NCBI GenBank assembly: GCA_964579415.1
Contig: CAZOGW010000005.1
Location: forward strand, 1 to 50,089
Reading direction: 5' to 3'
DNA length: 50,089 nt
Source: an uncultured Acidimicrobiaceae bacterium
Lineage (GTDB): Bacteria; Actinomycetota; Acidimicrobiia; Spongiisociales; UBA5794
In this document: one piece after another, positions 1 through 50,089 of the stretch
How the letters are laid out: every line of letters begins with the position of its first letter
Numbering within the stretch: the stretch's first letter is position 1
Notes under the pieces: generated by a model
Told to the model about the DNA's origin: nothing
Databases searched by the model: none
The model's input: the letters and a program-made list of their open reading frames with translations, nothing else
Position numbers and translations under genes: made by a program

Positions 1-32
1 TCATCGGGGTGTCCCCACCGGTGGCCCTGGGT

Positions 33-389
33 CTAGCGCAGCACCACGTGGTCGCGGTTGATGCGAAGCGGTCGCTCGACCGGGAACTGAGCTGCCAGCT
101 CGATGTGTTCCGCGGCCCACTTCTTCACCCACTCGCGGTCATCCGGGTTCGAGTCGGTGACCCACCCACCTTCCTGGAGGCTTGCGAAGAGCAGGTCGGT
201 GTAGGTGGCGGCGTCCATGTTCAGGTCGCGGGCCACGAAGCAGGTGGTCGCCTTGTGGCTGCCGAACCCTCCCATGGCCCGCTCGCAGCCGCAATCCGGA
301 TTGGCGCACACGAGGGGTGGGAAGTGGACCAACTCACCGGGCACGGCGAACCTCGAAAGTGTTGATATGTAAGGTGTCCAGCCTCTCAT
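33..389 (-). CDS. small conserved hypothetical protein (118 aa), Cys-containing; paralog of 9274..9642
   Basis: Complete ORF with G/C-rich third positions. It aligns end to end with the 9274..9642 product (VPGELVHF, CGC-x-RAMGGF, ATTCFV-RDL, TYTDLLFASL, DDREWV-KWAAEH, RDHVVLR). I cannot name the family. Confidence 0.6.
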   Translation of the reverse strand: MRGWTPYISTLSRFAVPGELVHFPPLVCANPDCGCERAMGGFGSHKATTCFVARDLNMDAATYTDLLFASLQEGGWVTDSNPDDREWVKKWAAEHIELAAQFPVERPLRINRDHVVLR

Positions 390-602
390 CCGTCTCGGCA
401 GAGTCGACGATCCTCAGCCAGGGCACGTCCCGATTTCTCTCACACTCTCATGTATGACGCTTGCGGAGTTGCTCAGCAGTCGGGGCGCGGTGGTGATGCA
501 CCACTCGGCATGACCGGAGCTGATCGGCGAGTGCCGTTTCGCGGGACACCTTTAACTTGGAAGTGAGTGGGAAGCTGTCCGCGTCACCTGGTTCTCACTC
601 CA

Positions 603-628
603 GTCACATCCGCAGCGTTCTGCGGGTC
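603..628 (+). promoter_or_regulatory. candidate ECF41-type promoter (GTCACA-N16-GGTC) upstream of the sigma gene
   Basis: GTCACA at 603..608, a 16-nt spacer, then GGTC at 625..628. The same GTCACATCC-N12-GGGTCA pattern recurs upstream of the epimerase gene. It is one mismatch from the reported ECF41 consensus TGTCACA-N16-CGTC. Confidence 0.45.
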
Positions 629-646
629 AGACTCAGATGAGGCCGC

Positions 647-1558
647 ATGAAGGGAGGGTGTGAACCGGTGGATGAGACTCAGTGGCTGGCCGAGCGCTTC
701 GAAGAACACCGCGGTCGGCTGCGGGCACTGGCCTACCGGATGCTCGGTTCGCTGCCGGCCGCCGACGATGCGGTGCAGGATGCGTGGTTGCGTGTCAGTC
801 GAGCGGGGGCGGGCGACGTCGAGAACCTGGGGGGATGGCTGACGACGATCGTGTCCCGCGTGTGCCTGAACATGCTGCGCTCACGCAACACTCGCCGCGA
901 GGACTTCTTCGGGGTGCAACTACCCGACCCCGTGGTCGCACCGGTCGGTGGGCACCAGCCCGAGGAGGAGGCGATGCTGGCCGAGTCGGTGAGCCTGGCA
1001 CTGCTGGTGGTGCTCGACACGCTGGCCCCGGCCGAGCGGCTGGCATTCGTGCTGCACGACATGTTCCAGTTGCCCTTCGACGAGATCGCCCCGATCGTGG
1101 GACGGAGCCCGGCGGCGGCCAGGCAGCTCGCCAGCCGGGCGCGGCGGCGGGTGAGTGGCGCCGAGTTGCCGGCCCCGGACCCCGACGTGGATCGTCAACG
1201 AGAGGTGGTCGACGCCTTTCTCGCCGCGGCTCGCGGCGGGGACCTCGATGCCCTGGTGGCACTGCTCCATCCCGACGTGGTGCTCCGCTCGGACTGGGGC
1301 GCCCAGCCGCCCGCAGCCTCCGTCGTGGTGCGTGGAGCGGACGCCGTTGCCGGCCTGCCCCACGTGTTCTCCGATCCGACGGCACAGGTGCACCCGGCGC
1401 TGGTGAACGGAGCCGTCGGAATGGTGGTCACCCTGGCCGGCCGGCCCTTCGCCGTGATCGGCTTCACTGTCGTCGAAGACCGGATCGCCGAGATCGACGC
1501 CATCACGGATCCCGACCGCGTTCGGCGCCTCGCCGCCGCCGTGCTCACCGGCGACTAG
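647..1558 (+). CDS. ECF sigma factor with fused C-terminal SnoaL/NTF2-like extension (SigJ / ECF41-like)
   Basis: Sigma2 region (DAVQDAWLRV, WLTTIVSRVCLNMLR), sigma4 region (ERLAFVLHDMFQLPFDEIAPIVGRSPAAARQLASRARRRV), then about 100 extra residues. No anti-sigma gene is adjacent. The true start may be the GTG at 668, which is preceded by AGGGAGGG. Confidence 0.85.
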   Translation: MKGGCEPVDETQWLAERFEEHRGRLRALAYRMLGSLPAADDAVQDAWLRVSRAGAGDVENLGGWLTTIVSRVCLNMLRSRNTRREDFFGVQLPDPVVAPVGGHQPEEEAMLAESVSLALLVVLDTLAPAERLAFVLHDMFQLPFDEIAPIVGRSPAAARQLASRARRRVSGAELPAPDPDVDRQREVVDAFLAAARGGDLDALVALLHPDVVLRSDWGAQPPAASVVVRGADAVAGLPHVFSDPTAQVHPALVNGAVGMVVTLAGRPFAVIGFTVVEDRIAEIDAITDPDRVRRLAAAVLTGD

Positions 1559-2501
1559 CCGCCGACGGGCCGGGCCTGGCCGTCGATGCGTACGCGGCCG
1601 CGAAGCCTTGCCGCCAACTGGGGTGGTGCAGCGTCCATCCCAGCTCGCGCTTGGCTTTGGCGTTGGAAGCGCCGCGGGCCTCCGTCCCCATCATCACCGC
1701 GCCCTGGCCCGCCACCAGCCGGGCAAGCCAGCGAGGGACATGCCGGGGCGGTTGGGCCCCGAGCGCCGTGGCGAGCACCGGTAGCCACTCGCTGACCGGT
1801 GCAGGTTCATCGTCGACGATGTTGTAGATGCCGGCGGAGCCGTGCTCGACGGCCAGCACCGTCGCCGTGGCGGCATCGTCGAGGTGGACGAAGGACGAGA
1901 CACCCATGCCGCTGCCGACGACGGGGAACTGCCGCTTGCGGACCGGCTCGATGATGGCGTCGTTGGCGGCACCGTAGAAGCCCCCGTAGCGGAGGGCGGC
2001 ACCGCCCGCGTCGGTCACCACCCGCTCGAGATACCGCATGGCGGCCTCGGTCCGGCGCATCGTCGCCACCGGGGCGGTGTCGAGCGGATCGTCCTCGGTC
2101 TTGACGGCTCCACCGACGCGGGCATACCGGTTGCTGGCGAAGCTCTGGGCGACGAACCGGTGCACCCCCGCCTCGCCTGCGGCTGCCAGGAGCGCATCGG
2201 TGCCCTCGATCCGAAGCCGGTTCGTCTGCGCGAACACGCGGTCTAGGTTCCTCGAGAAGCGCACTGCCGACAGCGCCGTCGCCTGATGGACGATCGCATC
2301 GGGTCGGGCATGGAGCACCACCTTGCGCCCTGCGCCGGCGTCGAGCAGGTCGAGCGCGACCGGCTCCGCCCCCAGCTTCCTCAGGCGTTCGGCGTTCCCC
2401 GACGATCGGAACGTGCCGCTTACCTGGTGTCCTCTATCGACCAGCTGGGCGACGAGCCGGCTGCCGATCGCACCGCTCGCTCCAGCAACGAACACTCGCA
2501 T
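1545..2501 (-). CDS. NAD(P)-dependent epimerase/dehydratase (SDR) family protein
   Basis: N-terminus MRVFVAGASGAIGSRLV is a Rossmann GxxGxxG motif. The ATG at 2501 is preceded by AAGGAG. The longer ORF up to 2576 adds an Arg-rich leader and is rejected. The 3' end overlaps the sigma gene by 14 nt, convergently. Confidence 0.85.
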   Translation of the reverse strand: MRVFVAGASGAIGSRLVAQLVDRGHQVSGTFRSSGNAERLRKLGAEPVALDLLDAGAGRKVVLHARPDAIVHQATALSAVRFSRNLDRVFAQTNRLRIEGTDALLAAAGEAGVHRFVAQSFASNRYARVGGAVKTEDDPLDTAPVATMRRTEAAMRYLERVVTDAGGAALRYGGFYGAANDAIIEPVRKRQFPVVGSGMGVSSFVHLDDAATATVLAVEHGSAGIYNIVDDEPAPVSEWLPVLATALGAQPPRHVPRWLARLVAGQGAVMMGTEARGASNAKAKRELGWTLHHPSWRQGFAAAYASTARPGPSAASRR

Positions 2502-2563
2502 CGTGTCATCTCCTTTGGTGACGGGTTGGCGTACTGAGCGCCGACTGGCGGTTCTGGTCCCAT

Positions 2564-2589
2564 GACCCGCCGCCACGATGGGATGTGAC
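2564..2589 (-). promoter_or_regulatory. candidate ECF41-type promoter upstream of the epimerase gene
   Basis: The minus strand reads gGTCACAtcccatcgtggcggcgGGTCat: GTCACA, a 16-nt spacer, then GGTC. The implied TSS lies roughly 50 nt upstream of the ATG at 2501. Confidence 0.4.
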
Positions 2590-2730
2590 CGCGGGTCAGG
2601 TCAGGAGGCGGCGTACGCGGCCAGGAAGACGCGCACCGCCTCGTCGGCGTAGCGGTGGAGACCCTTGCGGGGGAACGGGGTGTCGCTGCCGTGGTACAGC
2701 GCCTTGTTGAGCGGGATGGCAGTGAACCTG

Positions 2731-5700
2731 CTAGTCGGGCAGTGGCCACGCCGGACACGTCGAACGACGGGGCTCGGCGGCGCCCATCAGGTCGGTCCAT
2801 TCCTGGGGGGTGAGATTGCGACCGGCGCGACGGCAGGCTTCTTCCCGGAGATCTTCGGTGGCGAGCGATGCCACCCGCACCTCGTGGCCCAGGGGATCGC
2901 CTCCGGCGGCTCCCGAGTAGAGGGTGGAGCCGTCGGGGGAGATGGCGGCGCGTGGTGAGGGGATCACGCCGGACAGCGATCGCCCGGTGGCGATGTCCCA
3001 CATCTCGCTGCCGTGGGATCCCGAGGTCACCAGCAATCCGTTCTCCGAGAACGAGAACGAGGTCGGTGGCACCGTCGCCGCGAACAGGTCGGTGACCGGC
3101 TCCAGGGTCGACGGGTCGCGGAACACGAAGGGCCCGCGGCCTCCGGAGGTGATGAGCAGCCCGTCCGGAGTGAAACCGATGCGCACCGCGTTCTCGATCC
3201 ACCCGACCGGGGTGGCCTCGGCCGGGGTGACGTCCCAGACCACCGAGACGCCGACGGCGCCCATCGCCACCACCAGCGACCGCCCGTCGATCTCCGCCGC
3301 GGCCACCATGCGGGTCTCTCCAGGCAGAGGGGCCACGTCCGAGAGAACCAGCGGGTGGGGGAGGGGGTCGAGGGAACCGGCCTCCCACAGGTGGACATTC
3401 TCGCCCCTGCCCCCGACGGTGGCGACCACCGTCCCGCCGCGGGCGAAGGCGGCGCCGTTCTCGGTGAACGACCACACCTCGCCGGCGTCAACCGGACCGG
3501 CGATCCGCCGGTACGTATCGACATCCCAGACGCTCAGCGACGCCGGGCAATACTCGCCGGTGTCCCGCGGGCAGGTGAGTGTGGCGACCTGGCTTCCGTC
3601 GGGGTTGAACGCAAGGCCGGTGAGGCTGTGCTCGGGGCCGAGATCCAGTGCGCCGGCGTGGTCGAGAGTGTCACGGTCATGGAACTGGACGCCGCGCCCG
3701 GCACCCCACACCGCTAGGACCGAACCGTCGGGCGACAAGCTGACGTGACCGGGGCCGGGAGGCTCGAGCAGGGCGCCGATGTCATCGACGGGGCCCAGGC
3801 TCCACACCGAGATGGAGCCCGCGCCGTCGGCGGTCACCATCGTCGAACCGTCGTCGGCGAAGGCGACGCCCGGGAACCCGTCCTCGATCGAGGTCACCAT
3901 GCCTGCCGTGCCGGCGTCATCGAACCTGGAGAAGAGCTGGAGCTCGACCGGTGATCCGGCGACCACCGTGCCGTCCGGCGCCACCGCCAGCGACACCAGC
4001 CCGGGGACACCGGACTCCCCGAACGGTGCCCCGACAGCCTCGAGGTCCTGCATGGCGAATCGCTGCAGTTGCATCCCGACCATGACCAACTCGTCGGCGC
4101 CGGGGACGGCCACGATGCTGGAGACCGCCTCGGCGAAGCCGGTATCCACCTCCCGGGAGATCACCGACCCTTCCCCCAGGTCGAACAGGTAAAGCACCTC
4201 GGGACCGCCGACAGGCAGCGTCGCCGTTGCCAGCACATCCCCGGATTCGCCGTAGGAAAGTGTGGAGAGCTGCTGGCCGCTCCCGGTGTCGAGCACCTCG
4301 TGCACGGTCCAGTCCCCGACCCGGTATACCTGAATCTCCCCACGGCCATCGGCGACCGCCAGGTGGTCGCCCTCGGGGGAGAACCGCGCCCAGTAGATAT
4401 GGTCGGGCATGCCGGGGAACGCCACCAGTTCCCCTCCCGTGACGGTGTCGTAGACGATGACTGCCGCTCCTCCCTGGCCGATCCCGGATGTGACCACCAT
4501 GGCACCCGTCGGGTGCAGATCGACCCCGTGGACCGGCGCCGGCGGGCCAGGCAGATCAAGGTGACGCACAGAACGGGTGACGAGGTCGACGATGTCAATC
4601 GAGCCGTCGGCCCGCTTGCCCACCGCGATCGACCCATCGGCGGCGGCGGCCAGGGCGCTGTACTCCGGGGCCGGGGTGGGGATGACAGTCCTGGTCGGGC
4701 CCGAGTTGCCGAACAGGGACGCGATGAGGGAGCGACGCGTAGCCGCCGAGTCCTCGAGGCGGTTGGCCTCGACCGCGAGCAGGAGCGCCCGGCTGCGGTC
4801 TTCGGTCACCGCGTCGGTGGCGGCAGCCGCCAGTGCGGCGCTGCGCGCCGATTGAACGGCGCCCGTCTGGTCCTGTGCCCGGTTCCGTTGGCCGACGGCA
4901 ACGAGACCGGCGACGAGGGCGACGACGACCAGGACGGAAGCGGCGAGGAGGAGGCGCCGTAGCCTCCGGTTCATCGAGCGCTGGGCTGCCAACACCTCGT
5001 CACGGGCTGCGATGGACTGCGTCAGGAACTCCTGCTCGGAGGCGGTGATCTGGTCTCGATGGATCTCCGCCCACTCCTCGACGACACCGAGCCGCGATCC
5101 GCTGTACAGATCGCCGGGGTCACACCCGCCCTCATGCCACGATCGCGTCGCCGCCGTCAGCCCGGCCCTGATGGCGAGGCCGGCTCCCTCCTCGTCGATC
5201 CAACCCTGCAGCCGGGGCCAGGAACGGATCAACGCCTCGTGGGCGATCTCGACAGTGGGCTCCCGGGTCTCCGGGTCGCGATCGAAGGTGAGCAGCCGGG
5301 CCTCGCCGAACCGGTCCACCACCCGGTTCATCGCCGCGGCGTCGCCGGAGAGTTGGAGGACCTCGCGGCGGCGCACCCGGTGGCGGACATCATCGATGTC
5401 GCCGTGGCTCACCAGGCGGAGGAACATGCGCCGGGCGCACTCCTGCTCGGCAGGGGAGGCGGAGTCGTGGATGTGTCCGGCCCGTTCGGAAACCGCTCCG
5501 GTGAGCCCTCCGAGTGCCCGGTAGTCGTCGAGGGTGATGGTGTCGCCGCGGCGTCGATCGAACATCTCGGTGAGGCAGTACTGCAGGAGGGGAAGCGCAC
5601 CGGGGTGGTCGGTGGTAGTGGCGACGATCTCGGCGGCCAGGGAGCGGTCGATGGCTACGCCGACCCGTTCCGCCGGGGCGACGATGACCTCCTCGATGTC

Positions 5701-7845
5701 GGCCGGGGACATCGCCACCAGTGGGACGGTGCCTGACGCCACCAGATCTCCCAGTACCGGGTCTTCGAGGGGACGGTCGTAGAAGTCGGCGCGGAGCGTG
5801 GCGACCACGCGCAGCCGGCGGTCCGGCGCGGCGACGGCCTCGGCCAGCCTGGCGACGAACCCACGCCGTACCGCGTCGTCGGCGACCTGGGTGAAGAGCT
5901 CTTCGAGCTGATCGATCACCAGCAGGACATGGCTACCCGGCGGCAGGACACGGTCGAGGGTGGCGTCGATGCCGTTTCGCAGCGGGTCGATCATCCCGGA
6001 AGTGTTTCCCGCGGCGATCTCGGCGATCGCCGACGCCAGCTCGACGAACGGCGATCGGCCGGGGACCATGGTGATGACGAACCAGTCTCCCGAGCCGGGG
6101 AGGGCTCCCTCGCGGAGGCGGGGAACCAGTCCGGCCCGAACCACGCTCGATTTCCCGCTCCCTGAGGCCCCGACCAGTGTTACCAGCGCCGGTGCGGAGT
6201 TTGCGGCCATCAGTGCCAGCAGGAGATCCACCGCGGCTTCGCGGCCGTGGAAGTCGGCGGTGTCCTCTTCGACGAACGGGCGGAGTCCTTTGAATGGATT
6301 CGTTGCGGGGCGATCGGTCCGCCGGGCGCTCTCCCTCATCCGCCCGATCGCGGTTGCGAAGCTGTCCAGGAACGTGGGCACATCCGGGTAGCGGTCTGAA
6401 GGGTCCGGAGCCCCGGCTCGGGCGAGGACACCGTCGAGGGCGAGCAGCTCGGGTCGGATCTGTGACAGTCGCGGGAAGCCGGCTCCGCTCCTGTCGGGCA
6501 GCGGTGGCAGTCCGGCCAGGACGTGATAGGCGAGCGCCGCCAGCGCGAACTGGTCGCGAGCCGCTGCCGGTTCGCCACCCCCGGGCGGCCCGTAGCGGTC
6601 GTCGGGAATCATGGCGGCGATGGAGTCGAGGGCGCGGTCGAGTTCGATGCCACGCACATGAGCGACTCCCTCCCCGTCGAGAATCACGTCGTGCGGTGTC
6701 AGCGCGCCGTGAGCGAGGCCCTCCTCGTGGGCGGCGCCGATGGCTGAAGCCGCCGCTTCGACGATCGATGCCGCCCGCTCCACCGGCAACGGGCCCTTGT
6801 CCTCGATGAGGGTCAGCACCGAGCCGCCTGACAGCGACCGGGTGACGAGGTGAGCCGACCCCGGTTGGCGCCAGAAGTCGAAGATGGGCACCACGTGGCG
6901 ATGCTCGAAGCGGGCGACCCGTCTCACCAGCGCCCCGAACCGCCGGATGAACTCGGGGTGATCGGCAAGGTCCGGTCCGAAAGACTCGACCACTACCTCG
7001 CGCTCCAGGCCCGGCTGGATAGCCCGGTGGGCGGTGCCGTGGCGCCCCCGAGTGGCCTCCCCGACGATCCGGTACCCCTTCAGCTCCGGAGAGGGACCGC
7101 CGAGCAGCCCGGCGTCCTGGACGACGATGCGCTCTTCGAGCTCGAGGAAGGCGGCACCGGGTTCAAGACCGAGCTCGGCCAGGGATGTCCGATAGGAGTC
7201 GCCGGTCCGCAGTGCGTCCGCCTGCCTGCCCGACCGGTACAGCGCAACCATGGCGCTCAACCGCCCCGCCTCGCGTAGCGGGTGCTCGGTGACGAACCGG
7301 AGCAGCCCCGGAGCCGCGGCGGCATGTTCGCCGGCATCGATCTGCGCGCCGAAGCGGAGTTCCTCGGCGGTCAAACGCAGCTCCTCGAGGCGGAGTGCTT
7401 CGGCGTGGACCCACTCCTCGTCGGCGAACTCCGCATAGGCGGCGCCCCTCCACTCGGCCAGCGCCTCGTCGAGCGTGCCGAGTCGCCCGGCGGCGTCGGT
7501 CGGGTCCATCCGCTGCGCCTCGCGGAGCCCATCCTCGAAGCGGATCGCATCGATCGTCGAGCCCGCCAGCGCCAGGGCGTACCCGGGCGGTGCGGTGACG
7601 ATGACCGTGCCCGAGCCGTCGTCGGGGAGAACCCGCCGGAGGCGGGCGATGTAGCTGCGCAGCGTGGTGGTGGCTGCCGCCGTCGGACGGCCCTCGAAGA
7701 CGATGTCCGCCAGCCGGTCGGCATGGACGGTCTGGTCCACGTGGAAGAGGAGGGCGGCGAGCAATCGTCGCTGCCGTCGGCCACCGAGATCGACGATCTC
7801 GCCGGCGGCGGTCACCTCGAGCGGCCCGAGGACTGCGAAGCGCAC
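2731..7845 (-). CDS. 1704-aa multidomain protein: SARP (wHTH+BTAD) - pseudokinase - P-loop STAND NTPase - TM helix - WD40/PD40-like beta-propeller
   Basis: GTG at 7845 preceded by GAGGAGG. Domains, N to C:
- SARP N-terminus VRFAVLGPLEV... followed by BTAD-like helices.
- A kinase-like fold with degenerate catalytic motifs.
- NPFKGLRPFVEEDTADFHGRE, Walker A GASGSGKSS and Walker B LLVIDQLEE.
- A hydrophobic helix LLLAASVLVVVALVAGLVAV flanked by Arg.
- Repeated blade-like segments (SVWSL, SVWDV, HLWEA, VVWDV, EMWDI).
- The tail CRRAGRNLTPQEW. Confidence 0.85.
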   Translation of the reverse strand: MRFAVLGPLEVTAAGEIVDLGGRRQRRLLAALLFHVDQTVHADRLADIVFEGRPTAAATTTLRSYIARLRRVLPDDGSGTVIVTAPPGYALALAGSTIDAIRFEDGLREAQRMDPTDAAGRLGTLDEALAEWRGAAYAEFADEEWVHAEALRLEELRLTAEELRFGAQIDAGEHAAAAPGLLRFVTEHPLREAGRLSAMVALYRSGRQADALRTGDSYRTSLAELGLEPGAAFLELEERIVVQDAGLLGGPSPELKGYRIVGEATRGRHGTAHRAIQPGLEREVVVESFGPDLADHPEFIRRFGALVRRVARFEHRHVVPIFDFWRQPGSAHLVTRSLSGGSVLTLIEDKGPLPVERAASIVEAAASAIGAAHEEGLAHGALTPHDVILDGEGVAHVRGIELDRALDSIAAMIPDDRYGPPGGGEPAAARDQFALAALAYHVLAGLPPLPDRSGAGFPRLSQIRPELLALDGVLARAGAPDPSDRYPDVPTFLDSFATAIGRMRESARRTDRPATNPFKGLRPFVEEDTADFHGREAAVDLLLALMAANSAPALVTLVGASGSGKSSVVRAGLVPRLREGALPGSGDWFVITMVPGRSPFVELASAIAEIAAGNTSGMIDPLRNGIDATLDRVLPPGSHVLLVIDQLEELFTQVADDAVRRGFVARLAEAVAAPDRRLRVVATLRADFYDRPLEDPVLGDLVASGTVPLVAMSPADIEEVIVAPAERVGVAIDRSLAAEIVATTTDHPGALPLLQYCLTEMFDRRRGDTITLDDYRALGGLTGAVSERAGHIHDSASPAEQECARRMFLRLVSHGDIDDVRHRVRRREVLQLSGDAAAMNRVVDRFGEARLLTFDRDPETREPTVEIAHEALIRSWPRLQGWIDEEGAGLAIRAGLTAATRSWHEGGCDPGDLYSGSRLGVVEEWAEIHRDQITASEQEFLTQSIAARDEVLAAQRSMNRRLRRLLLAASVLVVVALVAGLVAVGQRNRAQDQTGAVQSARSAALAAAATDAVTEDRSRALLLAVEANRLEDSAATRRSLIASLFGNSGPTRTVIPTPAPEYSALAAAADGSIAVGKRADGSIDIVDLVTRSVRHLDLPGPPAPVHGVDLHPTGAMVVTSGIGQGGAAVIVYDTVTGGELVAFPGMPDHIYWARFSPEGDHLAVADGRGEIQVYRVGDWTVHEVLDTGSGQQLSTLSYGESGDVLATATLPVGGPEVLYLFDLGEGSVISREVDTGFAEAVSSIVAVPGADELVMVGMQLQRFAMQDLEAVGAPFGESGVPGLVSLAVAPDGTVVAGSPVELQLFSRFDDAGTAGMVTSIEDGFPGVAFADDGSTMVTADGAGSISVWSLGPVDDIGALLEPPGPGHVSLSPDGSVLAVWGAGRGVQFHDRDTLDHAGALDLGPEHSLTGLAFNPDGSQVATLTCPRDTGEYCPASLSVWDVDTYRRIAGPVDAGEVWSFTENGAAFARGGTVVATVGGRGENVHLWEAGSLDPLPHPLVLSDVAPLPGETRMVAAAEIDGRSLVVAMGAVGVSVVWDVTPAEATPVGWIENAVRIGFTPDGLLITSGGRGPFVFRDPSTLEPVTDLFAATVPPTSFSFSENGLLVTSGSHGSEMWDIATGRSLSGVIPSPRAAISPDGSTLYSGAAGGDPLGHEVRVASLATEDLREEACRRAGRNLTPQEWTDLMGAAEPRRSTCPAWPLPD

Positions 7846-8040
7846 GTGAACCTCCTCGCCGAATCCTGGCGAGAGGTTCACACCGGTGCGTTGCAGATGC
7901 GTGGCAGTCGGAAGACCCTGCCGAACTCGGTACTTGGCCGTCGAGAGGGTACCGGGTGGTCCCGACGCCGCAACGCCATTGCCACATCCCGGTGAGAAGG
8001 TCTCCGCCGGAGAAGCAGCCGCCGTCGGCAAGGAGATCCC

Positions 8041-9159
8041 ATGAGCAACACACCGGACACCGGGACGCGGTACCGCCGGACCACCCGCAGCATCCTGACC
8101 GCCGTCGCCGCGCTCGCGGTCCTCATGGTGGCCTGCGGCGATACCAGCGACATGCGCAGCGATGCGACTTCGGCCACCACGGCGCTGCCGCCGGCGACGA
8201 CGTCGACCACCGCGCCACCCCCGACGACGTCGACCACGTCGGCTCCACCGTCGACGACCGTGGCCGACAGCAACGCCGTCACGGCGGAAGTCGAGCGTGC
8301 TGATCCGTCGGTCTTCGACTACGACGTCGCCGCCGACCTCAACTATGAGGAGGATCCCGATGCGTTGGACCTGCCGGTGCCCGGCACCGACGTGCACCCC
8401 TTCGTCTACGACAGCCCGCTGGGGGGACAGGTCACCGGACTCGTCGCCCACCCGCCCGAAGGCGAATCCGACACGGCCATCCTTCTCATGCACGGGATAC
8501 CGGAGGGAACCGAGGCCTACATCGAACCGCTGGTGTTCCTCTCCTGCACCGGGGCAACGGTGCTGGCCATCGACGCTCCTTTCGTACGCGCCGGGCGCGA
8601 GAAGTTGCCGTTGACGTTCACCGAGGCCGACCGGGACGAGCAGATCCAGCTCATCGTCGACCTACGCCGCGCCGTCGACGTGCTCGAAGCGATGGGCGCC
8701 GAGAGGATCACGTTCGACGGGACGAGTTGGGGCTCGGCGATCGGTGCCGTGCTCGCCGGCGTGGAGCCCCGTATCGACGGGTATGCCCTCATGTTGGGAG
8801 GGTCCATCGTCGAATTCTTCTTCAGGGACGGGAGGGCGATCTTCCCCCTCAACTCCTACCCGAAGGACGCTATCGAGAAGTGGGTCGACGTGATGAGCCC
8901 CGTCGACCCGACCCAGTTCGTCGGTGACGCCACCACGCCGATCCTGTTCCAGAACGGTCGCAACGACTCGACCGTCACCCCCGAGAGTGCCGCCAGGTTG
9001 CACGAGGCTGCCGGCCCCGATCACGAGGTCCGCTGGTATCCCGACACCCACGACGGGTCGCCGGAGTTGGTGGTCGAGCACATCCACTGGCAGGCCGGCA
9101 TCCTCGGCCTCGAAGCCGATCGGGTGGACGAGTGCATCGCCCCTCTCGTCGGGGGTTGA
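8041..9159 (+). CDS. lipoprotein, alpha/beta-hydrolase (dienelactone-hydrolase-like) fold
   Basis: Signal peptide and lipobox (AVLMVAC-G), a Thr/Pro-rich linker, a nucleophile elbow GTSWGS, and a late Asp/His region (NGRNDS..., DTHDG). An AAGGAG lies upstream of the ATG. Confidence 0.75.
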   Translation: MSNTPDTGTRYRRTTRSILTAVAALAVLMVACGDTSDMRSDATSATTALPPATTSTTAPPPTTSTTSAPPSTTVADSNAVTAEVERADPSVFDYDVAADLNYEEDPDALDLPVPGTDVHPFVYDSPLGGQVTGLVAHPPEGESDTAILLMHGIPEGTEAYIEPLVFLSCTGATVLAIDAPFVRAGREKLPLTFTEADRDEQIQLIVDLRRAVDVLEAMGAERITFDGTSWGSAIGAVLAGVEPRIDGYALMLGGSIVEFFFRDGRAIFPLNSYPKDAIEKWVDVMSPVDPTQFVGDATTPILFQNGRNDSTVTPESAARLHEAAGPDHEVRWYPDTHDGSPELVVEHIHWQAGILGLEADRVDECIAPLVGG

Positions 9160-9273
9160 GGACGGTGGCCGGCGGGGGAAGGCACCTCGTGCGCCCAGGC
9201 TTGATGAGTGCAGTCGGACCGGTTCCAGTGGTATCGAGGTGGATGTCGGGATGCCGGGGCCGGGTGGCTGCGA

Positions 9274-9642
9274 CTACCGGAGCACTACGTGGTCTCGGTG
9301 GATCTTCAGCGGGCGTTCGGCGGGGAACTGCGCAGCAAGTGCGACGTGCTCAGCTGCCCACTTCTCGACCCACTCCCGGTCGTCGGCACTCTCCTTGGAG
9401 ACCCACCCACCCGCTTCGAGGCTGGCGAACAGCAGGTCGGTGTAGGTCGCCTCGTCGATGTCCAGGTCGCGAACGACGAAGCAGGTCGTCGCCCTGTGGG
9501 AGACGAACCCACCCATGGCCCTGTCGCACCCGCACAACTGATCGGAACAAGCGGCGGGAGCGAAGTGGACGAGTTCGCCCGGGACGGTGAAGACGAAGTC
9601 CCCATCGACTCCCAGTGATTCGATGGCGGTGAACAGCTTCAT
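9274..9642 (-). CDS. small conserved hypothetical protein (122 aa); paralog of 33..389
   Basis: Collinear with the 33..389 product over its whole length. G/C-rich third positions. Confidence 0.65.
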   Translation of the reverse strand: MKLFTAIESLGVDGDFVFTVPGELVHFAPAACSDQLCGCDRAMGGFVSHRATTCFVVRDLDIDEATYTDLLFASLEAGGWVSKESADDREWVEKWAAEHVALAAQFPAERPLKIHRDHVVLR

Positions 9643-9852
9643 GTGAGGCCTCCTCGGCTCGGTGTCCGCAACATACGAGCCAGGTGTGACATCCCCAGGC
9701 GCGGACAGGGGTACCGACGACTACTGGGCCTATGCCGTCGAAGCGGCGGTCGCCCTGATCCGCGCCGCCGCCGAGCGCCTCGGCGTCCCCGTCGAGGACG
9801 CCGCCCGCCGCCTGGCAGGCGTGCACGGAATCGACATCGGTTGAGGGCCCGC

Positions 9853-10350
9853 TCAACCCGTCGACAGTTGGTACGAGCCGGGTTCCCACATGCGGGTGGC
9901 GACGCCGATGGTGTTCCACGCGGTGATGACGATCACCAGACCGATCAGAGCAGCCACCTCGTCGTTGGACCAATGGGCGGCTACCGCCTCGTAGGCGTCG
10001 TCGGGGACGTGGGTGGTGGACATGCGGGCCACGGTCTCGACGAAAGAGATGGCGGCTCGCTCCTGGGGGCTGAAGAACGGGGTCTCTGCCCACACCGCGA
10101 CGCCACTGATGCGCTCCTCGGACTCCCCGGCGGCGCGGGCGTCTTTGGTGTGCATGTCGACGCAGTAGGCGCACCCGTTGATCTGCGAGACGCGTGTCTT
10201 CAGGAGGTGTCTGAGGCCGCCGTCGATGCCGGCATCGTCGAGCTGACGGGTCACGGCGTTCTCCAGGTGTGACACCGCCCGCCCCACGCCGGGGGAATGG
10301 GCGTCGAGGTCGAGGCGGACCGGGATGGCGAAGGTCGTATCTGTAGTCAT
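9853..10350 (-). CDS. carboxymuconolactone decarboxylase / AhpD-like family protein
   Basis: The motif RVSQINGCAYCVDMH (a CxxC in AhpD-core context) and a length of about 165 aa. Confidence 0.85.
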   Translation of the reverse strand: MTTDTTFAIPVRLDLDAHSPGVGRAVSHLENAVTRQLDDAGIDGGLRHLLKTRVSQINGCAYCVDMHTKDARAAGESEERISGVAVWAETPFFSPQERAAISFVETVARMSTTHVPDDAYEAVAAHWSNDEVAALIGLVIVITAWNTIGVATRMWEPGSYQLSTG

Positions 10351-10396
10351 TCCGGCAACCTATCCGGTAAGAGGCTCAGGTGTAAGGTCCACATCT

Positions 10397-11788
10397 ATGC
10401 AAGATGAGTGGGCCACTTTCGGTACCGACCTCCACCTGGAGTTGGCGGGCAACCGCCTTCGTTCCGGCCTGGAGCGCGCCCTGCGCGACGGGGTGCGCAC
10501 CGGGCGGCTCCGTCCCGGTACCCGCCTCCCGTCCTCGCGGTCGCTGGCCCGGGACCTCGGCATCGCCCGCAACACGGTCGCCGACGCCTACGTCCAGCTC
10601 GTGGCGGAGGGCTGGCTCACATCCCGTCACGGCTCCGGCACCTTCGTCGCCGACCACCCGACGACCATCGCGCCCGGCCATGTCGCACCCTCGCCCGCCG
10701 TGTCGCCGATGCGCTTCGACTTGCGGCCCGGGAGACCGGATCTCGGCTCCTTCCCCCGCGCCGCCTGGCTCTCCGCCATGCGGGCCGCGGTCCAGGCGGC
10801 GCCCTACGAAGCCTTCGGGTACGGCGACGCTCGAGGGATGCCCCGGCTGCGCCAATCGCTGGCCTCCTACCTGGGACGGGCGCGGGGAGTCGAAGCCGAT
10901 CCCGAACACATCGTGGTCTGCTCCGGGTTCTCCGACGGGCTCGCCCTCCTTTGCGAGGGGCTGGCGGCGCGGGGCGTCACCGTGCTCGCCACCGAGGGTG
11001 TCGGACACACGTTCCACCGCACCATCGTCCGCCGCCACGGCCTGCGCCACGCCTTCCTCCCGGTCGACGACGACGGAGCGGTCGTCGACGACATGGACGG
11101 GGCCGGTGCCGCCCTCCTCACCCCGGCCCACCAGTTCCCCCTCGGCGTCCCCCTCCACCCGGACCGCCGTCGCCGGGTCACCCGCTGGGCGGCGGAGACC
11201 GGCGCCGTCGTCATCGAGGACGACTACGACGGGGAGTTCCGCTACGACCGCCAGGCGGTGGGGGCGATGCAGGCGCTGGCCCCCGACCACGTCGTCTATG
11301 CGGGCACCACATCGAAGAGCCTGGCCCCGGGCCTGCGCCTGGGATGGCTCGTGGTGCCGCCGACGCTCGTCGAGGACCTGCTGGAGGCACGGGCCGCCAC
11401 CGGACGCACCACATCGGCCCTCGACCAACTCGCCCTGGCGGAGATGATCTCCTCGGGTGCCTACGACCGGCACGTGCGCGCCGCCCGCCTCGCCACCCGG
11501 CGCCGCCGCGACCGCCTGGTGGCCACCCTCGCCGAGAAGGCTCCGGCCGTCACCGTCACCGGCATCGCTGCCGGCCACCACGCGGTGATACGTCTCGCCC
11601 CCGGAGACGACGAGGACTCCGCAATGGCCCGCGCCGCGGCCAACGGCGTGGCCGTCGCCGCCCTGAGAGCGTACGCAACCGAGACTGTCGACCTTGGCCC
11701 GTCGGTCGTCGTCGGCTACGCCACGCCCCCAGAACACGCCTACCCGGCCGCCATCAGCCGGCTCGCCGCCGCGCTGGGGAGGTCATAG
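10397..11788 (+). CDS. MocR/PdxR-type regulator (GntR wHTH fused to a fold-type I aminotransferase domain)
   Basis: The N-terminal segment LPSSRSLARDLGIARNTVADAYVQLVAEGWL is a GntR-type HTH. A long PLP-aminotransferase-like body follows (YGDARGMPRLRQ..., YAGTTSKSLAPGLRLGW). The gene is divergent from the CMD gene. I prefer the ATG at 10397 over 10325. Confidence 0.85.
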   Translation: MQDEWATFGTDLHLELAGNRLRSGLERALRDGVRTGRLRPGTRLPSSRSLARDLGIARNTVADAYVQLVAEGWLTSRHGSGTFVADHPTTIAPGHVAPSPAVSPMRFDLRPGRPDLGSFPRAAWLSAMRAAVQAAPYEAFGYGDARGMPRLRQSLASYLGRARGVEADPEHIVVCSGFSDGLALLCEGLAARGVTVLATEGVGHTFHRTIVRRHGLRHAFLPVDDDGAVVDDMDGAGAALLTPAHQFPLGVPLHPDRRRRVTRWAAETGAVVIEDDYDGEFRYDRQAVGAMQALAPDHVVYAGTTSKSLAPGLRLGWLVVPPTLVEDLLEARAATGRTTSALDQLALAEMISSGAYDRHVRAARLATRRRRDRLVATLAEKAPAVTVTGIAAGHHAVIRLAPGDDEDSAMARAAANGVAVAALRAYATETVDLGPSVVVGYATPPEHAYPAAISRLAAALGRS

Positions 11789-11837
11789 GCGATGTGCCGG
11801 TCGCTCCGTATGGCGCAGTTGCGCCGGTTGCCCCGGA

Positions 11838-12431
11838 TCATCCGACCGCGAGCCGGACGATGGGGCGGGTGGCCTTGCGGCGGGCCACCTCGGTGAAGCC
11901 GAGTCCGAGGAACATGCCCAGGCTTCCCGTGTAGTAGTCGCCGGCGGACCATTGCGCCTTGTCGACCGGATACGCCTCGATGAGAGCAGCCCCGCCGGCC
12001 ACGGCGTAGGCAACCGCGGCCGCGGCGAGCCCGGACGCCACGGCCTTGCGGCGGTACCCGACCCGTACCACGAAACAGTTGATCGACCACGGCTCGGCCT
12101 CGTCCACCGGCCGCACCAGCGGGGAGCGGAGGATGGTGGGGAAGTCACCCCGTGGCCCGACCTGGACCCATCCCACCGGCTCCCCGGCGGCATATCCCAC
12201 CAGGCCTGGCGGCGGACCCTCCCCGACGACGTCGGCGAAGCGGTTGCGGTTGTCCCGATCGTCGCCGAAGCCCCCGTCGGGGCGACGCCAGTACATGCAG
12301 AAACAGCGTCGGGCCACGCCGCGCTCGCCCATGACCCGTTCCACGTCGCCGAAGCGGCCCGGGGTGAGCGGCAGGCACTGCATCGGCCCCAACCCGGTCT
12401 CCGCCACGTGCGACCAGTCCCCGGCAGGCAT
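11838..12431 (-). CDS. GNAT family N-acetyltransferase
   Basis: The C-terminal 197 codons of the long 11838..13745 ORF read as a GNAT (VGWVQVGPR..., FVVRVGYRRKAVASGLAAAAVAYA, EAYPVD). The ATG at 12431 is preceded by GAGGAGGG. The upstream part of that ORF is antisense to the ADH gene. Confidence 0.75.
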   Translation of the reverse strand: MPAGDWSHVAETGLGPMQCLPLTPGRFGDVERVMGERGVARRCFCMYWRRPDGGFGDDRDNRNRFADVVGEGPPPGLVGYAAGEPVGWVQVGPRGDFPTILRSPLVRPVDEAEPWSINCFVVRVGYRRKAVASGLAAAAVAYAVAGGAALIEAYPVDKAQWSAGDYYTGSLGMFLGLGFTEVARRKATRPIVRLAVG

Positions 12432-12605
12432 CCGCACCCTCCTCTCGGCGTCCAGGGTACGCCCGTCCACGGACGGCTCACGACCGCCTTCGGGGTGCTC
12501 GATTGCTGAGCGGGACCCGCCGCAGCGGGACCTTCGGCCCTGGCAGCACGGCTGTGCCGTGTCGTAGCTTCGACGACAGCATGCCGAACTCCAGGAGGAA
12601 GCATC

Positions 12606-13652
12606 ATGCGTGCGCTCGTTTACCACGGTCCCGGCAACAAGGCCTGGGAGCAAGTACCCGACCCGACGCTCCAGTCGGACACCGACGCCATCGTCAGGGT
12701 TGACTCCGTCACCATCTGCGGCACCGATCTGCACATCCTCAAGGGGGACGTGCCCGCCGTGACCGACGGCCGCATCCTCGGTCACGAGGCGATCGGCACC
12801 GTCCAGGAGGTCGGTGGCGCGGTCAAGAACGTCAAGGTCGGCGACCGGGTCCTCGTCTCCTGTGTCAGCGCCTGCGGCGCCTGCCGCTACTGCCGCCAGG
12901 GCAGCTACGGCCAGTGCCTCGGCGGTGGCGGGTGGATCCTGGGGCACCGGATCGACGGCACCCAGGCCGAGTACGTGCGGGTTCCCTTCGCCGACACCTC
13001 CACCTACCCGGTCCCGGCCGGCGTTTCCGACGAGCAGATGCTGATGCTGGCCGACATCGTCCCCACCAGCTACGAGGTCGGCGCCCTCAACGGCACCGTG
13101 AGCCCCGGTGACGTGGTCGCCATCGTCGGCGCCGGCCCCATCGGGCTGGCCGCCATCATGACCTCGAAGCTGTTCAGCCCGAGCCACATCGTGGCCATCG
13201 ACCTGGCCGACAGCCGCCTCGACGCCGCCAAGCTGTTCGGCGCCGACGTGGTGGTCAACAGCGGAGTGTCCGACCCGATGGAGGTCATCGCCGACCTCAC
13301 CGGTGGACTCGGCGCCGACGTGACCATGGAGGCGGTAGGCATCCCGGCGACCTTCGAGCTGGCCACCCGGATGGTCCGTCCCGGCGGCCACGTCGCCAAC
13401 ATCGGCGTCCACGGCACCCCGGTGACGCTGCATCTCGAAGACCTGTGGATCAAGAACGTCACGATCACCACGGGGCTGGTGGACACGTACTCGACACCGA
13501 CGCTCATCCGGCTCATCACCGGCGGCCAACTCGACACCACCCGCTTCGTGACCCACCGCTTCGCGCTGGACGAGATGATGGATGCCTACGACGTGTTCGG
13601 CCGGGCAGCCGATACCGGCGCCCTCAAGGTGGTGCTCACCAGGTCCGAGTAG
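12606..13652 (+). CDS. zinc-dependent alcohol dehydrogenase (MDR family)
   Basis: Motifs CGTDLH, GHEAIG, the structural-zinc Cys cluster CVSACGACRYCRQG, and GAGPIGL as the Rossmann motif. The RBS AGGAGGAAG lies upstream. Confidence 0.9.
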   Translation: MRALVYHGPGNKAWEQVPDPTLQSDTDAIVRVDSVTICGTDLHILKGDVPAVTDGRILGHEAIGTVQEVGGAVKNVKVGDRVLVSCVSACGACRYCRQGSYGQCLGGGGWILGHRIDGTQAEYVRVPFADTSTYPVPAGVSDEQMLMLADIVPTSYEVGALNGTVSPGDVVAIVGAGPIGLAAIMTSKLFSPSHIVAIDLADSRLDAAKLFGADVVVNSGVSDPMEVIADLTGGLGADVTMEAVGIPATFELATRMVRPGGHVANIGVHGTPVTLHLEDLWIKNVTITTGLVDTYSTPTLIRLITGGQLDTTRFVTHRFALDEMMDAYDVFGRAADTGALKVVLTRSE

Positions 13653-13709
13653 CGCCGGAGCGAACCCGGGTTTCGTGACTCGCTGAGCCGGGTCGGGAAC
13701 CGGCGGGTC

Positions 13710-13768
13710 GGAAGGACCACTCTCTCTCGGGCCTCCCCGCCGCAAGGTCGGGGAGGCCCGGTCCTTCC
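13710..13768 (+). terminator. compound GC-rich hairpin downstream of the ADH gene
   Basis: Outer stem ggaaggacc/ggtccttcc (13710..13718 with 13760..13768). Inner 11-bp stem gggcctccccg/cggggaggccc (13729..13739 with 13749..13759). Confidence 0.6.
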
Positions 13769-14030
13769 GCGTTGACGCCTGGTGGCAGCCCGACGGACCG
13801 GCTCACCCAGCCGCTACGCGACCGGCAGACAGTGGACGGTCCCAAGGTCCTTCCCGGGTACGGTCCGCTTTCCAGGCCAGGTGGCCGCGTGTAAGGTGCC
13901 GACGGCCGGGCATTGCACGGGGCCCGGTCGTGTGGAGGCATCCGTGTTCACTTCGCCGGTCTCCGGTCTGGACAGAGCCTTCCTCGCCTACCGACGGATT
14001 CGCCGTGCGGGACTGAAAGGGGAGAGTCGC

Positions 14031-15860
14031 GTGTCCAAGCGTAAGAGAGTGGGGTCGCTGTGTATTGCGGTCCTGGTGGCGGGAGCGATGTTCATCGCAC
14101 TTCCGGTCACCGCCCAGACCGATCCGCGCCAGGGGCTGACGCCCGGCACGGACAACACCAACAATACGACGCAGATCGTCCCGAATGCCGATGCCGCCAC
14201 CGCGGCGTTCAATGTCGATCATCTGGCTTGGCGTAGCAAGCCGGTGTGGGCCGTCAGCCCGGGAGCGTTCAACCAGAGCAACATCGGCTCCGACCTGGCC
14301 TTCAAGGACAACTACGCCCTTCTCGGCAACTACCTGGGCTTCGGAGTCATCGACATCTCGGAACCCGATGACCCCACGCTCGTCACCATCGTCAACTGCG
14401 TCGGTGGCCAGGGTGACCTGTCGGTGTATGGCAACCTGCTGTTCCAGTCGGTCGAATCGAAGCGGAGCGACAACACGTGCGCCAGCAGCACCCTGGGGCA
14501 GGGCTGGGCGGGCATCCGCATCTACGACATCACAGACGTCACCAACCCGCAGTACGTCGGCGCGGTGAACACGTGCAGGGGCTCGCACACGCACACCGTG
14601 GTCGAGGACCCCAACGACGACGAGAACGTCTACATCTACGTCTCCGGCACGGCCGCGGTCCGCACCGGCACCGGCCCCTGGCAGATGGGCTGCATCAACA
14701 CCCCCACCGGGAACAACCCGGACCTGTTCCTCGACGCCGACGGCAACCCGGTCCCGACCTCGCGGTTCCAGGTCGAGGTCATCAAGGTGCCGCTGGCGGC
14801 GCCGCAGAACGCGGCCATCGTCAACGAGGCGCGGCTGATGAAGAACCACACCACGAACAACCCGCACGGCCTTTGGGCGGGGGGCAATCACGGCACCGGG
14901 ACCCAGAGCACCACCGCCACCGACGCCTGCCACGACATCACCGCCTACCCGGAGATCGGGCTGGCCGCCGGTGCTTGTGAGGGCAACGGCATCCTCATCG
15001 ACATCTCCGACCCGGCGAACCCGGTGCGGATCGACGAGGTGCTCGACCCCAACTTCGCCTACTGGCACTCCGCCACCTTCAACAACGACGGTACCAAGGT
15101 CGTCTTCACCGACGAGTGGGGCGGCGGCGTCCAGGCACGCTGCCGGCCGCAGGACCCGGTGAACTGGGGCGCCGACGCCATCTTCGACATCGTCCAGACC
15201 GAGGACGGCCCCAAGATGGAGTTCCGCGCCCACTACAAGGTGCCCAACGTCCAGGCCAACAATGAGACCTGCGTCGCCCATAACGGCTCTCTCGTCCCGG
15301 TCCCCGGTCGCGACATCATGGTGCAGGCGTGGTACGAGGGCGGTCTGTCGGTGTGGGACTTCACCGACTCGTCGAACCCGGTGGAGATCGCCTTCTTCGA
15401 CCGTGGCCCGTACCACCCGACGCAGATGCCTGCCGGCGGCTACTGGTCCGTGTACCACTACAACGGCAACATCTACGGCAACGAGATCTTCCTCGGGTTC
15501 GACAGCTTCAAGCTGACCCCGAGCGACTTCCTCTCCGAGGCCGAGATCGCCGCATCCGACGAGGTGGTGTGGGACGAGTTCAACGCCCAGGCGCAGGTGG
15601 CCTTCTCGTGGGGCCCGTCGGCCAACGTGGTCGGCGCCTACCGTGACCAACTGGTCCGCAGCGGTGACATCAGCGACGCCGCGGTGCTGCGGGTGAACGA
15701 GTTCCTCGACGCAGTCGACGCAGCCGGCACCGCTCGCCAGATGCGGGCCGCCGCCAACCTCGGCTACCACGTCGCCAGCCGCCTCGACGCCGACACCCAG
15801 GGAGACCTGATCGACGCCATCACGCTGCTGGCAGACGATCTCGACGCCCAGACCCACTGA
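14031..15860 (+). CDS. secreted LVIVD-repeat (beta-propeller) protein
   Basis: GTG at 14031 preceded by AAAGGGGAGAG. Signal peptide VSKRKRVGSLCIAVLVAGAMFIALPVTAQ. Recurrent LVIVD-like blades: GVIDISEPDDPTLV, IRIYDITDVTNPQYV, ILIDISDPANPVRI, LSVWDFTDSSNPVEI. Confidence 0.75.
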   Translation: MSKRKRVGSLCIAVLVAGAMFIALPVTAQTDPRQGLTPGTDNTNNTTQIVPNADAATAAFNVDHLAWRSKPVWAVSPGAFNQSNIGSDLAFKDNYALLGNYLGFGVIDISEPDDPTLVTIVNCVGGQGDLSVYGNLLFQSVESKRSDNTCASSTLGQGWAGIRIYDITDVTNPQYVGAVNTCRGSHTHTVVEDPNDDENVYIYVSGTAAVRTGTGPWQMGCINTPTGNNPDLFLDADGNPVPTSRFQVEVIKVPLAAPQNAAIVNEARLMKNHTTNNPHGLWAGGNHGTGTQSTTATDACHDITAYPEIGLAAGACEGNGILIDISDPANPVRIDEVLDPNFAYWHSATFNNDGTKVVFTDEWGGGVQARCRPQDPVNWGADAIFDIVQTEDGPKMEFRAHYKVPNVQANNETCVAHNGSLVPVPGRDIMVQAWYEGGLSVWDFTDSSNPVEIAFFDRGPYHPTQMPAGGYWSVYHYNGNIYGNEIFLGFDSFKLTPSDFLSEAEIAASDEVVWDEFNAQAQVAFSWGPSANVVGAYRDQLVRSGDISDAAVLRVNEFLDAVDAAGTARQMRAAANLGYHVASRLDADTQGDLIDAITLLADDLDAQTH

Positions 15861-15898
15861 GCCCGTCAGACCCGTTCTGAGCCGAGCCTACGAACGAC

Positions 15899-15928
15899 GA
15901 GAGGGGCGCCCCGAGGGGCGCCCCTCTC
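15899..15928 (+). terminator. 13-bp perfect hairpin after the LVIVD gene
   Basis: gagaggggcgccc-cgag-gggcgcccctctc. Confidence 0.65.
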
Positions 15929-15971
15929 TGGCGTGGTCCTCAGTCGGCATGCCCCGCGGGTGTAGTCTCCG

Positions 15972-16565
15972 ATGAGTCACGCCCAGGAGGGCAACCCGTT
16001 GCCGGATCTGGTTTCTCGCTACTGGTGGGTGTTGCTGGTCAGGGGGCTGTTCGTCATCGCCTTCGGAATCCTCACGCTGGTCTGGCCCGGCATCACGGTG
16101 TGGGCACTGGTCCTGGTGTTCGCCTTCTACGCCCTCTCCGACGGTGTCCTCGACATAGCCATGGGCATCGGGGGACAAGGCCCCATGGACGAGCGGCTCA
16201 GCGGGGGGCGCCGGGTGTGGGTGATCATCCTTGGCCTGATCGGCATCGCCGCCGGGCTCGTCGCCATCTTCTGGCCGTCCATCACCGCCGTCGCCCTGCT
16301 GTGGGTCATCGCCTTCTGGGCCATCGGCGCCGGGATAGCCCAACTCATCACCGCCTGGCAGCTCCGCTCCGAGCTCCGCAACGAATGGCTGTGGGTGCTG
16401 GCGGGCCTGCTGATGATCGCCCTCGGCGTGATCCTGATGCTGCGGCCCGGGGAGGGTGCGCTGCTGTTGCTCACCTGGATCGGCGTCCTCGCCATTGCCT
16501 GGGGCGTCGCACTGGCCATCCTCTCCTTCCGGCTCAGATCGCAGGCCCGGCCTGTCCCCGCGTAG
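15972..16565 (+). CDS. HdeD-family (DUF308) membrane protein
   Basis: The segment WWVLLVRGLFVIAFGILTLVWPG, followed by six hydrophobic helices with repeated WP.IT / W..G.. patterns. Confidence 0.8.
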   Translation: MSHAQEGNPLPDLVSRYWWVLLVRGLFVIAFGILTLVWPGITVWALVLVFAFYALSDGVLDIAMGIGGQGPMDERLSGGRRVWVIILGLIGIAAGLVAIFWPSITAVALLWVIAFWAIGAGIAQLITAWQLRSELRNEWLWVLAGLLMIALGVILMLRPGEGALLLLTWIGVLAIAWGVALAILSFRLRSQARPVPA

Positions 16566-16605
16566 TCGGCAGGCCCGAACCGTTCCCCACTGCCACCGGG
16601 GATTC

Positions 16606-16626
16606 GTACTGGCTACTGGATACTGT
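16606..16626. repeat. heptanucleotide tandem repeat, locus A (gtactgg ctactgg atactgt)
   Basis: Three heptads. The first 20 nt are identical to the reverse complement of locus B, and 21 of 22 nt match the reverse complement of locus D. Confidence 0.8.
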
Positions 16627-16634
16627 CTCCGCCC

Positions 16635-16661
16635 TGCAACCTATCCATCCTCCCCGGCGTC
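16635..16661 (+). promoter_or_regulatory. candidate ECF-type promoter (TGCAAC-N17-CGTC) upstream of the second sigma gene
   Basis: tGCAACc at 16635..16641 and CGTCC at 16658..16662. This resembles the generic ECF GGAAC-N16/17-CGT pattern. Confidence 0.3.
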
Positions 16662-16673
16662 CCCTCTCGCGAC

Positions 16674-17153
16674 ATGACACAGACGGCAGGGAGACCCATG
16701 GCGAGCCTCGACCGGAGAGGGCTGGAAACCCTCTACCGCACCGAGCTGGCGTACATGGTGCGGCTGGCACATGTCATCACCGGCTCCAACGCCGTCGCCG
16801 AGGAACTGGTGCATGACGCCTTCATCGAGCTGCACAAGCGCTGGAACGGCATCCGCGACCCGCGTGCCTACCTGAAGCGCAGCGTGGTCAACAAGTCCCG
16901 CTCACACCTGCGCCGCCGCGACGTGGAGCGGCGCCACGCCCCCAGCCCGCAGCCGCCGGTACTGCCGCCCGAGATGGACGACACCTGGCACCGTCTCGCC
17001 GCCCTCTCACCGAAGCGTCGCACCGCGGTGGTGCTGCGCTACTACGCCGACCTTCCCATCGACGAGATCGCCACGTTGATGAGCGTCCGCCCCGGCACCG
17101 TGAAATCCCTGCTTCACCGGGGCTTGAAGGATCTGAAGGAGCAGCTCACATGA
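16674..17153 (+). CDS. ECF (sigma-70 family) RNA polymerase sigma factor
   Basis: Sigma2 region (AEELVHDAFIELHKRW...AYLKRSVVN) and sigma4 region (RRTAVVLRYYADLPIDEIATLMSVRPGTVKSLLHRGLKDL). An alternative start is the ATG at 16698, preceded by GGGAGA. Confidence 0.85.
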   Translation: MTQTAGRPMASLDRRGLETLYRTELAYMVRLAHVITGSNAVAEELVHDAFIELHKRWNGIRDPRAYLKRSVVNKSRSHLRRRDVERRHAPSPQPPVLPPEMDDTWHRLAALSPKRRTAVVLRYYADLPIDEIATLMSVRPGTVKSLLHRGLKDLKEQLT

Positions 17154-18283
17154 ACGACGACACCCTGGAGAGGAGCCTCCGCGAGACGCTCACCGCCGTG
17201 GCCGTCACCACCGAGGTGAAGGATCGCTGGAACGAGATCGCCGCAGCCCCGGTGCCGGCTCGCCGCGAGCGCCGGCCTCTGCTCATCGCCACCGCTGCGT
17301 TCGCCGTGGTCCTGGTGACGGTCGGGTCGTTCGCCCTCGTCTCCACTCTCATCGGCGGGGACCGGGACTTCGCCTCACCTCCTCTCGATCCCGCCGAGAC
17401 CACCAGCGTGTCGAAGCTCCGCTACCCCGTGCCGGGGTATATCCCCGCCGGAGCCGACGAGGTGTGGGCGCAGATCCCGGTGCGCGATCCCGCATCGCCG
17501 TCAGTGGTGACCGCTGTGCTGGGCCGGCGCACATCGCTCGACGGCGGGGGGTTCGGCGCGGACATCGAAGAGATAACCGCCGTCCACGTCCGTCGCAGCG
17601 TCCCCGAGGACGCCACCGCGGAGGGCGAGATCGTCGCGGTGGGGGACAGGGAGGTGCGGCTCACCGAAGGTGCCCTCACCGGATCGGTGGGCGTGATGTG
17701 GACCGACGGCGACGTCACCGCCATCGTCGGGGTGTCCGACGGCGATGTCGACCGCGCTCTCGATACCGTCGCCGGCGTGTCGTGGAGCGGAGACGATCCC
17801 ACCGTTCCCGGGGCGGTAGTCGTCGACCCGCCGGAAGGACTCGAACTGATCGCCGAGCCGATCGTGACCAGCGACGTGCCCGGTCCCATGGTGACCATGC
17901 AGTGGGACGACGCCATCCCGCCGGCAACGGTGCCGGGCGCCCCGCCCCCGATGGTCGACGTGCTGCAGATCGACGTCTGGGTGTCGGAGGACAGCCCCGA
18001 AATCCTGCTGGCGCCACATCCCGTCGCCCAGTCCTTCGAGCTGCGCGGCCGCCCCGCCTACCTCGTGTGGAGCCGCGACTACTCCTCAGTCATCTGGGAG
18101 GAAGCTCCCGGTTTCACCGTCACCGTCTCCGGCTGGCTCACCGATACCACCGAACTGATCCGCATCGCCGAGAACGTCGAGTTCACCGACGAGGAGACGT
18201 GGTACGCCATGTTCGACCTCGACGGTGAGCCCGGCGTCCCCCCGACGATGAGCGAGACGACGTCGATGAATGTCGGCGGCTGA
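17150..18283 (+). CDS. single-pass membrane protein, putative anti-sigma factor
   Basis: Its start overlaps the sigma gene stop (ATGA). It has a short cytoplasmic N-terminus, one TM helix (LLIATAAFAVVLVTVGSFALV) and a large extracytoplasmic domain. No zinc-binding anti-sigma motif is visible. Confidence 0.6.
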   Translation: MNDDTLERSLRETLTAVAVTTEVKDRWNEIAAAPVPARRERRPLLIATAAFAVVLVTVGSFALVSTLIGGDRDFASPPLDPAETTSVSKLRYPVPGYIPAGADEVWAQIPVRDPASPSVVTAVLGRRTSLDGGGFGADIEEITAVHVRRSVPEDATAEGEIVAVGDREVRLTEGALTGSVGVMWTDGDVTAIVGVSDGDVDRALDTVAGVSWSGDDPTVPGAVVVDPPEGLELIAEPIVTSDVPGPMVTMQWDDAIPPATVPGAPPPMVDVLQIDVWVSEDSPEILLAPHPVAQSFELRGRPAYLVWSRDYSSVIWEEAPGFTVTVSGWLTDTTELIRIAENVEFTDEETWYAMFDLDGEPGVPPTMSETTSMNVGG

Positions 18284-18299
18284 CCGGAGACGAATAGCT

Positions 18300-18626
18300 C
18301 GATTTCGTCCTCCCCCGCCGCTTCGGCGGCGGGGGAGGTGGATGATCGACTGGCCTGGCGATTTCATCCTCCCCCGCCCGAAGGGGGAGGTGGCAGCCCG
18401 GCAGCTTTGGGCCGGCTGTCGGAGGGGGTCTTCGTCCGAGGTCCGTGTTGAGCTTGCCCCGAGTCGGTGCAGGGTACGCGATGAAGACCCCCCTCCCCCC
18501 TGCCTCCGCAAAGCCTCCGTCAGGGGTACTCCCCCCGCAAAGCCGGGGGGAGATGAAGAAGGCGCACTCGACCCGCCCTTCGCAAAGCCCCGGGCGGGCC
18601 ACTCCCCCCCGGCAGAGCCGGGGGAG
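18300..18626. repeat. array of about 7 C-run/G-run stem-loop repeats (REP-like) in a convergent intergenic gap
   Basis: Individual hairpins:
- 18309..18338: 13-bp stem with a ttcg loop.
- 18368..18390.
- 18421..18433 paired with 18483..18496.
- 18497..18526.
- 18529..18552.
- 18572..18598.
- 18602..18626.
The loop motif (c/t)cgcaaagcc occurs three times (18506, 18535, 18580). Confidence 0.8.
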
Positions 18627-18648
18627 ACGGAGTCCGCTCCACTTCCTC

Positions 18649-18951
18649 TCAGGTCTTGATGATCACTTCGAACTCGAGAAGCTCGGAGCCGGTGCCGACC
18701 GGGCCCTGGGTGTGGTGCTGGGCGTGGCCCTGGCCGAAGGCGTCACTCTGGCGCCATGCCTGGAAAGCCTCGTCGGAGGCCCAGCGGGTGTAGACGTAGT
18801 ACGTGTTGCGCCCATCGGTGGGGCGGAGCAGCTCGAACCCCTCGAACCCGTCGACGCCGTCGATGGCGCCGGCCCTATGGGCGAACCGCTCCTCCAGCAC
18901 CTCGCCCATGCCCTCGGGCACCTCGATGGCGTTGATCCTGACCACACTCAT
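18649..18951 (-). CDS. mhuD: haem-degrading monooxygenase, MhuD/IsdG (ABM) family
   Basis: MSVVRINAIEVPEG...LEERFAHRA...GFEGFELLRP...WASDEAFQAW...SELLEFEV is collinear with the mycobacterial MhuD sequence as I remember it. The ATG at 18951 is preceded by GAAGGAG. Confidence 0.85.
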   Translation of the reverse strand: MSVVRINAIEVPEGMGEVLEERFAHRAGAIDGVDGFEGFELLRPTDGRNTYYVYTRWASDEAFQAWRQSDAFGQGHAQHHTQGPVGTGSELLEFEVIIKT

Positions 18952-19065
18952 AACAAGCTCCTTCACGACCGTGGTCCGACACTAACCGGAGGTGTGCACA
19001 GCCCGGCCATTCACCGTCGAGATTGTTCGGTGACATTTGAAATGCCGTCTCGCGAACAAATTTGC

Positions 19066-19133
19066 CGAAACCGGTTGCACCATCCGCTGTCCCGCACCTA
19101 AGGTTGTAAACGTTATCGAAATCGTTATCGAAC
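19066..19133. promoter_or_regulatory. candidate LacI-family operator boxes
   Basis: - 19066..19079 on the reverse strand reads TGCAACCGGTTTCG, a 13 of 14 match to the generic TGNAANCGNTTNCA.
- 19105..19118 reads TGTAAACGTTATCG, with 2 mismatches.
- CGTTATCGAA is directly repeated at 19111 and 19123. Confidence 0.4.
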
Positions 19134-19178
19134 TCGCCGCAACGATGACGAGACGGTTCTGATGACGGGAGCAGTCGG

Positions 19179-20186
19179 TTGGTCAACGGTCGTATCACCA
19201 TCGGCGATGTCGCCGCCGAGGCGGGAGTCTCGATAGCGACGGTGTCGCGTGTGGTCAACGGACGCTACGGCGTCGCCGAGGGAACCACGGCAAGGGTCCA
19301 GGCCGTCATCGACCAACTCGGCTACGAGTCGAGCCTGGTCGCCCGCAGCCTTCGCAGCCGCCGCACCAACGTCGTTGGCATCGTCGTCTCCGACATCGAG
19401 CCCTTCAGCGCCGAGCTCCTCAAGGGTGCCGCACTGGCGCTGCACGAGACGGGATACGAGCTCATCGTGTACTCCGGTGGCGGCCACGTCGGCGACGATG
19501 TGGGTTGGGAGCGGCGCTACCTGTCCCGGGTGAGCGGCACCCTCACCGACGGCAACATCCTCGTCACACCGACGGTCGTCGACGTCCCCGCCGGGCATCC
19601 CGTCGTCGCCGTAGACCCGCACGCCGGGGCCTCCGGCCTACCCACCGTTGACTCGCACAACCTGCAGGGCGCGGTGACCGCCACCCGCCACCTCGTCGAG
19701 TTGGGTCATCGCCGCATCGGGTTCCTTGCCGGCCGTCCCGACCTGGAGTCGGCGCGGCTCCGCGAGCAGGGCTACCGGCGTGCCCTCGACGAGGCCGGCA
19801 TCGACTTCGACCCCGACCTGGTACTCGTCGGCGGCTACCGGCCCGAGACGGCGGAGGAGCCGGCGCACCGCCTCCTCGACCGGCCCGACCGGCCCAGCGC
19901 GGTCTTCGCCGCCAACGACCTCTCCGCCATCCAGACGATGGAGGTGGCACGTCGCCTCGGCCTGTCGGTTCCCGAGGACCTTTCCCTCGTCGGGTTCGAC
20001 AACATTCCCGAGTCGGCCCTCACCGACCCTCCCCTCACCACGATCGACCAGTCGATCCAGCAGATGGGCTTCGAGGCTGTGCGACTCCTCATCGAGCTCA
20101 TCGCAGATCCCGCACGCGAGCCCGTGCATCTGACCCTGCCCACCGAGTTGGTGGTCCGGCAGTCGAGCCGGCCACCCCGCGACTGA
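19179..20186 (+). CDS. LacI family transcriptional regulator
   Basis: N-terminal HTH ITIGDVAAEAGVSIATVSRVVNG followed by a periplasmic-binding-protein-like body. TTG start preceded by GGGAG. Confidence 0.9.
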   Translation: MVNGRITIGDVAAEAGVSIATVSRVVNGRYGVAEGTTARVQAVIDQLGYESSLVARSLRSRRTNVVGIVVSDIEPFSAELLKGAALALHETGYELIVYSGGGHVGDDVGWERRYLSRVSGTLTDGNILVTPTVVDVPAGHPVVAVDPHAGASGLPTVDSHNLQGAVTATRHLVELGHRRIGFLAGRPDLESARLREQGYRRALDEAGIDFDPDLVLVGGYRPETAEEPAHRLLDRPDRPSAVFAANDLSAIQTMEVARRLGLSVPEDLSLVGFDNIPESALTDPPLTTIDQSIQQMGFEAVRLLIELIADPAREPVHLTLPTELVVRQSSRPPRD

Positions 20187-20234
20187 GAACAGACGGAAGG
20201 AAACGCCATGTACTTGTCAGGAAGGAGCGAGCAC

Positions 20235-21608
20235 ATGAACCGACGAATGAGGCGCCTGGCGGCACTGCTGGCGGTGCTGGCACTGGTCCTCGCCGCCTGC
20301 GGCGGGGGCGATTCCGGGGGGACCGAAGCCCCGGACGAGACCCCGACGGAACCGCCCGGCACCGAGGCGCCCGGCGGCGACACCACCCAGGCACCGGCGA
20401 CGGATGCCCCGGAGACGACGGAGGCCGGCCCTGAGCCGGTGACCATCGAGTGGTGGCACCTTCAGCACCAGGACCCGATGCTGTCGGTGTGGCAGGAGAT
20501 CGCCGACGCCTACGTGGCGGAGAACCCGCATGTAACCATCGACATCAACTTCCAGGAGAACGAAGCGCTGAAGACGGCGCTGGAGCTGCGCCTGCAGGCC
20601 GACGATCCGCCCGACATCTTCCAGTCCTGGGGTGGAGGCGGACTCGCCGCACAGGCGGAGGCCGGGCTGGTACAGGACATCACCGCGGCGTCGGCGGGCT
20701 TCACCGACCAGCTCGGTGAGGGGGCGCTCAAGCTCTTCCAGGTCGACGGTGCCCAGTACGCCATCCCGTACAACATGGGCATGGTCGGCTTCTGGTACAA
20801 CACCGACCTGTTCGCTCAGGCCGGCATCGAGGAGCCGCCCACCACATGGGAGGACTTCCTCACCACGGTGCAGCTCCTGCAGGACGCCGGAATCACGCCC
20901 ATCGCCGTCGGCGCCGGCGACAAGTGGCCCGCCCACTTCTACTACTCGTACCTGCTGTTGCGCCTCGGCGGCCAGGCCAAGTTCGAGGAGGCGGCGGCCA
21001 CCGGCAACTTCAACTTCCCCGAGTACATCGAGGCGGGCAACCAGCTCAAGGAGCTGATCGACCTCGAGCCGTTCCAGGAGGGTTTCCTCGCCGCCACCTG
21101 GCCCAATGAGGGCGCCACCATCGGCAACGGCCAGGCCGCCATGGACCTGATGGGACAGTGGGCACCGGGCGCCTTCGAGAACGAGTCCGCCAGCGGAGAG
21201 GGCATCACCGACACGCTGGGCTGGTTCACTTTCCCGGCGGTGACCGGCGGAGCCGGGGATGCCAACGACGCGCTCGGCGGCGGTGACGGCTTCGCCGTCG
21301 GCCGCGACGCGCCCCCGGAGGCGGTCGACTTCCTCGGCTATCTCACCAACGTCGACAACGCCATCAAGGCGGCGGAGACGGGCAGCATCCTGCCGGTGAC
21401 CAAGGGCGCCGAGGGGGGAGTCACCGATCCGCACCAGCTCGCCGTCGTCGAGGGCATGGGCCGAGCCAACTATGTCCAGCTCTACCTCGACCAGTACTTC
21501 TCCCCGGAGTTGGGGGGCGTCATCAACGACAACGTCCAGTTCTTCTTCGCGGGTGAGATCACCTCGGAGGAACTGGCCCAGGCCATCACCGACGGGGCAG
21601 GCGGCTGA
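20235..21608 (+). CDS. carbohydrate ABC transporter substrate-binding lipoprotein
   Basis: ATG at 20235 preceded by GAAGGAG. Lipoprotein signal MNRRMRRLAALLAVLALVLAAC-G. Family-1 solute-binding body (WWHLQ..., FQSWGGG, AIPYNMGMVGFWYN). Confidence 0.9.
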   Translation: MNRRMRRLAALLAVLALVLAACGGGDSGGTEAPDETPTEPPGTEAPGGDTTQAPATDAPETTEAGPEPVTIEWWHLQHQDPMLSVWQEIADAYVAENPHVTIDINFQENEALKTALELRLQADDPPDIFQSWGGGGLAAQAEAGLVQDITAASAGFTDQLGEGALKLFQVDGAQYAIPYNMGMVGFWYNTDLFAQAGIEEPPTTWEDFLTTVQLLQDAGITPIAVGAGDKWPAHFYYSYLLLRLGGQAKFEEAAATGNFNFPEYIEAGNQLKELIDLEPFQEGFLAATWPNEGATIGNGQAAMDLMGQWAPGAFENESASGEGITDTLGWFTFPAVTGGAGDANDALGGGDGFAVGRDAPPEAVDFLGYLTNVDNAIKAAETGSILPVTKGAEGGVTDPHQLAVVEGMGRANYVQLYLDQYFSPELGGVINDNVQFFFAGEITSEELAQAITDGAGG

Positions 21609-21632
21609 GCAGGCTGCCCGCGAGAACGAGGG

Positions 21633-21663
21633 GGGGCGGGACGTTGCGGCGACGTCCCGCCCC
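21633..21663 (+). terminator. 12-bp hairpin after the binding-protein gene (intra-operon attenuator or terminator)
   Basis: ggggcgggacgt-tgcggcg-acgtcccgcccc. Confidence 0.5.
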
Positions 21664-21720
21664 GCTCTCTACTTCGCCGGCGGGACACGATCGCGGTGCT
21701 GTTGACCGTGGTGGCAGCGG

Positions 21721-21755
21721 CCGGTATCCAGTAGCCAGTATCCAGTAGCCAGTAC
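21721..21755. repeat. heptanucleotide tandem repeat, locus B (ccggtat ccagtag ccagtat ccagtag ccagtac)
   Basis: Five heptads. The array ends 18 nt before the GTG start of the permease gene. Confidence 0.85.
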
Positions 21756-21773
21756 TCCCGAGAGGTCGTACAC

Positions 21774-22709
21774 GTGACGAGCACCCAGGCCCGGGTTGGC
21801 GCGAAGCGCCAGGTGAGCGTGACACGCCGCCGCTGGCCGGTGGTGCTGGCGTTCCTGGCGCCGGCGCTGGTGCTCTACATCGTCTTCGTCCTCATCCCGG
21901 TGGCGCAAGGCATCCGCTTCAGCGGCTACGCGTGGAACGGCCTGGGGCCGCTCACCGACTGGGTGGGCCTCGACAACTTCCGTCGCGCCTTCGCCGACTC
22001 GACGTTCCGCTCCGCCCTGTGGCACAACATCGTCATCATCGTCCTGTCGCTGGCCCTGCAGCTCCCCTTCGCCTTCGGCCTGGCGGTGCTCCTCAACCAA
22101 CGTCTCAGGGGCCGGGCGCTGTTGCGCACCTTCTTCTTCGCCCCGTATGTGCTGGCGGAGGTGATCACCGCGGTGGTGTGGAAGCAGATGCTCCAGCCGG
22201 GGAGCCTCGTCGATGCTGTGTTCGACGGGCTCGGCCTGGACAGCTTCCGGCAGCTCTGGTTGGCCGACCCTGACTTCGTTCTCTACACCGTGTTCTTCGT
22301 GGTCACCTGGAAATACTTCGGGTTCCACATGATCCTCATGCTCGCCGGCCTGCAGCAGATACCCGCCGAGCTCACCGACGCTGCAGCCATCGACGGCGCC
22401 GGGTGGTGGCAGTCGCTGCGCCATGTCACCATCCCCCTGCTGCGCCCCGCCCTCACAGTGTCGGTGTTCTTGTCGGTCATCGGCTCGCTGCAGCTCTTCG
22501 ACCTGGTCTGGGTGATGACCAAAGGTGGCCCCATCGACGCGTCGGAGACCATGGCCACCTACATGATCGACGCCGCCTTCCGTAGCAAGCTGTTCGGGTA
22601 CGCCAACGCCATCTCCGTGATCATCTTCGTCCTGTCGCTACCGGTGGCCATCGTCTACCAGCGCTTCGTGGTCCGTGGCGGGCTCGAGCAGGAGAGGGCA
22701 CTGACGTGA
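21774..22709 (+). CDS. carbohydrate ABC transporter permease (MalF/UgpA-like)
   Basis: Multi-pass membrane protein carrying the EAA-type loop (AAAIDGAGWWQSLRHVTIPLLRP). Confidence 0.9.
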   Translation: MTSTQARVGAKRQVSVTRRRWPVVLAFLAPALVLYIVFVLIPVAQGIRFSGYAWNGLGPLTDWVGLDNFRRAFADSTFRSALWHNIVIIVLSLALQLPFAFGLAVLLNQRLRGRALLRTFFFAPYVLAEVITAVVWKQMLQPGSLVDAVFDGLGLDSFRQLWLADPDFVLYTVFFVVTWKYFGFHMILMLAGLQQIPAELTDAAAIDGAGWWQSLRHVTIPLLRPALTVSVFLSVIGSLQLFDLVWVMTKGGPIDASETMATYMIDAAFRSKLFGYANAISVIIFVLSLPVAIVYQRFVVRGGLEQERALT

Positions 22710-23569
22710 CCGCCACTGCCAGTGCCCGTACCGGGCGCTTCTACCGCAACCGGCGCCTCCTCGCCCACGGCGCCCTCTACGCCGTTGCCCTGGCCGTGCT
22801 GGCGGTGATCATCGTCCCCATCCTGTTCGCTGTCATCGGCGGGTTCCGCACGACCGGTCAGATCGCCTTCGAGCCCGCCGCTCTCCCCGACCCGTGGATC
22901 TTCTCCAACTACGGCAGGGTCCTCACCATGGGCGCCTTCTGGCGCCAGATGCTCAACAGCCTGGTCATCGCCGGCATCACCACCGTCGTGCTGCTGCCGG
23001 CTGCGTCGATGGCGGCTTTCGTCATCTCCCGGTTCCGGTTCCGGGGCAGGGAGGGCATCTACTGGTTGTTCACCGTCGGCCTGCTCTTCCCGCTGGCGGT
23101 GGCGATCCTGCCGCTGTACATCGTCATCCGCCAGATGGGCCTGCTCAGCTCGCCCCTCGGCGTAGCCCTCCCCCAGGCCGCCTTCGCCTTGCCGCTGTCG
23201 ATCGTGGTGCTGCGCCCCTTCTTCCGCAGCATCCCCCGCGAGCTGGAGGAGGCGGCAGCCATCGACGGCTGCGGTCCCTTCCGCTTCTACTGGTCGATCC
23301 TCCTGCCGCTGTCCAGGCCCGTGCTGAGCACCATCGCCGTGCTCACCATCGTGGGGAGTTGGAACGCCTTCCTGCTGCCTCTTGTCGTGCTCGTCGAGCC
23401 GACGTGGTGGACGCTGCCGCTGGGGGTGACCACCTTCTCCGACCGCTACACCAGCGACATCGCCGGGATACTGGCCTTCACCACACTGTCTATGGTTCCG
23501 GCGCTGGTTCTCTATCTCATCGCCGAGAGGCAGATCGTGGCCGGGCTGTCGGGAGGGGTCAAGGGATGA
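22706..23569 (+). CDS. carbohydrate ABC transporter permease (MalG/UgpE-like)
   Basis: EAA loop (EEAAAIDGCGPFRFYWSILLPLSRP). The start overlaps the upstream stop by 4 nt. Confidence 0.9.
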   Translation: MTATASARTGRFYRNRRLLAHGALYAVALAVLAVIIVPILFAVIGGFRTTGQIAFEPAALPDPWIFSNYGRVLTMGAFWRQMLNSLVIAGITTVVLLPAASMAAFVISRFRFRGREGIYWLFTVGLLFPLAVAILPLYIVIRQMGLLSSPLGVALPQAAFALPLSIVVLRPFFRSIPRELEEAAAIDGCGPFRFYWSILLPLSRPVLSTIAVLTIVGSWNAFLLPLVVLVEPTWWTLPLGVTTFSDRYTSDIAGILAFTTLSMVPALVLYLIAERQIVAGLSGGVKG

Positions 23570-25914
23570 GTGACGCTGTGCTGTATCGGGATGCCGACCG
23601 ACCCGTCGACGAGCGCGTCGACGACCTGCTCTCGCGGATGACCCTCACCGAGAAGGTGGCCCAGCTCGGGAGCGTCTGGGTGTTCCAGCTCATCGACGGC
23701 GCCGGCTTCTCCCCGGCCAAGGCGCAGACACTGCTCGCCTCCGGGCTCGGCCAGGTCACCCGCATCTCAGGGGCGACCAATCTGGGCTCCGTCGCTGCTG
23801 CCGAGTGCGCCAATGCCGTCCAGCGCCACCTCGTCGAGCACACCCGCCTCGGCATCCCCGCCGTGGTCCACGAGGAGATCTGCGCCGGCCTCATGGCCCT
23901 CGAAGCCACCGTGTTCGCCCAGGCCATCGGTCTCGCCTCCACCTGGGAGCCCGAGCTGAGCGAGGCCATGGCCGGCGCCATCCGTCGCCACATGCGGGCC
24001 ACCGGCGCCCACCAGGGGCTGTCTCCGGTGCTCGACATCTGCCGTGACCCTCGCTGGGGGCGCCTCGAGGAGAGCTTTGGCGAGGATCCCCACCTGGTGG
24101 CCCGTATGGGCGCCGCCTTCGTGCGCGGCCTGCAGGGTACGTCCCTGCGGGACGGGGTCGTCGCCACCGCCAAACACTTCGTCGGCTACGGCGCCTCCGA
24201 AGGGGGCATGAACTGGGCGCCTCCTCACATCCCACCCCGGGAGCTCCGGGACGTTTACCTGTACCCCTTCGAGGCGGCCGTCCGCGACGCCGGGCTGCGT
24301 TCCGTGATGCACGCCTACCACGAGCTGGACGGCATCCCCTGTGCCGCCGACCGCGACCTGCTCACCGGGACGCTGCGCGACCTGTGGGGCTTCGACGGGT
24401 ACGTCGTGAGCGACTACTTCGCGGTGCGCCAGCTCGCCGACTATCACAAGCTCGCCGCCGAAGGGCCCGAAGCCGCGGCAATGGCGCTCACCGCGGGGCT
24501 CGACGTCGAGCTGCCCAGCACCGACTGCTACGGGGAGCCGCTGCTGGCTGCCGTCGCCGCCGGCACCGTAGCCGAGGACACCGTCGACACCGCGGTGCGG
24601 CGGGTGCTGCGCACCAAGTTCGACCTGGGTCTCTTCGAGAACCCTTACGTCGACACAGGCGCCGTGCCGGCGTCGGTCGACACCGCGGCGCACCGATCGC
24701 TGGCGGGCCACATCGCCCGCAAGAGCCTCGTCCTGCTCCGCAACGACGGCGTGCTTCCGCTCGCCGCCGGGAGGAAGGTGGCGCTCATCGGGCCCAACGC
24801 CGACGACGCCCGCAACCTCTACGGCGACTACAGCTACCTGGCCCACATCGAGTCGCTCCTCGAGATGCGCAACGGGGGCAATGTCTTCAACATCCCCACG
24901 TCCGCCGGCGCCACGCTCGAGTACGTAGTGGCGTCGGCCCCGTCGGTGCGCGATGCGCTCACCGCACGCCTCGGCCCCGTCGGCTACGCCCGGGGCTGCG
25001 ACGTCAACAGCACCTCGAAGGACGGATTCGCCGAGGCCGTAGCTCTGGCCGCCGCCGCCGACGTGGCCGTGATGGTGATGGGCGACAAGGCCGGCCTCAC
25101 CGACGACACCACCAGCGGCGAGGGGCGCGATCGCACCACCCTCGACCTCCCCGGCGTGCAGGAGCAGCTCGTCCGCGCCGTCGCCGCCACCGGCACCCCG
25201 GTGGTGCTCGTGCTGGTTACGGGCCGGCCCGGCGCCTCCGAGTGGGCACACGACCATGCCGCCGCCGTGCTCCTGGCATGGCTGCCGGGTGAGGAGGGTG
25301 CGGACGCCATCGCCGACGTGCTCACCGGCGCCGCCAACCCCGGTGGGAAGCTCCCCGTGTCGTACCCGCGCCGGGTGGGCCAGGTGCCGGTCTACTACGG
25401 GCACAAGATCTCCGGCGGGCGCTCCCACTGGAAAGGCGACTACGTCGACGCCCCGTCGAGCCCGCTCTATCCCTTCGGGTACGGGCTGAGCTACACCACG
25501 TTCCACGTGGGGGATGTGGCACCGGCGGCGGGGGAGATCCCCTGGAACGGGTCGCTGTCGGTGGCGGCCACCGTCACCAACACCGGCGACCGTTCCGGCG
25601 ACGAGGTGTTACAACTCTACGTCCGCGACCCGCGGGCATCGGTGACCAGACCCGTCCTGGAGCTGAAAGCGTTCGCCCGGGTGGAGCTGGCCCCCGGGGA
25701 AGCGAAGCGCGTCGTCTTCGACGTCCCCGTGGGGCAGCTCGGGTTCCACGGCCGCGACCTGCAGTACGTGGTGGAGCCCGGCGAGATCGAGGTCTTCCTC
25801 GGCACGTCGTCCGCCGACGTCCGGACCGCCGGATCGATCACCGTCGTTCCCGATCCCTCCGGGCTTCCCGTGGAGCAGGTGTTCACCGGCAAGGTGACCG
25901 TCACCCCGGCCTGA
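23566..25914 (+). CDS. glycoside hydrolase family 3 beta-glucosidase
   Basis: MTLTEKVAQLGS, GIPAVVHEE, DPRWGRLEESFGEDP, KHFVGYG, GYVVSDY (nucleophile region), and the C-terminal motifs GEEG.DA.ADVL.G and YPFGYGLSYT. The ATG at 23566 overlaps the permease stop (ATGA). Confidence 0.9.
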   Translation: MSDAVLYRDADRPVDERVDDLLSRMTLTEKVAQLGSVWVFQLIDGAGFSPAKAQTLLASGLGQVTRISGATNLGSVAAAECANAVQRHLVEHTRLGIPAVVHEEICAGLMALEATVFAQAIGLASTWEPELSEAMAGAIRRHMRATGAHQGLSPVLDICRDPRWGRLEESFGEDPHLVARMGAAFVRGLQGTSLRDGVVATAKHFVGYGASEGGMNWAPPHIPPRELRDVYLYPFEAAVRDAGLRSVMHAYHELDGIPCAADRDLLTGTLRDLWGFDGYVVSDYFAVRQLADYHKLAAEGPEAAAMALTAGLDVELPSTDCYGEPLLAAVAAGTVAEDTVDTAVRRVLRTKFDLGLFENPYVDTGAVPASVDTAAHRSLAGHIARKSLVLLRNDGVLPLAAGRKVALIGPNADDARNLYGDYSYLAHIESLLEMRNGGNVFNIPTSAGATLEYVVASAPSVRDALTARLGPVGYARGCDVNSTSKDGFAEAVALAAAADVAVMVMGDKAGLTDDTTSGEGRDRTTLDLPGVQEQLVRAVAATGTPVVLVLVTGRPGASEWAHDHAAAVLLAWLPGEEGADAIADVLTGAANPGGKLPVSYPRRVGQVPVYYGHKISGGRSHWKGDYVDAPSSPLYPFGYGLSYTTFHVGDVAPAAGEIPWNGSLSVAATVTNTGDRSGDEVLQLYVRDPRASVTRPVLELKAFARVELAPGEAKRVVFDVPVGQLGFHGRDLQYVVEPGEIEVFLGTSSADVRTAGSITVVPDPSGLPVEQVFTGKVTVTPA

Positions 25915-27085
25915 GCGCCTCCGCCGGATCGAGGCGGGCGGCGCGCCAGGCAGGGACGATGCCGGCGAGGCCTCCTACTACCAGCGCCGCCGCCACGCCT
26001 CCGGCCGCGACCTGTGCCGGCACGTCGAAGACCCACCCGTTGGACCGGGCGTAGCCGGCGGTGGCAAGCGCTCCCAACAGGACGCCGATGGCACCCCCGC
26101 ACGCAGCGATGAGCAGCGCCTCCATCACGAACGGGACTGCCACCTGGGGCCGGGTGGCTCCCAGCGCCCGGCGCAGCCCGATCTCGGTACGGCGCTCCAG
26201 CACCGAGATCACCATCACGTTGGCGATGCCGATCCCGGCCACCAGCAACGCCACCGCCCCCAGTGCCGCCAGCAGCGCGGTAAAGGTGGTGTCCACCGCC
26301 TCCCGGGCGGACAGGGCATCGGAGGGTCGGGTCACCTCGACCTCGTTCGGCGCCGCCGGGTTGGCGGTGGCTGCGAGCACGCCCATCACCGCCTCCACCT
26401 GGGCGGGGTTGGTGCGCAGGAACACCACCGACGGCGAGCGCGAGGTGGCGAAGAGCTCTTCTGCAATGTCGTAGCCGATCAATGCCGCGACGTCGAGCTG
26501 TGGGACCAGCGGCGCCGGCTTCAGTACGCCGACGACGGCGAAAGGTCGACCTGCGACCAGCACCGTGGGAGTGCCGTCGAGCGAGTCGATGCCGAGCCGT
26601 GCCGCCGCCCTCGCACCGAGCACCACGCCGGTCAGGGCGCTGTCGCCGGCGGTGAGCCCGCGGCCGGCCGCCGGTTCGACCTGGAGCGTCGTCAACAGGT
26701 CGGGATCGGCGGCATACACGGCGATACCCCCCGTCTCCAGCTCGGAGACGAGCTCGTTGCGCCGCACCGTGGCTTGCACCCCGGTGACGCCCGACGCCCC
26801 CTGCACCGGGCCGATCCGCTCGATCATGGCGGATGCCTCCTCCGGCAGCGTCGAAGCCTCACCGAAGAAGCTGGTGCCTGCGGAGACACGCAGCAGGTTG
26901 GTGCCGAGAGCGTCGAGCTGGGCGATGAGGTCCGCCCGCGACGACGCTCCCACGCCGAGGACGGCGACGATGGCGGTGATGCCGATGGCGATACCTACCG
27001 CGGTCAGGACCGAGCGGAGCTTGCGGATGCGGATGCCCAACGTCCCCACCGTCACCAGGTCGGCGGGCCGCATGCGGTTGCTCAT
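25901..27085 (-). CDS. ABC transporter permease, FtsX/MacB-like
   Basis: An N-terminal TM helix, a large extracytoplasmic domain, and a C-terminal FtsX-type 3-TM bundle (VMVISVLERRTEIGLRRALGA). The ATG at 27085 overlaps the ATPase gene stop. Confidence 0.85.
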   Translation of the reverse strand: MSNRMRPADLVTVGTLGIRIRKLRSVLTAVGIAIGITAIVAVLGVGASSRADLIAQLDALGTNLLRVSAGTSFFGEASTLPEEASAMIERIGPVQGASGVTGVQATVRRNELVSELETGGIAVYAADPDLLTTLQVEPAAGRGLTAGDSALTGVVLGARAAARLGIDSLDGTPTVLVAGRPFAVVGVLKPAPLVPQLDVAALIGYDIAEELFATSRSPSVVFLRTNPAQVEAVMGVLAATANPAAPNEVEVTRPSDALSAREAVDTTFTALLAALGAVALLVAGIGIANVMVISVLERRTEIGLRRALGATRPQVAVPFVMEALLIAACGGAIGVLLGALATAGYARSNGWVFDVPAQVAAGGVAAALVVGGLAGIVPAWRAARLDPAEALRPG

Positions 27086-27777
27086 GAGGCCGCCTCCATG
27101 ATGTCCGGCCCGTCCACGATGCACCCGTCCACAAGGTGTACCCGGCGCCCGGCGCGGGCGGCGAGGGACGGGTCGTGGGTGATGAGCACGATGGTGTGCC
27201 CGGCGCGGTTGAGGCGTTCCAGCAGCGCCATGATCTCCTCGCCGTTGCGCTGGTCGAGATTCCCCGTCGGCTCGTCGGCGAGCACGATGGCCGGGTCCCC
27301 GACGAGGGCGCGGGCGATGGCGACCCGCTGCTTCTCGCCGCCGGAGAGCTGGGTGGCGCGGTGGTGGAGGCGGTGGCCGAGACCCACCTCAACCAGCATC
27401 TCACCGGCTCTCCGCCTCCTCGGGCCGGGGGCGACGCCCCTGTAGAGCAGTCCGGCGGCGACGTTTTCGACGGCGTCGAGCCCGTCGATGAGGTGGAACT
27501 GCTGGAAGACGAACCCGATGTGCCCGCCGCGCAGCGCCGCCAGGCGGCGATCGTCCATCCGGCTCACGTCGGCTCCGGCGATGGTGAGCACACCGGAGCT
27601 GGGACGGTCCAGCGCTCCCATCAGGTTGAGCAGGGTGCTCTTCCCCGACCCGGACGGGCCGACCACGGCGACCATCTCGCCCTCGGCGACGTCGAAGGTG
27701 ACGCCGGCCACCGCCGCCACCGGAGGCGGTCCCGGGTACACCCGGGTGACGTCCGCGAGGGACAGCACCGCGCTCAT
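27082..27777 (-). CDS. ABC transporter ATP-binding protein (MacB/LolD-like)
   Basis: Walker A GPSGSGKST, signature LSGGEKQR, and Walker B ILADEPTGNLD. Confidence 0.9.
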   Translation of the reverse strand: MSAVLSLADVTRVYPGPPPVAAVAGVTFDVAEGEMVAVVGPSGSGKSTLLNLMGALDRPSSGVLTIAGADVSRMDDRRLAALRGGHIGFVFQQFHLIDGLDAVENVAAGLLYRGVAPGPRRRRAGEMLVEVGLGHRLHHRATQLSGGEKQRVAIARALVGDPAIVLADEPTGNLDQRNGEEIMALLERLNRAGHTIVLITHDPSLAARAGRRVHLVDGCIVDGPDIMEAAS

Positions 27778-28802
27778 GCCGCCACCACCACGACGTCGCC
27801 CTCGGCGATATCGCCGGTCACTGCGACCCACCCGTCGGCGCTGGCGCCGGCGTCGACCGCCACCAGGGACGTGGAGCCGTCGGCGGCTACCTTCTCCAGG
27901 GCGAAGCCGCCCTCGGCCAGTGCCAGCAGCGCCGGCACCGGCACCGCCAGGACGCTCTCGGCGGCGCTGCGCACCAGCGCGACCTCCACCGGTGCCCCCT
28001 CCCAGGCGGCACCCTGGCTCAGGGTCACCGTCATCGCCAGCGTCGCGGTGCCGTTGCCGTCCGACTCCACCACATCGCCGACGGAGGCGACCCTGCCGGT
28101 GACGACGCTGTCGTCCGGAAGCTCGACGTCGACCTCGTCGCCCAAGTCCACCAGGTCGCGCAGGCCGGGGTCGAGCCGCACGTCGATCCGCTGCTCGGGG
28201 GAGGTCACCTGGAGCACGGCCTCCGTGGCGGCTGTGCCGGGACGGGTCGTCTCGGCAACCCGCACCGCTCCGTCCACGAACACCACCGCGCCCTGGTCGA
28301 CCCGGCCGGTGTCGTCGACGCCGAGCGAGTCCTGCCAGTCGCGCACCGCACGCCGCGTCGCTGAGCCGAAGTCACCGTCCGGCTCGAACCCGGCGAACCC
28401 GGCCGCCACCAGGTACTCCTGGAGCTGGCGGACGTCGTCTCCCTCCGTCCCGTAGGCCATGGCACGGTGGGCCGGGACGGCGCCCGGCATCACCACCACC
28501 GGTTGCTCGCCGATGCGGTAGGCGACGTCGCCGGGACGCAGCACCGTGCCCGGCACGGGGAGCCACGTCACCACTCCCTGGGCGAGGTTGGGCAGCGGCT
28601 CGGGATCCCCGTAGCCGAGCTCGCCGGAGACCTCCTCCGTCTGCACCAGGTCCCGTCGTTGCACCGTCGTCGTGTGCGGCGGTGGCGCTGCCGCGGTGTC
28701 GGGGTCCGCCCCGGTGGCGCCTCCCGGCCACGCGGCCAAGGCGATGGTGACTCCGGTCACGGTGACGGCGAGGGCGGAGGCGAGGAGCTTCCTTGCCGTC
28801 AC
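27774..28802 (-). CDS. membrane-fusion (HlyD-like) adaptor with an inserted peptidoglycan-binding domain
   Basis: N-terminal anchor, a PG_binding_1-like segment (VRQLQEYLVAAGFAGFEPDGDFGSATRRAVRDWQDSLGVDDTGRVD), then a beta-barrel-like tail that ends in GDIAEGDVVVV. Confidence 0.7.
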   Translation of the reverse strand: MTARKLLASALAVTVTGVTIALAAWPGGATGADPDTAAAPPPHTTTVQRRDLVQTEEVSGELGYGDPEPLPNLAQGVVTWLPVPGTVLRPGDVAYRIGEQPVVVMPGAVPAHRAMAYGTEGDDVRQLQEYLVAAGFAGFEPDGDFGSATRRAVRDWQDSLGVDDTGRVDQGAVVFVDGAVRVAETTRPGTAATEAVLQVTSPEQRIDVRLDPGLRDLVDLGDEVDVELPDDSVVTGRVASVGDVVESDGNGTATLAMTVTLSQGAAWEGAPVEVALVRSAAESVLAVPVPALLALAEGGFALEKVAADGSTSLVAVDAGASADGWVAVTGDIAEGDVVVVAA

Positions 28803-29449
28803 GGTGCCGAGCTCCCGTCGGGTGTGATGGCGAACCCGAAGCTGGGTCCATCGCCGTCCTCGGGCCCCGACTCGAAGACGAAGCCCGGACCGTCGCCATC
28901 GGAGCAGGCCTCCGCGGCTTCCTCGAGCTTCTCCCGGGTGGCGGCGTCGTCACCTTCGAGCAGGGGGCCTTCCACCGTGATCCTGCCGGCGGCGTCGATC
29001 ACCGGGTCGGGCATGTCGACGCCGTGCTCACGCATGCAGCGGGCGTGCTCCAGCATGCGCTCCTGTGCCGCTTCCATCTCCTCGGGCGAGGGCGGCTCCA
29101 TCTCGCCGAAGGCCTCATCCATGATGGGCCGGCACGCCTGCTGGGCTGCTTCCATCTCCTCGGGTTCGACGTCCTCGTCGAGCGTGATGGCGATCCCGCC
29201 GCCATCTGATGACGTCTGAGGGTCAGGCATGTCGATCCCGTGCTCGCGCATGCAGCGGGCGAAGTCGACCAGGGCGTCCCGGCGGGTCTCGGCTTCGTCG
29301 GCCTCGGGCGTGGTGGTCCCGTCACTCCCTGAGGGGGATGTGGTCTCCAGGCTGGCTACGGCGTCATCGGTCGCTCCCGGGTCGGCGCCGCCGCAGGCTG
29401 TCCCCACGACAGCCAGGAGGGCGATTGCAAGTACCGCTGGCGTTCTCAT
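28799..29449 (-). CDS. acidic lipoprotein with an internally duplicated Cys-pair domain
   Basis: Lipobox LLAVVGTAC-G. Two copies of ARCMREHG[IV]DMPDP...EEMEAAQ / EEAAEAC. Confidence 0.65.
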   Translation of the reverse strand: MRTPAVLAIALLAVVGTACGGADPGATDDAVASLETTSPSGSDGTTTPEADEAETRRDALVDFARCMREHGIDMPDPQTSSDGGGIAITLDEDVEPEEMEAAQQACRPIMDEAFGEMEPPSPEEMEAAQERMLEHARCMREHGVDMPDPVIDAAGRITVEGPLLEGDDAATREKLEEAAEACSDGDGPGFVFESGPEDGDGPSFGFAITPDGSSAP

Positions 29450-29496
29450 CAGGTGTACTCCTTCCTCAACGGTGGGGGGCAGGATGTGGGAGCGGC

Positions 29497-29546
29497 GCTG
29501 AGAGGCGTCTGTGCGCGGCTGAGAGCCGGCTGAGACACTCTCAGCC
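29497..29546. promoter_or_regulatory. GCTGAGA direct repeats plus one inverted copy in the divergent promoter region
   Basis: gctgagag at 29497 and 29518, and gctgagac at 29529, give spacings of 21 and 11 nt. The inverted copy tctcagcc lies at 29539..29546. Confidence 0.35.
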
Positions 29547-29578
29547 GCTTATCAGCCGGGCAGTGGCAGCATCTGTCG

Positions 29579-30256
29579 ATGCAGGTGCTGCTGGTGGAAG
29601 ACGAGCCCAACATGGCTGCTGCCGTCGCCCGCGGGCTGACTGCCGAGGGGTTCTCCGTAGATGTCGCCGGCGACGGCCTCGAAGGGCTGTGGCGTGCCCG
29701 GGAGGGCAGCTACGGCGCCATCGTGCTCGACATCCTGCTCCCGGGCATGAACGGATACCAGGTGTGCCGCACGCTGCGGGAGGAGCGCAACTGGACCCCG
29801 ATCCTGATGCTCACCGCCAAGAGCGGGGAGTGGGACGAGGTCGAGGCACTCGACACCGGGGCCGACGACTACCTCACCAAGCCCTTCTCGTTCGATGTGC
29901 TGGTTGCCCGGCTCCGCTCGCTGGTACGCAGGTCGGGAGCCGAGGTGGCAATGGCCTACGGGGCCGGCGACCTCGTCATCGACCCGGCGCGCAAGGAGTG
30001 CCGCCGTGGCGCCGTGCCCATCGATCTCACCTGGAGGGAGTTCTCCCTCCTCGAGGCGCTGATGCGCCGTCCGGGGACCGTGCTGTCCAAGCGCGACCTG
30101 ATCCGCCAGGTGTGGGGCCTTGACTTCGACGGCGACCCCAACGTCGTCGAGGTGTACATCGGCTACCTGCGGCGCAAGGTCGACCGGCCCTTCGGGCGGG
30201 CCGGCATCGAGACGGTGCGCGGCTTCGGCTACCGCTTCCGCCAGGATGGTGGGTGA
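29579..30256 (+). CDS. OmpR-family response regulator
   Basis: Receiver domain (VLLVEDE..., DAIVLDILLPGMNG, LMLTAK) and a winged-helix output domain (REFSLLEALM..., VEVYIGYLRRK..., VRGFGYR). Confidence 0.9.
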   Translation: MQVLLVEDEPNMAAAVARGLTAEGFSVDVAGDGLEGLWRAREGSYGAIVLDILLPGMNGYQVCRTLREERNWTPILMLTAKSGEWDEVEALDTGADDYLTKPFSFDVLVARLRSLVRRSGAEVAMAYGAGDLVIDPARKECRRGAVPIDLTWREFSLLEALMRRPGTVLSKRDLIRQVWGLDFDGDPNVVEVYIGYLRRKVDRPFGRAGIETVRGFGYRFRQDGG

Positions 30257-31655
30257 GGTGCGCCGGCTCGGGTCGGTGCGGATGCGGGTCACGGCGGCGG
30301 CCGCCCTCGTTTCCATGATCGGCCTCATCGGGGCTGCGGCGTGGCTGGTCCGTTCCGTGGAGTCGAGCCTCCTCGGTGGCCTGCGTGACGATGCGGTGCT
30401 CTCGCTGGCCGAGATCCAGAGCCTGCTCGCCTCGGGTTCCCCCGGGGAGCGCATCGAGGTCTCAGCGGCTCCCGGCATGATGTTCAGCGTGTTCGACGCC
30501 CGGGGCGCCCTGGTGGCGGCGAGCGACGGCGGTGGCATCCGATCGGGGGAAGCGGTCGCGCCGCCCATCCGGATCGTCAGCACCCACGGCGAGTCACCCC
30601 CCGCCGGCGGGCTGCTGGTGGCGGGACCGCCGAATGTGGTGTGGATGAGCAGCGACGGCGAGTTCCTCCAGGCGAGAGCCGACCTTCCCATCGGCAACGA
30701 GATGTTCACGATGGCGGCGTCGGCACCTCTGGCCTCGGTGCGAATGAGCCTGGCGGCGCTGCAACGCAGCCTGTGGGTGGCGGTGCCGTTGCTGGTGGCA
30801 GGGATGGCGCTCCTGGCGTGGACGGTGACCGGGCGGGCGCTGCGTCCGGTGGCGTCCATCACGGGCCGGGTCGAGGAGATCACACACACGACGCTCCACG
30901 AAAGGGTGCCGGAACCTTCGTCGCACGATGAGGTGGCCCGCCTGGCGCGCACCATGAACCGGATGCTGGACCGCCTCGAGGATGCCGCCGAACGGCAAAG
31001 GGTGTTCGTGTCGGATGCCTCGCACGAACTGCGCAGCCCCATCGCCGCCATCCGCACCGAGATCGAGGTTGCTCGCCGGGAGCCCCGGGACGCGGACTGG
31101 GAGGCTGTCACCGACGTCGTGCTGGCGGAGGAGGGCAGGCTCGAGGGGATCGTCGACGACCTGCTCGCCCTGGTCCGGGCCGACGAGGGCACCAACTCGC
31201 CCGACGGTAGCGCCGACGTCGCCCTCACCGTCACAGCAGAGACCGAGCGGCCCCGGCGCGTGCCGGTCGCGGCCGATGTCGCTGCCGCCGGGGAGGTGGC
31301 GCTGGCGGTGGAACACCTGCGCCGGGTGGTGGCTCACCTGCTCGACAATGCGACCCGTCACGCCGACACCAGGGTGGTGGTGACGGCGACATCGCAAGGG
31401 GGATGGGTTCGCCTCCACGTCGACGACGACGGTCCCGGCATCCCACCGGAGGACCGGGAGCGTGTGTTCGACCGGTTCACCCGCCTCGACGAGGGCCGCG
31501 CCCGGGACGCCGGTGGCGCCGGCCTGGGTCTCGCCGTCGTCCGCTCCCTGGTGGAAGCCGCCGGCGGCACCGTCGTCGCCGCCGAATCCCCGCTCGGCGG
31601 AGCTCGCATCGAGGTACGTCTCCCTGCGGCTGTCAGCCCCGCAAGAATCGCGTGA
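30246..31655 (+). CDS. sensor histidine kinase
   Basis: Two TM segments, a HAMP-like linker, the H-box FVSDASHELRSPIAAI, an N-box LLDNATRH and G-boxes DDGPGIP / GGAGLGLAVV. The start is uncertain: ATG at 30246 or GTG at 30258. Confidence 0.85.
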   Translation: MVGEVRRLGSVRMRVTAAAALVSMIGLIGAAAWLVRSVESSLLGGLRDDAVLSLAEIQSLLASGSPGERIEVSAAPGMMFSVFDARGALVAASDGGGIRSGEAVAPPIRIVSTHGESPPAGGLLVAGPPNVVWMSSDGEFLQARADLPIGNEMFTMAASAPLASVRMSLAALQRSLWVAVPLLVAGMALLAWTVTGRALRPVASITGRVEEITHTTLHERVPEPSSHDEVARLARTMNRMLDRLEDAAERQRVFVSDASHELRSPIAAIRTEIEVARREPRDADWEAVTDVVLAEEGRLEGIVDDLLALVRADEGTNSPDGSADVALTVTAETERPRRVPVAADVAAAGEVALAVEHLRRVVAHLLDNATRHADTRVVVTATSQGGWVRLHVDDDGPGIPPEDRERVFDRFTRLDEGRARDAGGAGLGLAVVRSLVEAAGGTVVAAESPLGGARIEVRLPAAVSPARIA

Positions 31656-31686
31656 GTGGAGCACGTTCCTCGACCCAGCGCCGTTA

Positions 31687-31704
31687 GATAACTGATCCGT
31701 TATC
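31687..31704. promoter_or_regulatory. inverted repeat GATAAC-N6-GTTATC abutting the XRE gene start
   Basis: An AT-richer patch. ccgtta is also directly repeated, at 31681 and 31697. Confidence 0.3.
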
Positions 31705-32013
31705 ATGTGCCCCATGGATATCGCCAGACGCCTCCGCTACGCACGGCGCCACGCCGGCATGACGCAACGGCAACTGGCGGCCCGCTCGGGTGTCCCGCAA
31801 CCGATGATCGCCCGGATCGAATCGGGGAAGTCGATGCCCCGGGTGGACACGCTGAGCCGCCTGCTGGATGCCTGCGGCTTCACCGAAGACCTGCGCCCGG
31901 CGACCGCAGTTGACCGCACCGCCATCAGGGAGTTGCTCCGGCTGACACCGCGCGAGCGCATTGACCTTGCTGCCGTGGAGGCGAACAACCTCGAAGCCCT
32001 GTTCCGACGATGA
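31705..32013 (+). CDS. XRE-family helix-turn-helix protein (antitoxin-like)
   Basis: LRYARRHAGMTQRQLAARSGVPQPMIARIESGK is a classic Cro/C1 HTH. The gene stop overlaps the next gene's start (ATGA). Confidence 0.8.
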   Translation: MCPMDIARRLRYARRHAGMTQRQLAARSGVPQPMIARIESGKSMPRVDTLSRLLDACGFTEDLRPATAVDRTAIRELLRLTPRERIDLAAVEANNLEALFRR

Positions 32014-32501
32014 GCCTGCCGGCCTTTGATCCTCTCGGTGCTCTGCGGGCCCTCGTTCAGGGAGAGGTGCGCTTCGTCCTCATCGGCGGCCTGGCGGGCC
32101 GGCTCTGGGGGTCTCCGACCGTGACCAACGATCTCGACATCTGCTACTCGCGCCAGCCCGACAACCTGGAGCGACTCGCCACGACCCTGGTGCGCCTGGA
32201 GGCGCGACTGCGTGGAGTGGACGACGTCGTCCCGCTCATCCTTGATGCCCAGACCCTCGCAGCGGGCGACTCGTTCACGTTCGTCACCTCGGCTGGCAAC
32301 CTCGACATCCTTGCCACACCCAGCGGGACACAGGGCTTCGAGGATCTGGTGCTGGCGGCCACCGAGATGGATCTCGGGGATCTGTCCGTTCTCGTCGTCG
32401 ATGTGGAAGACCTCATCCGTATGAAGCGTGCGGCGGCGAGACCCAAGGACCTCATCGAGGTCGAGGTGTTGACGGCACTGCGGGACGAGCTGCCCCGCTG
32501 A
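32010..32501 (+). CDS. minimal nucleotidyltransferase-fold protein (toxin-like partner)
   Basis: NTase signature IGGLAGRLWGSPTVTNDLDI, a third acidic motif NLDIL, and a C-terminal RMKRAAARPKDLIEVEVL tail typical of small NTase partners. Confidence 0.7.
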   Translation: MSLPAFDPLGALRALVQGEVRFVLIGGLAGRLWGSPTVTNDLDICYSRQPDNLERLATTLVRLEARLRGVDDVVPLILDAQTLAAGDSFTFVTSAGNLDILATPSGTQGFEDLVLAATEMDLGDLSVLVVDVEDLIRMKRAAARPKDLIEVEVLTALRDELPR

Positions 32502-32505
32502 CGAT

Positions 32506-32910
32506 TCAGGCGAAGGCGGCGATCACCTGGCCGAAGCGGTGGATGGGGGAGAGGGAGGTTGCGCCGGCGGCACACCTCGTCGGGCGTGGTGAACACGACG
32601 GCGTGCGCAGGCATCCCATACCGAGCCGCCAGCGCCACATAGCCGCGGCGGCGCTCCCGGTCGAGGCCGAGGGTGTCGACGACGGTGAGCAGACCGCGCC
32701 GTAGCCGCTGCCCAGGATGTCGTCGAGAAGGTCGAAGGCGTCCGTGCCGGCTCTCCTGTCGGACTCCGACGCCCCCACCATCGCCCGCAGCCGGTCCGAC
32801 GACACCACCTGGTGCCAGGCGAAGCTCGCCTCCGCCCACGTGCTCTTCCCCGCCGAGGACGCCCCGACGAGCACCACCAGGCACGTCGCGGGCAGCCGGA
32901 TCTCCTCCAT
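32506..32910 (-). pseudogene. frameshifted, 3'-truncated P-loop kinase (AAA_33 / Pnkp kinase-domain-like)
   Basis: Frame a reads MEEIRLPATCLVVLVGASSAGKSTWA...DAFDLLDDIL. The family-typical continuation GQRLRRGLLTVVDTLGLDRERRRGYVALAARYGMPAHAVVFTTPDEVCRRRN lies in a frame offset by one nt. The switch is at the c-run 32711..32713. After CRRRN there is no family-like sequence. Confidence 0.55.
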
Positions 32911-33047
32911 CACGCTGAGGCTAAACCGGGCCTTCGAGTCGCGTCCGGCTCCCTTCTCGCCACCCACGTCCGGCACCTACGGGCTCCGCCGGGATGCGGG
33001 GCCAGGGGGACGGGCCGTATGCTCGACAGCGGAGAAGGGAGGGCTGT

Positions 33048-35684
33048 GTGATCGGCCGCGACCGGGAGATGGCCGACCTGATCGAGCGGATCGGGAGGCG
33101 GCGCCTGGTGACCGTCATCGGCGCGGGCGGTATCGGGAAGACCACCGTGGCGCGCGCGGTAGCCGAGGCCGTCGCGGACCGCTTCGCCCTGGGGGCACAT
33201 TTCGTCGACCTGACCGCAGTCGATCGAGCGGACGACGTCGGCGGGGCCATCGCCGCCCAACTCGGCTACCCGTCCTTCCGGGCGCTCCTCGATTCGCCGA
33301 CCGACGCTGAGGCGCTGGTCGTGGTCGACAACTGCGAGCACGTCATCGACGCCGCCGCATCGGCCATCGCCGACGTCCTGGCGTCCTGCCCATCGCCGAC
33401 GGTACTGGCGACCAGCCGGAGCCCGCTCGATCTGGTGGGGGAGTCTGTGATGGTGCTCGGTCCGCTGGGCGTACCGGCGAGCAGCAGCGCCGTCGGGACC
33501 GGGACCGAATCGGTGCGGTTGTTCCTCCAGTGCGCCCGGGATTCCGGAGCTGTGCCGGGCGACGACCAACTCCACGACATCGCCGAGCTGTGTCGCCATC
33601 TTGACGGCGTCCCGTTGGCCATCGAACTGGCGGCGGCACAGACCCGCGCGATGACTCCGGCCGGCATCCTGGGCCACCTGCGGTCAGGTGACGATGTCCT
33701 GGCGCGGCCCCGGCTGCGCAGCGCCGGCCGCCACCGCAGCCTGTGGGAGACGATCGAGTGGTCCCGCCTCCTGCTCGAGCCCGAGCCGGCAGCGCTGTTC
33801 GATCGTCTCGGCGTCTTCGCCGGGCCCTTCTCCATCCCCGCGGCGCATGCGATATGTGCCCCGCCGAACACTTCGCCATCGGCGACGAGGCTGGCCGTGA
33901 CCAGTCTGGTGGACAGCTCTCTGCTGGCCGTCGAGCACCGCGAGGCGGAGGCGAGGTACCGGATGCTGACCCCGATCCGGTCCTTCGCACTGGGTCGGCT
34001 CGGCGCCTCCGGGGATCTGCCCGCGGTACAGGATCGGTTCGTCGACCACGTCGTCGATGTCGTGACGACGGTTGTTGACGCGACCCGCCTACGTTGGTCG
34101 ACGCCGGACGTCCAGCGGCTCCTCGCCCTGTACGACAACATGGCGGCAGCGCTGCGCTGGTGCATCTATCACGACGACACCGTCGACCGTGCCGGGATCA
34201 TCTACGGGGCTCTGTGGGCGTGGGTCCCCCATGGGCACACCGACGACATTGCGTTGCTGGGGCGGGAGCTGGTCGCCCGGTGGCCGGATCTGCCGCCGCC
34301 GTGGGGACCGGACGTCGCCGCCACGCGTGCGGCCGCCGAATACCTGCTCGGTCGTCCCCGGGTGGCCGCCACTCTCGCCGAAGGGGCGTTGCCCGAGGCG
34401 GACCGATCGCGGTTCGCACCGGCCACGCTTCGCCGCATCCTCGGTGAGGTGGCGCGGGTGACCGGTGATGCGAGCGGGGCCGAGGCCCTGTTCGCAGAGG
34501 CGGCTCACCAGGCGGACCGGTTGGGGCTGCGGTCTCTGGCCATGGAGGCCGAGGTGCTCCGGGCCCAGGTGCTCGCCGACACCGGGCGGATCGAAGAGGC
34601 ACGGGCCATCACGCGAGCCGTGTACCACGAGGCGGTCTCGACCGGTTCGGACCTGAGCGCCTTATGGGCATGGTCGTCGGAGGGTCACACCCTCTTGCGT
34701 CGCGACCCGCAGGAGGCCCTGCCCGTCATCGAGGAAGCGCTGGTGGCCGCCCGGCGTGCCGACCACGCCGTGATGATCGCCGCCAACCTCTACTCCAAGA
34801 CGGTGGCCCTGGCGACTCTCGGTCACACCACCGAGGCGGCCGCGGCCGCGTTGGAGCTGATCGATGCGCTGCTCTACCGCGGCGTGCTCTCCTCGGGCCG
34901 GACGGTCCTCGATGTCGTCGCTCTGGTCCTGCGCCGCGCCGGCGACCCCCGGTGGGCACCGATCCACGCCACGGCCCGCACCCTCCCGGTGACCGTCCTC
35001 ATGGCGGGGGTCGGGTACGAACTCTTCACCCTCCCCGATAGTGACGGGCAGCCCATGGAACGCCGGCTGGCCATCTCCCTGGCGCGCCGCGCACTCACCG
35101 AGATACTCGCCGATCCCCCGACCGGTGGCGGAGAACCTTCAGCCGGCGCCGATGCCGTGTTCTCCCGCAGCGGAGATGTCTGGGACGTTCGCTTCGCCGG
35201 GACGGCCGTGCACCTCAAGGCGTCCAAGGGGATGGACGACCTGGCCCGCCTCCTGGCCAGCCCCGGGGTCGAGGTCCACTGCCTCGAGCTGTCGGGCGCG
35301 GGCCTGGTGTCGTCGTCGACGGGCGAGACGATCGACAGCGCCGCCAGGCGAAGTTACGAGGCGCGGGTGCGCGAGCTACAAGGCGACGTCGAAGAGGCAG
35401 AGGCCGACAACGACACCGGGCGGGCGGAGCAAGCTCGCTCCGAGCTCGACGCGCTGGTGGACCATCTCGCCGGAGCCCTCGGTCTGGGCGGTAGGGCCCG
35501 GCAGAGTGGAGGCTCGGCGGAACGTGCCCGCTCCGCGGTGACTCACCGTTTGCGCTCGACCATCCGGCGCATCGCCGATCAGCATCCCGAGCTGGGCCGT
35601 CACCTGGCTGCGTCCGTGGTCACAGGGTCCTACTGCTGCTACCGGCCCGAGAGGCCGGTGGAGTGGCGGGTCACCGCCCCGTGA
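33048..35684 (+). CDS. STAND NTPase (NB-ARC-like) with TPR-like helical repeats and a non-LuxR C-terminal domain
   Basis: GTG at 33048 preceded by GGAGAAGGGAGGG. The motifs are VIGRDREMADL...VTVIGAGGIGKTTVA (Walker A), LVVVDNCEH (Walker B) and LDGVPLAIELAA (GxP-type). A long helical region follows. The C-terminal roughly 190 aa read FSRSGDVWDVRFAGTAVHLKASKGMDDLARLL...GLGGRARQSGGSAERARSAVTHRLRSTIRRI. Confidence 0.8.
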   Translation: MIGRDREMADLIERIGRRRLVTVIGAGGIGKTTVARAVAEAVADRFALGAHFVDLTAVDRADDVGGAIAAQLGYPSFRALLDSPTDAEALVVVDNCEHVIDAAASAIADVLASCPSPTVLATSRSPLDLVGESVMVLGPLGVPASSSAVGTGTESVRLFLQCARDSGAVPGDDQLHDIAELCRHLDGVPLAIELAAAQTRAMTPAGILGHLRSGDDVLARPRLRSAGRHRSLWETIEWSRLLLEPEPAALFDRLGVFAGPFSIPAAHAICAPPNTSPSATRLAVTSLVDSSLLAVEHREAEARYRMLTPIRSFALGRLGASGDLPAVQDRFVDHVVDVVTTVVDATRLRWSTPDVQRLLALYDNMAAALRWCIYHDDTVDRAGIIYGALWAWVPHGHTDDIALLGRELVARWPDLPPPWGPDVAATRAAAEYLLGRPRVAATLAEGALPEADRSRFAPATLRRILGEVARVTGDASGAEALFAEAAHQADRLGLRSLAMEAEVLRAQVLADTGRIEEARAITRAVYHEAVSTGSDLSALWAWSSEGHTLLRRDPQEALPVIEEALVAARRADHAVMIAANLYSKTVALATLGHTTEAAAAALELIDALLYRGVLSSGRTVLDVVALVLRRAGDPRWAPIHATARTLPVTVLMAGVGYELFTLPDSDGQPMERRLAISLARRALTEILADPPTGGGEPSAGADAVFSRSGDVWDVRFAGTAVHLKASKGMDDLARLLASPGVEVHCLELSGAGLVSSSTGETIDSAARRSYEARVRELQGDVEEAEADNDTGRAEQARSELDALVDHLAGALGLGGRARQSGGSAERARSAVTHRLRSTIRRIADQHPELGRHLAASVVTGSYCCYRPERPVEWRVTAP

Positions 35685-35781
35685 GGTCGGCGGGGCGATA
35701 GCTGCCTCCTGATCGGAGGCCGTGATCGCGCCTGGGACCGGTTGGCTCGGCATTTCACGTCGTGAGAGGGGATCTCACGCC

Positions 35782-35817
35782 TTCCTTCTGGCAAGTCAAG
35801 CTACGAACCAGAAGGAA
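35782..35817 (+). promoter_or_regulatory. 10-bp hairpin whose 3' arm overlaps the Shine-Dalgarno of the metalloprotease gene
   Basis: ttccttctgg (35782..35791) pairs with ccagaaggaa (35808..35817). The ATG is at 35823. Confidence 0.35.
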
Positions 35818-35822
35818 ATCTC

Positions 35823-36962
35823 ATGAACTCCCCCATTCCCGAGGGGCCGTTCCACGGCTCTTCTCCGACCCGGCCGGCGCCGCGTGCGCGACGGCTGCAC
35901 ACCATGTTGGCGGCGTTCGCCGTGGCGGCTTCCCTGCTCGTTGGATGGACGCAGCCGGTCGCGGCCCAGACGTCGTCCGAGCCGGGCGATCCCACCCCCG
36001 CTGCCTGCGTGTCCCTCACCAAGCTGACCAAGCTCACCACCACCGGTGGCCCGTTCGACGGGGGTACCAAGATCGCCTGGACGGTGACCAAGCCCACGAC
36101 GTCGACATGCAAGGCGCTGGTGGTTACCTTGAACGGCTCTCCCGTCGCCCCCAGCGGCTCGATGGTGGTGGATCCGGCGCTTACGTCCCAGTACGCCCTG
36201 GTGGCCAAGATGGGGACCGCATCCAAGGGTCTCGGTTCGACCGTCGCCGTGGGAGGCGACATCGTCGGGTACAAGGTGACCCGCGCCGGGCGTGGGGGGG
36301 CCATCATCACCACAATCATGAACCCGGACACCATCGCCGCCGATGAGGCGAGGGTGATTGCAGCCGAGATCATCGGCGCTCTGTCAACCGAGGGACGGCT
36401 CAAGCTGGTCGGCCGCACGATTGAGGTCCACATCATCCCCGCTGCTACGGCGTTGACGGTGCTCCCACCGTGGAAGTCATTGGCCGGCAAGATGACCTGC
36501 GACGAGAAGCTCCCCGACGGCAAGCCCAACGATGCCTGTGTCGCTCCACGAGCCTGGAAGGACATTCGGGGCGCCGGCGGCATCCTGATACTCGGGACCA
36601 ACCACCGGATCGCCACCGCAGTGGGAGAAGAAGCCCTCATCAACATCCCCGGCAAGACGACGACCACCAGCCTCGGCCACACCCTGGCGCACGAGCTGGG
36701 TCACACCGTCCTCGACTTTGCTGCCCCCAACGAGAAGGTGAACGTCGGGAAGGTGCTGGAGGGGAACAAGAATCACGACTACATGGGCGACGAAACCTAT
36801 ACCAGTTCGACTCTGCACGAATACTTCGCCGAGGGGGCGGCGGGCATGTTCGGCTACGAGCTGACGCTCCAGCTGGACCACGAGTACACCCAGACCTGGT
36901 TGAAGGCGAACGAGCCGAAGTTGTACCCGATCCTGGCCCGGGTCTTCCCCGGAGCCCTCTGA
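35823..36962 (+). CDS. secreted zinc metalloprotease, anthrax-lethal-factor-like (M34 / ATLF-type) catalytic motif
   Basis: Signal peptide with RR (RARRLHTMLAAFAVAASLLVGWTQPVAAQ). HELGH is followed 39 residues later by E-YFAEG, matching the HExxH ... E-FFAE arrangement of lethal factor and PPEP-type enzymes. Confidence 0.7.
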   Translation: MNSPIPEGPFHGSSPTRPAPRARRLHTMLAAFAVAASLLVGWTQPVAAQTSSEPGDPTPAACVSLTKLTKLTTTGGPFDGGTKIAWTVTKPTTSTCKALVVTLNGSPVAPSGSMVVDPALTSQYALVAKMGTASKGLGSTVAVGGDIVGYKVTRAGRGGAIITTIMNPDTIAADEARVIAAEIIGALSTEGRLKLVGRTIEVHIIPAATALTVLPPWKSLAGKMTCDEKLPDGKPNDACVAPRAWKDIRGAGGILILGTNHRIATAVGEEALINIPGKTTTTSLGHTLAHELGHTVLDFAAPNEKVNVGKVLEGNKNHDYMGDETYTSSTLHEYFAEGAAGMFGYELTLQLDHEYTQTWLKANEPKLYPILARVFPGAL

Positions 36963-36992
36963 TCACCTACGACCCTACAGACTGATCATGGA

Positions 36993-37022
36993 GCCGGCCG
37001 GACGCGATGACGTCCGGCCGGC
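36993..37022 (+). terminator. 12-bp hairpin after the metalloprotease gene
   Basis: gccggccggacg-cgatga-cgtccggccggc. Confidence 0.6.
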
Positions 37023-37128
37023 CCGGTCGCGTCCTGGCCCCGCCAACCTGGGTGGGGCGAGGCGGTCCCGTGTCGTTTCCTCCCGGAGGCGGCGTCCCGC
37101 GGCGGCGCCGGTACAATGGCGAGTCCCC

Positions 37129-37202
37129 GGGGACGTAGCTCAGGCTGGCAGAGCACCTGGTTTGCAACCAGGGGGTCGTGGGTTCAAATCCCATCGTCTC
37201 CA
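37129..37202 (+). tRNA. tRNA-Ala (anticodon UGC)
   Basis: Folded by hand as follows:
- Acceptor stem ggggacg/cgtctcc with a G3:U70 pair.
- D stem gctc/gagc.
- Anticodon stem cctgg/ccagg with loop ttTGCaa.
- T arm gtggg-ttcaaat-cccat.
- Discriminator A.
The CCA end is not encoded. A TACAAT box at 37112..37117 lies 11 nt upstream. Confidence 0.9.
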
Positions 37203-37257
37203 CCCGAGGCCGGGCGATCAGGGGGGCCGGCCGCACAGCAGAGAGGCTGGCCAACCC

Positions 37258-38418
37258 ATGCGGGAAGCAGTCATCGTCGACGCCATCCGGACGCCAGGAG
37301 GCAAGCGCAACGGCAAGCTGAAGAATTGGCACGCCGTCGACCTGGCCGCCGAAGTGCTCACCGAGATCGCCAAGCGCAACGACCTCGATCCCGTCCTCGT
37401 CGACGACGTCATCTTCGGTTGCGTGACCCAGACCGGCGAGCAGGGCGTCAACGTAGCCCGCAACGCCGTCCTTGCCGCCGGGTACCCCGAGACGGTTCCC
37501 GGGGTCACCCTCGACCGGCAGTGCGGCTCCAGCCAGCAGGCCATCCACTTTGCCGCCCAGGGGATCATCGCCGGCGCCTACGACGTTGCCATCGCCGGCG
37601 GCGTCGAGATGATGAGCCGTGTCCCCATGGGGATCACCATGCAGCAAGGCCCCGGTACTGCCTTCGGCCCCCGCATGCTGGAGCGCTACGACATCGTCCC
37701 TCAGGGCATCTCGGCGGAGATCATCGCCGAGACCTGGGGCGTAACCCGGGAGGAGGCCGACCGGCTCGCCGTCGACTCGCACGCCCGGGCATTGCGGGCG
37801 ACCAACGAGGGCCGCTTCGACAACGAGATCATCCCGATAGAGGTGCGTGGCGATGACGGCTCGGTGGAGATCGTGCGCCGTGATGAGGGCATCCGGCCCG
37901 GGACGTCGCTGGAGACGCTGGCCCAGCTCAACCCAGCTTTCAAGGAGGGCGGTATCGTCACCGCCGGGAACTCGTCGCAGATCGCCGACGGCGCCTCGGC
38001 CGTCCTGGTGACGAGCCGTGACAAGGCGGAGGACCTGGGCCTGCGCCCCCGCGCCCGCCTCGTCGGGTTCTCCGTGGTCGGCGTGGACCCGGTCGGCATG
38101 CTGACCGGCCCGGCACCCGCCACTGCCAAGGCGCTGGTCAACGCCGGCCTCAGCCTCGACGACATAGACCGGTTCGAGGTCAACGAGGCGTTCGCCACGG
38201 TGGTGGCGGTCTGGCTACGGGAGACAGGTGCCGACTGGGAGAAGACCAACGTCAACGGCGGGGCGATGGCGCTGGGGCATCCGCTGGGCGCCTCGGGAGC
38301 GAAGCTGATGGCAACCCTGCTCAACGAATTGGAGCGCACCGGCGGTCGCTACGGGCTGCTGACGATGTGCGAGGGTGCGGGCATGGCCAACGCCACCGTC
38401 ATCGAGCGCCTCGGCTGA
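37258..38418 (+). CDS. acetyl-CoA C-acyltransferase (thiolase)
   Basis: MREAVIVDAIRTPGGKRNG, the active-site Cys context LDRQCGSSQQA, and the C-terminal motifs NVNGGAMALGHPLGASG and CEGAGMANA. Confidence 0.9.
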   Translation: MREAVIVDAIRTPGGKRNGKLKNWHAVDLAAEVLTEIAKRNDLDPVLVDDVIFGCVTQTGEQGVNVARNAVLAAGYPETVPGVTLDRQCGSSQQAIHFAAQGIIAGAYDVAIAGGVEMMSRVPMGITMQQGPGTAFGPRMLERYDIVPQGISAEIIAETWGVTREEADRLAVDSHARALRATNEGRFDNEIIPIEVRGDDGSVEIVRRDEGIRPGTSLETLAQLNPAFKEGGIVTAGNSSQIADGASAVLVTSRDKAEDLGLRPRARLVGFSVVGVDPVGMLTGPAPATAKALVNAGLSLDDIDRFEVNEAFATVVAVWLRETGADWEKTNVNGGAMALGHPLGASGAKLMATLLNELERTGGRYGLLTMCEGAGMANATVIERLG

Positions 38419-38421
38419 ACG

Positions 38422-38652
38422 ATGGACGTCGTGATCGCGGTGGCGATCGGAGTCGGCATCATGGCGGTGGCACTGTGGACCGTGCGGCTCCTGGCCACGC
38501 CCGGCCCCGAAGAACCCGACCCCGACGAGGTCCACGAGACCTCCATCGACTACAAATGCATCGTCTGCGGCCTCCGCCTGACGGTCACCGCCGCCCAGGA
38601 AGGCGAGACCGTCGCGCCAAGACACTGTCGTGAGGACATGGAGATTGTGTGA
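38422..38652 (+). CDS. small membrane-anchored protein with a CxxC...HC motif (hypothetical)
   Basis: Starts 4 nt after the thiolase stop. One N-terminal TM helix, then YKCIVCGLRL...APRHCRE. Coding-like third positions. Confidence 0.4.
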   Translation: MDVVIAVAIGVGIMAVALWTVRLLATPGPEEPDPDEVHETSIDYKCIVCGLRLTVTAAQEGETVAPRHCREDMEIV

Positions 38653-38692
38653 GGCCCATTGCCGAGATCGCGAGCGGGTCTCGCCGCGAGAA

Positions 38693-38744
38693 GTACTTGG
38701 TACTTGGTACTTGGTACTTCGCGGATACCAAGTACCAAGTACCC
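38693..38744. repeat. heptanucleotide repeat, locus C: (gtacttg)x3.5 facing (taccaag)x2.5, forming an 18-bp perfect hairpin
   Basis: 38699..38716 ggtacttggtacttggta pairs with 38726..38743 taccaagtaccaagtacc, with a 9-nt loop. It lies between convergent genes. Confidence 0.85.
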
Positions 38745-38778
38745 CTTGCTCGCACCCGGCTCGCGGTTGTGCGATCCC

Positions 38779-39030
38779 CTACCGATAGTTCAGGGTCATC
38801 GCGAAGCCGCCGGCGATGGCGGCGAGGCCGGCGAAGAGGTAGTTGTTCGACGTGCCGCCCGGCAACAGGTTCATGTAGTTGACGAGGATGATGAGCACGC
38901 CGAGGCCCATCAGCCCGAACATCGTCACCACATACCAGGTGGGCGACGGGCCCTTGTCCTTCGCCGGGTTGACGTGCTTCGGCGGCGTGGGGCGGTTGTG
39001 GGCTTTCTTGCGTGGTTTCGAAACGGGCAT
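38779..39030 (-). CDS. crgA: cell division protein CrgA
   Basis: MPVSKPRKK...PSPTWYVVTMFGLMGLGVLIILVNYMNLLPGG.SNNYLFAGLAAIAGGFAMTLNYR. The protein is 83 aa with two TM helices. Confidence 0.85.
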   Translation of the reverse strand: MPVSKPRKKAHNRPTPPKHVNPAKDKGPSPTWYVVTMFGLMGLGVLIILVNYMNLLPGGTSNNYLFAGLAAIAGGFAMTLNYR

Positions 39031-39214
39031 GATGCCGAGAGCGTAGTGCTCCCCCGGTGAGTTCACCCAACCGCCCCCCGGTTGGGGTACGCGGTGCGTT
39101 ACCCTCTGGCGTCCGTAGCCGACCAGCGAGCCGACCATCACCACCTCACCCGCCGTCGCCACCGATGCACCGCCGCCCGCCGGGGTTCCCCGGGCGGGTC
39201 TCGGGGTCCGCCTG

Positions 39215-39904
39215 GTGCGCACCGTCGGCTGGACACTGATCTGGCTAGGGCTTCTCACCCTGGGATTCGTGGTGCACCAGCTCTATGTCACCGACTTCAT
39301 CGCCCAGCGCCAGCAGTCGACCCTGGCGGAGGCGAGGCTGGTCAACAACGCCTCCGCCGTTGTCACCGAGGAGGTCGTGGTCTCACCGACTGGGGAGGAG
39401 CTGACGCTCACGTTGGAGAGCCCGCCCCCGCTCGGTGAAGCGTTCGCCCTCATCCGCATCCCGTCGATCCCGTCGCTGGCGGAGGGATGGAACGTCGTCG
39501 AAGGCGTGGCGGTGGAGCACCTGCGTACCGGCGCCGGGCACATGCCGGACACGCCTCTCCCCGGCCAGCCGGGCAACGCCGTGATCAGCGGGCACCGCAC
39601 CACCTACGGTGCTCCCTTCCACGAGTTGGACACCCTGGTGGAGGGGGATCGTATCGAGGTCGACACCGCCATCGGCACCCACGTCTACGAGGTGCGGGAG
39701 GTGACCGACCTGGGCGCACCACTCGAGGAGGGGGCCGGGTTCGTGGTGGCCCCCACCGATGTGTGGGTGACCGACCCGCTTCCCGGTGGGTGGCTCACGC
39801 TGACGACCTGCCACCCCAAGTTCTCGGCGCGCCAGCGGCTCATTATCCGTGCCGAGATGGTGGACGGACCCAACGCGGCGGCGATCCGGGCGATGACGCC
39901 GTGA
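39215..39904 (+). CDS. class E sortase
   Basis: N-terminal TM helix, NAVISGHRTTYGAPF, and LTLTTCHP (TLxTC active site). It lies next to crgA, as in many actinobacteria. Confidence 0.85.
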   Translation: MRTVGWTLIWLGLLTLGFVVHQLYVTDFIAQRQQSTLAEARLVNNASAVVTEEVVVSPTGEELTLTLESPPPLGEAFALIRIPSIPSLAEGWNVVEGVAVEHLRTGAGHMPDTPLPGQPGNAVISGHRTTYGAPFHELDTLVEGDRIEVDTAIGTHVYEVREVTDLGAPLEEGAGFVVAPTDVWVTDPLPGGWLTLTTCHPKFSARQRLIIRAEMVDGPNAAAIRAMTP

Positions 39905-40049
39905 TCCGCCGTGGCTTCAGGGCGCTACCGGGGCCACTCCCGGTGCGGATCGTGGAGACGCTGGTCCTCGTCGCCGTCTTGCTGGTGGCGCTCCACTTCT
40001 TCTACACCTGGCTGGGTCAGGTGCTGGTCGATCCCGGAGGAGGCATCGG

Positions 40050-40053
<4 letters not shown>
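39901..40053 (+). CDS. possible small membrane protein (50 aa)
   Basis: The GTG overlaps the sortase stop (GTGA), and the ORF end overlaps the next start. One TM helix (IVETLVLVAVLLVALHFFYTWL). Evidence is weak. Confidence 0.35.
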
Positions 40054-40628
<575 letters not shown>

Positions 40629-40979
40629 CCACCCACATCGGGCGGGGCCGCCCCGGAGTCGGGCGTCGCGTGTGACCCTGGGGGCGGTGCATCCCCGGAG
40701 TTGCCCGGGAGGGACCGCACACAGGGCAATGCCCCGACGAGCACCGGTCCACCACGGTGAAGGCGATGCCCGTCTGAGCCAGTGCCGCCTCGGCGGCGGC
40801 GAAGGCCGCGTCCCCTGCTGTTCTGTGTGCCGGTAGTGCCATGGGGACAAGGTATCAACGGGGTATGACAAGAAAAGGGCACTCCGTACTCAGTATTCGA
40901 GTATTCGTCAGTCGGTGACCATGACGGGTTCCCGTTCGCCGGGGTCGGGGGCAATCCAGGGTTGGGGGATACCGGATGG

Positions 40980-41873
40980 CTAGGACGGTTGTGATCGGGA
41001 GCGGTAGCCGAGGACCAGGGCGACGCCTCCCAGGATCAGCGGAAGGGCGATGAGGGCGTGCCCGGAGAGCACCTCGCCGCCGATGGTGACGCCGAGGATC
41101 AGGGCGACCACCGGGTTCACATAGGCGTAGCTGGTGGCGAGAGCAGGACGGACGTTCTGCAACAGGTAGACGTAGGCGGCGAAGGCGATGGCCGAACCGA
41201 ACACGGCCAGGTACAGCACCGCCAGCCAGGCGGTGAGGCCGGGAGGACCCTCGAAGCGCTCGCCACGCAACACCCCGGCCGCCACCAGCACCGGTGCCGC
41301 CGCCAGCATCTGGGCGGCGCTTGCCATCGCCCCCGCCGGTTGCTGTACCCGCCCGTTCCACACCGATCCCAGGGCCCACAGCACGGGGGCGACCACCAGC
41401 AGCACCACGCCGACAGTGTTGCCGTCGAAGTCCCCCTCGCCGCTGAGCACCACCACCCCGGCGATGCCGAGCCCCATGCCGGCCCATTCGATGGGCGCCG
41501 GCCACCGCCCGAACAGCCCGCTCCAAAGGGCGGTCCACAGCGGCACCGCGGCCGCGGCGGTGGCCGCCAGCGCCGAGCCGACACCGAGGCTCTCGGCGAT
41601 GGTCACCAGTCCCACTCCGCCCATGAGCAGCAGGACGCCTACCTGCGCTGCCCCCCACCATTGCCGCGCCGTAGGCAGCGGGCTGCGGCGCCGGGCGAAC
41701 GCCAGCACCAGCAGGCCGGCAACGGAGAAGCGGACCCCGTTGCCGATGAGCGGCGGGAAACCGGTCACCATGTACTTCAGGCCCAGGTAGGTGGATCCCC
41801 AGATGACGTACACCGCCGCCAGCGCCGCCGGGGTGAGCCAGCGCGTCGTCCGCGGACTCTCCGTGGTCACCAT
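40980..41873 (-). CDS. EamA-family (DMT superfamily) transporter
   Basis: Ten hydrophobic helices and the duplicated EamA pattern (VIWGSTYLGLKY...). I prefer the ATG at 41873. Confidence 0.85.
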   Translation of the reverse strand: MVTTESPRTTRWLTPAALAAVYVIWGSTYLGLKYMVTGFPPLIGNGVRFSVAGLLVLAFARRRSPLPTARQWWGAAQVGVLLLMGGVGLVTIAESLGVGSALAATAAAAVPLWTALWSGLFGRWPAPIEWAGMGLGIAGVVVLSGEGDFDGNTVGVVLLVVAPVLWALGSVWNGRVQQPAGAMASAAQMLAAAPVLVAAGVLRGERFEGPPGLTAWLAVLYLAVFGSAIAFAAYVYLLQNVRPALATSYAYVNPVVALILGVTIGGEVLSGHALIALPLILGGVALVLGYRSRSQPS

Positions 41874-42919
41874 GGCACGCCAATCGGGCCGGGATCGGTG
41901 ATGCCGGAGCGCCAGAGGTTCCACCATGCGGCGACGGCGTCGTCGAGCCGGGCGGCATCATCGGCAGCCAGCCACGACGCGACGATGGCCTGCCGGGTAA
42001 GGGTGGCGGCGGTCTCGGGACCGTCCCCGAACAGCTCGCTCACCTGGCGCAGCTCGCCGGCGAGGTCGCAGTGGAAGAAGGCGGGGTCGTCGGTGCTGAT
42101 GGTGACGAGCGCCCCGGCGTCGAGGAGCGTGCCGACCGGATGAGACTCCCACGATGCTGCCACCCCGGTGCGGAGGTTAGAGGTGGGGCACACCTCCAGC
42201 GGCACCTGGTCCCGCACCAGGCGGGCCAGTAACTCGGGATCCTCCACGGACCGGACACCGTGCCCTATCCGCTCCACGCCGAGGGCGTCGAGGGCGCCAC
42301 GGACGCTCTCCGGTCCCGCCGCCTCCCCGGCATGGGCGGTGAGACGCAGCCCGGCCGACTCCGCCCGGCGGTACACCGCGGCGAACGGCTCCGGAGGATG
42401 GCCCTGCTCGGAGCCGCCGATTGTGATGGCGACGATCCCCGCGTCCGCCATCGCGTCGATGGCCTCCTCGAGAACGGCGGCGCACCCGGCGGGCGACTTG
42501 TCCCGCACCAGATCGACGGTGAGCGCCACCTCTACGCCGTCTATGGAGTCGAGACCCTGCCGCACCGCCACCGCCATGTCGGCCAGGGCGAGCCCGTGGC
42601 GGGCGAAGTCCGACGGCGAGATCGACGCCTCGGCATAGACGATCCGCTGCTCCACCAACTCGGAGGCCACCGCCCTTCCCAGCGCGGCGAAATCCTCAGC
42701 CGTCCGCAGCCATCCGGTCATCCACCACCACGTCTCGATGAAGTGGGGGAAGTCGCGGTAGGAGAACATCCGCCGCATCGCATCGGCGTCGGGCACGGCC
42801 GGGTCGCCTCCGTAGGCCGTCACCCGCTCCCACAGCAGACGGTGCGGGATCGCCCCCTCGATGTGCAGGTGTAACTCGACCTTGGGGCACAGGTCGTAGA
42901 CGGTCGGCGCGTGCGGCAT
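41867..42919 (-). CDS. add: adenosine deaminase family protein
   Basis: PKVELHLHIEGA, a HAGE motif (LTAHAGEA), and SISTDDP-type (TISTDDPAFF). I prefer the ATG at 42919. Confidence 0.85.
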   Translation of the reverse strand: MPHAPTVYDLCPKVELHLHIEGAIPHRLLWERVTAYGGDPAVPDADAMRRMFSYRDFPHFIETWWWMTGWLRTAEDFAALGRAVASELVEQRIVYAEASISPSDFARHGLALADMAVAVRQGLDSIDGVEVALTVDLVRDKSPAGCAAVLEEAIDAMADAGIVAITIGGSEQGHPPEPFAAVYRRAESAGLRLTAHAGEAAGPESVRGALDALGVERIGHGVRSVEDPELLARLVRDQVPLEVCPTSNLRTGVAASWESHPVGTLLDAGALVTISTDDPAFFHCDLAGELRQVSELFGDGPETAATLTRQAIVASWLAADDAARLDDAVAAWWNLWRSGITDPGPIGVPW

Positions 42920-43060
42920 CCGGCGCAGACTAGGTGTGATGGCACCGGTCTCCGTCGGGCGCTCGGACAGCGGGTCGACCGGTGGCGGGGCCAGCCACAA
43001 GGGGATGTCTGCTTGACCGGCGACGGTCCTACGCTGCGGGCCGACCGACCCTGGAGTGTG

Positions 43061-43387
43061 ATGGAGCTTCACCGCTACACCGATGCGCCGAGCTTCCCGT
43101 TCGGACACCTCACCGTGCGCGACATGACGCCGGAGGGCTTCGACCGGTTGGCCCTCGCCGAGATCGAGGTCCCCATCGGGGCCGACAACCCGCCGTACGC
43201 GGCCACCGGCAACGACAAGATCTACGTCGGGATCACCGGCGATATCGAGTTCGTCGTCGGCGAGGAGACGGCGCGGCTACGGCGGGGCGACGTGCTCGTC
43301 ATCCGTGCCGGTGACCGCTTCTCGTACCACAACGGCGGCTACGAGACCGGCCGCCTACTCGTGATCCAGGTCCCGGCCACCGCGTAA
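43061..43387 (+). CDS. cupin-domain protein
   Basis: 108 aa. Beta-rich, with G.D.IYVG.TGDIEF...RRGDVLVI.AG. GGAG lies upstream of the ATG. Confidence 0.65.
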   Translation: MELHRYTDAPSFPFGHLTVRDMTPEGFDRLALAEIEVPIGADNPPYAATGNDKIYVGITGDIEFVVGEETARLRRGDVLVIRAGDRFSYHNGGYETGRLLVIQVPATA

Positions 43388-43405
43388 GGCGTCGCTCGAC
43401 TCCTG

Positions 43406-44710
43406 CTACGCCCCCACGGTGCAGCCGAGGACGTCGATGAATCCCTGGGTGTCGCTGACGTATTCCCACACCGTGATCCAAGAGCCCTCGTAGTAGATCC
43501 CGCTGGTGATCAGCTCCATCCGTCCGTCGTGGTTGACGTCGGCAAAGCCGGTGATGCCGGGCCGCACCAGCAGGCTCTCGGTACCACCGCCCGAGTCGGG
43601 GATCACCGAGATCTCGAGCAGGAGTAACTCCTCCTCGCCCTGGATCTCCTTGAGCACGTAGATCACCCCGTAGGACCCCGGGGCTGCGTCGATGAGCGAT
43701 CTCCCCTCGTTGTGGAAGGCCGCCACCGCGGTGTCGGTGACACCGTCGCCGTCGATGTCGGTCTGAATCACCTGGGTGATCTCCACCACAGGGTCGGCGA
43801 TGTCGGAGGCGAGCAGTTCCCGGGTCCGCTCGACGAGGTTGGCGTCGTTGATGTTGCCGTTGCTGACGGCACGGGGAAACAGGTTGCCCGACGTCTGCAC
43901 CGCGACACCGCCGGTGTCGCCGGGCGGCTGCGGGGTGAGGGGCACACGCCAGTGGCTCGACGGCGCCGACTCCTGCACCGGAGCACCGCCGGTGACCGTC
44001 GACGGTGAGGACCCGATCCCGATGCTCTGGTAGCTCTCGCCGCCGGACACGGGTAAGGAGGAGGCGTTGGTGGCGCGCTGCCAGCCGCCCTCCCACCATC
44101 CGGCGACGCACAGGTTTCCTGCCACCGTCATGGTGTCGGAGCCGGCCGGCTGCGTGGTGGTCGTCTCCGCCGTGGTGGTGGTGGTGGGAGCCAGCGTGGT
44201 GGTGGTCGTGGTCGCCTCCGTGGTCGAGGTGGTGGCCTCGATGGTGGTGGATGTCACCTCGGTGGTCGTCGTCGGCGCTGCGGTGGTCGTGGTGTCTCCC
44301 GGGATGGTGGTGGTGGTGGTGGACACCGGCACGTCGTCGCCGTCACGGGTGAGCAGGTAGATCAAGAGGCCGATGAGGGCGACCGTCAGGAGCACGATGA
44401 TGGTGATCAGGGTGTTGCGGGTGCGCTGGGAGTCGCCGTCGTCCCCGTCGCCGGGACCGCCCGTCGGTGGCGGGTAATCGGGGGGCAGCCCGCCGGGCGG
44501 GATGGCCGGCATGAGCTGGGTGGCATCCTCGTCCATGGCCCAGGGAGGGGCTTCAGGCGGTGGGGCGGGGACCTGTTCGGGGACCGGGGGAGGCGTGGTC
44601 GGCGTGCCGTCTCCGGCCTTCGCTGTCGCCGCGGTGGGCTCATCGATGGGTGGCGGTTCGACCGGCCCCTCAGAGTTGGGGGGCCCGTCCGGTGGGTTCG
44701 TCATCAACAC
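43406..44710 (-). CDS. single-pass membrane protein: Pro-rich N-terminus, TM helix, Thr-rich linker, FG-GAP/VCBS-like C-terminal domain
   Basis: TM helix LITIIVLLTVALIGLLIYLL. A roughly 70-aa linker dominated by Thr. DIDGDGVTD and DVNHDGRMEL resemble Ca-binding loops. Confidence 0.65.
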   Translation of the reverse strand: MLMTNPPDGPPNSEGPVEPPPIDEPTAATAKAGDGTPTTPPPVPEQVPAPPPEAPPWAMDEDATQLMPAIPPGGLPPDYPPPTGGPGDGDDGDSQRTRNTLITIIVLLTVALIGLLIYLLTRDGDDVPVSTTTTTIPGDTTTTAAPTTTTEVTSTTIEATTSTTEATTTTTTLAPTTTTTAETTTTQPAGSDTMTVAGNLCVAGWWEGGWQRATNASSLPVSGGESYQSIGIGSSPSTVTGGAPVQESAPSSHWRVPLTPQPPGDTGGVAVQTSGNLFPRAVSNGNINDANLVERTRELLASDIADPVVEITQVIQTDIDGDGVTDTAVAAFHNEGRSLIDAAPGSYGVIYVLKEIQGEEELLLLEISVIPDSGGGTESLLVRPGITGFADVNHDGRMELITSGIYYEGSWITVWEYVSDTQGFIDVLGCTVGA

Positions 44711-44788
44711 GCCTTTCGGGCGACGCGCGGGTGCCGACAGGATACGTCGTCACCGCCTCGACTCGCGGCAACGTCCGCTACGCGGGGC

Positions 44789-45460
44789 TCAGGCGGCGGG
44801 AAGGACGTGCCGGTAGATGGTGGCGAAGTGGATCGCCGAGGCGGTGACCACCAGCACGTGGAACGCTTCGTGGTACGAGAAGACGCGAGGCCACAACCGG
44901 GGCCGGTTGGTGACCAGCATCACCATGCCCACGGTGTAGAGGATCCCGCCCGTGGCGAGGAGAGCCACCGCGATGCCGCCGGCAGAGTGGGCGACCGGCC
45001 ACATGATGATCACCGCCAGCCACCCCAGCGTTGTCGACAGGGCGACGCTGAACGTGTTCTTGTCCCGGGGGAACCATGCCTGCTGAGCGACGCCGATGGC
45101 GGTCAGCAACCACACCGTGACCAGGACGGCGACACGGAGCCCGCCGTCGAGGGCGGCGACCGCAATCGGCGTGTAAGTGGAGGCGACCAACACGTAGATC
45201 ATGGAGTGGTCGGCGCGCTGCATGCGCTTCTTCCACAGGTTGCTCCAGGGCACGGAGTGATAGAGGGCGCTGGTGGAGTAGAGGGCCACCATGCCGAGGC
45301 CGAAGACGGCGGCGGCGATGCGCACCGGCCATGTCGGGGAGTGGGCCATGAGGTAGGCAGTCCCGATGACGGCCAGCACCGCCGCGGTGCCGTGGAGGAA
45401 TCCCCGCACCGGGTTCTGCATGCGTCCCAGCGTTGCCCGTTCGATCGGATCGAGTGCCAT
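44789..45460 (-). CDS. hemolysin III / PAQR family membrane protein
   Basis: Seven TM helices with HGTAAVL..., LYSTSALYHS, DHSMIY and FHVLV motifs. Confidence 0.85.
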   Translation of the reverse strand: MALDPIERATLGRMQNPVRGFLHGTAAVLAVIGTAYLMAHSPTWPVRIAAAVFGLGMVALYSTSALYHSVPWSNLWKKRMQRADHSMIYVLVASTYTPIAVAALDGGLRVAVLVTVWLLTAIGVAQQAWFPRDKNTFSVALSTTLGWLAVIIMWPVAHSAGGIAVALLATGGILYTVGMVMLVTNRPRLWPRVFSYHEAFHVLVVTASAIHFATIYRHVLPAA

Positions 45461-45689
45461 GCACTGAGGCTACCGGTGGGTGCGCGCTAACCGGCGAGGA
45501 ATCGCGCCGAATCGGCGCCACTTGGTAAACAACGGTAATCCGACATCAGGTCGGCTCGGGGAATGTGATCTGCCGCAGGCGAGGCAATGAGAGGAAGGTC
45601 CAGGCGGGAGTTTGGTCGAAGCAGGCGAAGACTTCTGACGGTTTGTGGCCAAATCTCGGCGAACTGCCCGCCGTCAGCGGAGTGGCTCG

Positions 45690-45729
45690 GGGGGCGTCGC
45701 CAGTCGGACTGCCGACGTGCGACGCCCCC
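45690..45729 (-). terminator. long GC hairpin about 110 nt downstream of the 129-aa gene
   Basis: Outer stem gggggcgtcgc ... gcgacgccccc enclosing an inner stem gtcgg-actg-ccgac. Confidence 0.45.
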
Positions 45730-45840
45730 TCACGCTCCGAACCGCCGGGGTCTCCTCATGCGGTGCGCCCCGAGGCCGCATTCGCGTATGCCCCTCTAGA
45801 CCGCGGCTCTGTGGTGGGAGTCGGTGCCTTGGATCGACCG

Positions 45841-46230
45841 TCAGGCGGAGCGGGCGATGCCCGCGTCGCGCAGGACGCCGGCAGGGACCCCGGCAGCGCG
45901 CCAGGCGGCATATGTGATGCCCTTACGCTGCGAGTACCCCTTCACCGCGCCGACGAAGCCCTCCTCGAGAGCGGCCAGGTCGTTGGCCGCGGAGACGGTC
46001 TTGAGTGCCTCTTCGGCGTCGAGACGCTGCTGGAGCAGGTCCACCTTCTTCAGCGGGTCGCTCTCGGTGCCGAGCCTGGCGTCCAACTTCTCGATGCGGG
46101 AGTTGACAGACTCGGTGGTGACGGGACGGCCCGGCCTACGATTGGCAAGTGCCTCGAGATAGGCCTTGATCGCTCGTGACTCCTTGCGACCCTGTGCCAG
46201 TGCGTTCTTGTGCTCCTGGGACATTGCCAT
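45841..46230 (-). CDS. conserved hypothetical protein (129 aa, helical, Lys/Glu-rich)
   Basis: GGAGG lies 10 nt upstream of the ATG. Coding-like composition. No recognisable motif. Confidence 0.65.
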   Translation of the reverse strand: MAMSQEHKNALAQGRKESRAIKAYLEALANRRPGRPVTTESVNSRIEKLDARLGTESDPLKKVDLLQQRLDAEEALKTVSAANDLAALEEGFVGAVKGYSQRKGITYAAWRAAGVPAGVLRDAGIARSA

Positions 46231-46322
46231 CTACTTAAACCTCCATGGGACGGGGACATACACATCTATCTTGCCACCACTGAAGCGTAATGCGAGATTC
46301 TGTATCAGAATGACTGACGTCG

Positions 46323-47102
46323 ATGGAACCTAAGCAACAGATCAAACGGTCGCTCTACAGCCTCTACGAACGGCGCATTCTTCGCTATCTCGACCGCTCG
46401 GCGCTTCCCCGGCACATCGGAGTGATCCACGACGGTCACCGGCGGTACGCCCGCAGCGAAAGGCTGCCCGACTATGCCTCCGGTTACAGGGTGGGAATGG
46501 ACAAGTTCATCGAGTTCCTCGGCTGGGCGGAGGAGTTGAGCATCCCTGCGATTACCTGCTGGTTGCTGTCCAAGGAGAACCTCAACCGCCCCGCAGCAGA
46601 ATTGGAGCCGTACTACGACGTTCTCATCGAGATGTTCGACCGGATACCCGACGCCGTGGGCGAGCCGGTCAAGGTCCGCTTCATCGGGAGCCTCACCGAG
46701 TTGCCCCCGCGACTGGTGGCGGCCGCCGAACGCCTCCAGGTGGCGTGCAGCACGGGGGATCGCCGGGTGACCATTGCGCTGGCCTACGGTGGTCGCCAGG
46801 AGATCGTGGACGCCGCCCGGGATCTGGTGGCGAAGCTGGCCGCCGACGGCGTGCCGGCCCTGGAGATCGCGGACGCCATCGATGCCGACGCCCTGGCCCG
46901 CCACCTCTACGCGGCGGACCTGCCTGACCCTGACCTGGTCATCCGAACCTCGGGTGAGGCGAGGCTCTCCGGATTCCTGCTGTGGCAGGCGGCGTACGCC
47001 GAATACTCCTTCGTCGACGTCTATTGGCCCGCCTTTCGCCGTGTCGACTTCCTCCGTGCCCTTCGGGATTACACCCAACGCGAGCGCCGCTTCGGCCGCT
47101 AG
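46323..47102 (+). CDS. cis-prenyltransferase (undecaprenyl / Z-isoprenyl diphosphate synthase family)
   Basis: PRHIGVIHDGHRRYA, WLLSKENLNRP, and IRTSGEARLSGFLLWQAAYAEY. It lies next to a hemolysin III gene, as for the short-chain Z-prenyl synthase in mycobacteria. Confidence 0.9.
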   Translation: MEPKQQIKRSLYSLYERRILRYLDRSALPRHIGVIHDGHRRYARSERLPDYASGYRVGMDKFIEFLGWAEELSIPAITCWLLSKENLNRPAAELEPYYDVLIEMFDRIPDAVGEPVKVRFIGSLTELPPRLVAAAERLQVACSTGDRRVTIALAYGGRQEIVDAARDLVAKLAADGVPALEIADAIDADALARHLYAADLPDPDLVIRTSGEARLSGFLLWQAAYAEYSFVDVYWPAFRRVDFLRALRDYTQRERRFGR

Positions 47103-47109
47103 CGGGGGG

Positions 47110-47130
47110 ACAGTATCCAGTAGCCAGTAG
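47110..47130. repeat. heptanucleotide tandem repeat, locus D (acagtat ccagtag ccagtag)
   Basis: Begins 8 nt after the prenyltransferase stop. Its reverse complement matches locus A at 21 of 22 positions. Confidence 0.8.
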
Positions 47131-47216
47131 CAGGACCAGCGCTCTTCAGGCTCTCGGTCCGATATCTGGCGCTGGTCACAGCAGAGGGCCGTGTCTCGGG
47201 TCGGGCCTGGGTCTTC

Positions 47217-47251
47217 GTACTGGATACGGGATACTGGATACGGGATACCCC
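47217..47251. repeat. heptanucleotide tandem repeat, locus E (gtactgg atacggg atactgg atacggg atacccc)
   Basis: Five heptads in the opposite orientation to locus D. A 17 of 20 inverted match to D is separated by 86 nt. Confidence 0.8.
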
Positions 47252-47270
47252 TGATCACCGAGGCGTCTTG

Positions 47271-47960
47271 TCATCGTGATCGTTCGTCCCTTGCAAGATG
47301 CTCCTGGTCGTTGAAGGAGCGCAGCGAGAAGACGTGCCCATCGGCGAGGGGGACGGTGCGCACCCGGGCGATGGAGGCATGGCCCAGCATGAAGCGCTCC
47401 CACTCCCACGGTGTCGGCTCTACGCCGAGAAGGTAGGTCAGCGCCACCGAATTGGTACCGCCGTGGGCGACGATGACGATGCGCCCCGCCCGGCCCTCGT
47501 CGCGCCACATGTGGGGGCGGCCCTGCCGGTCGGGAGTTACGCCGCGCTCGGCGAGGACGTGGCCCAGCAGGTCGGTGACGCGGACGTGGAAGTCACGGAA
47601 GGTCTCGCCTCCCGTCATGCCGTCCCACCACTGCTCCGGCGGTCGGCGTTGCGCCTCGATGAAGATGCGCTGGACGTGCTCCTCGGGCTGCTCACTCCAG
47701 TCGGGAAGACGCATCTCCACCAGGTCGTCGAGCGTGACCGGCGCCACTCCGGTTGCCCTCACCAGAGGCAGTGACGTCTCCTGGGAACGCACCGCAGGTG
47801 ACACCAGCAACTCCTCGATGGGGCGGGCGTCGGAACGGCTCAGGCGTCCCGCCACCCGCCCGGCCTGGACCTGCCCCAGCGGGGTCAGGCCCGGATCGTG
47901 CCGCGCCCGCCCGTCCACCGTCCACCGCGGTTGTCCATGCCGGATCAGCACGATCTCCAT
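47271..47960 (-). CDS. histidine phosphatase (phosphoglycerate-mutase-like) family protein
   Basis: MEIVLIRHGQPRW is the RHG catalytic motif, and VIVAHGGT is the second His motif. The ATG is at 47960. Confidence 0.85.
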   Translation of the reverse strand: MEIVLIRHGQPRWTVDGRARHDPGLTPLGQVQAGRVAGRLSRSDARPIEELLVSPAVRSQETSLPLVRATGVAPVTLDDLVEMRLPDWSEQPEEHVQRIFIEAQRRPPEQWWDGMTGGETFRDFHVRVTDLLGHVLAERGVTPDRQGRPHMWRDEGRAGRIVIVAHGGTNSVALTYLLGVEPTPWEWERFMLGHASIARVRTVPLADGHVFSLRSFNDQEHLARDERSR

Positions 47961-47964
47961 GCAG

Positions 47965-47999
47965 CGAGTATCCAGGATCCAGTAGCCGGTAGCCAATAC
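47965..47999. repeat. heptanucleotide tandem repeat, locus F (cgagtat ccaggat ccagtag ccggtag ccaatac)
   Basis: Five heptads that begin 4 nt from the phosphatase start codon, in the divergent gap toward pyrE. Confidence 0.8.
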
Positions 48000-48086
48000 C
48001 GGCCGCCCGGGCAACATCGGCGGGCTGTCTTGTCGCGGCGGCTCCACGAGCCGACCAGATCGTATGACCGAGTACCCTTCCGATCC

Positions 48087-48629
48087 ATGAGCCCGTCACC
48101 GCGCCAGGCGCTGATCGACCATCTCGCGGCGCACGCGGTACGCACCGACGGGCCCTTCGTGCTCAGCTCGGGGGCGGTGTCCTCCTGGTACATCGACGCC
48201 CGGCGCACCACCTTCGACGGCGCCGGGGCGGCCATCGTGGGCGCTGCCGTCGCCGAAGTCCTCCCCCGGGAGGCGACGGCGGTGGGTGGGCTGACGATGG
48301 GCGCCGACCCGGTGGCGGTGGCGACAGCGATGACTGTGGGCAACGGGCTCAAGGCTTTCTCCGTGCGGCGCACAGCCAAGACCCACGGCACCGGCGGTCG
48401 CGTCGTCGGCCCGATCGGCCCCGGCGACAAGGTCGTCCTGGTCGAGGACACCACCACCACCGGGGGATCGTTCACCGAGGCCGCCGAGGCGTTGGAAGCC
48501 GAAGGCATCGACGTGATCGCGGCAGTGGCCCTGGTCGACCGCAGCGAGGGAGCCGTCGCCGAGTTGATGCAGGGCCGGGGGACGCCCTACGTGGCGCTGG
48601 CCACCGCCACCGACCTGGGGGTGGGATGA
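48087..48629 (+). CDS. pyrE: orotate phosphoribosyltransferase
   Basis: FVLSSGAVSSWYID, and the PRPP loop VVLVEDTTTTGGS. Confidence 0.9.
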   Translation: MSPSPRQALIDHLAAHAVRTDGPFVLSSGAVSSWYIDARRTTFDGAGAAIVGAAVAEVLPREATAVGGLTMGADPVAVATAMTVGNGLKAFSVRRTAKTHGTGGRVVGPIGPGDKVVLVEDTTTTGGSFTEAAEALEAEGIDVIAAVALVDRSEGAVAELMQGRGTPYVALATATDLGVG

Positions 48630-48630
48630 G

Positions 48631-49338
48631 ATGAGCGCCCTGGTGTCGGTGCGCCGCTCGCCGATGCGCACCGTTCTCACCCTTCTCGCCGGGATCCTGT
48701 TGCTGCTGGCCGCCTACGACATCACCCGTGGCCATGTCATCTCCGGTTCACCCACCCGCCAGGATGTCCCAGAGGACCAGGTCGAGGTCAGCACCACACT
48801 CCCGCCACTCACCACCAAAGGCGAGAGCGAGCGCCGCACCGATCTGCTGTGGGGCACCGTGTTCGTCATGGCGGGCTTCGCGACCGTGGTCGGCGCCGTG
48901 GTGTCGCTGGCGCGGCGGCCGTCGCTGGTGGAGGTCGGCGAGGATTCTCTGCGCTTGAGGATCGCCGGTCCCGGGGCACTGGTGGCCATACCCTGGGAAC
49001 ATGTCGACTGGGTCCATTCCGGGGTCAGCGACGACGACGAGGCCACCCCGGCACGGGTGCTGCTGGTGCATGTCGACGATCCGGAGGACTACCCACGCTA
49101 CCCGTGGGGGGCCATCTGGGACGGGGCCACCCTGATGATGGACGCCGACTCGTGGAACATGCCGCCCGAGGATGTGGTCAACCATGCCCGCATCGCGCTG
49201 GGAGCCCATCGTCGTGAGGCCGAGGCCGCCGCCGAGGCGGGCATCCAGCTGGCGCTGGGCGACCAGGCACCGCCTCCGGTGGAGCACGCCGATGCCGGTA
49301 GCGAGGCTGAGCCGTTTCCGGAGGCCGATCCGGTGTGA
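48631..49338 (+). CDS. membrane protein, hypothetical
   Basis: Two TM helices ([35 protein letters not shown]) followed by an acidic cytoplasmic tail. Confidence 0.6.
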
Positions 49339-50089
49339 TCGCCATCGGGGCGCATACCGGCGCCGCCGTCCCGCTTGTCGCCGCCGCCGAGCGGGACGCC
49401 GACCTGGTACAGATCTTTCTCTCCAACCCGCAGTCGTGGAAGAAGCCCGCCCCTCGGGCCGACGCCGAGGAGCTGCTCGCCTCCGAGCTCCCCATCTATG
49501 TCCACGCCCCGTACCTGATGAACCTGGCCTCGCCCAACAACCGCATCCGCATCCCCAGCCGCACCACCCTGCGTCATGCCGGCGAGGCGGCCGCGGCCAT
49601 CGGCGCAGCCGGGCTGATCGTCCATGGCGGCCACGTCGGTGACGACGAGGACATCGCCGTCGGCTACGACCGGTGGCGCAAAGCGCTGGAGGCGTACGAC
49701 GCCCCGGTGCCTGTCCTGGTCGAGAACACGGCAGGCGGGGGCAACGCCGTGGTCCGGGAGCTGGAGAGCTACGGCCCGCTGTGGGAGGCCATCGGCGATT
49801 TCGGTGTCGGCGCCTGCCTCGACACCTGCCATGCCTGGGCAGGCGGCAACGACCTGGCCGGCGCGATCGACGTCGTCACCGCCGCCACCGGCGGTGTCTC
49901 TCTGGTCCACTGCAACGACTCCCGGGATCCCATGGACAGCCGCCGCGATCGCCACGCCAACCTCGGCGCCGGGATGATCCCTCCGGATCTTCTCGTCCAC
50001 GTGGTCCGCTCTGCCGGAGCTCCCGTCGTGGTCGAGACTCCCGACGAGAACGAAGGCCAGAAGCGGGATATCGCCTGGTTAAGAACCGT
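49335..50089 (+). CDS. nfo: deoxyribonuclease IV / endonuclease IV (AP endonuclease family 2), 3'-partial at the window edge
   Basis: I translated this frame by hand, because it has no stop and so is absent from the ORF track. It reads VIAIGAHTG...[10 protein letters not shown]...[14 protein letters not shown]...GLIVHGG...VLVENTAGG...[10 protein letters not shown]...LVHCNDS. The GTG overlaps the upstream stop. Confidence 0.85.

Follow-up and report, generated by a model that had tools for sequence, protein, structure and literature searches.

A predicted membrane-tethered SARP regulator with a STAND NTPase and outward WD40 propellers, and its candidate esterase target, in an uncultured Acidimicrobiaceae bacterium

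One gene of an uncultured Acidimicrobiaceae bacterium joins a SARP DNA-binding module, a protein-kinase fold, an nSTAND1 NTPase, a transmembrane helix and a tandem WD40 double beta-propeller in a single 1704-aa protein (2731..7845, minus strand, of the 50,089-nucleotide stretch analyzed here, hereafter the window). We think that this protein is probably an autoregulated, membrane-tethered SARP activator of N-in/C-out topology, in which the outer propellers gate an NTPase switch that turns on a divergently encoded CE7-like esterase lipoprotein. The kinds of protein behind it are known ones, namely the large SARP, the ToxR-like receptor and the STAND protein. The same architecture occurs in at least 118 protein clusters, mostly from Acidimicrobiia, at 33-49% identity; this count comes from the best 120 database clusters, in which two shorter entries, probably truncated, lack the full architecture. 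An initial reading made from the sequence alone had not recognized any described protein with this five-module join and would have given way if the architecture proved both common and characterized. It is common, a family trait rather than a unique join, yet our literature searches found no paper describing it. Apparently, then, the protein belongs to a widespread, undescribed actinobacterial family.

The gene is real and correctly delimited. Its 1704 codons run without interruption to a stop codon at 2731-2733, and homologs align over 100% of its length, which shows that neither a frameshift nor an artificial fusion created the ORF. A mechanical ORF extends upstream of the GTG at 7845, up to 8493. 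We take GTG 7845 as the real start because GAGGAGG lies 5 nt 5' of it and because full-length homologs of 1688-1744 aa share with the protein a V/M-R/K-F-x-V-L-G-P beginning. In this respect the sequence-only reading holds up, as do its five modules, all of which were recovered in the N-to-C order given through Pfam, PDB matches, hydropathy and AlphaFold/Foldseek; its general picture, an activator that is tethered to the membrane, switched by nucleotide and equipped with a large repeat sensor, is likewise supported by these sequence-based predictions. The gene is surrounded in the window by metabolic and regulatory genes, including an ECF sigma gene at 647-1558. A second STAND-like NTPase is encoded at 32925-35684, and glycan genes are present elsewhere in the window. 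There is no antibiotic gene cluster near the regulator gene and no protease gene linked to it in the window, and an Rfam scan of positions 1-12000 gave no match.

The SARP module occupies aa 1-247 (7105..7845, minus strand, as are all segments of this protein). It consists of an OmpR-type winged helix (aa 23-89; 7579-7779), matched by Pfam Trans_reg_C at 28.7 bits against a cut-off of 26.2, and directly after it a BTAD (aa 98-240; 7126-7554; PF03704, E 5.5e-29). The module matches the PDB structures of AfsR (8hvr/8jke) and EmbR (2fez) with E about 1e-26, EmbR being its second-best structural relative. NCBIfam AfsR and BagI models match over aa 1-253; the AfsR equivalog, which has a cut-off of 1430 bits, scores 124 bits and covers only aa 1-247 of the 1704-aa protein. 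The recognition helix, TTTLRSYIARLRRVL (aa 59-73; 7627-7671), is nearly invariant across the family.

The SARP module is followed by a PknI-like protein-kinase fold (aa 256-497; 6355..7080). Pfam Pkinase scores 25.4 bits here, under its cut-off of 31.7, and PknI, the closest solved kinase domain in the PDB, matches aa 256-496 with E 6e-23, so that the fold is kept. The residues that define an active Hanks-type Ser/Thr kinase are all lost: E287 replaces the VAIK Lys, L306 the alphaC Glu and D386 the catalytic Asn, while HRD reads H-G-A and DFG reads G-I-E. Judged by these replacements the kinase fold is catalytically dead, as the label of pseudokinase in the sequence-only reading had it. A census of catalytic sites found an intact kinase in about 44% of family members, among them P0021 and P0095, and a decayed one in the 1704-aa protein and its 20 nearest relatives. 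By analogy with known pathways, the intact kinases probably phosphorylate their own chain in cis, and the decayed kinase of the 1704-aa protein may remain as a scaffold or dimerization module.

The NTPase (aa 517-910; 5116..6297) is a clear nSTAND1 member, covering positions 1-378 of the 379 in profile PF20703 at 364 bits. NPFKGLRPF begins at aa 516, Walker A is GASGSGKSS (aa 559-567; 6145-6171) and Walker B is LLVIDQLEE (aa 641-649; 5899-5925); Walker A and the DQxEE motif are conserved across the family. This is not the NB-ARC-type NOD of AfsR-type large SARPs. Among the best 120 hits, the closest nSTAND1 relatives are fused to kinase, SARP, XRE-HTH, cyclase or LuxR domains, and none carries a TIR, caspase or trypsin domain.

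A single predicted transmembrane helix (aa 965-985; 4891..4953) separates these modules from the C-terminal part. It is 21 residues long, has a Kyte-Doolittle value of 2.96, is Arg-flanked with NRRLRR before it, and has an equivalent at a conserved position in 118 of the 120 listed clusters. The flanks show a positive-inside bias, with K+R of 5.9 on the N side vs 3.7 on the C side and a richer N-side flank in 106 of 117 family proteins. In sister proteins (P0095), an SBP_bac_1 'extracellular solute-binding' domain stands after the same helix in place of the propellers. Beyond the helix, the AlphaFold model of aa 985-1704 (pLDDT 92.6) contains a 60-aa helical stalk, about 55 strands and a two-helix cap. 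The predicted extracytoplasmic stalk has three helices (aa 986-1045; 4711..4890; helices at 2-61 of the modeled segment). The strands form four-stranded blades in closed propellers, the number of blades being derived from the strand count, and this double propeller spans aa about 1051-1660 (2866..4695). The best Foldseek matches of the C-terminal model are tandem WD40 proteins (2ymu, 4nsx, COPI beta-prime and Apaf-1). The cap (2734..2859) bears CRRAGRNLTPQEW and reads CRRAGRNLTxxEW...TCPxWP; across the family the Cys and motif columns vary little or not at all. Cys 1425/1433 in the propellers and Cys 1671/1697 in the cap are at positions conserved in five of five members examined (the query and four others), which is consistent with two disulfides. 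In place of the TPR sensor of a soluble AfsR-type large SARP, the protein has a transmembrane helix and a WD40 double propeller. The helix, the positive-inside bias, the solute-binding variants and the paired cysteines all agree with a ToxR-like layout, from which we infer an N-in/C-out topology: the SARP module, pseudokinase and nSTAND1 would be cytoplasmic and the stalk, propellers and Cys-bonded cap outside.

Across the gap upstream, 8041..9159 (plus strand) encodes a lipoprotein alpha/beta serine hydrolase with a Cys32 lipobox and a Ser229/Asp309/His337 triad. The product matches Pfam Abhydrolase_1; among homologs the triad is invariant and Cys32 nearly so. Its AlphaFold model (pLDDT 85) best resembles CE7 acetyl xylan esterase and cephalosporin C deacetylase in Foldseek, with TM about 0.72. 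The sequence-only reading had taken the 195-bp divergent gap before this gene as the regulator's candidate target and had pointed to a CGGTAC-N15-GTACCG palindrome within it. Both the gap and the palindrome (7928-7954) are present, and the hydrolase is now the best candidate target, with a conserved SARP-type box that also occurs at orthologs adjoining such regulators. As an operator, though, the palindrome must be given up: with 11 inverted pairs, itself included, in the 195-bp gap it does not exceed chance, it lies between the two boxes described below, and it is absent from related loci; in L003 the two boxes are merely 2 bp apart and it is not kept. SARPs bind direct, not inverted, repeats (PMC10936776), and since direct repeats are what is conserved here, the palindrome is disfavored. 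The classical TCGAG SARP heptamers were also considered; there is a single TCGAGAG at 7941-7947, with no partner at 11 or 22 bp.

What the gap does contain is a pair of predicted SARP boxes of the form TGC(C/A)AC-N5-TGC(C/A)AC; a -10-like NANNNT comes 10 nt after the second hexamer. Known SARP promoters carry direct repeats at a distance of 11 or 22 bp that overlap the -35, and 8 bp separate the 3' repeat from the -10 (PMC10936776); the spacing found here fits, because 10 nt after the hexamer is 8 nt after an 8-bp core. The box at the regulator promoter (7874..7906, minus strand) is an exact match, TGCCAC(7906-7901)-N5-TGCAAC(7895-7890)-N10-GAACCT(7879-7874), and that at the esterase promoter (7969..8001, plus strand) reads CGCAAC(7969-7974)-N5-TGCCAC(7980-7985)-N10-GAAGGT(7996-8001), with one mismatch in the first repeat. 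Using the composite pattern [TC]GC[AC]A[CT]-N5-[TC]GC[AC]A[CT]-N10-NANNNT, we found exactly two matches in the 50-kb window where 0.005 are expected, both in the 195-bp gap, one facing each gene. A third window match with one mismatch, at 42147-42163, falls within a gene for adenosine deaminase that is read from the opposite strand; we take it as chance because it fails the composite pattern and 0.72 loose matches are expected. Scans of 7700-8200 for sigma-70 consensus promoters and terminators returned nothing, and no -35 consensus, as would be expected of activator-dependent promoters in high-GC DNA.

The box recurs across the family. It stands at the same position before the regulator gene in 14 related loci, and 20 family loci hold 25 composite matches, all at promoter positions and all with the repeat spacing and -10 distance of a SARP target promoter, against none in 53 control loci (632 kb) with unrelated SARPs. 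NANNNT is found at +10 in 20 of 34 distinct sites vs a background of 2.3%. The remaining sites belong for the most part to promoters with three repeats, at offsets 0/11/33, where it is the third repeat that carries the -10 at +10. Boxes precede the hydrolase orthologs in L003/L082-85, L080 and L081 and the divergent genes in L001, L004 and L005; wherever a hydrolase ortholog adjoins such a regulator it is boxed, even when relocated downstream of the regulator. The box was found and first counted on the same loci, and the out-of-sample loci are L080 and L081, plus L082-85, which are near-identical to L003. Fetched through the hydrolase, L080 (75% identity) and L081 are both boxed before it, in L081 with the hydrolase downstream of the regulator. 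A clear upstream box is lacking at L081's own promoter and at L010, L013, L020 and L064, where some start coordinates are uncertain. As a negative control, the promoters of hydrolase homologs beside LysR regulators (L075-78) have no box; the small SARP beside a hydrolase homolog in Phytoactinopolyspora endophytica (L079) is unrelated to the SARP module and also has none. In the clade with solute-binding sensors the recognition helix differs (GTLHSYISHLRKAL vs TTLRSYVARLRR), and the one locus sampled there has a different 11-bp direct repeat, CGCTTGA-N4-CGCTTGA, so that, on the strength of that one locus, recognition helix and box seem to co-vary.

Few neighbors are conserved across the family: only the hydrolase, in the close clade to which its linkage is confined, and a small downstream gene, in the distant clade, recur, and at the family loci the genes for the epimerase, the ECF sigma factor and the DUF7715 protein are not kept as neighbors. 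In the distant members the boxed target is a different one, a small repeat-peptide membrane protein. One lineage carries the module amid toxin-antitoxin genes, IS elements and a group II intron, and at the locus of relative P0002 a Peptidase_S8 gene lies immediately downstream.

These observations are suggestive of a mechanism wherein a single polypeptide would serve as a whole transmembrane signaling pathway. By analogy with AfsR and other STAND proteins, an extracellular ligand on the propellers could drive nucleotide-dependent oligomerization of nSTAND1, which would gather the SARP modules on DNA while the protein is still in the membrane, as ToxR and CadC do. Comparative genomics would place two SARP protomers side by side on the 11-bp-spaced direct repeat, which overlaps the -35 region and precedes a weak -10 (NANNNT) by 10 nt. 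Bound in this way, they would activate both divergent promoters of the 195-bp gap, the regulator's own, in positive autoregulation, and that of the CE7-like esterase lipoprotein; here we follow the precedent of SARPs, which activate transcription by recruiting RNA polymerase, in assuming activation and not repression. For the ligand, the esterase fold and the glycan genes in the window suggest an acetylated glycan or a cell-envelope fragment, which is a reasonable guess but a weak one. In family members with a live kinase, the chain may be the equivalent of an AfsK->AfsR or PknH->EmbR pair joined in a single polypeptide. We know of no described STAND NTPase with an extracytoplasmic sensor.

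Several other explanations deserve weighing. The membrane form could be inactive, with signal-dependent proteolysis, as for anti-sigma factors and in regulated intramembrane proteolysis, freeing the SARP-pseudokinase-NTPase part to activate the boxes. Release by a site-2 protease is a common solution, a cytoplasmic part of roughly 960 aa has to reach DNA, and P0002 offers a neighboring peptidase gene; still, ToxR, CadC and TcpP bind DNA while membrane-bound and the window has no linked protease gene, and we regard release as unlikely. We give somewhat less credence to an NLR-like conflict or immunity sensor, in which nSTAND1 and WD40 would detect a cue from an invader or competitor, the SARP module would mount a defense transcription program and the exported hydrolase would be the effector. 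nSTAND1 was defined in predicted counter-invader systems (PMC8195603), WD40 sensors occur in defense STANDs (PMC13581612), and both the lineage with toxin-antitoxin genes and the second STAND-like NTPase of the window could be read this way. However, PADLOC defense models gave only generic kinase-fold matches and no Avs or STAND model, and, unlike a known anti-phage STAND, the protein has no effector domain and its neighbors in the window are not defense genes but metabolic and regulatory ones. Among the best 120, the closest nSTAND1 relatives bear signaling outputs rather than TIR, caspase, nuclease or trypsin domains. What the boxes precede are genes for exported proteins, the esterase lipoprotein among them, rather than typical abortive-infection effectors, and the sensor is predicted to lie outside, whereas characterized defense STANDs sense phage proteins in the cytoplasm.

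It is very unlikely that the TGCCAC repeats are bound by another factor, or that the SARP module represses, so that the large protein is not a direct activator of the hydrolase. Binding is deduced from co-occurrence and an ECF sigma gene is nearby, but the boxes travel with the regulator across highly divergent loci whose neighbors are otherwise unrelated, their spacing and -10 distance are a SARP signature, the recognition helix appears to co-vary with the box at the one SBP-clade locus, and the promoters lack a -35 consensus, as promoters that depend on an activator should. Hardly credible at all is a soluble, Apaf-1-like STAND regulator whose hydrophobic segment does not span the membrane and whose propellers are cytoplasmic. 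Well-studied STAND proteins with WD40 sensors are all soluble and the Foldseek matches include the Apaf-1 propellers; against this stand the length, hydropathy, conservation and positive-inside bias of the helix, the sister clades that place an extracellular solute-binding domain after it, and the conserved paired cysteines in the C-terminal part.

The prevailing view has STAND/NLR proteins sensing in the cytoplasm and SARPs acting as soluble regulators, mostly of antibiotic clusters. If the membrane-tethered activator we favor is real, both concepts would broaden to take in a STAND switch that links an extracellular propeller to a SARP output, and the family would illustrate how actinobacteria can merge a eukaryote-like route from kinase to regulator into one receptor. 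The wider proposal, on which we are evenly divided, is that the family constitutes an undescribed, widespread actinobacterial receptor class: the first STAND (NLR-type) NTPase with its sensor outside the cell, in one chain with a SARP output and a live or decayed kinase, an AfsK/AfsR- or PknH/EmbR-type pathway collapsed into one protein, with interchangeable external sensors (double WD40, solute-binding domain and others) and a self-contained regulon with its own direct-repeat box. The system is small and testable: besides the single gene it comprises two predicted operators, both inside 195 bp, and the esterase as reporter target. Swapped sensors (WD40, solute-binding domain) and live and dead kinases provide a natural series for the contributions of kinase and NTPase. 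The family is common in Acidimicrobiia, abundant and poorly studied bacteria of soil and water in which almost no regulatory circuit is known.

AfsK, of the AfsK/AfsR pathway of Streptomyces coelicolor, is a Ser/Thr kinase with beta-propeller-type repeats, so that a Hanks-type kinase and propeller repeats belong to the same pathway there as here. AfsR has a homologous SARP module (8hvr/8jke) followed, as here, by a STAND NTPase, and the predicted operators have the layout of its afs box, in which two 11-bp direct repeats overlap the -35 (PMC10936776). Unlike that pair, the 1704-aa protein is one polypeptide with a dead kinase and no antibiotic cluster nearby, and it has nSTAND1 and a WD40 part beyond a transmembrane helix where AfsR has NB-ARC and TPR. 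The receptor Ser/Thr kinase PknH of Mycobacterium tuberculosis phosphorylates the SARP regulator EmbR; the likeness lies in the SARP module of EmbR and the kinase domain of PknI, but the mycobacterial proteins are separate and without a STAND NTPase, EmbR reads phosphorylation through an FHA domain, and in our protein the kinase forms one chain with the SARP module and is inactive. PknD, a kinase-TM-extracellular NHL propeller protein, is parallel in topology.

ToxR, CadC and TcpP are membrane-bound one-component regulators that bind DNA while tethered, and they share with the 1704-aa protein an N-terminal cytoplasmic OmpR-type winged helix, one transmembrane helix and an extracytoplasmic sensor. 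Homology to them is limited to the winged helix; the hosts of our family are Gram-positive actinobacteria, and a BTAD, a kinase fold and a 400-aa NTPase are inserted between DNA-binding domain and membrane. Bacteroides hybrid two-component systems such as BT4663 have periplasmic tandem beta-propellers, a membrane span, cytoplasmic signaling and a DNA-binding domain in one chain. The logic is alike, an outward double propeller and the protein's own DNA-binding output controlling adjacent exported-hydrolase genes, whereas the parts (histidine kinase, receiver and AraC vs NTPase, kinase fold and SARP) and the polarity of the chain differ, and there is no sequence relationship. The nSTAND1 proteins of predicted conflict systems, which carry death or effector-adaptor domains and FGS/CLec sensors (Kaur, Iyer, Burroughs, Aravind, eLife 2021; PMC8195603), belong to the same NTPase family, PF20703; the branch described here departs from them in its transcription-factor output, its membrane span and its predicted external WD40 sensor. 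Among the nSTAND1 relatives listed, kinase-STAND fusion is the commonest architecture. M. tuberculosis PknK is a kinase with a STAND-type ATPase, the same combination as in the 1704-aa protein.

The regulator gene (2731..7845, minus strand) runs for 1704 codons without a stop. Its mechanical open reading frame extends further 5', to 8493, but the GTG at 7845 is the true start: GAGGAGG is located 5 nt upstream of it and more than 100 homologues of similar length to the regulator share the N-terminus V/M-R/K-F-x-V-L-G-P. Homologues of 1688-1744 aa cover 100% of the query, which shows that no fusion was created by sequencing or assembly. The sequence-only reading had proposed a single ORF from this GTG encoding five modules, and both the frame and the order of the modules held up in profile and structure searches. 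Profile searches placed the SARP module in Trans_reg_C (aa 23-89) and BTAD (aa 98-240), and aa 1-247 match the structures of AfsR and EmbR (E ~1e-26). The nSTAND1 NTPase spans aa 517-910 (364 bits), with Walker A at aa 559-567 and Walker B at aa 641-649, and is followed by a 21-residue hydrophobic segment at aa 965-985, the predicted transmembrane (TM) helix. AlphaFold modeled the C-terminal part with high confidence (pLDDT 92.6, pTM 0.87) as a three-helix stalk, about 55 beta-strands and a two-helix cap, and the structures it matches best (2ymu, Utp21, COPI beta-prime and Apaf-1) are tandem WD40 double propellers.

The kinase fold falls below the Pfam Pkinase cut-off (25.4 against 31.7 bits), and Mycobacterium tuberculosis PknI matches it across aa 256-496 (E 6e-23). 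In the residue alignment to PknI, no catalytic residue is retained: Glu287 replaces the VAIK Lys and Leu306 the alphaC Glu, Asp386 stands at the site of the catalytic Asn, and the HRD and DFG motifs read HGA and GIE. The module is a pseudokinase, as the earlier description had it.

A database search with the regulator returned 3711 proteins at E <= 1e-10. All of the best 120 clusters among them combine BTAD, Pkinase and nSTAND1 at 33-49% identity, and most also carry WD40 and measure 1590-1975 aa. The architecture defines a family and is no one-off. Most members derive from Acidimicrobiia metagenome bins (Ilumatobacter, Microthrixaceae), a few from Propionibacteriales (Nocardioides guangzhouensis, Marmoricola). 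Their database annotation is only generic, and a full-text literature search found no paper on the SARP/kinase/nSTAND1/WD40 combination, in line with the earlier remark that no described protein joins all five modules. Of 117 members, 51 retain an intact kinase (Lys, HRD Asp, Asn, DFG Asp); in the other 66, which include the query and its 20 closest relatives, it is degenerate, with several differing patterns. The closest relative on a long contig (L001) also encodes, 2 kb away and beyond a Peptidase_S8 gene, an 1815-aa paralogue with kinase, nSTAND1 and WD40 and without the SARP module (13281-17217, minus strand).

A hydrophobic helix sits at the equivalent site in 118 of the 120 listed clusters, the other two being shorter, probably truncated entries. 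In the regulator, NRRLRR lies directly N-terminal of it. Across the family, Lys and Arg are more abundant on the N-terminal than on the C-terminal flank (5.9 against 3.7, N-side richer in 106/117 proteins), which predicts an N-in/C-out orientation. The segment C-terminal of the helix is swappable between members. One clade carries an SBP_bac_1 extracellular solute-binding domain in place of the propellers, as in P0095 (SARP, active kinase, nSTAND1, TM ~993, SBP 1181-1410), and some other members have no recognisable domain there. Four C-terminal cysteines, at 1425/1433 and 1671/1697 in the query, occupy the same positions in 5/5 members examined, consistent with two disulfides. Together, the position and charge bias of the helix, the swappable C-terminal domain and the conserved cysteines argue that the propellers face outward.

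Side-by-side comparison of the upstream regions of close relatives revealed a direct repeat, TGC(C/A)AC-N5-TGC(C/A)AC, with an 11-bp period and oriented like the regulator gene. An exact-match scan placed this box 55-95 bp 5' of the regulator's start codon at 14 family loci, directly 3' of the large gene at nine, and at none of 58 loci linked solely through an unrelated SARP domain; the box definition and the first count share overlapping data, and since L002 duplicates L005 and L082-85 are nearly identical to L003, the raw counts overstate the number of independent lineages. At some family loci no clear box is present or the start coordinate is uncertain. A -10-like NANNNT follows exactly 10 nt past the second hexamer at 20 of 34 distinct sites, against a background of 2.3%; most remaining sites have three repeats at offsets 0, 11 and 33, with NANNNT at +10 of the third. 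This arrangement is the published SARP promoter signature, in which direct repeats spaced by one or two helical turns overlap the -35 and the 3' repeat lies 8 bp from a weak -10 (PMC10936776).

In the 50 kb of the source genome that were scanned, the composite pattern occurs exactly twice, against 0.005 expected from Markov shuffles, and both copies fall inside the 195-bp divergent gap. One faces the regulator (7906->7874, minus strand, TGCCAC-GCATC-TGCAAC-N10-GAACCT) and the other the hydrolase gene (7969->8001, plus strand, CGCAAC-GCCAT-TGCCAC-N10-GAAGGT). The implied leaders are ~22 nt and ~33 nt, respectively, each containing the ribosome binding site (RBS). No sigma-70 consensus promoter was found in the gap, as expected if these promoters are activator-dependent. 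A 9-nt perfect inverted repeat (7846-7854 and 7873-7881, GTGAACCTC and GAGGTTCAC, 18-nt loop) links the stretch before the start codon, where it overlaps the 3' part of the RBS, to the predicted -10; for an RNA hairpin to form here, transcription would have to start upstream of the predicted site.

Proteins with the TGCCAC box share a nearly invariant recognition helix, TTLRSY(V/I)ARLRR. In the SBP clade it is replaced by GTLHSYISHLRKAL, and the one sampled locus has a different 11-bp direct repeat, CGCTTGA-GGTC-CGCTTGA, 5' of the gene, a single case of co-variation between helix and box. There (L086, 6900-6960, upstream of the SBP-type P0115), the repeat is accompanied by an inverted half-site, and the product of the divergent gene (6293-6880, minus strand) is secreted and has an HEMGH metalloprotease motif.

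The product of the hydrolase gene (8041..9159, plus strand) is a lipoprotein made up of a signal sequence with Cys32, a Thr/Pro/Ser linker and an alpha/beta hydrolase domain with invariant Ser229, Asp309 and His337. Its model (pLDDT 85) is nearest to CE7 acetyl xylan esterases and cephalosporin C deacetylase (TM-score ~0.72, identity just 17%). Four further lineages have an orthologue next to the regulator: it is divergently oriented in L003 and L082-85 (55-59% identity), second in a divergent operon in L001 (37%), on the same strand 3' of the regulator in L081 (61%), and in L080 (75%) on a short contig that ends 112 nt 5' of the gene. In all of these, a box with correctly spaced NANNNT precedes the hydrolase gene or operon. 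As L080 and L081 were fetched via the hydrolase after the pattern was defined, they serve as an out-of-sample check. Promoters of hydrolase homologues adjoining LysR regulators lack the box. The earlier suggestion that the divergent gap to the hydrolase gene is the candidate target gains support from the facing box and its retention wherever the orthologue adjoins the regulator. In L003 and L082-85 (P0007/P0008/P0009), regulator, hydrolase and a gene for a 183-aa secreted protein form a three-gene module, nearly identical on several contigs. Its flanks differ and contain ISL3 and IS110 transposases, a group II intron reverse transcriptase and many toxin-antitoxin pairs, which suggests mobility or location in a variable island.

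Other members have other boxed neighbors. In the close relatives L004 and L005, a second, reversed box faces the divergent genes, whose products are both secreted: another alpha/beta hydrolase and a protein of 235 aa. In the more distant clade, the boxed gene is the immediate 3' neighbor of the regulator, on the plus strand behind three TGCCAC repeats (L007 11378-11773, L008 11115-11579, L009 11075-11596, L012 11125-11607, L016 11076-11543, L017 11272-11838). It encodes a small, single-pass, N-in membrane protein of ~130-190 aa with 3-5 external tandem peptide repeats (AEHGSI[TR]AIEHRDE..., e.g. AEHGSITAIEHRDE; GVGDAKDHPGFGPG in L012). This protein matches no Pfam family, has no counterpart within the window, and could be a ligand precursor or propeller co-receptor. 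Every predicted target is thus an exported or membrane protein.

With its winged helix, BTAD and predicted direct-repeat promoters, the regulator fits the definition of a SARP. It falls outside the AfsR-type large SARPs, having an nSTAND1 NTPase in place of NB-ARC and a WD40 sensor past a predicted membrane span in place of TPR; the AfsR model covers just aa 1-247. Functionally it resembles AfsK and AfsR, or PknH and EmbR, fused into one protein. Its predicted topology is like that of ToxR and CadC, and its proposed logic like that of Bacteroides hybrid two-component systems, which join an external double propeller to a DNA-binding output in one membrane protein and control adjacent exported hydrolases.

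We propose that the regulator sits N-in/C-out and that ligand binding by the propellers would drive nucleotide-dependent oligomerisation of nSTAND1, aligning SARP modules. Two modules could then lie side by side on the two repeats, in the manner of the AfsR initiation complex, and switch on both gap promoters, giving positive autoregulation and esterase induction. The pseudokinase may be a structural remnant of a cis-phosphorylation step still active in other members. An acetylated glycan or cell-envelope fragment is a plausible but weak guess for the ligand, based on the CE7-like target and on the GH3 enzyme and sugar ABC system in the window.

That the cytoplasmic part is freed by proteolysis instead of acting while tethered is a less probable alternative. 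That the hydrophobic segment, with its conserved site and charge-biased flanks, does not span the membrane is unlikely, as is binding of these family-associated boxes by another factor. A defence role like that of NLRs would suit the history of nSTAND1 and the mobile-element surroundings in one lineage, but PADLOC matches only the kinase fold, the fusion partners of the 120 closest nSTAND1 relatives are kinases, SARP, XRE-HTH, cyclase or LuxR domains and not death effectors, and the sensor is predicted to be external; we consider such a role unlikely. The regulator is better read as a membrane-tethered activator.

The window's sole hint at the organism's substrates is a sugar-utilisation cluster (19149-25914, plus strand) with a LacI regulator, an SBP_bac_1 solute-binding protein and a GH3 enzyme of 1069 aa, beta-xylosidase/alpha-L-arabinosidase-like with a ~300-aa N-terminal extension. 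A second STAND-like P-loop protein of 919 aa (32925-35684, plus strand) matches AAA_16, with weak N-terminal nSTAND5 and nSTAND1 matches; neither an output nor a sensor domain could be recognised in it. A gene for an ECF sigma factor that carries a SnoaL-like domain as a fusion (647-1558, plus strand) is convergent with the epimerase gene that follows the regulator and is not a conserved neighbor in relatives. DUF7715 paralogues (33-389 and 9274-9642, both minus strand) lie on either side of the regulator locus, ~9 kb apart.

Follow-up and report, generated by a model that had tools for sequence, protein, structure and literature searches.

Heptanucleotide tandem repeats dispersed through the intergenic spacers of an Acidimicrobiia-like actinobacterium

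The DNA analysed here is a stretch of 50,089 nucleotides (the window). The host is an Acidimicrobiia-like actinobacterium. The window has six arrays (Table 1), five with the unit TACYGGN and one with GTACTTG. Do these short tandem arrays constitute a genuine family and, if so, what are they? Heterocystous cyanobacteria possess STRR elements with the units CCCCAGT, TTGGTCA and CAACAGT. Like the arrays of the window these are tandem heptamers scattered over non-coding DNA, and a genome possesses several unit families. They differ in unit and phylum, the arrays are often much longer, and the window genome has a G+C content of 69%. The STRR-like character, i.e., dispersed, intergenic and heptanucleotide, which the original prediction had assigned to the window's repeats, holds.

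Table 1. Heptanucleotide arrays of the window
Array	Position	Strand	Units
A	16607..16626	+	TACTGG C TACTGG A TACTGT, 2.9 units
B	21721..21754	-	5 units; + strand CCGGTAT CCAGTAG CCAGTAT CCAGTAG CCAGTA
C, left arm	38693..38719	+	(GTACTTG)x3.9, Tandem Repeats Finder
C, right arm	38726..38743	+	(TACCAAG)x2.6, inverted complement of left arm, 6 nt after it
D	47110..47131	-	minus strand reads GCTACTGG CTACTGG ATACTGT
E	47218..47251	+	(TACTGGA TACGGGA)x2.2, perfect 14-nt super-period
F	47964..47998	-	minus strand TATTGGC TACCGGC TACTGGA TCCTGGA TACTC, then GCTGC, then ATG (47960)

The family is borne out at the predicted loci. With Tandem Repeats Finder, arrays of period 7 were located at 16607-16625, 21720-21754, 38693-38719 plus 38726-38743, 47111-47131 and 47218-47248. 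The 14-nt super-period is matched to 95-100% by B and E; in B it takes the form of a strict C/A alternation. A single detector, applied to periods 4-15 in the window and in shuffles, found four arrays of period 7 against 0.0 in the shuffles, and at most one array of any other period. Searching with TACYGGNTACYGG and allowing up to one mismatch gives 15 matches where dinucleotide shuffles predict 0.39 (largest shuffle value 2). Fourteen of these fall in loci A, B, D, E and F. The remaining one, at 2125, lies within a gene and is a chance match. Single TACTGG hexamers beyond the arrays are at chance level (16 vs 15.1 expected). Thus, the non-random feature is the tandem arrangement and not the TACTGG motif alone. 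Array A and D, the latter read as its reverse complement, have the 21 nt of TACTGGCTACTGGATACTGTC in common, and B, read likewise, shares 19 nt of this core; the predicted core was essentially right, with the counts slightly swapped. The tract at 40886..40915, suggested to be a degenerate relative, is a two-copy 8-nt repeat, AGTATTCG, according to Tandem Repeats Finder, and its membership in the family was not confirmed.

Chance matches or assembly artefacts deserve consideration in a metagenome-type assembly, and short tandem repeats are prone to mis-assembly. The excess over shuffles and the restriction of the enrichment to period 7 argue against chance. At 20-35 nt the arrays fit easily inside one read. 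Four of them, A, D, E and F, were compared with independent Logan contigs from run SRR16798009, which are 100% identical to the window over D, E and F (contig L136) and over A (contig L355). Both doubts which accompanied the original prediction, chance and artefact, are countered by the counts and, for A, D, E and F, by this base-for-base agreement. We consider such a reading effectively refuted.

All six loci are located outside genes, as predicted; the genes were delimited by Pfam hits and codon-usage calls. They share the roughly 12% of the window which a coding share of about 88% leaves. The adjoining codons were also correctly assigned, stops for A, C, D and E and starts for B and F, and both orientations occur. 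Array A lies 41 nt past the stop of a DUF308 gene (gene end 16565). About 72 nt downstream of the array is the ATG (16699) of an ECF sigma-factor gene, a start which is also in the gene call of L355; the array is sense with respect to both genes. Array B is part of a LacI-type sugar ABC/GH3 gene cluster, where it separates the solute-binding-protein gene (end 21608) from the first permease gene (GTG 21774) in an antisense orientation to both. The GTG starts 19 nt after the end of the array, with a GAGAGG Shine-Dalgarno sequence just downstream of the array. Array C is flanked by convergent genes, a plus-strand 76-aa ORF ending at 38652 (or a thiolase gene ending at 38418) and crgA on the minus strand ending at 38779. 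Array D starts 8 nt past the stop (47102) of the undecaprenyl-diphosphate synthase (UPPS) gene; 20 nt separate the end of array E from the stop (47271) of the histidine-phosphatase gene, which lies on the minus strand. Together D and E form the left and right arm of an inverted pair with an 86-nt spacer. Array F is sense to the histidine-phosphatase gene and occupies the proximal third of a 126-nt divergent spacer. Its end is separated by 5 nt from a start codon which has no Shine-Dalgarno sequence and which is backed by a 229-aa collection entry (P0001) and by homologues of 227-228 aa.

Hence there are solo arrays, A, B and F, and inverted pairs, C and D/E. Folding separates the two. The arms of C pair as a perfect stem of 18-19 bp, and the hairpin reaches -40.9 kcal/mol on the plus strand and -43.1 on the minus strand (z about -6.2 on either). 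C had been described as a CCAAGTA variant; the array is present, yet it is an inverted GTACTTG/TACCAAG hairpin and not a simple array. D and E pair over a long range, and their stem is part of the minimum-free-energy fold on either strand (z -2.8 and -3.1). Solo arrays are both unstructured and non-palindromic: the region of A has no excess secondary structure (z +0.15), and B is less structured than its shuffles (z +1.5), 191 of 200 of which fold at least as well. Both hairpins sit between convergent genes. Neither C nor D/E is followed by a T-run, hence they are not canonical terminators.

How common are such arrays elsewhere? An unselected sample of loci was anchored on the UPPS gene, which adjoins array D, and Acidimicrobiia-like loci were compared with those of other taxa (Streptomyces, Mycobacterium, Lentzea and proteobacterial loci). 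The former contain 21 heptad arrays in 371 kb, 18 of 21 intergenic, the latter 6 in 915 kb, of which a single one is intergenic. Periods 6, 8 and 9 showed no enrichment in this sample or were confined to coding sequence. The units vary from genome to genome in the Acidimicrobiia-like loci and differ from those of the window. TACTGGN arrays as such occur in >120 species of many phyla. However, a scrambled heptad 19-mer is nearly as widespread as the real one (42 vs 55 loci), and therefore nothing is special about the TACTGGN unit itself. In viral contigs the real unit was found 30 times vs 16 and 7 times for two scrambles. Other arrays caught in the same loci share no CTG/CAG core. In other genomes, too, one or few units dominate, e.g., in L081, and the unit may drift within a single array, e.g., in L314 and L353. 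Taken together, these sequence comparisons show that intergenic heptad arrays, with arbitrary units, are a typical trait of Acidimicrobiia-like genomes and also of many other phyla. The novelty implied by the original prediction finds no support in these data.

In cross-genome sets 173 of 206 TACTGG-type arrays (84%) lie beyond gene calls. Convergent spacers hold 56 arrays in 28 kb, divergent spacers 29 in 38 kb. Co-directional spacers show little strand bias, with 52 arrays in sense vs 35 in antisense (control unit 14 vs 14). In the first cross-genome set 27 of 72 arrays abut start codons in sense, and the gap peaks at 5-6 nt. The arm order of inverted pairs is fixed, 12 to 0 for TACTGG (mostly from one lineage) and 6 to 1 for GATGTC.

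Array F suggests a particular reading of start-proximal arrays: they might be core promoters of leaderless mRNAs in which the number of units tunes or switches expression, as in hmw1A/hmw2A. F spans about -40 to -5 of a start codon devoid of a Shine-Dalgarno sequence and holds TTGGCT, 18 nt, GATACT, 6 nt and ATG. By inspection, TTGGCT would be the -35 and GATACT the -10 element; the latter has the key A2 and T6, and the spacing would suit a transcript starting at the ATG. GATACT stems from the A-variant unit, and in an Acidobacteriota-like lineage this unit is usually last or second-last and 3-9 nt before the start. In Haemophilus influenzae, heptanucleotide repeats in the promoter/5' region of hmw1A/hmw2A grade expression via slippage-changed copy number (PMC8262952, PMC2424069), and the 7-bp repeats of hmw1A control expression (PMC8262952). 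Yet these repeats are restricted to one or two contingency loci of a host-adapted pathogen and do not make up a family dispersed throughout the genome. A consensus scan detected no promoter at F, where only 7 of 12 positions match. The A-variant is not enriched at the 3' side in an N-unbiased set of 138 arrays. Arrays are depleted in the divergent, promoter-bearing spacers, and B, D and E would face antisense into neighboring genes. We regard a promoter function as very unlikely.

Heptad families of this kind are on record. According to Mrazek et al. 2007, as cited by MacGregor 2015 (PMC4679880), the heptanucleotide is the commonest long simple-sequence repeat unit in most genomes, and three Actinobacteria are among the ten genomes richest in repeats of 5-11 nt. 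The latter count lends no support to the statement that no equivalent in actinobacteria has been described. As relayed in PMC4679880 and PMC4692102, the repeats of Mrazek, Guo and Shah (LSSR) resemble those of the window: units of 7 nt are over-represented, mostly intergenic and sporadic across bacteria, Actinobacteria included, and polymerase slippage was proposed, as here. It was a statistical survey and, as relayed, does not deal with the TACTGGN unit, Acidimicrobiia, inverted-pair hairpins or gene-relative positions. Dispersed families with one unit are known from Xanthomonas and Nostoc (PMC4692102), Geobacter (PMC2700814) and Beggiatoaceae (PMC4679880); similar heptad families of unknown function are reported in these papers and in 10.1101/2022.06.06.494920. 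The TAACTGA repeats of marine Beggiatoaceae, some Cyanobacteria and Bacteroidetes come close, with 2-6 tandem heptamers at many intergenic loci and, like TACTGGN, a presence in distant phyla (MacGregor, 2015, PMC4679880). In Beggiatoaceae they precede starts by a few nt, read forward and take the place of a Shine-Dalgarno sequence, exactly like array F. However, the unit is another one, this start-codon rule applies to only one of the six window loci, and inverted pairs are rare (1 of 170 vs 2 of 4-5 sites in the window). In Xanthomonas and Nostoc, Rehm et al. (2015, PMC4692102) described GGGAATC and GGGGA(T/C)T repeats; a genome has about 180 such arrays in its intergenic DNA, most of them with ~4 units. 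The authors saw inverted pairs on opposite strands, as in the window, and lengths vary among related species. Those units are G-rich and G-quadruplex-capable; TACTGGN is incapable of this. In Geobacter metallireducens GGACCGG x4 occurs at 49 loci and MTYCTGA x5 at 15 loci, dispersed arrays of one unit as in the window, annotated as putative global regulatory elements (PMC2700814). They differ in unit, and some are inside genes.

The window family is a further case of this repeat type known from cyanobacteria, Beggiatoa, Xanthomonas and Geobacter. On balance we favor, with due reserve, the view that the arrays are the genome's own heptanucleotide simple-sequence repeats, TACTGG[C/A] and the related GTACTTG, which reside in intergenic spacers, are subject to slippage and have context-dependent effects. 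Arrays would lengthen and shorten by slipped-strand mispairing in steps of 7 or 14 nt, which would account for the perfect super-periods of B and E. They would survive only outside ORFs, 7 being no multiple of 3, and would accumulate where insertions are tolerated, chiefly downstream of genes. Their effects would depend on context. Inverted pairs may form hairpins at 3' ends which terminate transcription or protect the mRNA; arrays close to a start may serve as a leader which is unstructured and has no Shine-Dalgarno sequence, or as a core-promoter region of variable length. The super-periods and the drift of units along arrays in L314 and L353 support slippage. The orthologous spacers of the relatives L137 and L140 (64-69% protein identity) are empty, in support of array lability. 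A role as terminators within this explanation is opposed by the missing T-runs. Furthermore, independent local slippage is expected to amplify unrelated 7-mers, yet one unit occupies five of six loci in 50 kb, A and D with an identical 21-mer. Since this goes beyond local slippage alone, family-level copying, homogenisation or selection must also be at work. The fixed arm order of inverted pairs speaks against the explanation as well.

Neutral slippage is further at odds with orthologous arrays in the lineage which is probably Acidobacteriota. There the unit sequence is kept at three compared sites, L037/L053, L042/L047 (rpsK-rpsD spacer) and L001/L055, although the flanks are only 82-86% identical between species; the unit number is also kept at the first two. 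Such conservation suggests that the arrays are constrained or actively homogenised, and not neutral. It also argues for arrays as cis-sites of a sequence-specific factor, one heptad per subunit, with a lineage-specific specificity, and selected where binding is useful. In a duplex-DNA form this would be a ribbon-helix-helix protein like the omega repressor of plasmid pSM19035, which acts on 7-bp heptads. In an RNA or single-stranded DNA form it would be a cold-shock-domain-like protein with about seven base-binding subsites. Indeed, Bacillus subtilis CspB, as cited by MacGregor (PMC4679880), binds to repeated heptamers, each of which takes up one protein; the specificity is described there as weak. 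The dominance of a single unit here and of one or few elsewhere, the fixed polarity of inverted pairs, and the sense arrays abutting start codons, F as well as those in the first cross-genome set, fit a factor. However, neither a unit nor a core is universal, and a separate specificity would thus be required in every lineage. The overall orientation bias is weak, convergent spacers are favored over promoter-bearing divergent ones, orthologous sites in relatives lack arrays, and the window genes scanned include neither a ribbon-helix-helix nor a cold-shock-domain gene. We rate a dedicated factor as rather unlikely.

Another possibility is a tiny non-autonomous mobile or dispersed element, REP/REPIN- or MITE-like, spread by an enzyme encoded elsewhere, with slippage only later adjusting copy number. 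The identical 19-21-mers of A, B and D, 5-30 kb apart, are compatible with this, as are the empty orthologous sites and the preference for convergent and 3' spacers, as with REP elements and MITEs. So is the defined architecture of inverted pairs, (TAGCCAG)n-CCAGAA-loop-TTTTTCTGG-(CTACTGG)n, at many Acidobacteriota-like loci. Yet the arrays have no terminal structure or target-site duplication, flank homology stops at the array ends, A and D comprise merely 20-22 nt, the window has no transposase-like gene, and no transposition mechanism is known for such units. We deem such an element improbable. Enterobacterial REP/BIME, likewise short, extragenic and dispersed, are concentrated at the 3' ends of genes and within operons, and their hairpins stabilise upstream mRNA; REP units are individually palindromic and linked to RAYT transposases. 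Solo heptad arrays differ, being non-palindromic, and no RAYT was seen. In terms of possible working, the REP at malE-malF parallels array B, which likewise occupies the spacer of a binding-protein gene and a permease gene.

The heptad arrays of the window are real. Six intergenic loci carry period-7 tandem repeats, five of them (A, B, D, E and F) within 50 kb with the unit TACYGGN and one (C) with the unit GTACTTG. One detector run over the window for periods 4–15 returned four arrays of period 7 versus 0.0 in shuffles and at most one for each other period. The pattern TACYGGNTACYGG, with up to one mismatch, matches the window 15 times versus 0.39 expected from dinucleotide shuffles, and 14 of the 15 matches are located in A, B, D, E and F. 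Lone TACTGG hexamers are about as frequent as expected (16 observed versus 15.1 expected). Thus, the non-random signal is the tandem arrangement and not the word. In B and E Tandem Repeats Finder resolved a 14-nt super-period with a match of 95–100%. The core which the original prediction assigned to A, B and D exists as the 21-mer TACTGGCTACTGGATACTGTC, common to A and the reverse complement of D; B shares it as well, the common stretch being 19 nt, not 20.

All six loci are outside the Pfam-supported and the codon-usage gene calls, and non-coding DNA amounts to about 12% of the window; the proposed confinement to intergenic DNA holds. Over 3480 nt and 1674 nt, respectively, two short Logan contigs of run SRR16798009 agree with the window at 100% identity and jointly span A, D, E and F, which argues that these arrays are not an assembly artefact. 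Locus C, initially taken for an array of a CCAAGTA variant, is instead an inverted pair, and D and E form an inverted pair likewise. The repeat at 40886-40915, suggested as a possible relative, has a period of 8 nt and two copies only; it was rejected as a family member on the period-7 criterion and could be a decayed heptad array.

Repeat arrays (coordinates from Tandem Repeats Finder) and other features of the window
Feature	Position	Strand	Description
Array A	16607-16625		DUF308 gene 41 nt upstream; ECF sigma factor gene start about 72 nt downstream
Array B	21720-21754		between binding-protein gene and first permease gene, 3' of a G+C-rich hairpin; ends 19 nt before the permease GTG
Array C, first arm	38693-38719		(GTACTTG)x3.9, 6 nt before the second arm; convergent spacer with crgA as one neighbour
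Array C, second arm	38726-38743		(TACCAAG)x2.6
Array D	47111-47131		begins 8 nt past the stop of the undecaprenyl-diphosphate synthase (UPPS) gene
Array E	47218-47248		ends 20 nt past the stop of the minus-strand histidine-phosphatase gene
Array F			last full 7-nt unit 3 nt before the histidine-phosphatase ATG (5 nt from the TACTC core)
Palindrome GGGGCGGGACG-ttgc-ggCGACGTCCCGCCCC	21641-21664		G+C-rich, after binding-protein gene; B downstream
Doubled palindrome GGGGCGCCCC	15900-15928		G+C-rich, after the gene ending at 15860
Two-copy 8-nt repeat AGTATTCG	40886-40915		GTACTCA-flanked; convergent spacer of glutamine amidotransferase and EamA transporter genes
1920-aa multidomain protein	2731-8493	-	Trans_reg_C winged helix, BTAD (SARP-type), kinase-like segment, nSTAND1 NTPase (E 1.7e-108), WD40 propellers
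Second STAND-type NTPase gene	32994-35684		
tRNA-Ala (TGC)	37129-37204	+	directly upstream of thiolase gene
Thiolase, longest ORF	36988-38418		crosses the tRNA
Coding tandem repeats	8164-8261		in the gene of the 1920-aa protein; periods 27-30 nt
Coding tandem repeats	44170-44322		in FG-GAP-like gene 43406-44710; GTG/GTGGTG-type, periods 3, 6, 21, 24 nt

The inverted pairs fold, the solo arrays do not. As RNA, C forms a perfect stem of 18–19 bp on either strand (-41 and -43 kcal/mol, z about -6.2), and D pairs with E over an 86-nt spacer (z -2.8 and -3.1 for the two strands). A (z +0.15) and B (z +1.5) are without excess structure. No T-run follows the C or D/E hairpins, which are accordingly not intrinsic (Rho-independent) terminators of the U-tract type. 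Consensus scans found no terminator-like site at 46900-48200 and no promoter around D, E and F. Conventional G+C-rich hairpins are also used by this genome, as seen from the two ordinary palindromes after gene ends.

At least three head-to-tail 7-nt copies beyond chance, one unit at several separate loci and a non-coding location in six of six cases securely place the window family among the dispersed heptanucleotide simple-sequence repeats (LSSR/STRR-type), a classification which the original prediction had right. Dispersed heptanucleotide repeats have been known since 1990 in cyanobacteria, later in Xanthomonas, Geobacter and Beggiatoa. The family is new for Acidimicrobiia, its kind is already known. 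To our knowledge, the function, a binding partner and the spreading mechanism of such repeats have never been established.

The arrays were compared with several described systems. The STRR units of heterocystous cyanobacteria are CCCCAGT, TTGGTCA and CAACAGT; the unit here is TACTGG[C/A] and the host is actinobacterial (CrgA, sortase, UPPS), and this separates the family from STRR sensu stricto. In REP/BIME elements every single unit folds into a stem-loop as an imperfect palindrome, and a RAYT (Y1 transposase) gene is associated. By contrast, folding is limited here to the inverted pairs C and D/E, and no RAYT gene was found among the window genes scanned. Operators of omega/ribbon-helix-helix (RHH) proteins are promoter arrays of 7-bp heptads which adjoin one another in direct and inverted orientation, with the cognate RHH gene nearby. 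The window has contiguous heptads in both orientations; most arrays follow stop codons instead of marking promoters, and no RHH gene was found among the window genes scanned. SARP sites are heptameric direct repeats at intervals of about 11 nt, i.e., one helical turn, upstream of the -10 region. The window units differ in being contiguous with period 7.

Other comparisons lie within the class itself. A Beggiatoaceae genome has 169 TAACTGA arrays, mostly in forward orientation a few nt before starts, where they replace the Shine-Dalgarno sequence; the family is also present in Cyanobacteria and Bacteroidetes, and S1, Csp and CsrA were suggested as binders (MacGregor 2015, PMC4679880). TAACTGA has at most 4–5 of 7 positions in common with [C/A]TACTGG, and its start rule is seen in F only: the start next to A is about 72 nt away, B runs antisense and precedes a Shine-Dalgarno sequence, and C, D and E come after stop codons. 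The ATG beside F is backed by a 229-aa collection entry and by homologues of 227–228 aa, and no Shine-Dalgarno sequence precedes it. F might conceivably even be a core promoter, TTGGCT-18 nt-GATACT-6 nt-ATG. Xanthomonas has about 180 GGGAATC arrays per genome, inverted pairs included (Rehm 2015, PMC4692102), and Geobacter metallireducens has two heptanucleotide families with 49 and 15 loci, considered as putative global regulatory elements (PMC2700814). A Nostoc preprint reports heptamer arrays 30–100 nt from starts or -10 regions with modest reporter effects and no binding partner found (10.1101/2022.06.06.494920). The novelty originally implied does not survive this comparison: as summarized in PMC4679880, Mrazek 2007 found that long simple-sequence repeats most often have heptanucleotide units and that the genomes richest in repeats include three Actinobacteria. 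TACTGG-type units were not found described in the literature searched.

The window genes include those for CrgA, a sortase, ECF sigma factors and a LacI-type sugar ABC/GH3 cluster. The UPPS is at most 75% identical to UPPS proteins of MAGs labelled Acidimicrobiia, and the G+C content is about 69%. Judged from these sequences, the source organism is an Acidimicrobiia-like actinobacterium. Exact-protein matches to the UPPS and the binding protein did not turn up, nor did a metagenome scan for strain-level variants with the flanks of B and a variable gap return any match. The phosphatase flanked by arrays has its nearest homologues at 64–69% identity. In the closest case (L137, a locus from another genome) the neighbourhood is partly syntenic with the window; L137 and a second relative, L140, have the matching spacers without arrays, and no heptad array is present anywhere in either 20-kb locus. 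Since these spacers are array-free, the arrays are evolutionarily labile at this distance.

Heptad arrays are a trait of the lineage, as shown by an unselected sample of 80 loci retrieved via the UPPS protein with no repeat criterion. The 26 Acidimicrobiia-like loci (371 kb) contained 21 period-7 arrays, 18 of them intergenic; the other 54 loci (915 kb; Lentzea, Streptomyces, Mycobacterium, Alphaproteobacteria, Rokubacteria and archaea) contained 6, of which 1 was intergenic. In the Acidimicrobiia-like loci the unit varies by genome (TCGGACT, CAGATGC, TTCGTAG, TGAGCTT, CACCATT, CCACTGG and others). Arrays of period 6 and 9 were confined to coding DNA there and period 8 was rare.

The unit TACTGGN itself is not special. 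In a collection of species-representative genomes the exact 19-mer of A is present at 55 loci from many phyla, and the looser TACTGGN x3.7 gave at least 120 matches, among those listed Streptomyces acidicola, Clostridium, Nostoc, many Bacteroidota, Acidobacteriota, Chloroflexota, Desulfobacterota and others. By our own estimate, both strands of about 596 Gb should hold roughly 4 matches to an arbitrary 19-mer. The cross-phylum matches were first read as a special conserved motif or binding site. This reading had to be rejected because a composition-matched scrambled heptad 19-mer, GATGTCCGATGTCAGATGT, hit 42 loci of similar phyla, where solo arrays and hairpins occur in the same architectures, because viral contigs gave 30 matches for the real unit versus 16 and 7 for two scrambles, and because the other arrays in the retrieved loci have no common CTG/CAG core beyond the TACTGG-selected set. 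Therefore, heptad arrays of essentially arbitrary unit are widespread. Several IMG/VR contigs (L263, L264, L277, L287) have two TACTGGN arrays on the same strand whose starts are exactly 77 nt apart, a spacing which suggests a larger conserved two-array element in some phages.

Placement statistics come solely from a gene caller that iterates a codon-usage model; the Pfam-supported window genes served as its check, and it still misses a few genes. A GC3 filter, a mononucleotide model and a first codon model were discarded for mis-calling shadow ORFs. Outside called genes were 173 of 206 TACTGG-type arrays (84%), and about half of the remaining 33 sit at called 5' ends, probably start mis-assignments. 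Taking all heptad arrays together, 56 are in convergent spacers (28.1 kb), 29 in divergent (38.0 kb) and 181 in co-directional ones. In co-directional spacers the sense bias is weak (52:35 sense to antisense for TACTGG, 14:14 for the scrambled control unit GATGTC). Abutment to start codons as a general rule was seen in a first, query-biased set only; in the larger set it was indistinguishable from a random-position control (17%), and with proper gene calls the strand bias was weak. The A-variant unit as a -10 element at 3' ends was likewise dismissed, as 3' enrichment was absent from the N-unbiased set.

About 20% of the arrays have an inverted partner at most 150 nt away. Inverted pairs (L010, L012, L015, L028, L037, L041, L043, L044, L050 and L055; further L319, L329, L333, L334, L339, L347, L349 and L351, all loci from the compared genomes and datasets) keep one arm order per unit family. 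It is CCAGTA...TACTGG in 12 cases to 0, a count which is weakened because the cases are mostly from one lineage and not phylogenetically independent; for GATGTC...GACATC it is 6 to 1. The D/E pair of the window obeys the CCAGTA...TACTGG order. In many inverted pairs the centre is asymmetric: AGA stands on one side, and a T-run precedes the second arm.

In another high-G+C lineage the arrays are conserved between species. At orthologous sites the unit sequence is 97–100% conserved, while the flanking genes are merely 82–86% identical. Of three pairs of orthologous loci compared, L037/L053 and L042/L047 also kept the unit number; the third is L001/L055. The L042/L047 array is in the rpsK-rpsD spacer, inside the ribosomal alpha operon. 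The architecture in this lineage is (TAGCCAG)n-CCAGAA-loop-TTTTTCTGG-(CTACTGG)n-ATACTG, followed by 3–9 nt and the start codon. At these sites five-unit TACTGG arrays, with a T-run ahead of them, occupy whole spacers and end 3–6 nt before start codons. Outside the lineage of the window, orthologous arrays can also differ in unit count (5 in L001/L055 versus 7 in L022; left arm 2 in L011 versus 3 in L051). The conservation and the architecture are not what pure neutrality would predict. The MAGs of this lineage are labelled Acidimicrobiia, Acidobacterium sp., 'uncultured cyanobacterium' or Cyanobacteriota; despite the differing labels, orthologous genes of JAYQOO01, CAZVLS01, CAWHWW01, JAIEMQ01 and JAKFYH01 are 81–86% identical at the nucleotide level. 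The S4 protein is closest to Thermus S4, not to actinobacterial, cyanobacterial or chloroplast S4; hence Acidobacteriota is the probable affiliation, and several of the MAG labels must be wrong.

At three control-unit loci (L314, L353, L313) the unit shifts gradually along the array, e.g., GTGTTAG, GTGTCAG, ATGTCGG, ATGTCCG, and different heptad arrays can adjoin one another. The drift looks like mutation with slippage spreading new variants.

We incline to an account in which the arrays would be slippage-prone spacer DNA that is excluded from ORFs, accumulates where it is tolerated, chiefly downstream of genes, and has effects set by context. Slippage-proneness is suggested by the 14-nt super-periods and by the unit drift; exclusion from ORFs would follow from 7 not being a multiple of 3. 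Depending on context, C and D/E would act as hairpins at 3' ends, and F would form a leader that has no Shine-Dalgarno sequence. Slippage leaves unexplained the single dominant unit per genome, the interspecies conservation in the other lineage and the fixed arm order. The same three observations keep alive a lineage-specific factor which reads the heptads, in our view unlikely, and a REP- or MITE-like copying mechanism, which we regard as decidedly improbable. The broader proposal that the arrays are a functional cis-element system of many phyla with one or a few units per lineage, working via such a factor or such copying, would in addition explain the concentration downstream of genes; we hold it for rather improbable. 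If true, Acidimicrobiia would have in the TACTGGN family their own instance of a REP-like system for 3' ends and leaders.

To the slippage account as to any other, the data set constraints: the unit is arbitrary across bacteria yet uniform per genome, convergent spacers are preferred over divergent ones, and some arrays have diverged much less between species than their flanking DNA. What the window contributes is an actinobacterial (Acidimicrobiia) case of high G+C content whose examples are compact and clean, i.e., two hairpin-forming pairs at convergent gene ends, a start-fused array and an array within an ABC-transporter operon. Should a reader protein or a copying enzyme exist, a widespread intergenic feature would be accounted for; if neither exists, the arrays would be strain-typing markers and 7-nt slippage a real mutational bias.

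Some features of the window stand apart from the arrays. No tie was found between the repeats and the 1920-aa BTAD protein. The coding tandem repeats have periods which are multiples of 3, in contrast to the strictly non-coding period-7 arrays. In a search of the window with Rfam 15 at gathering score the tRNA-Ala was the sole match and no array matched. Because the longest thiolase ORF runs across this tRNA, the true thiolase start is downstream of it.
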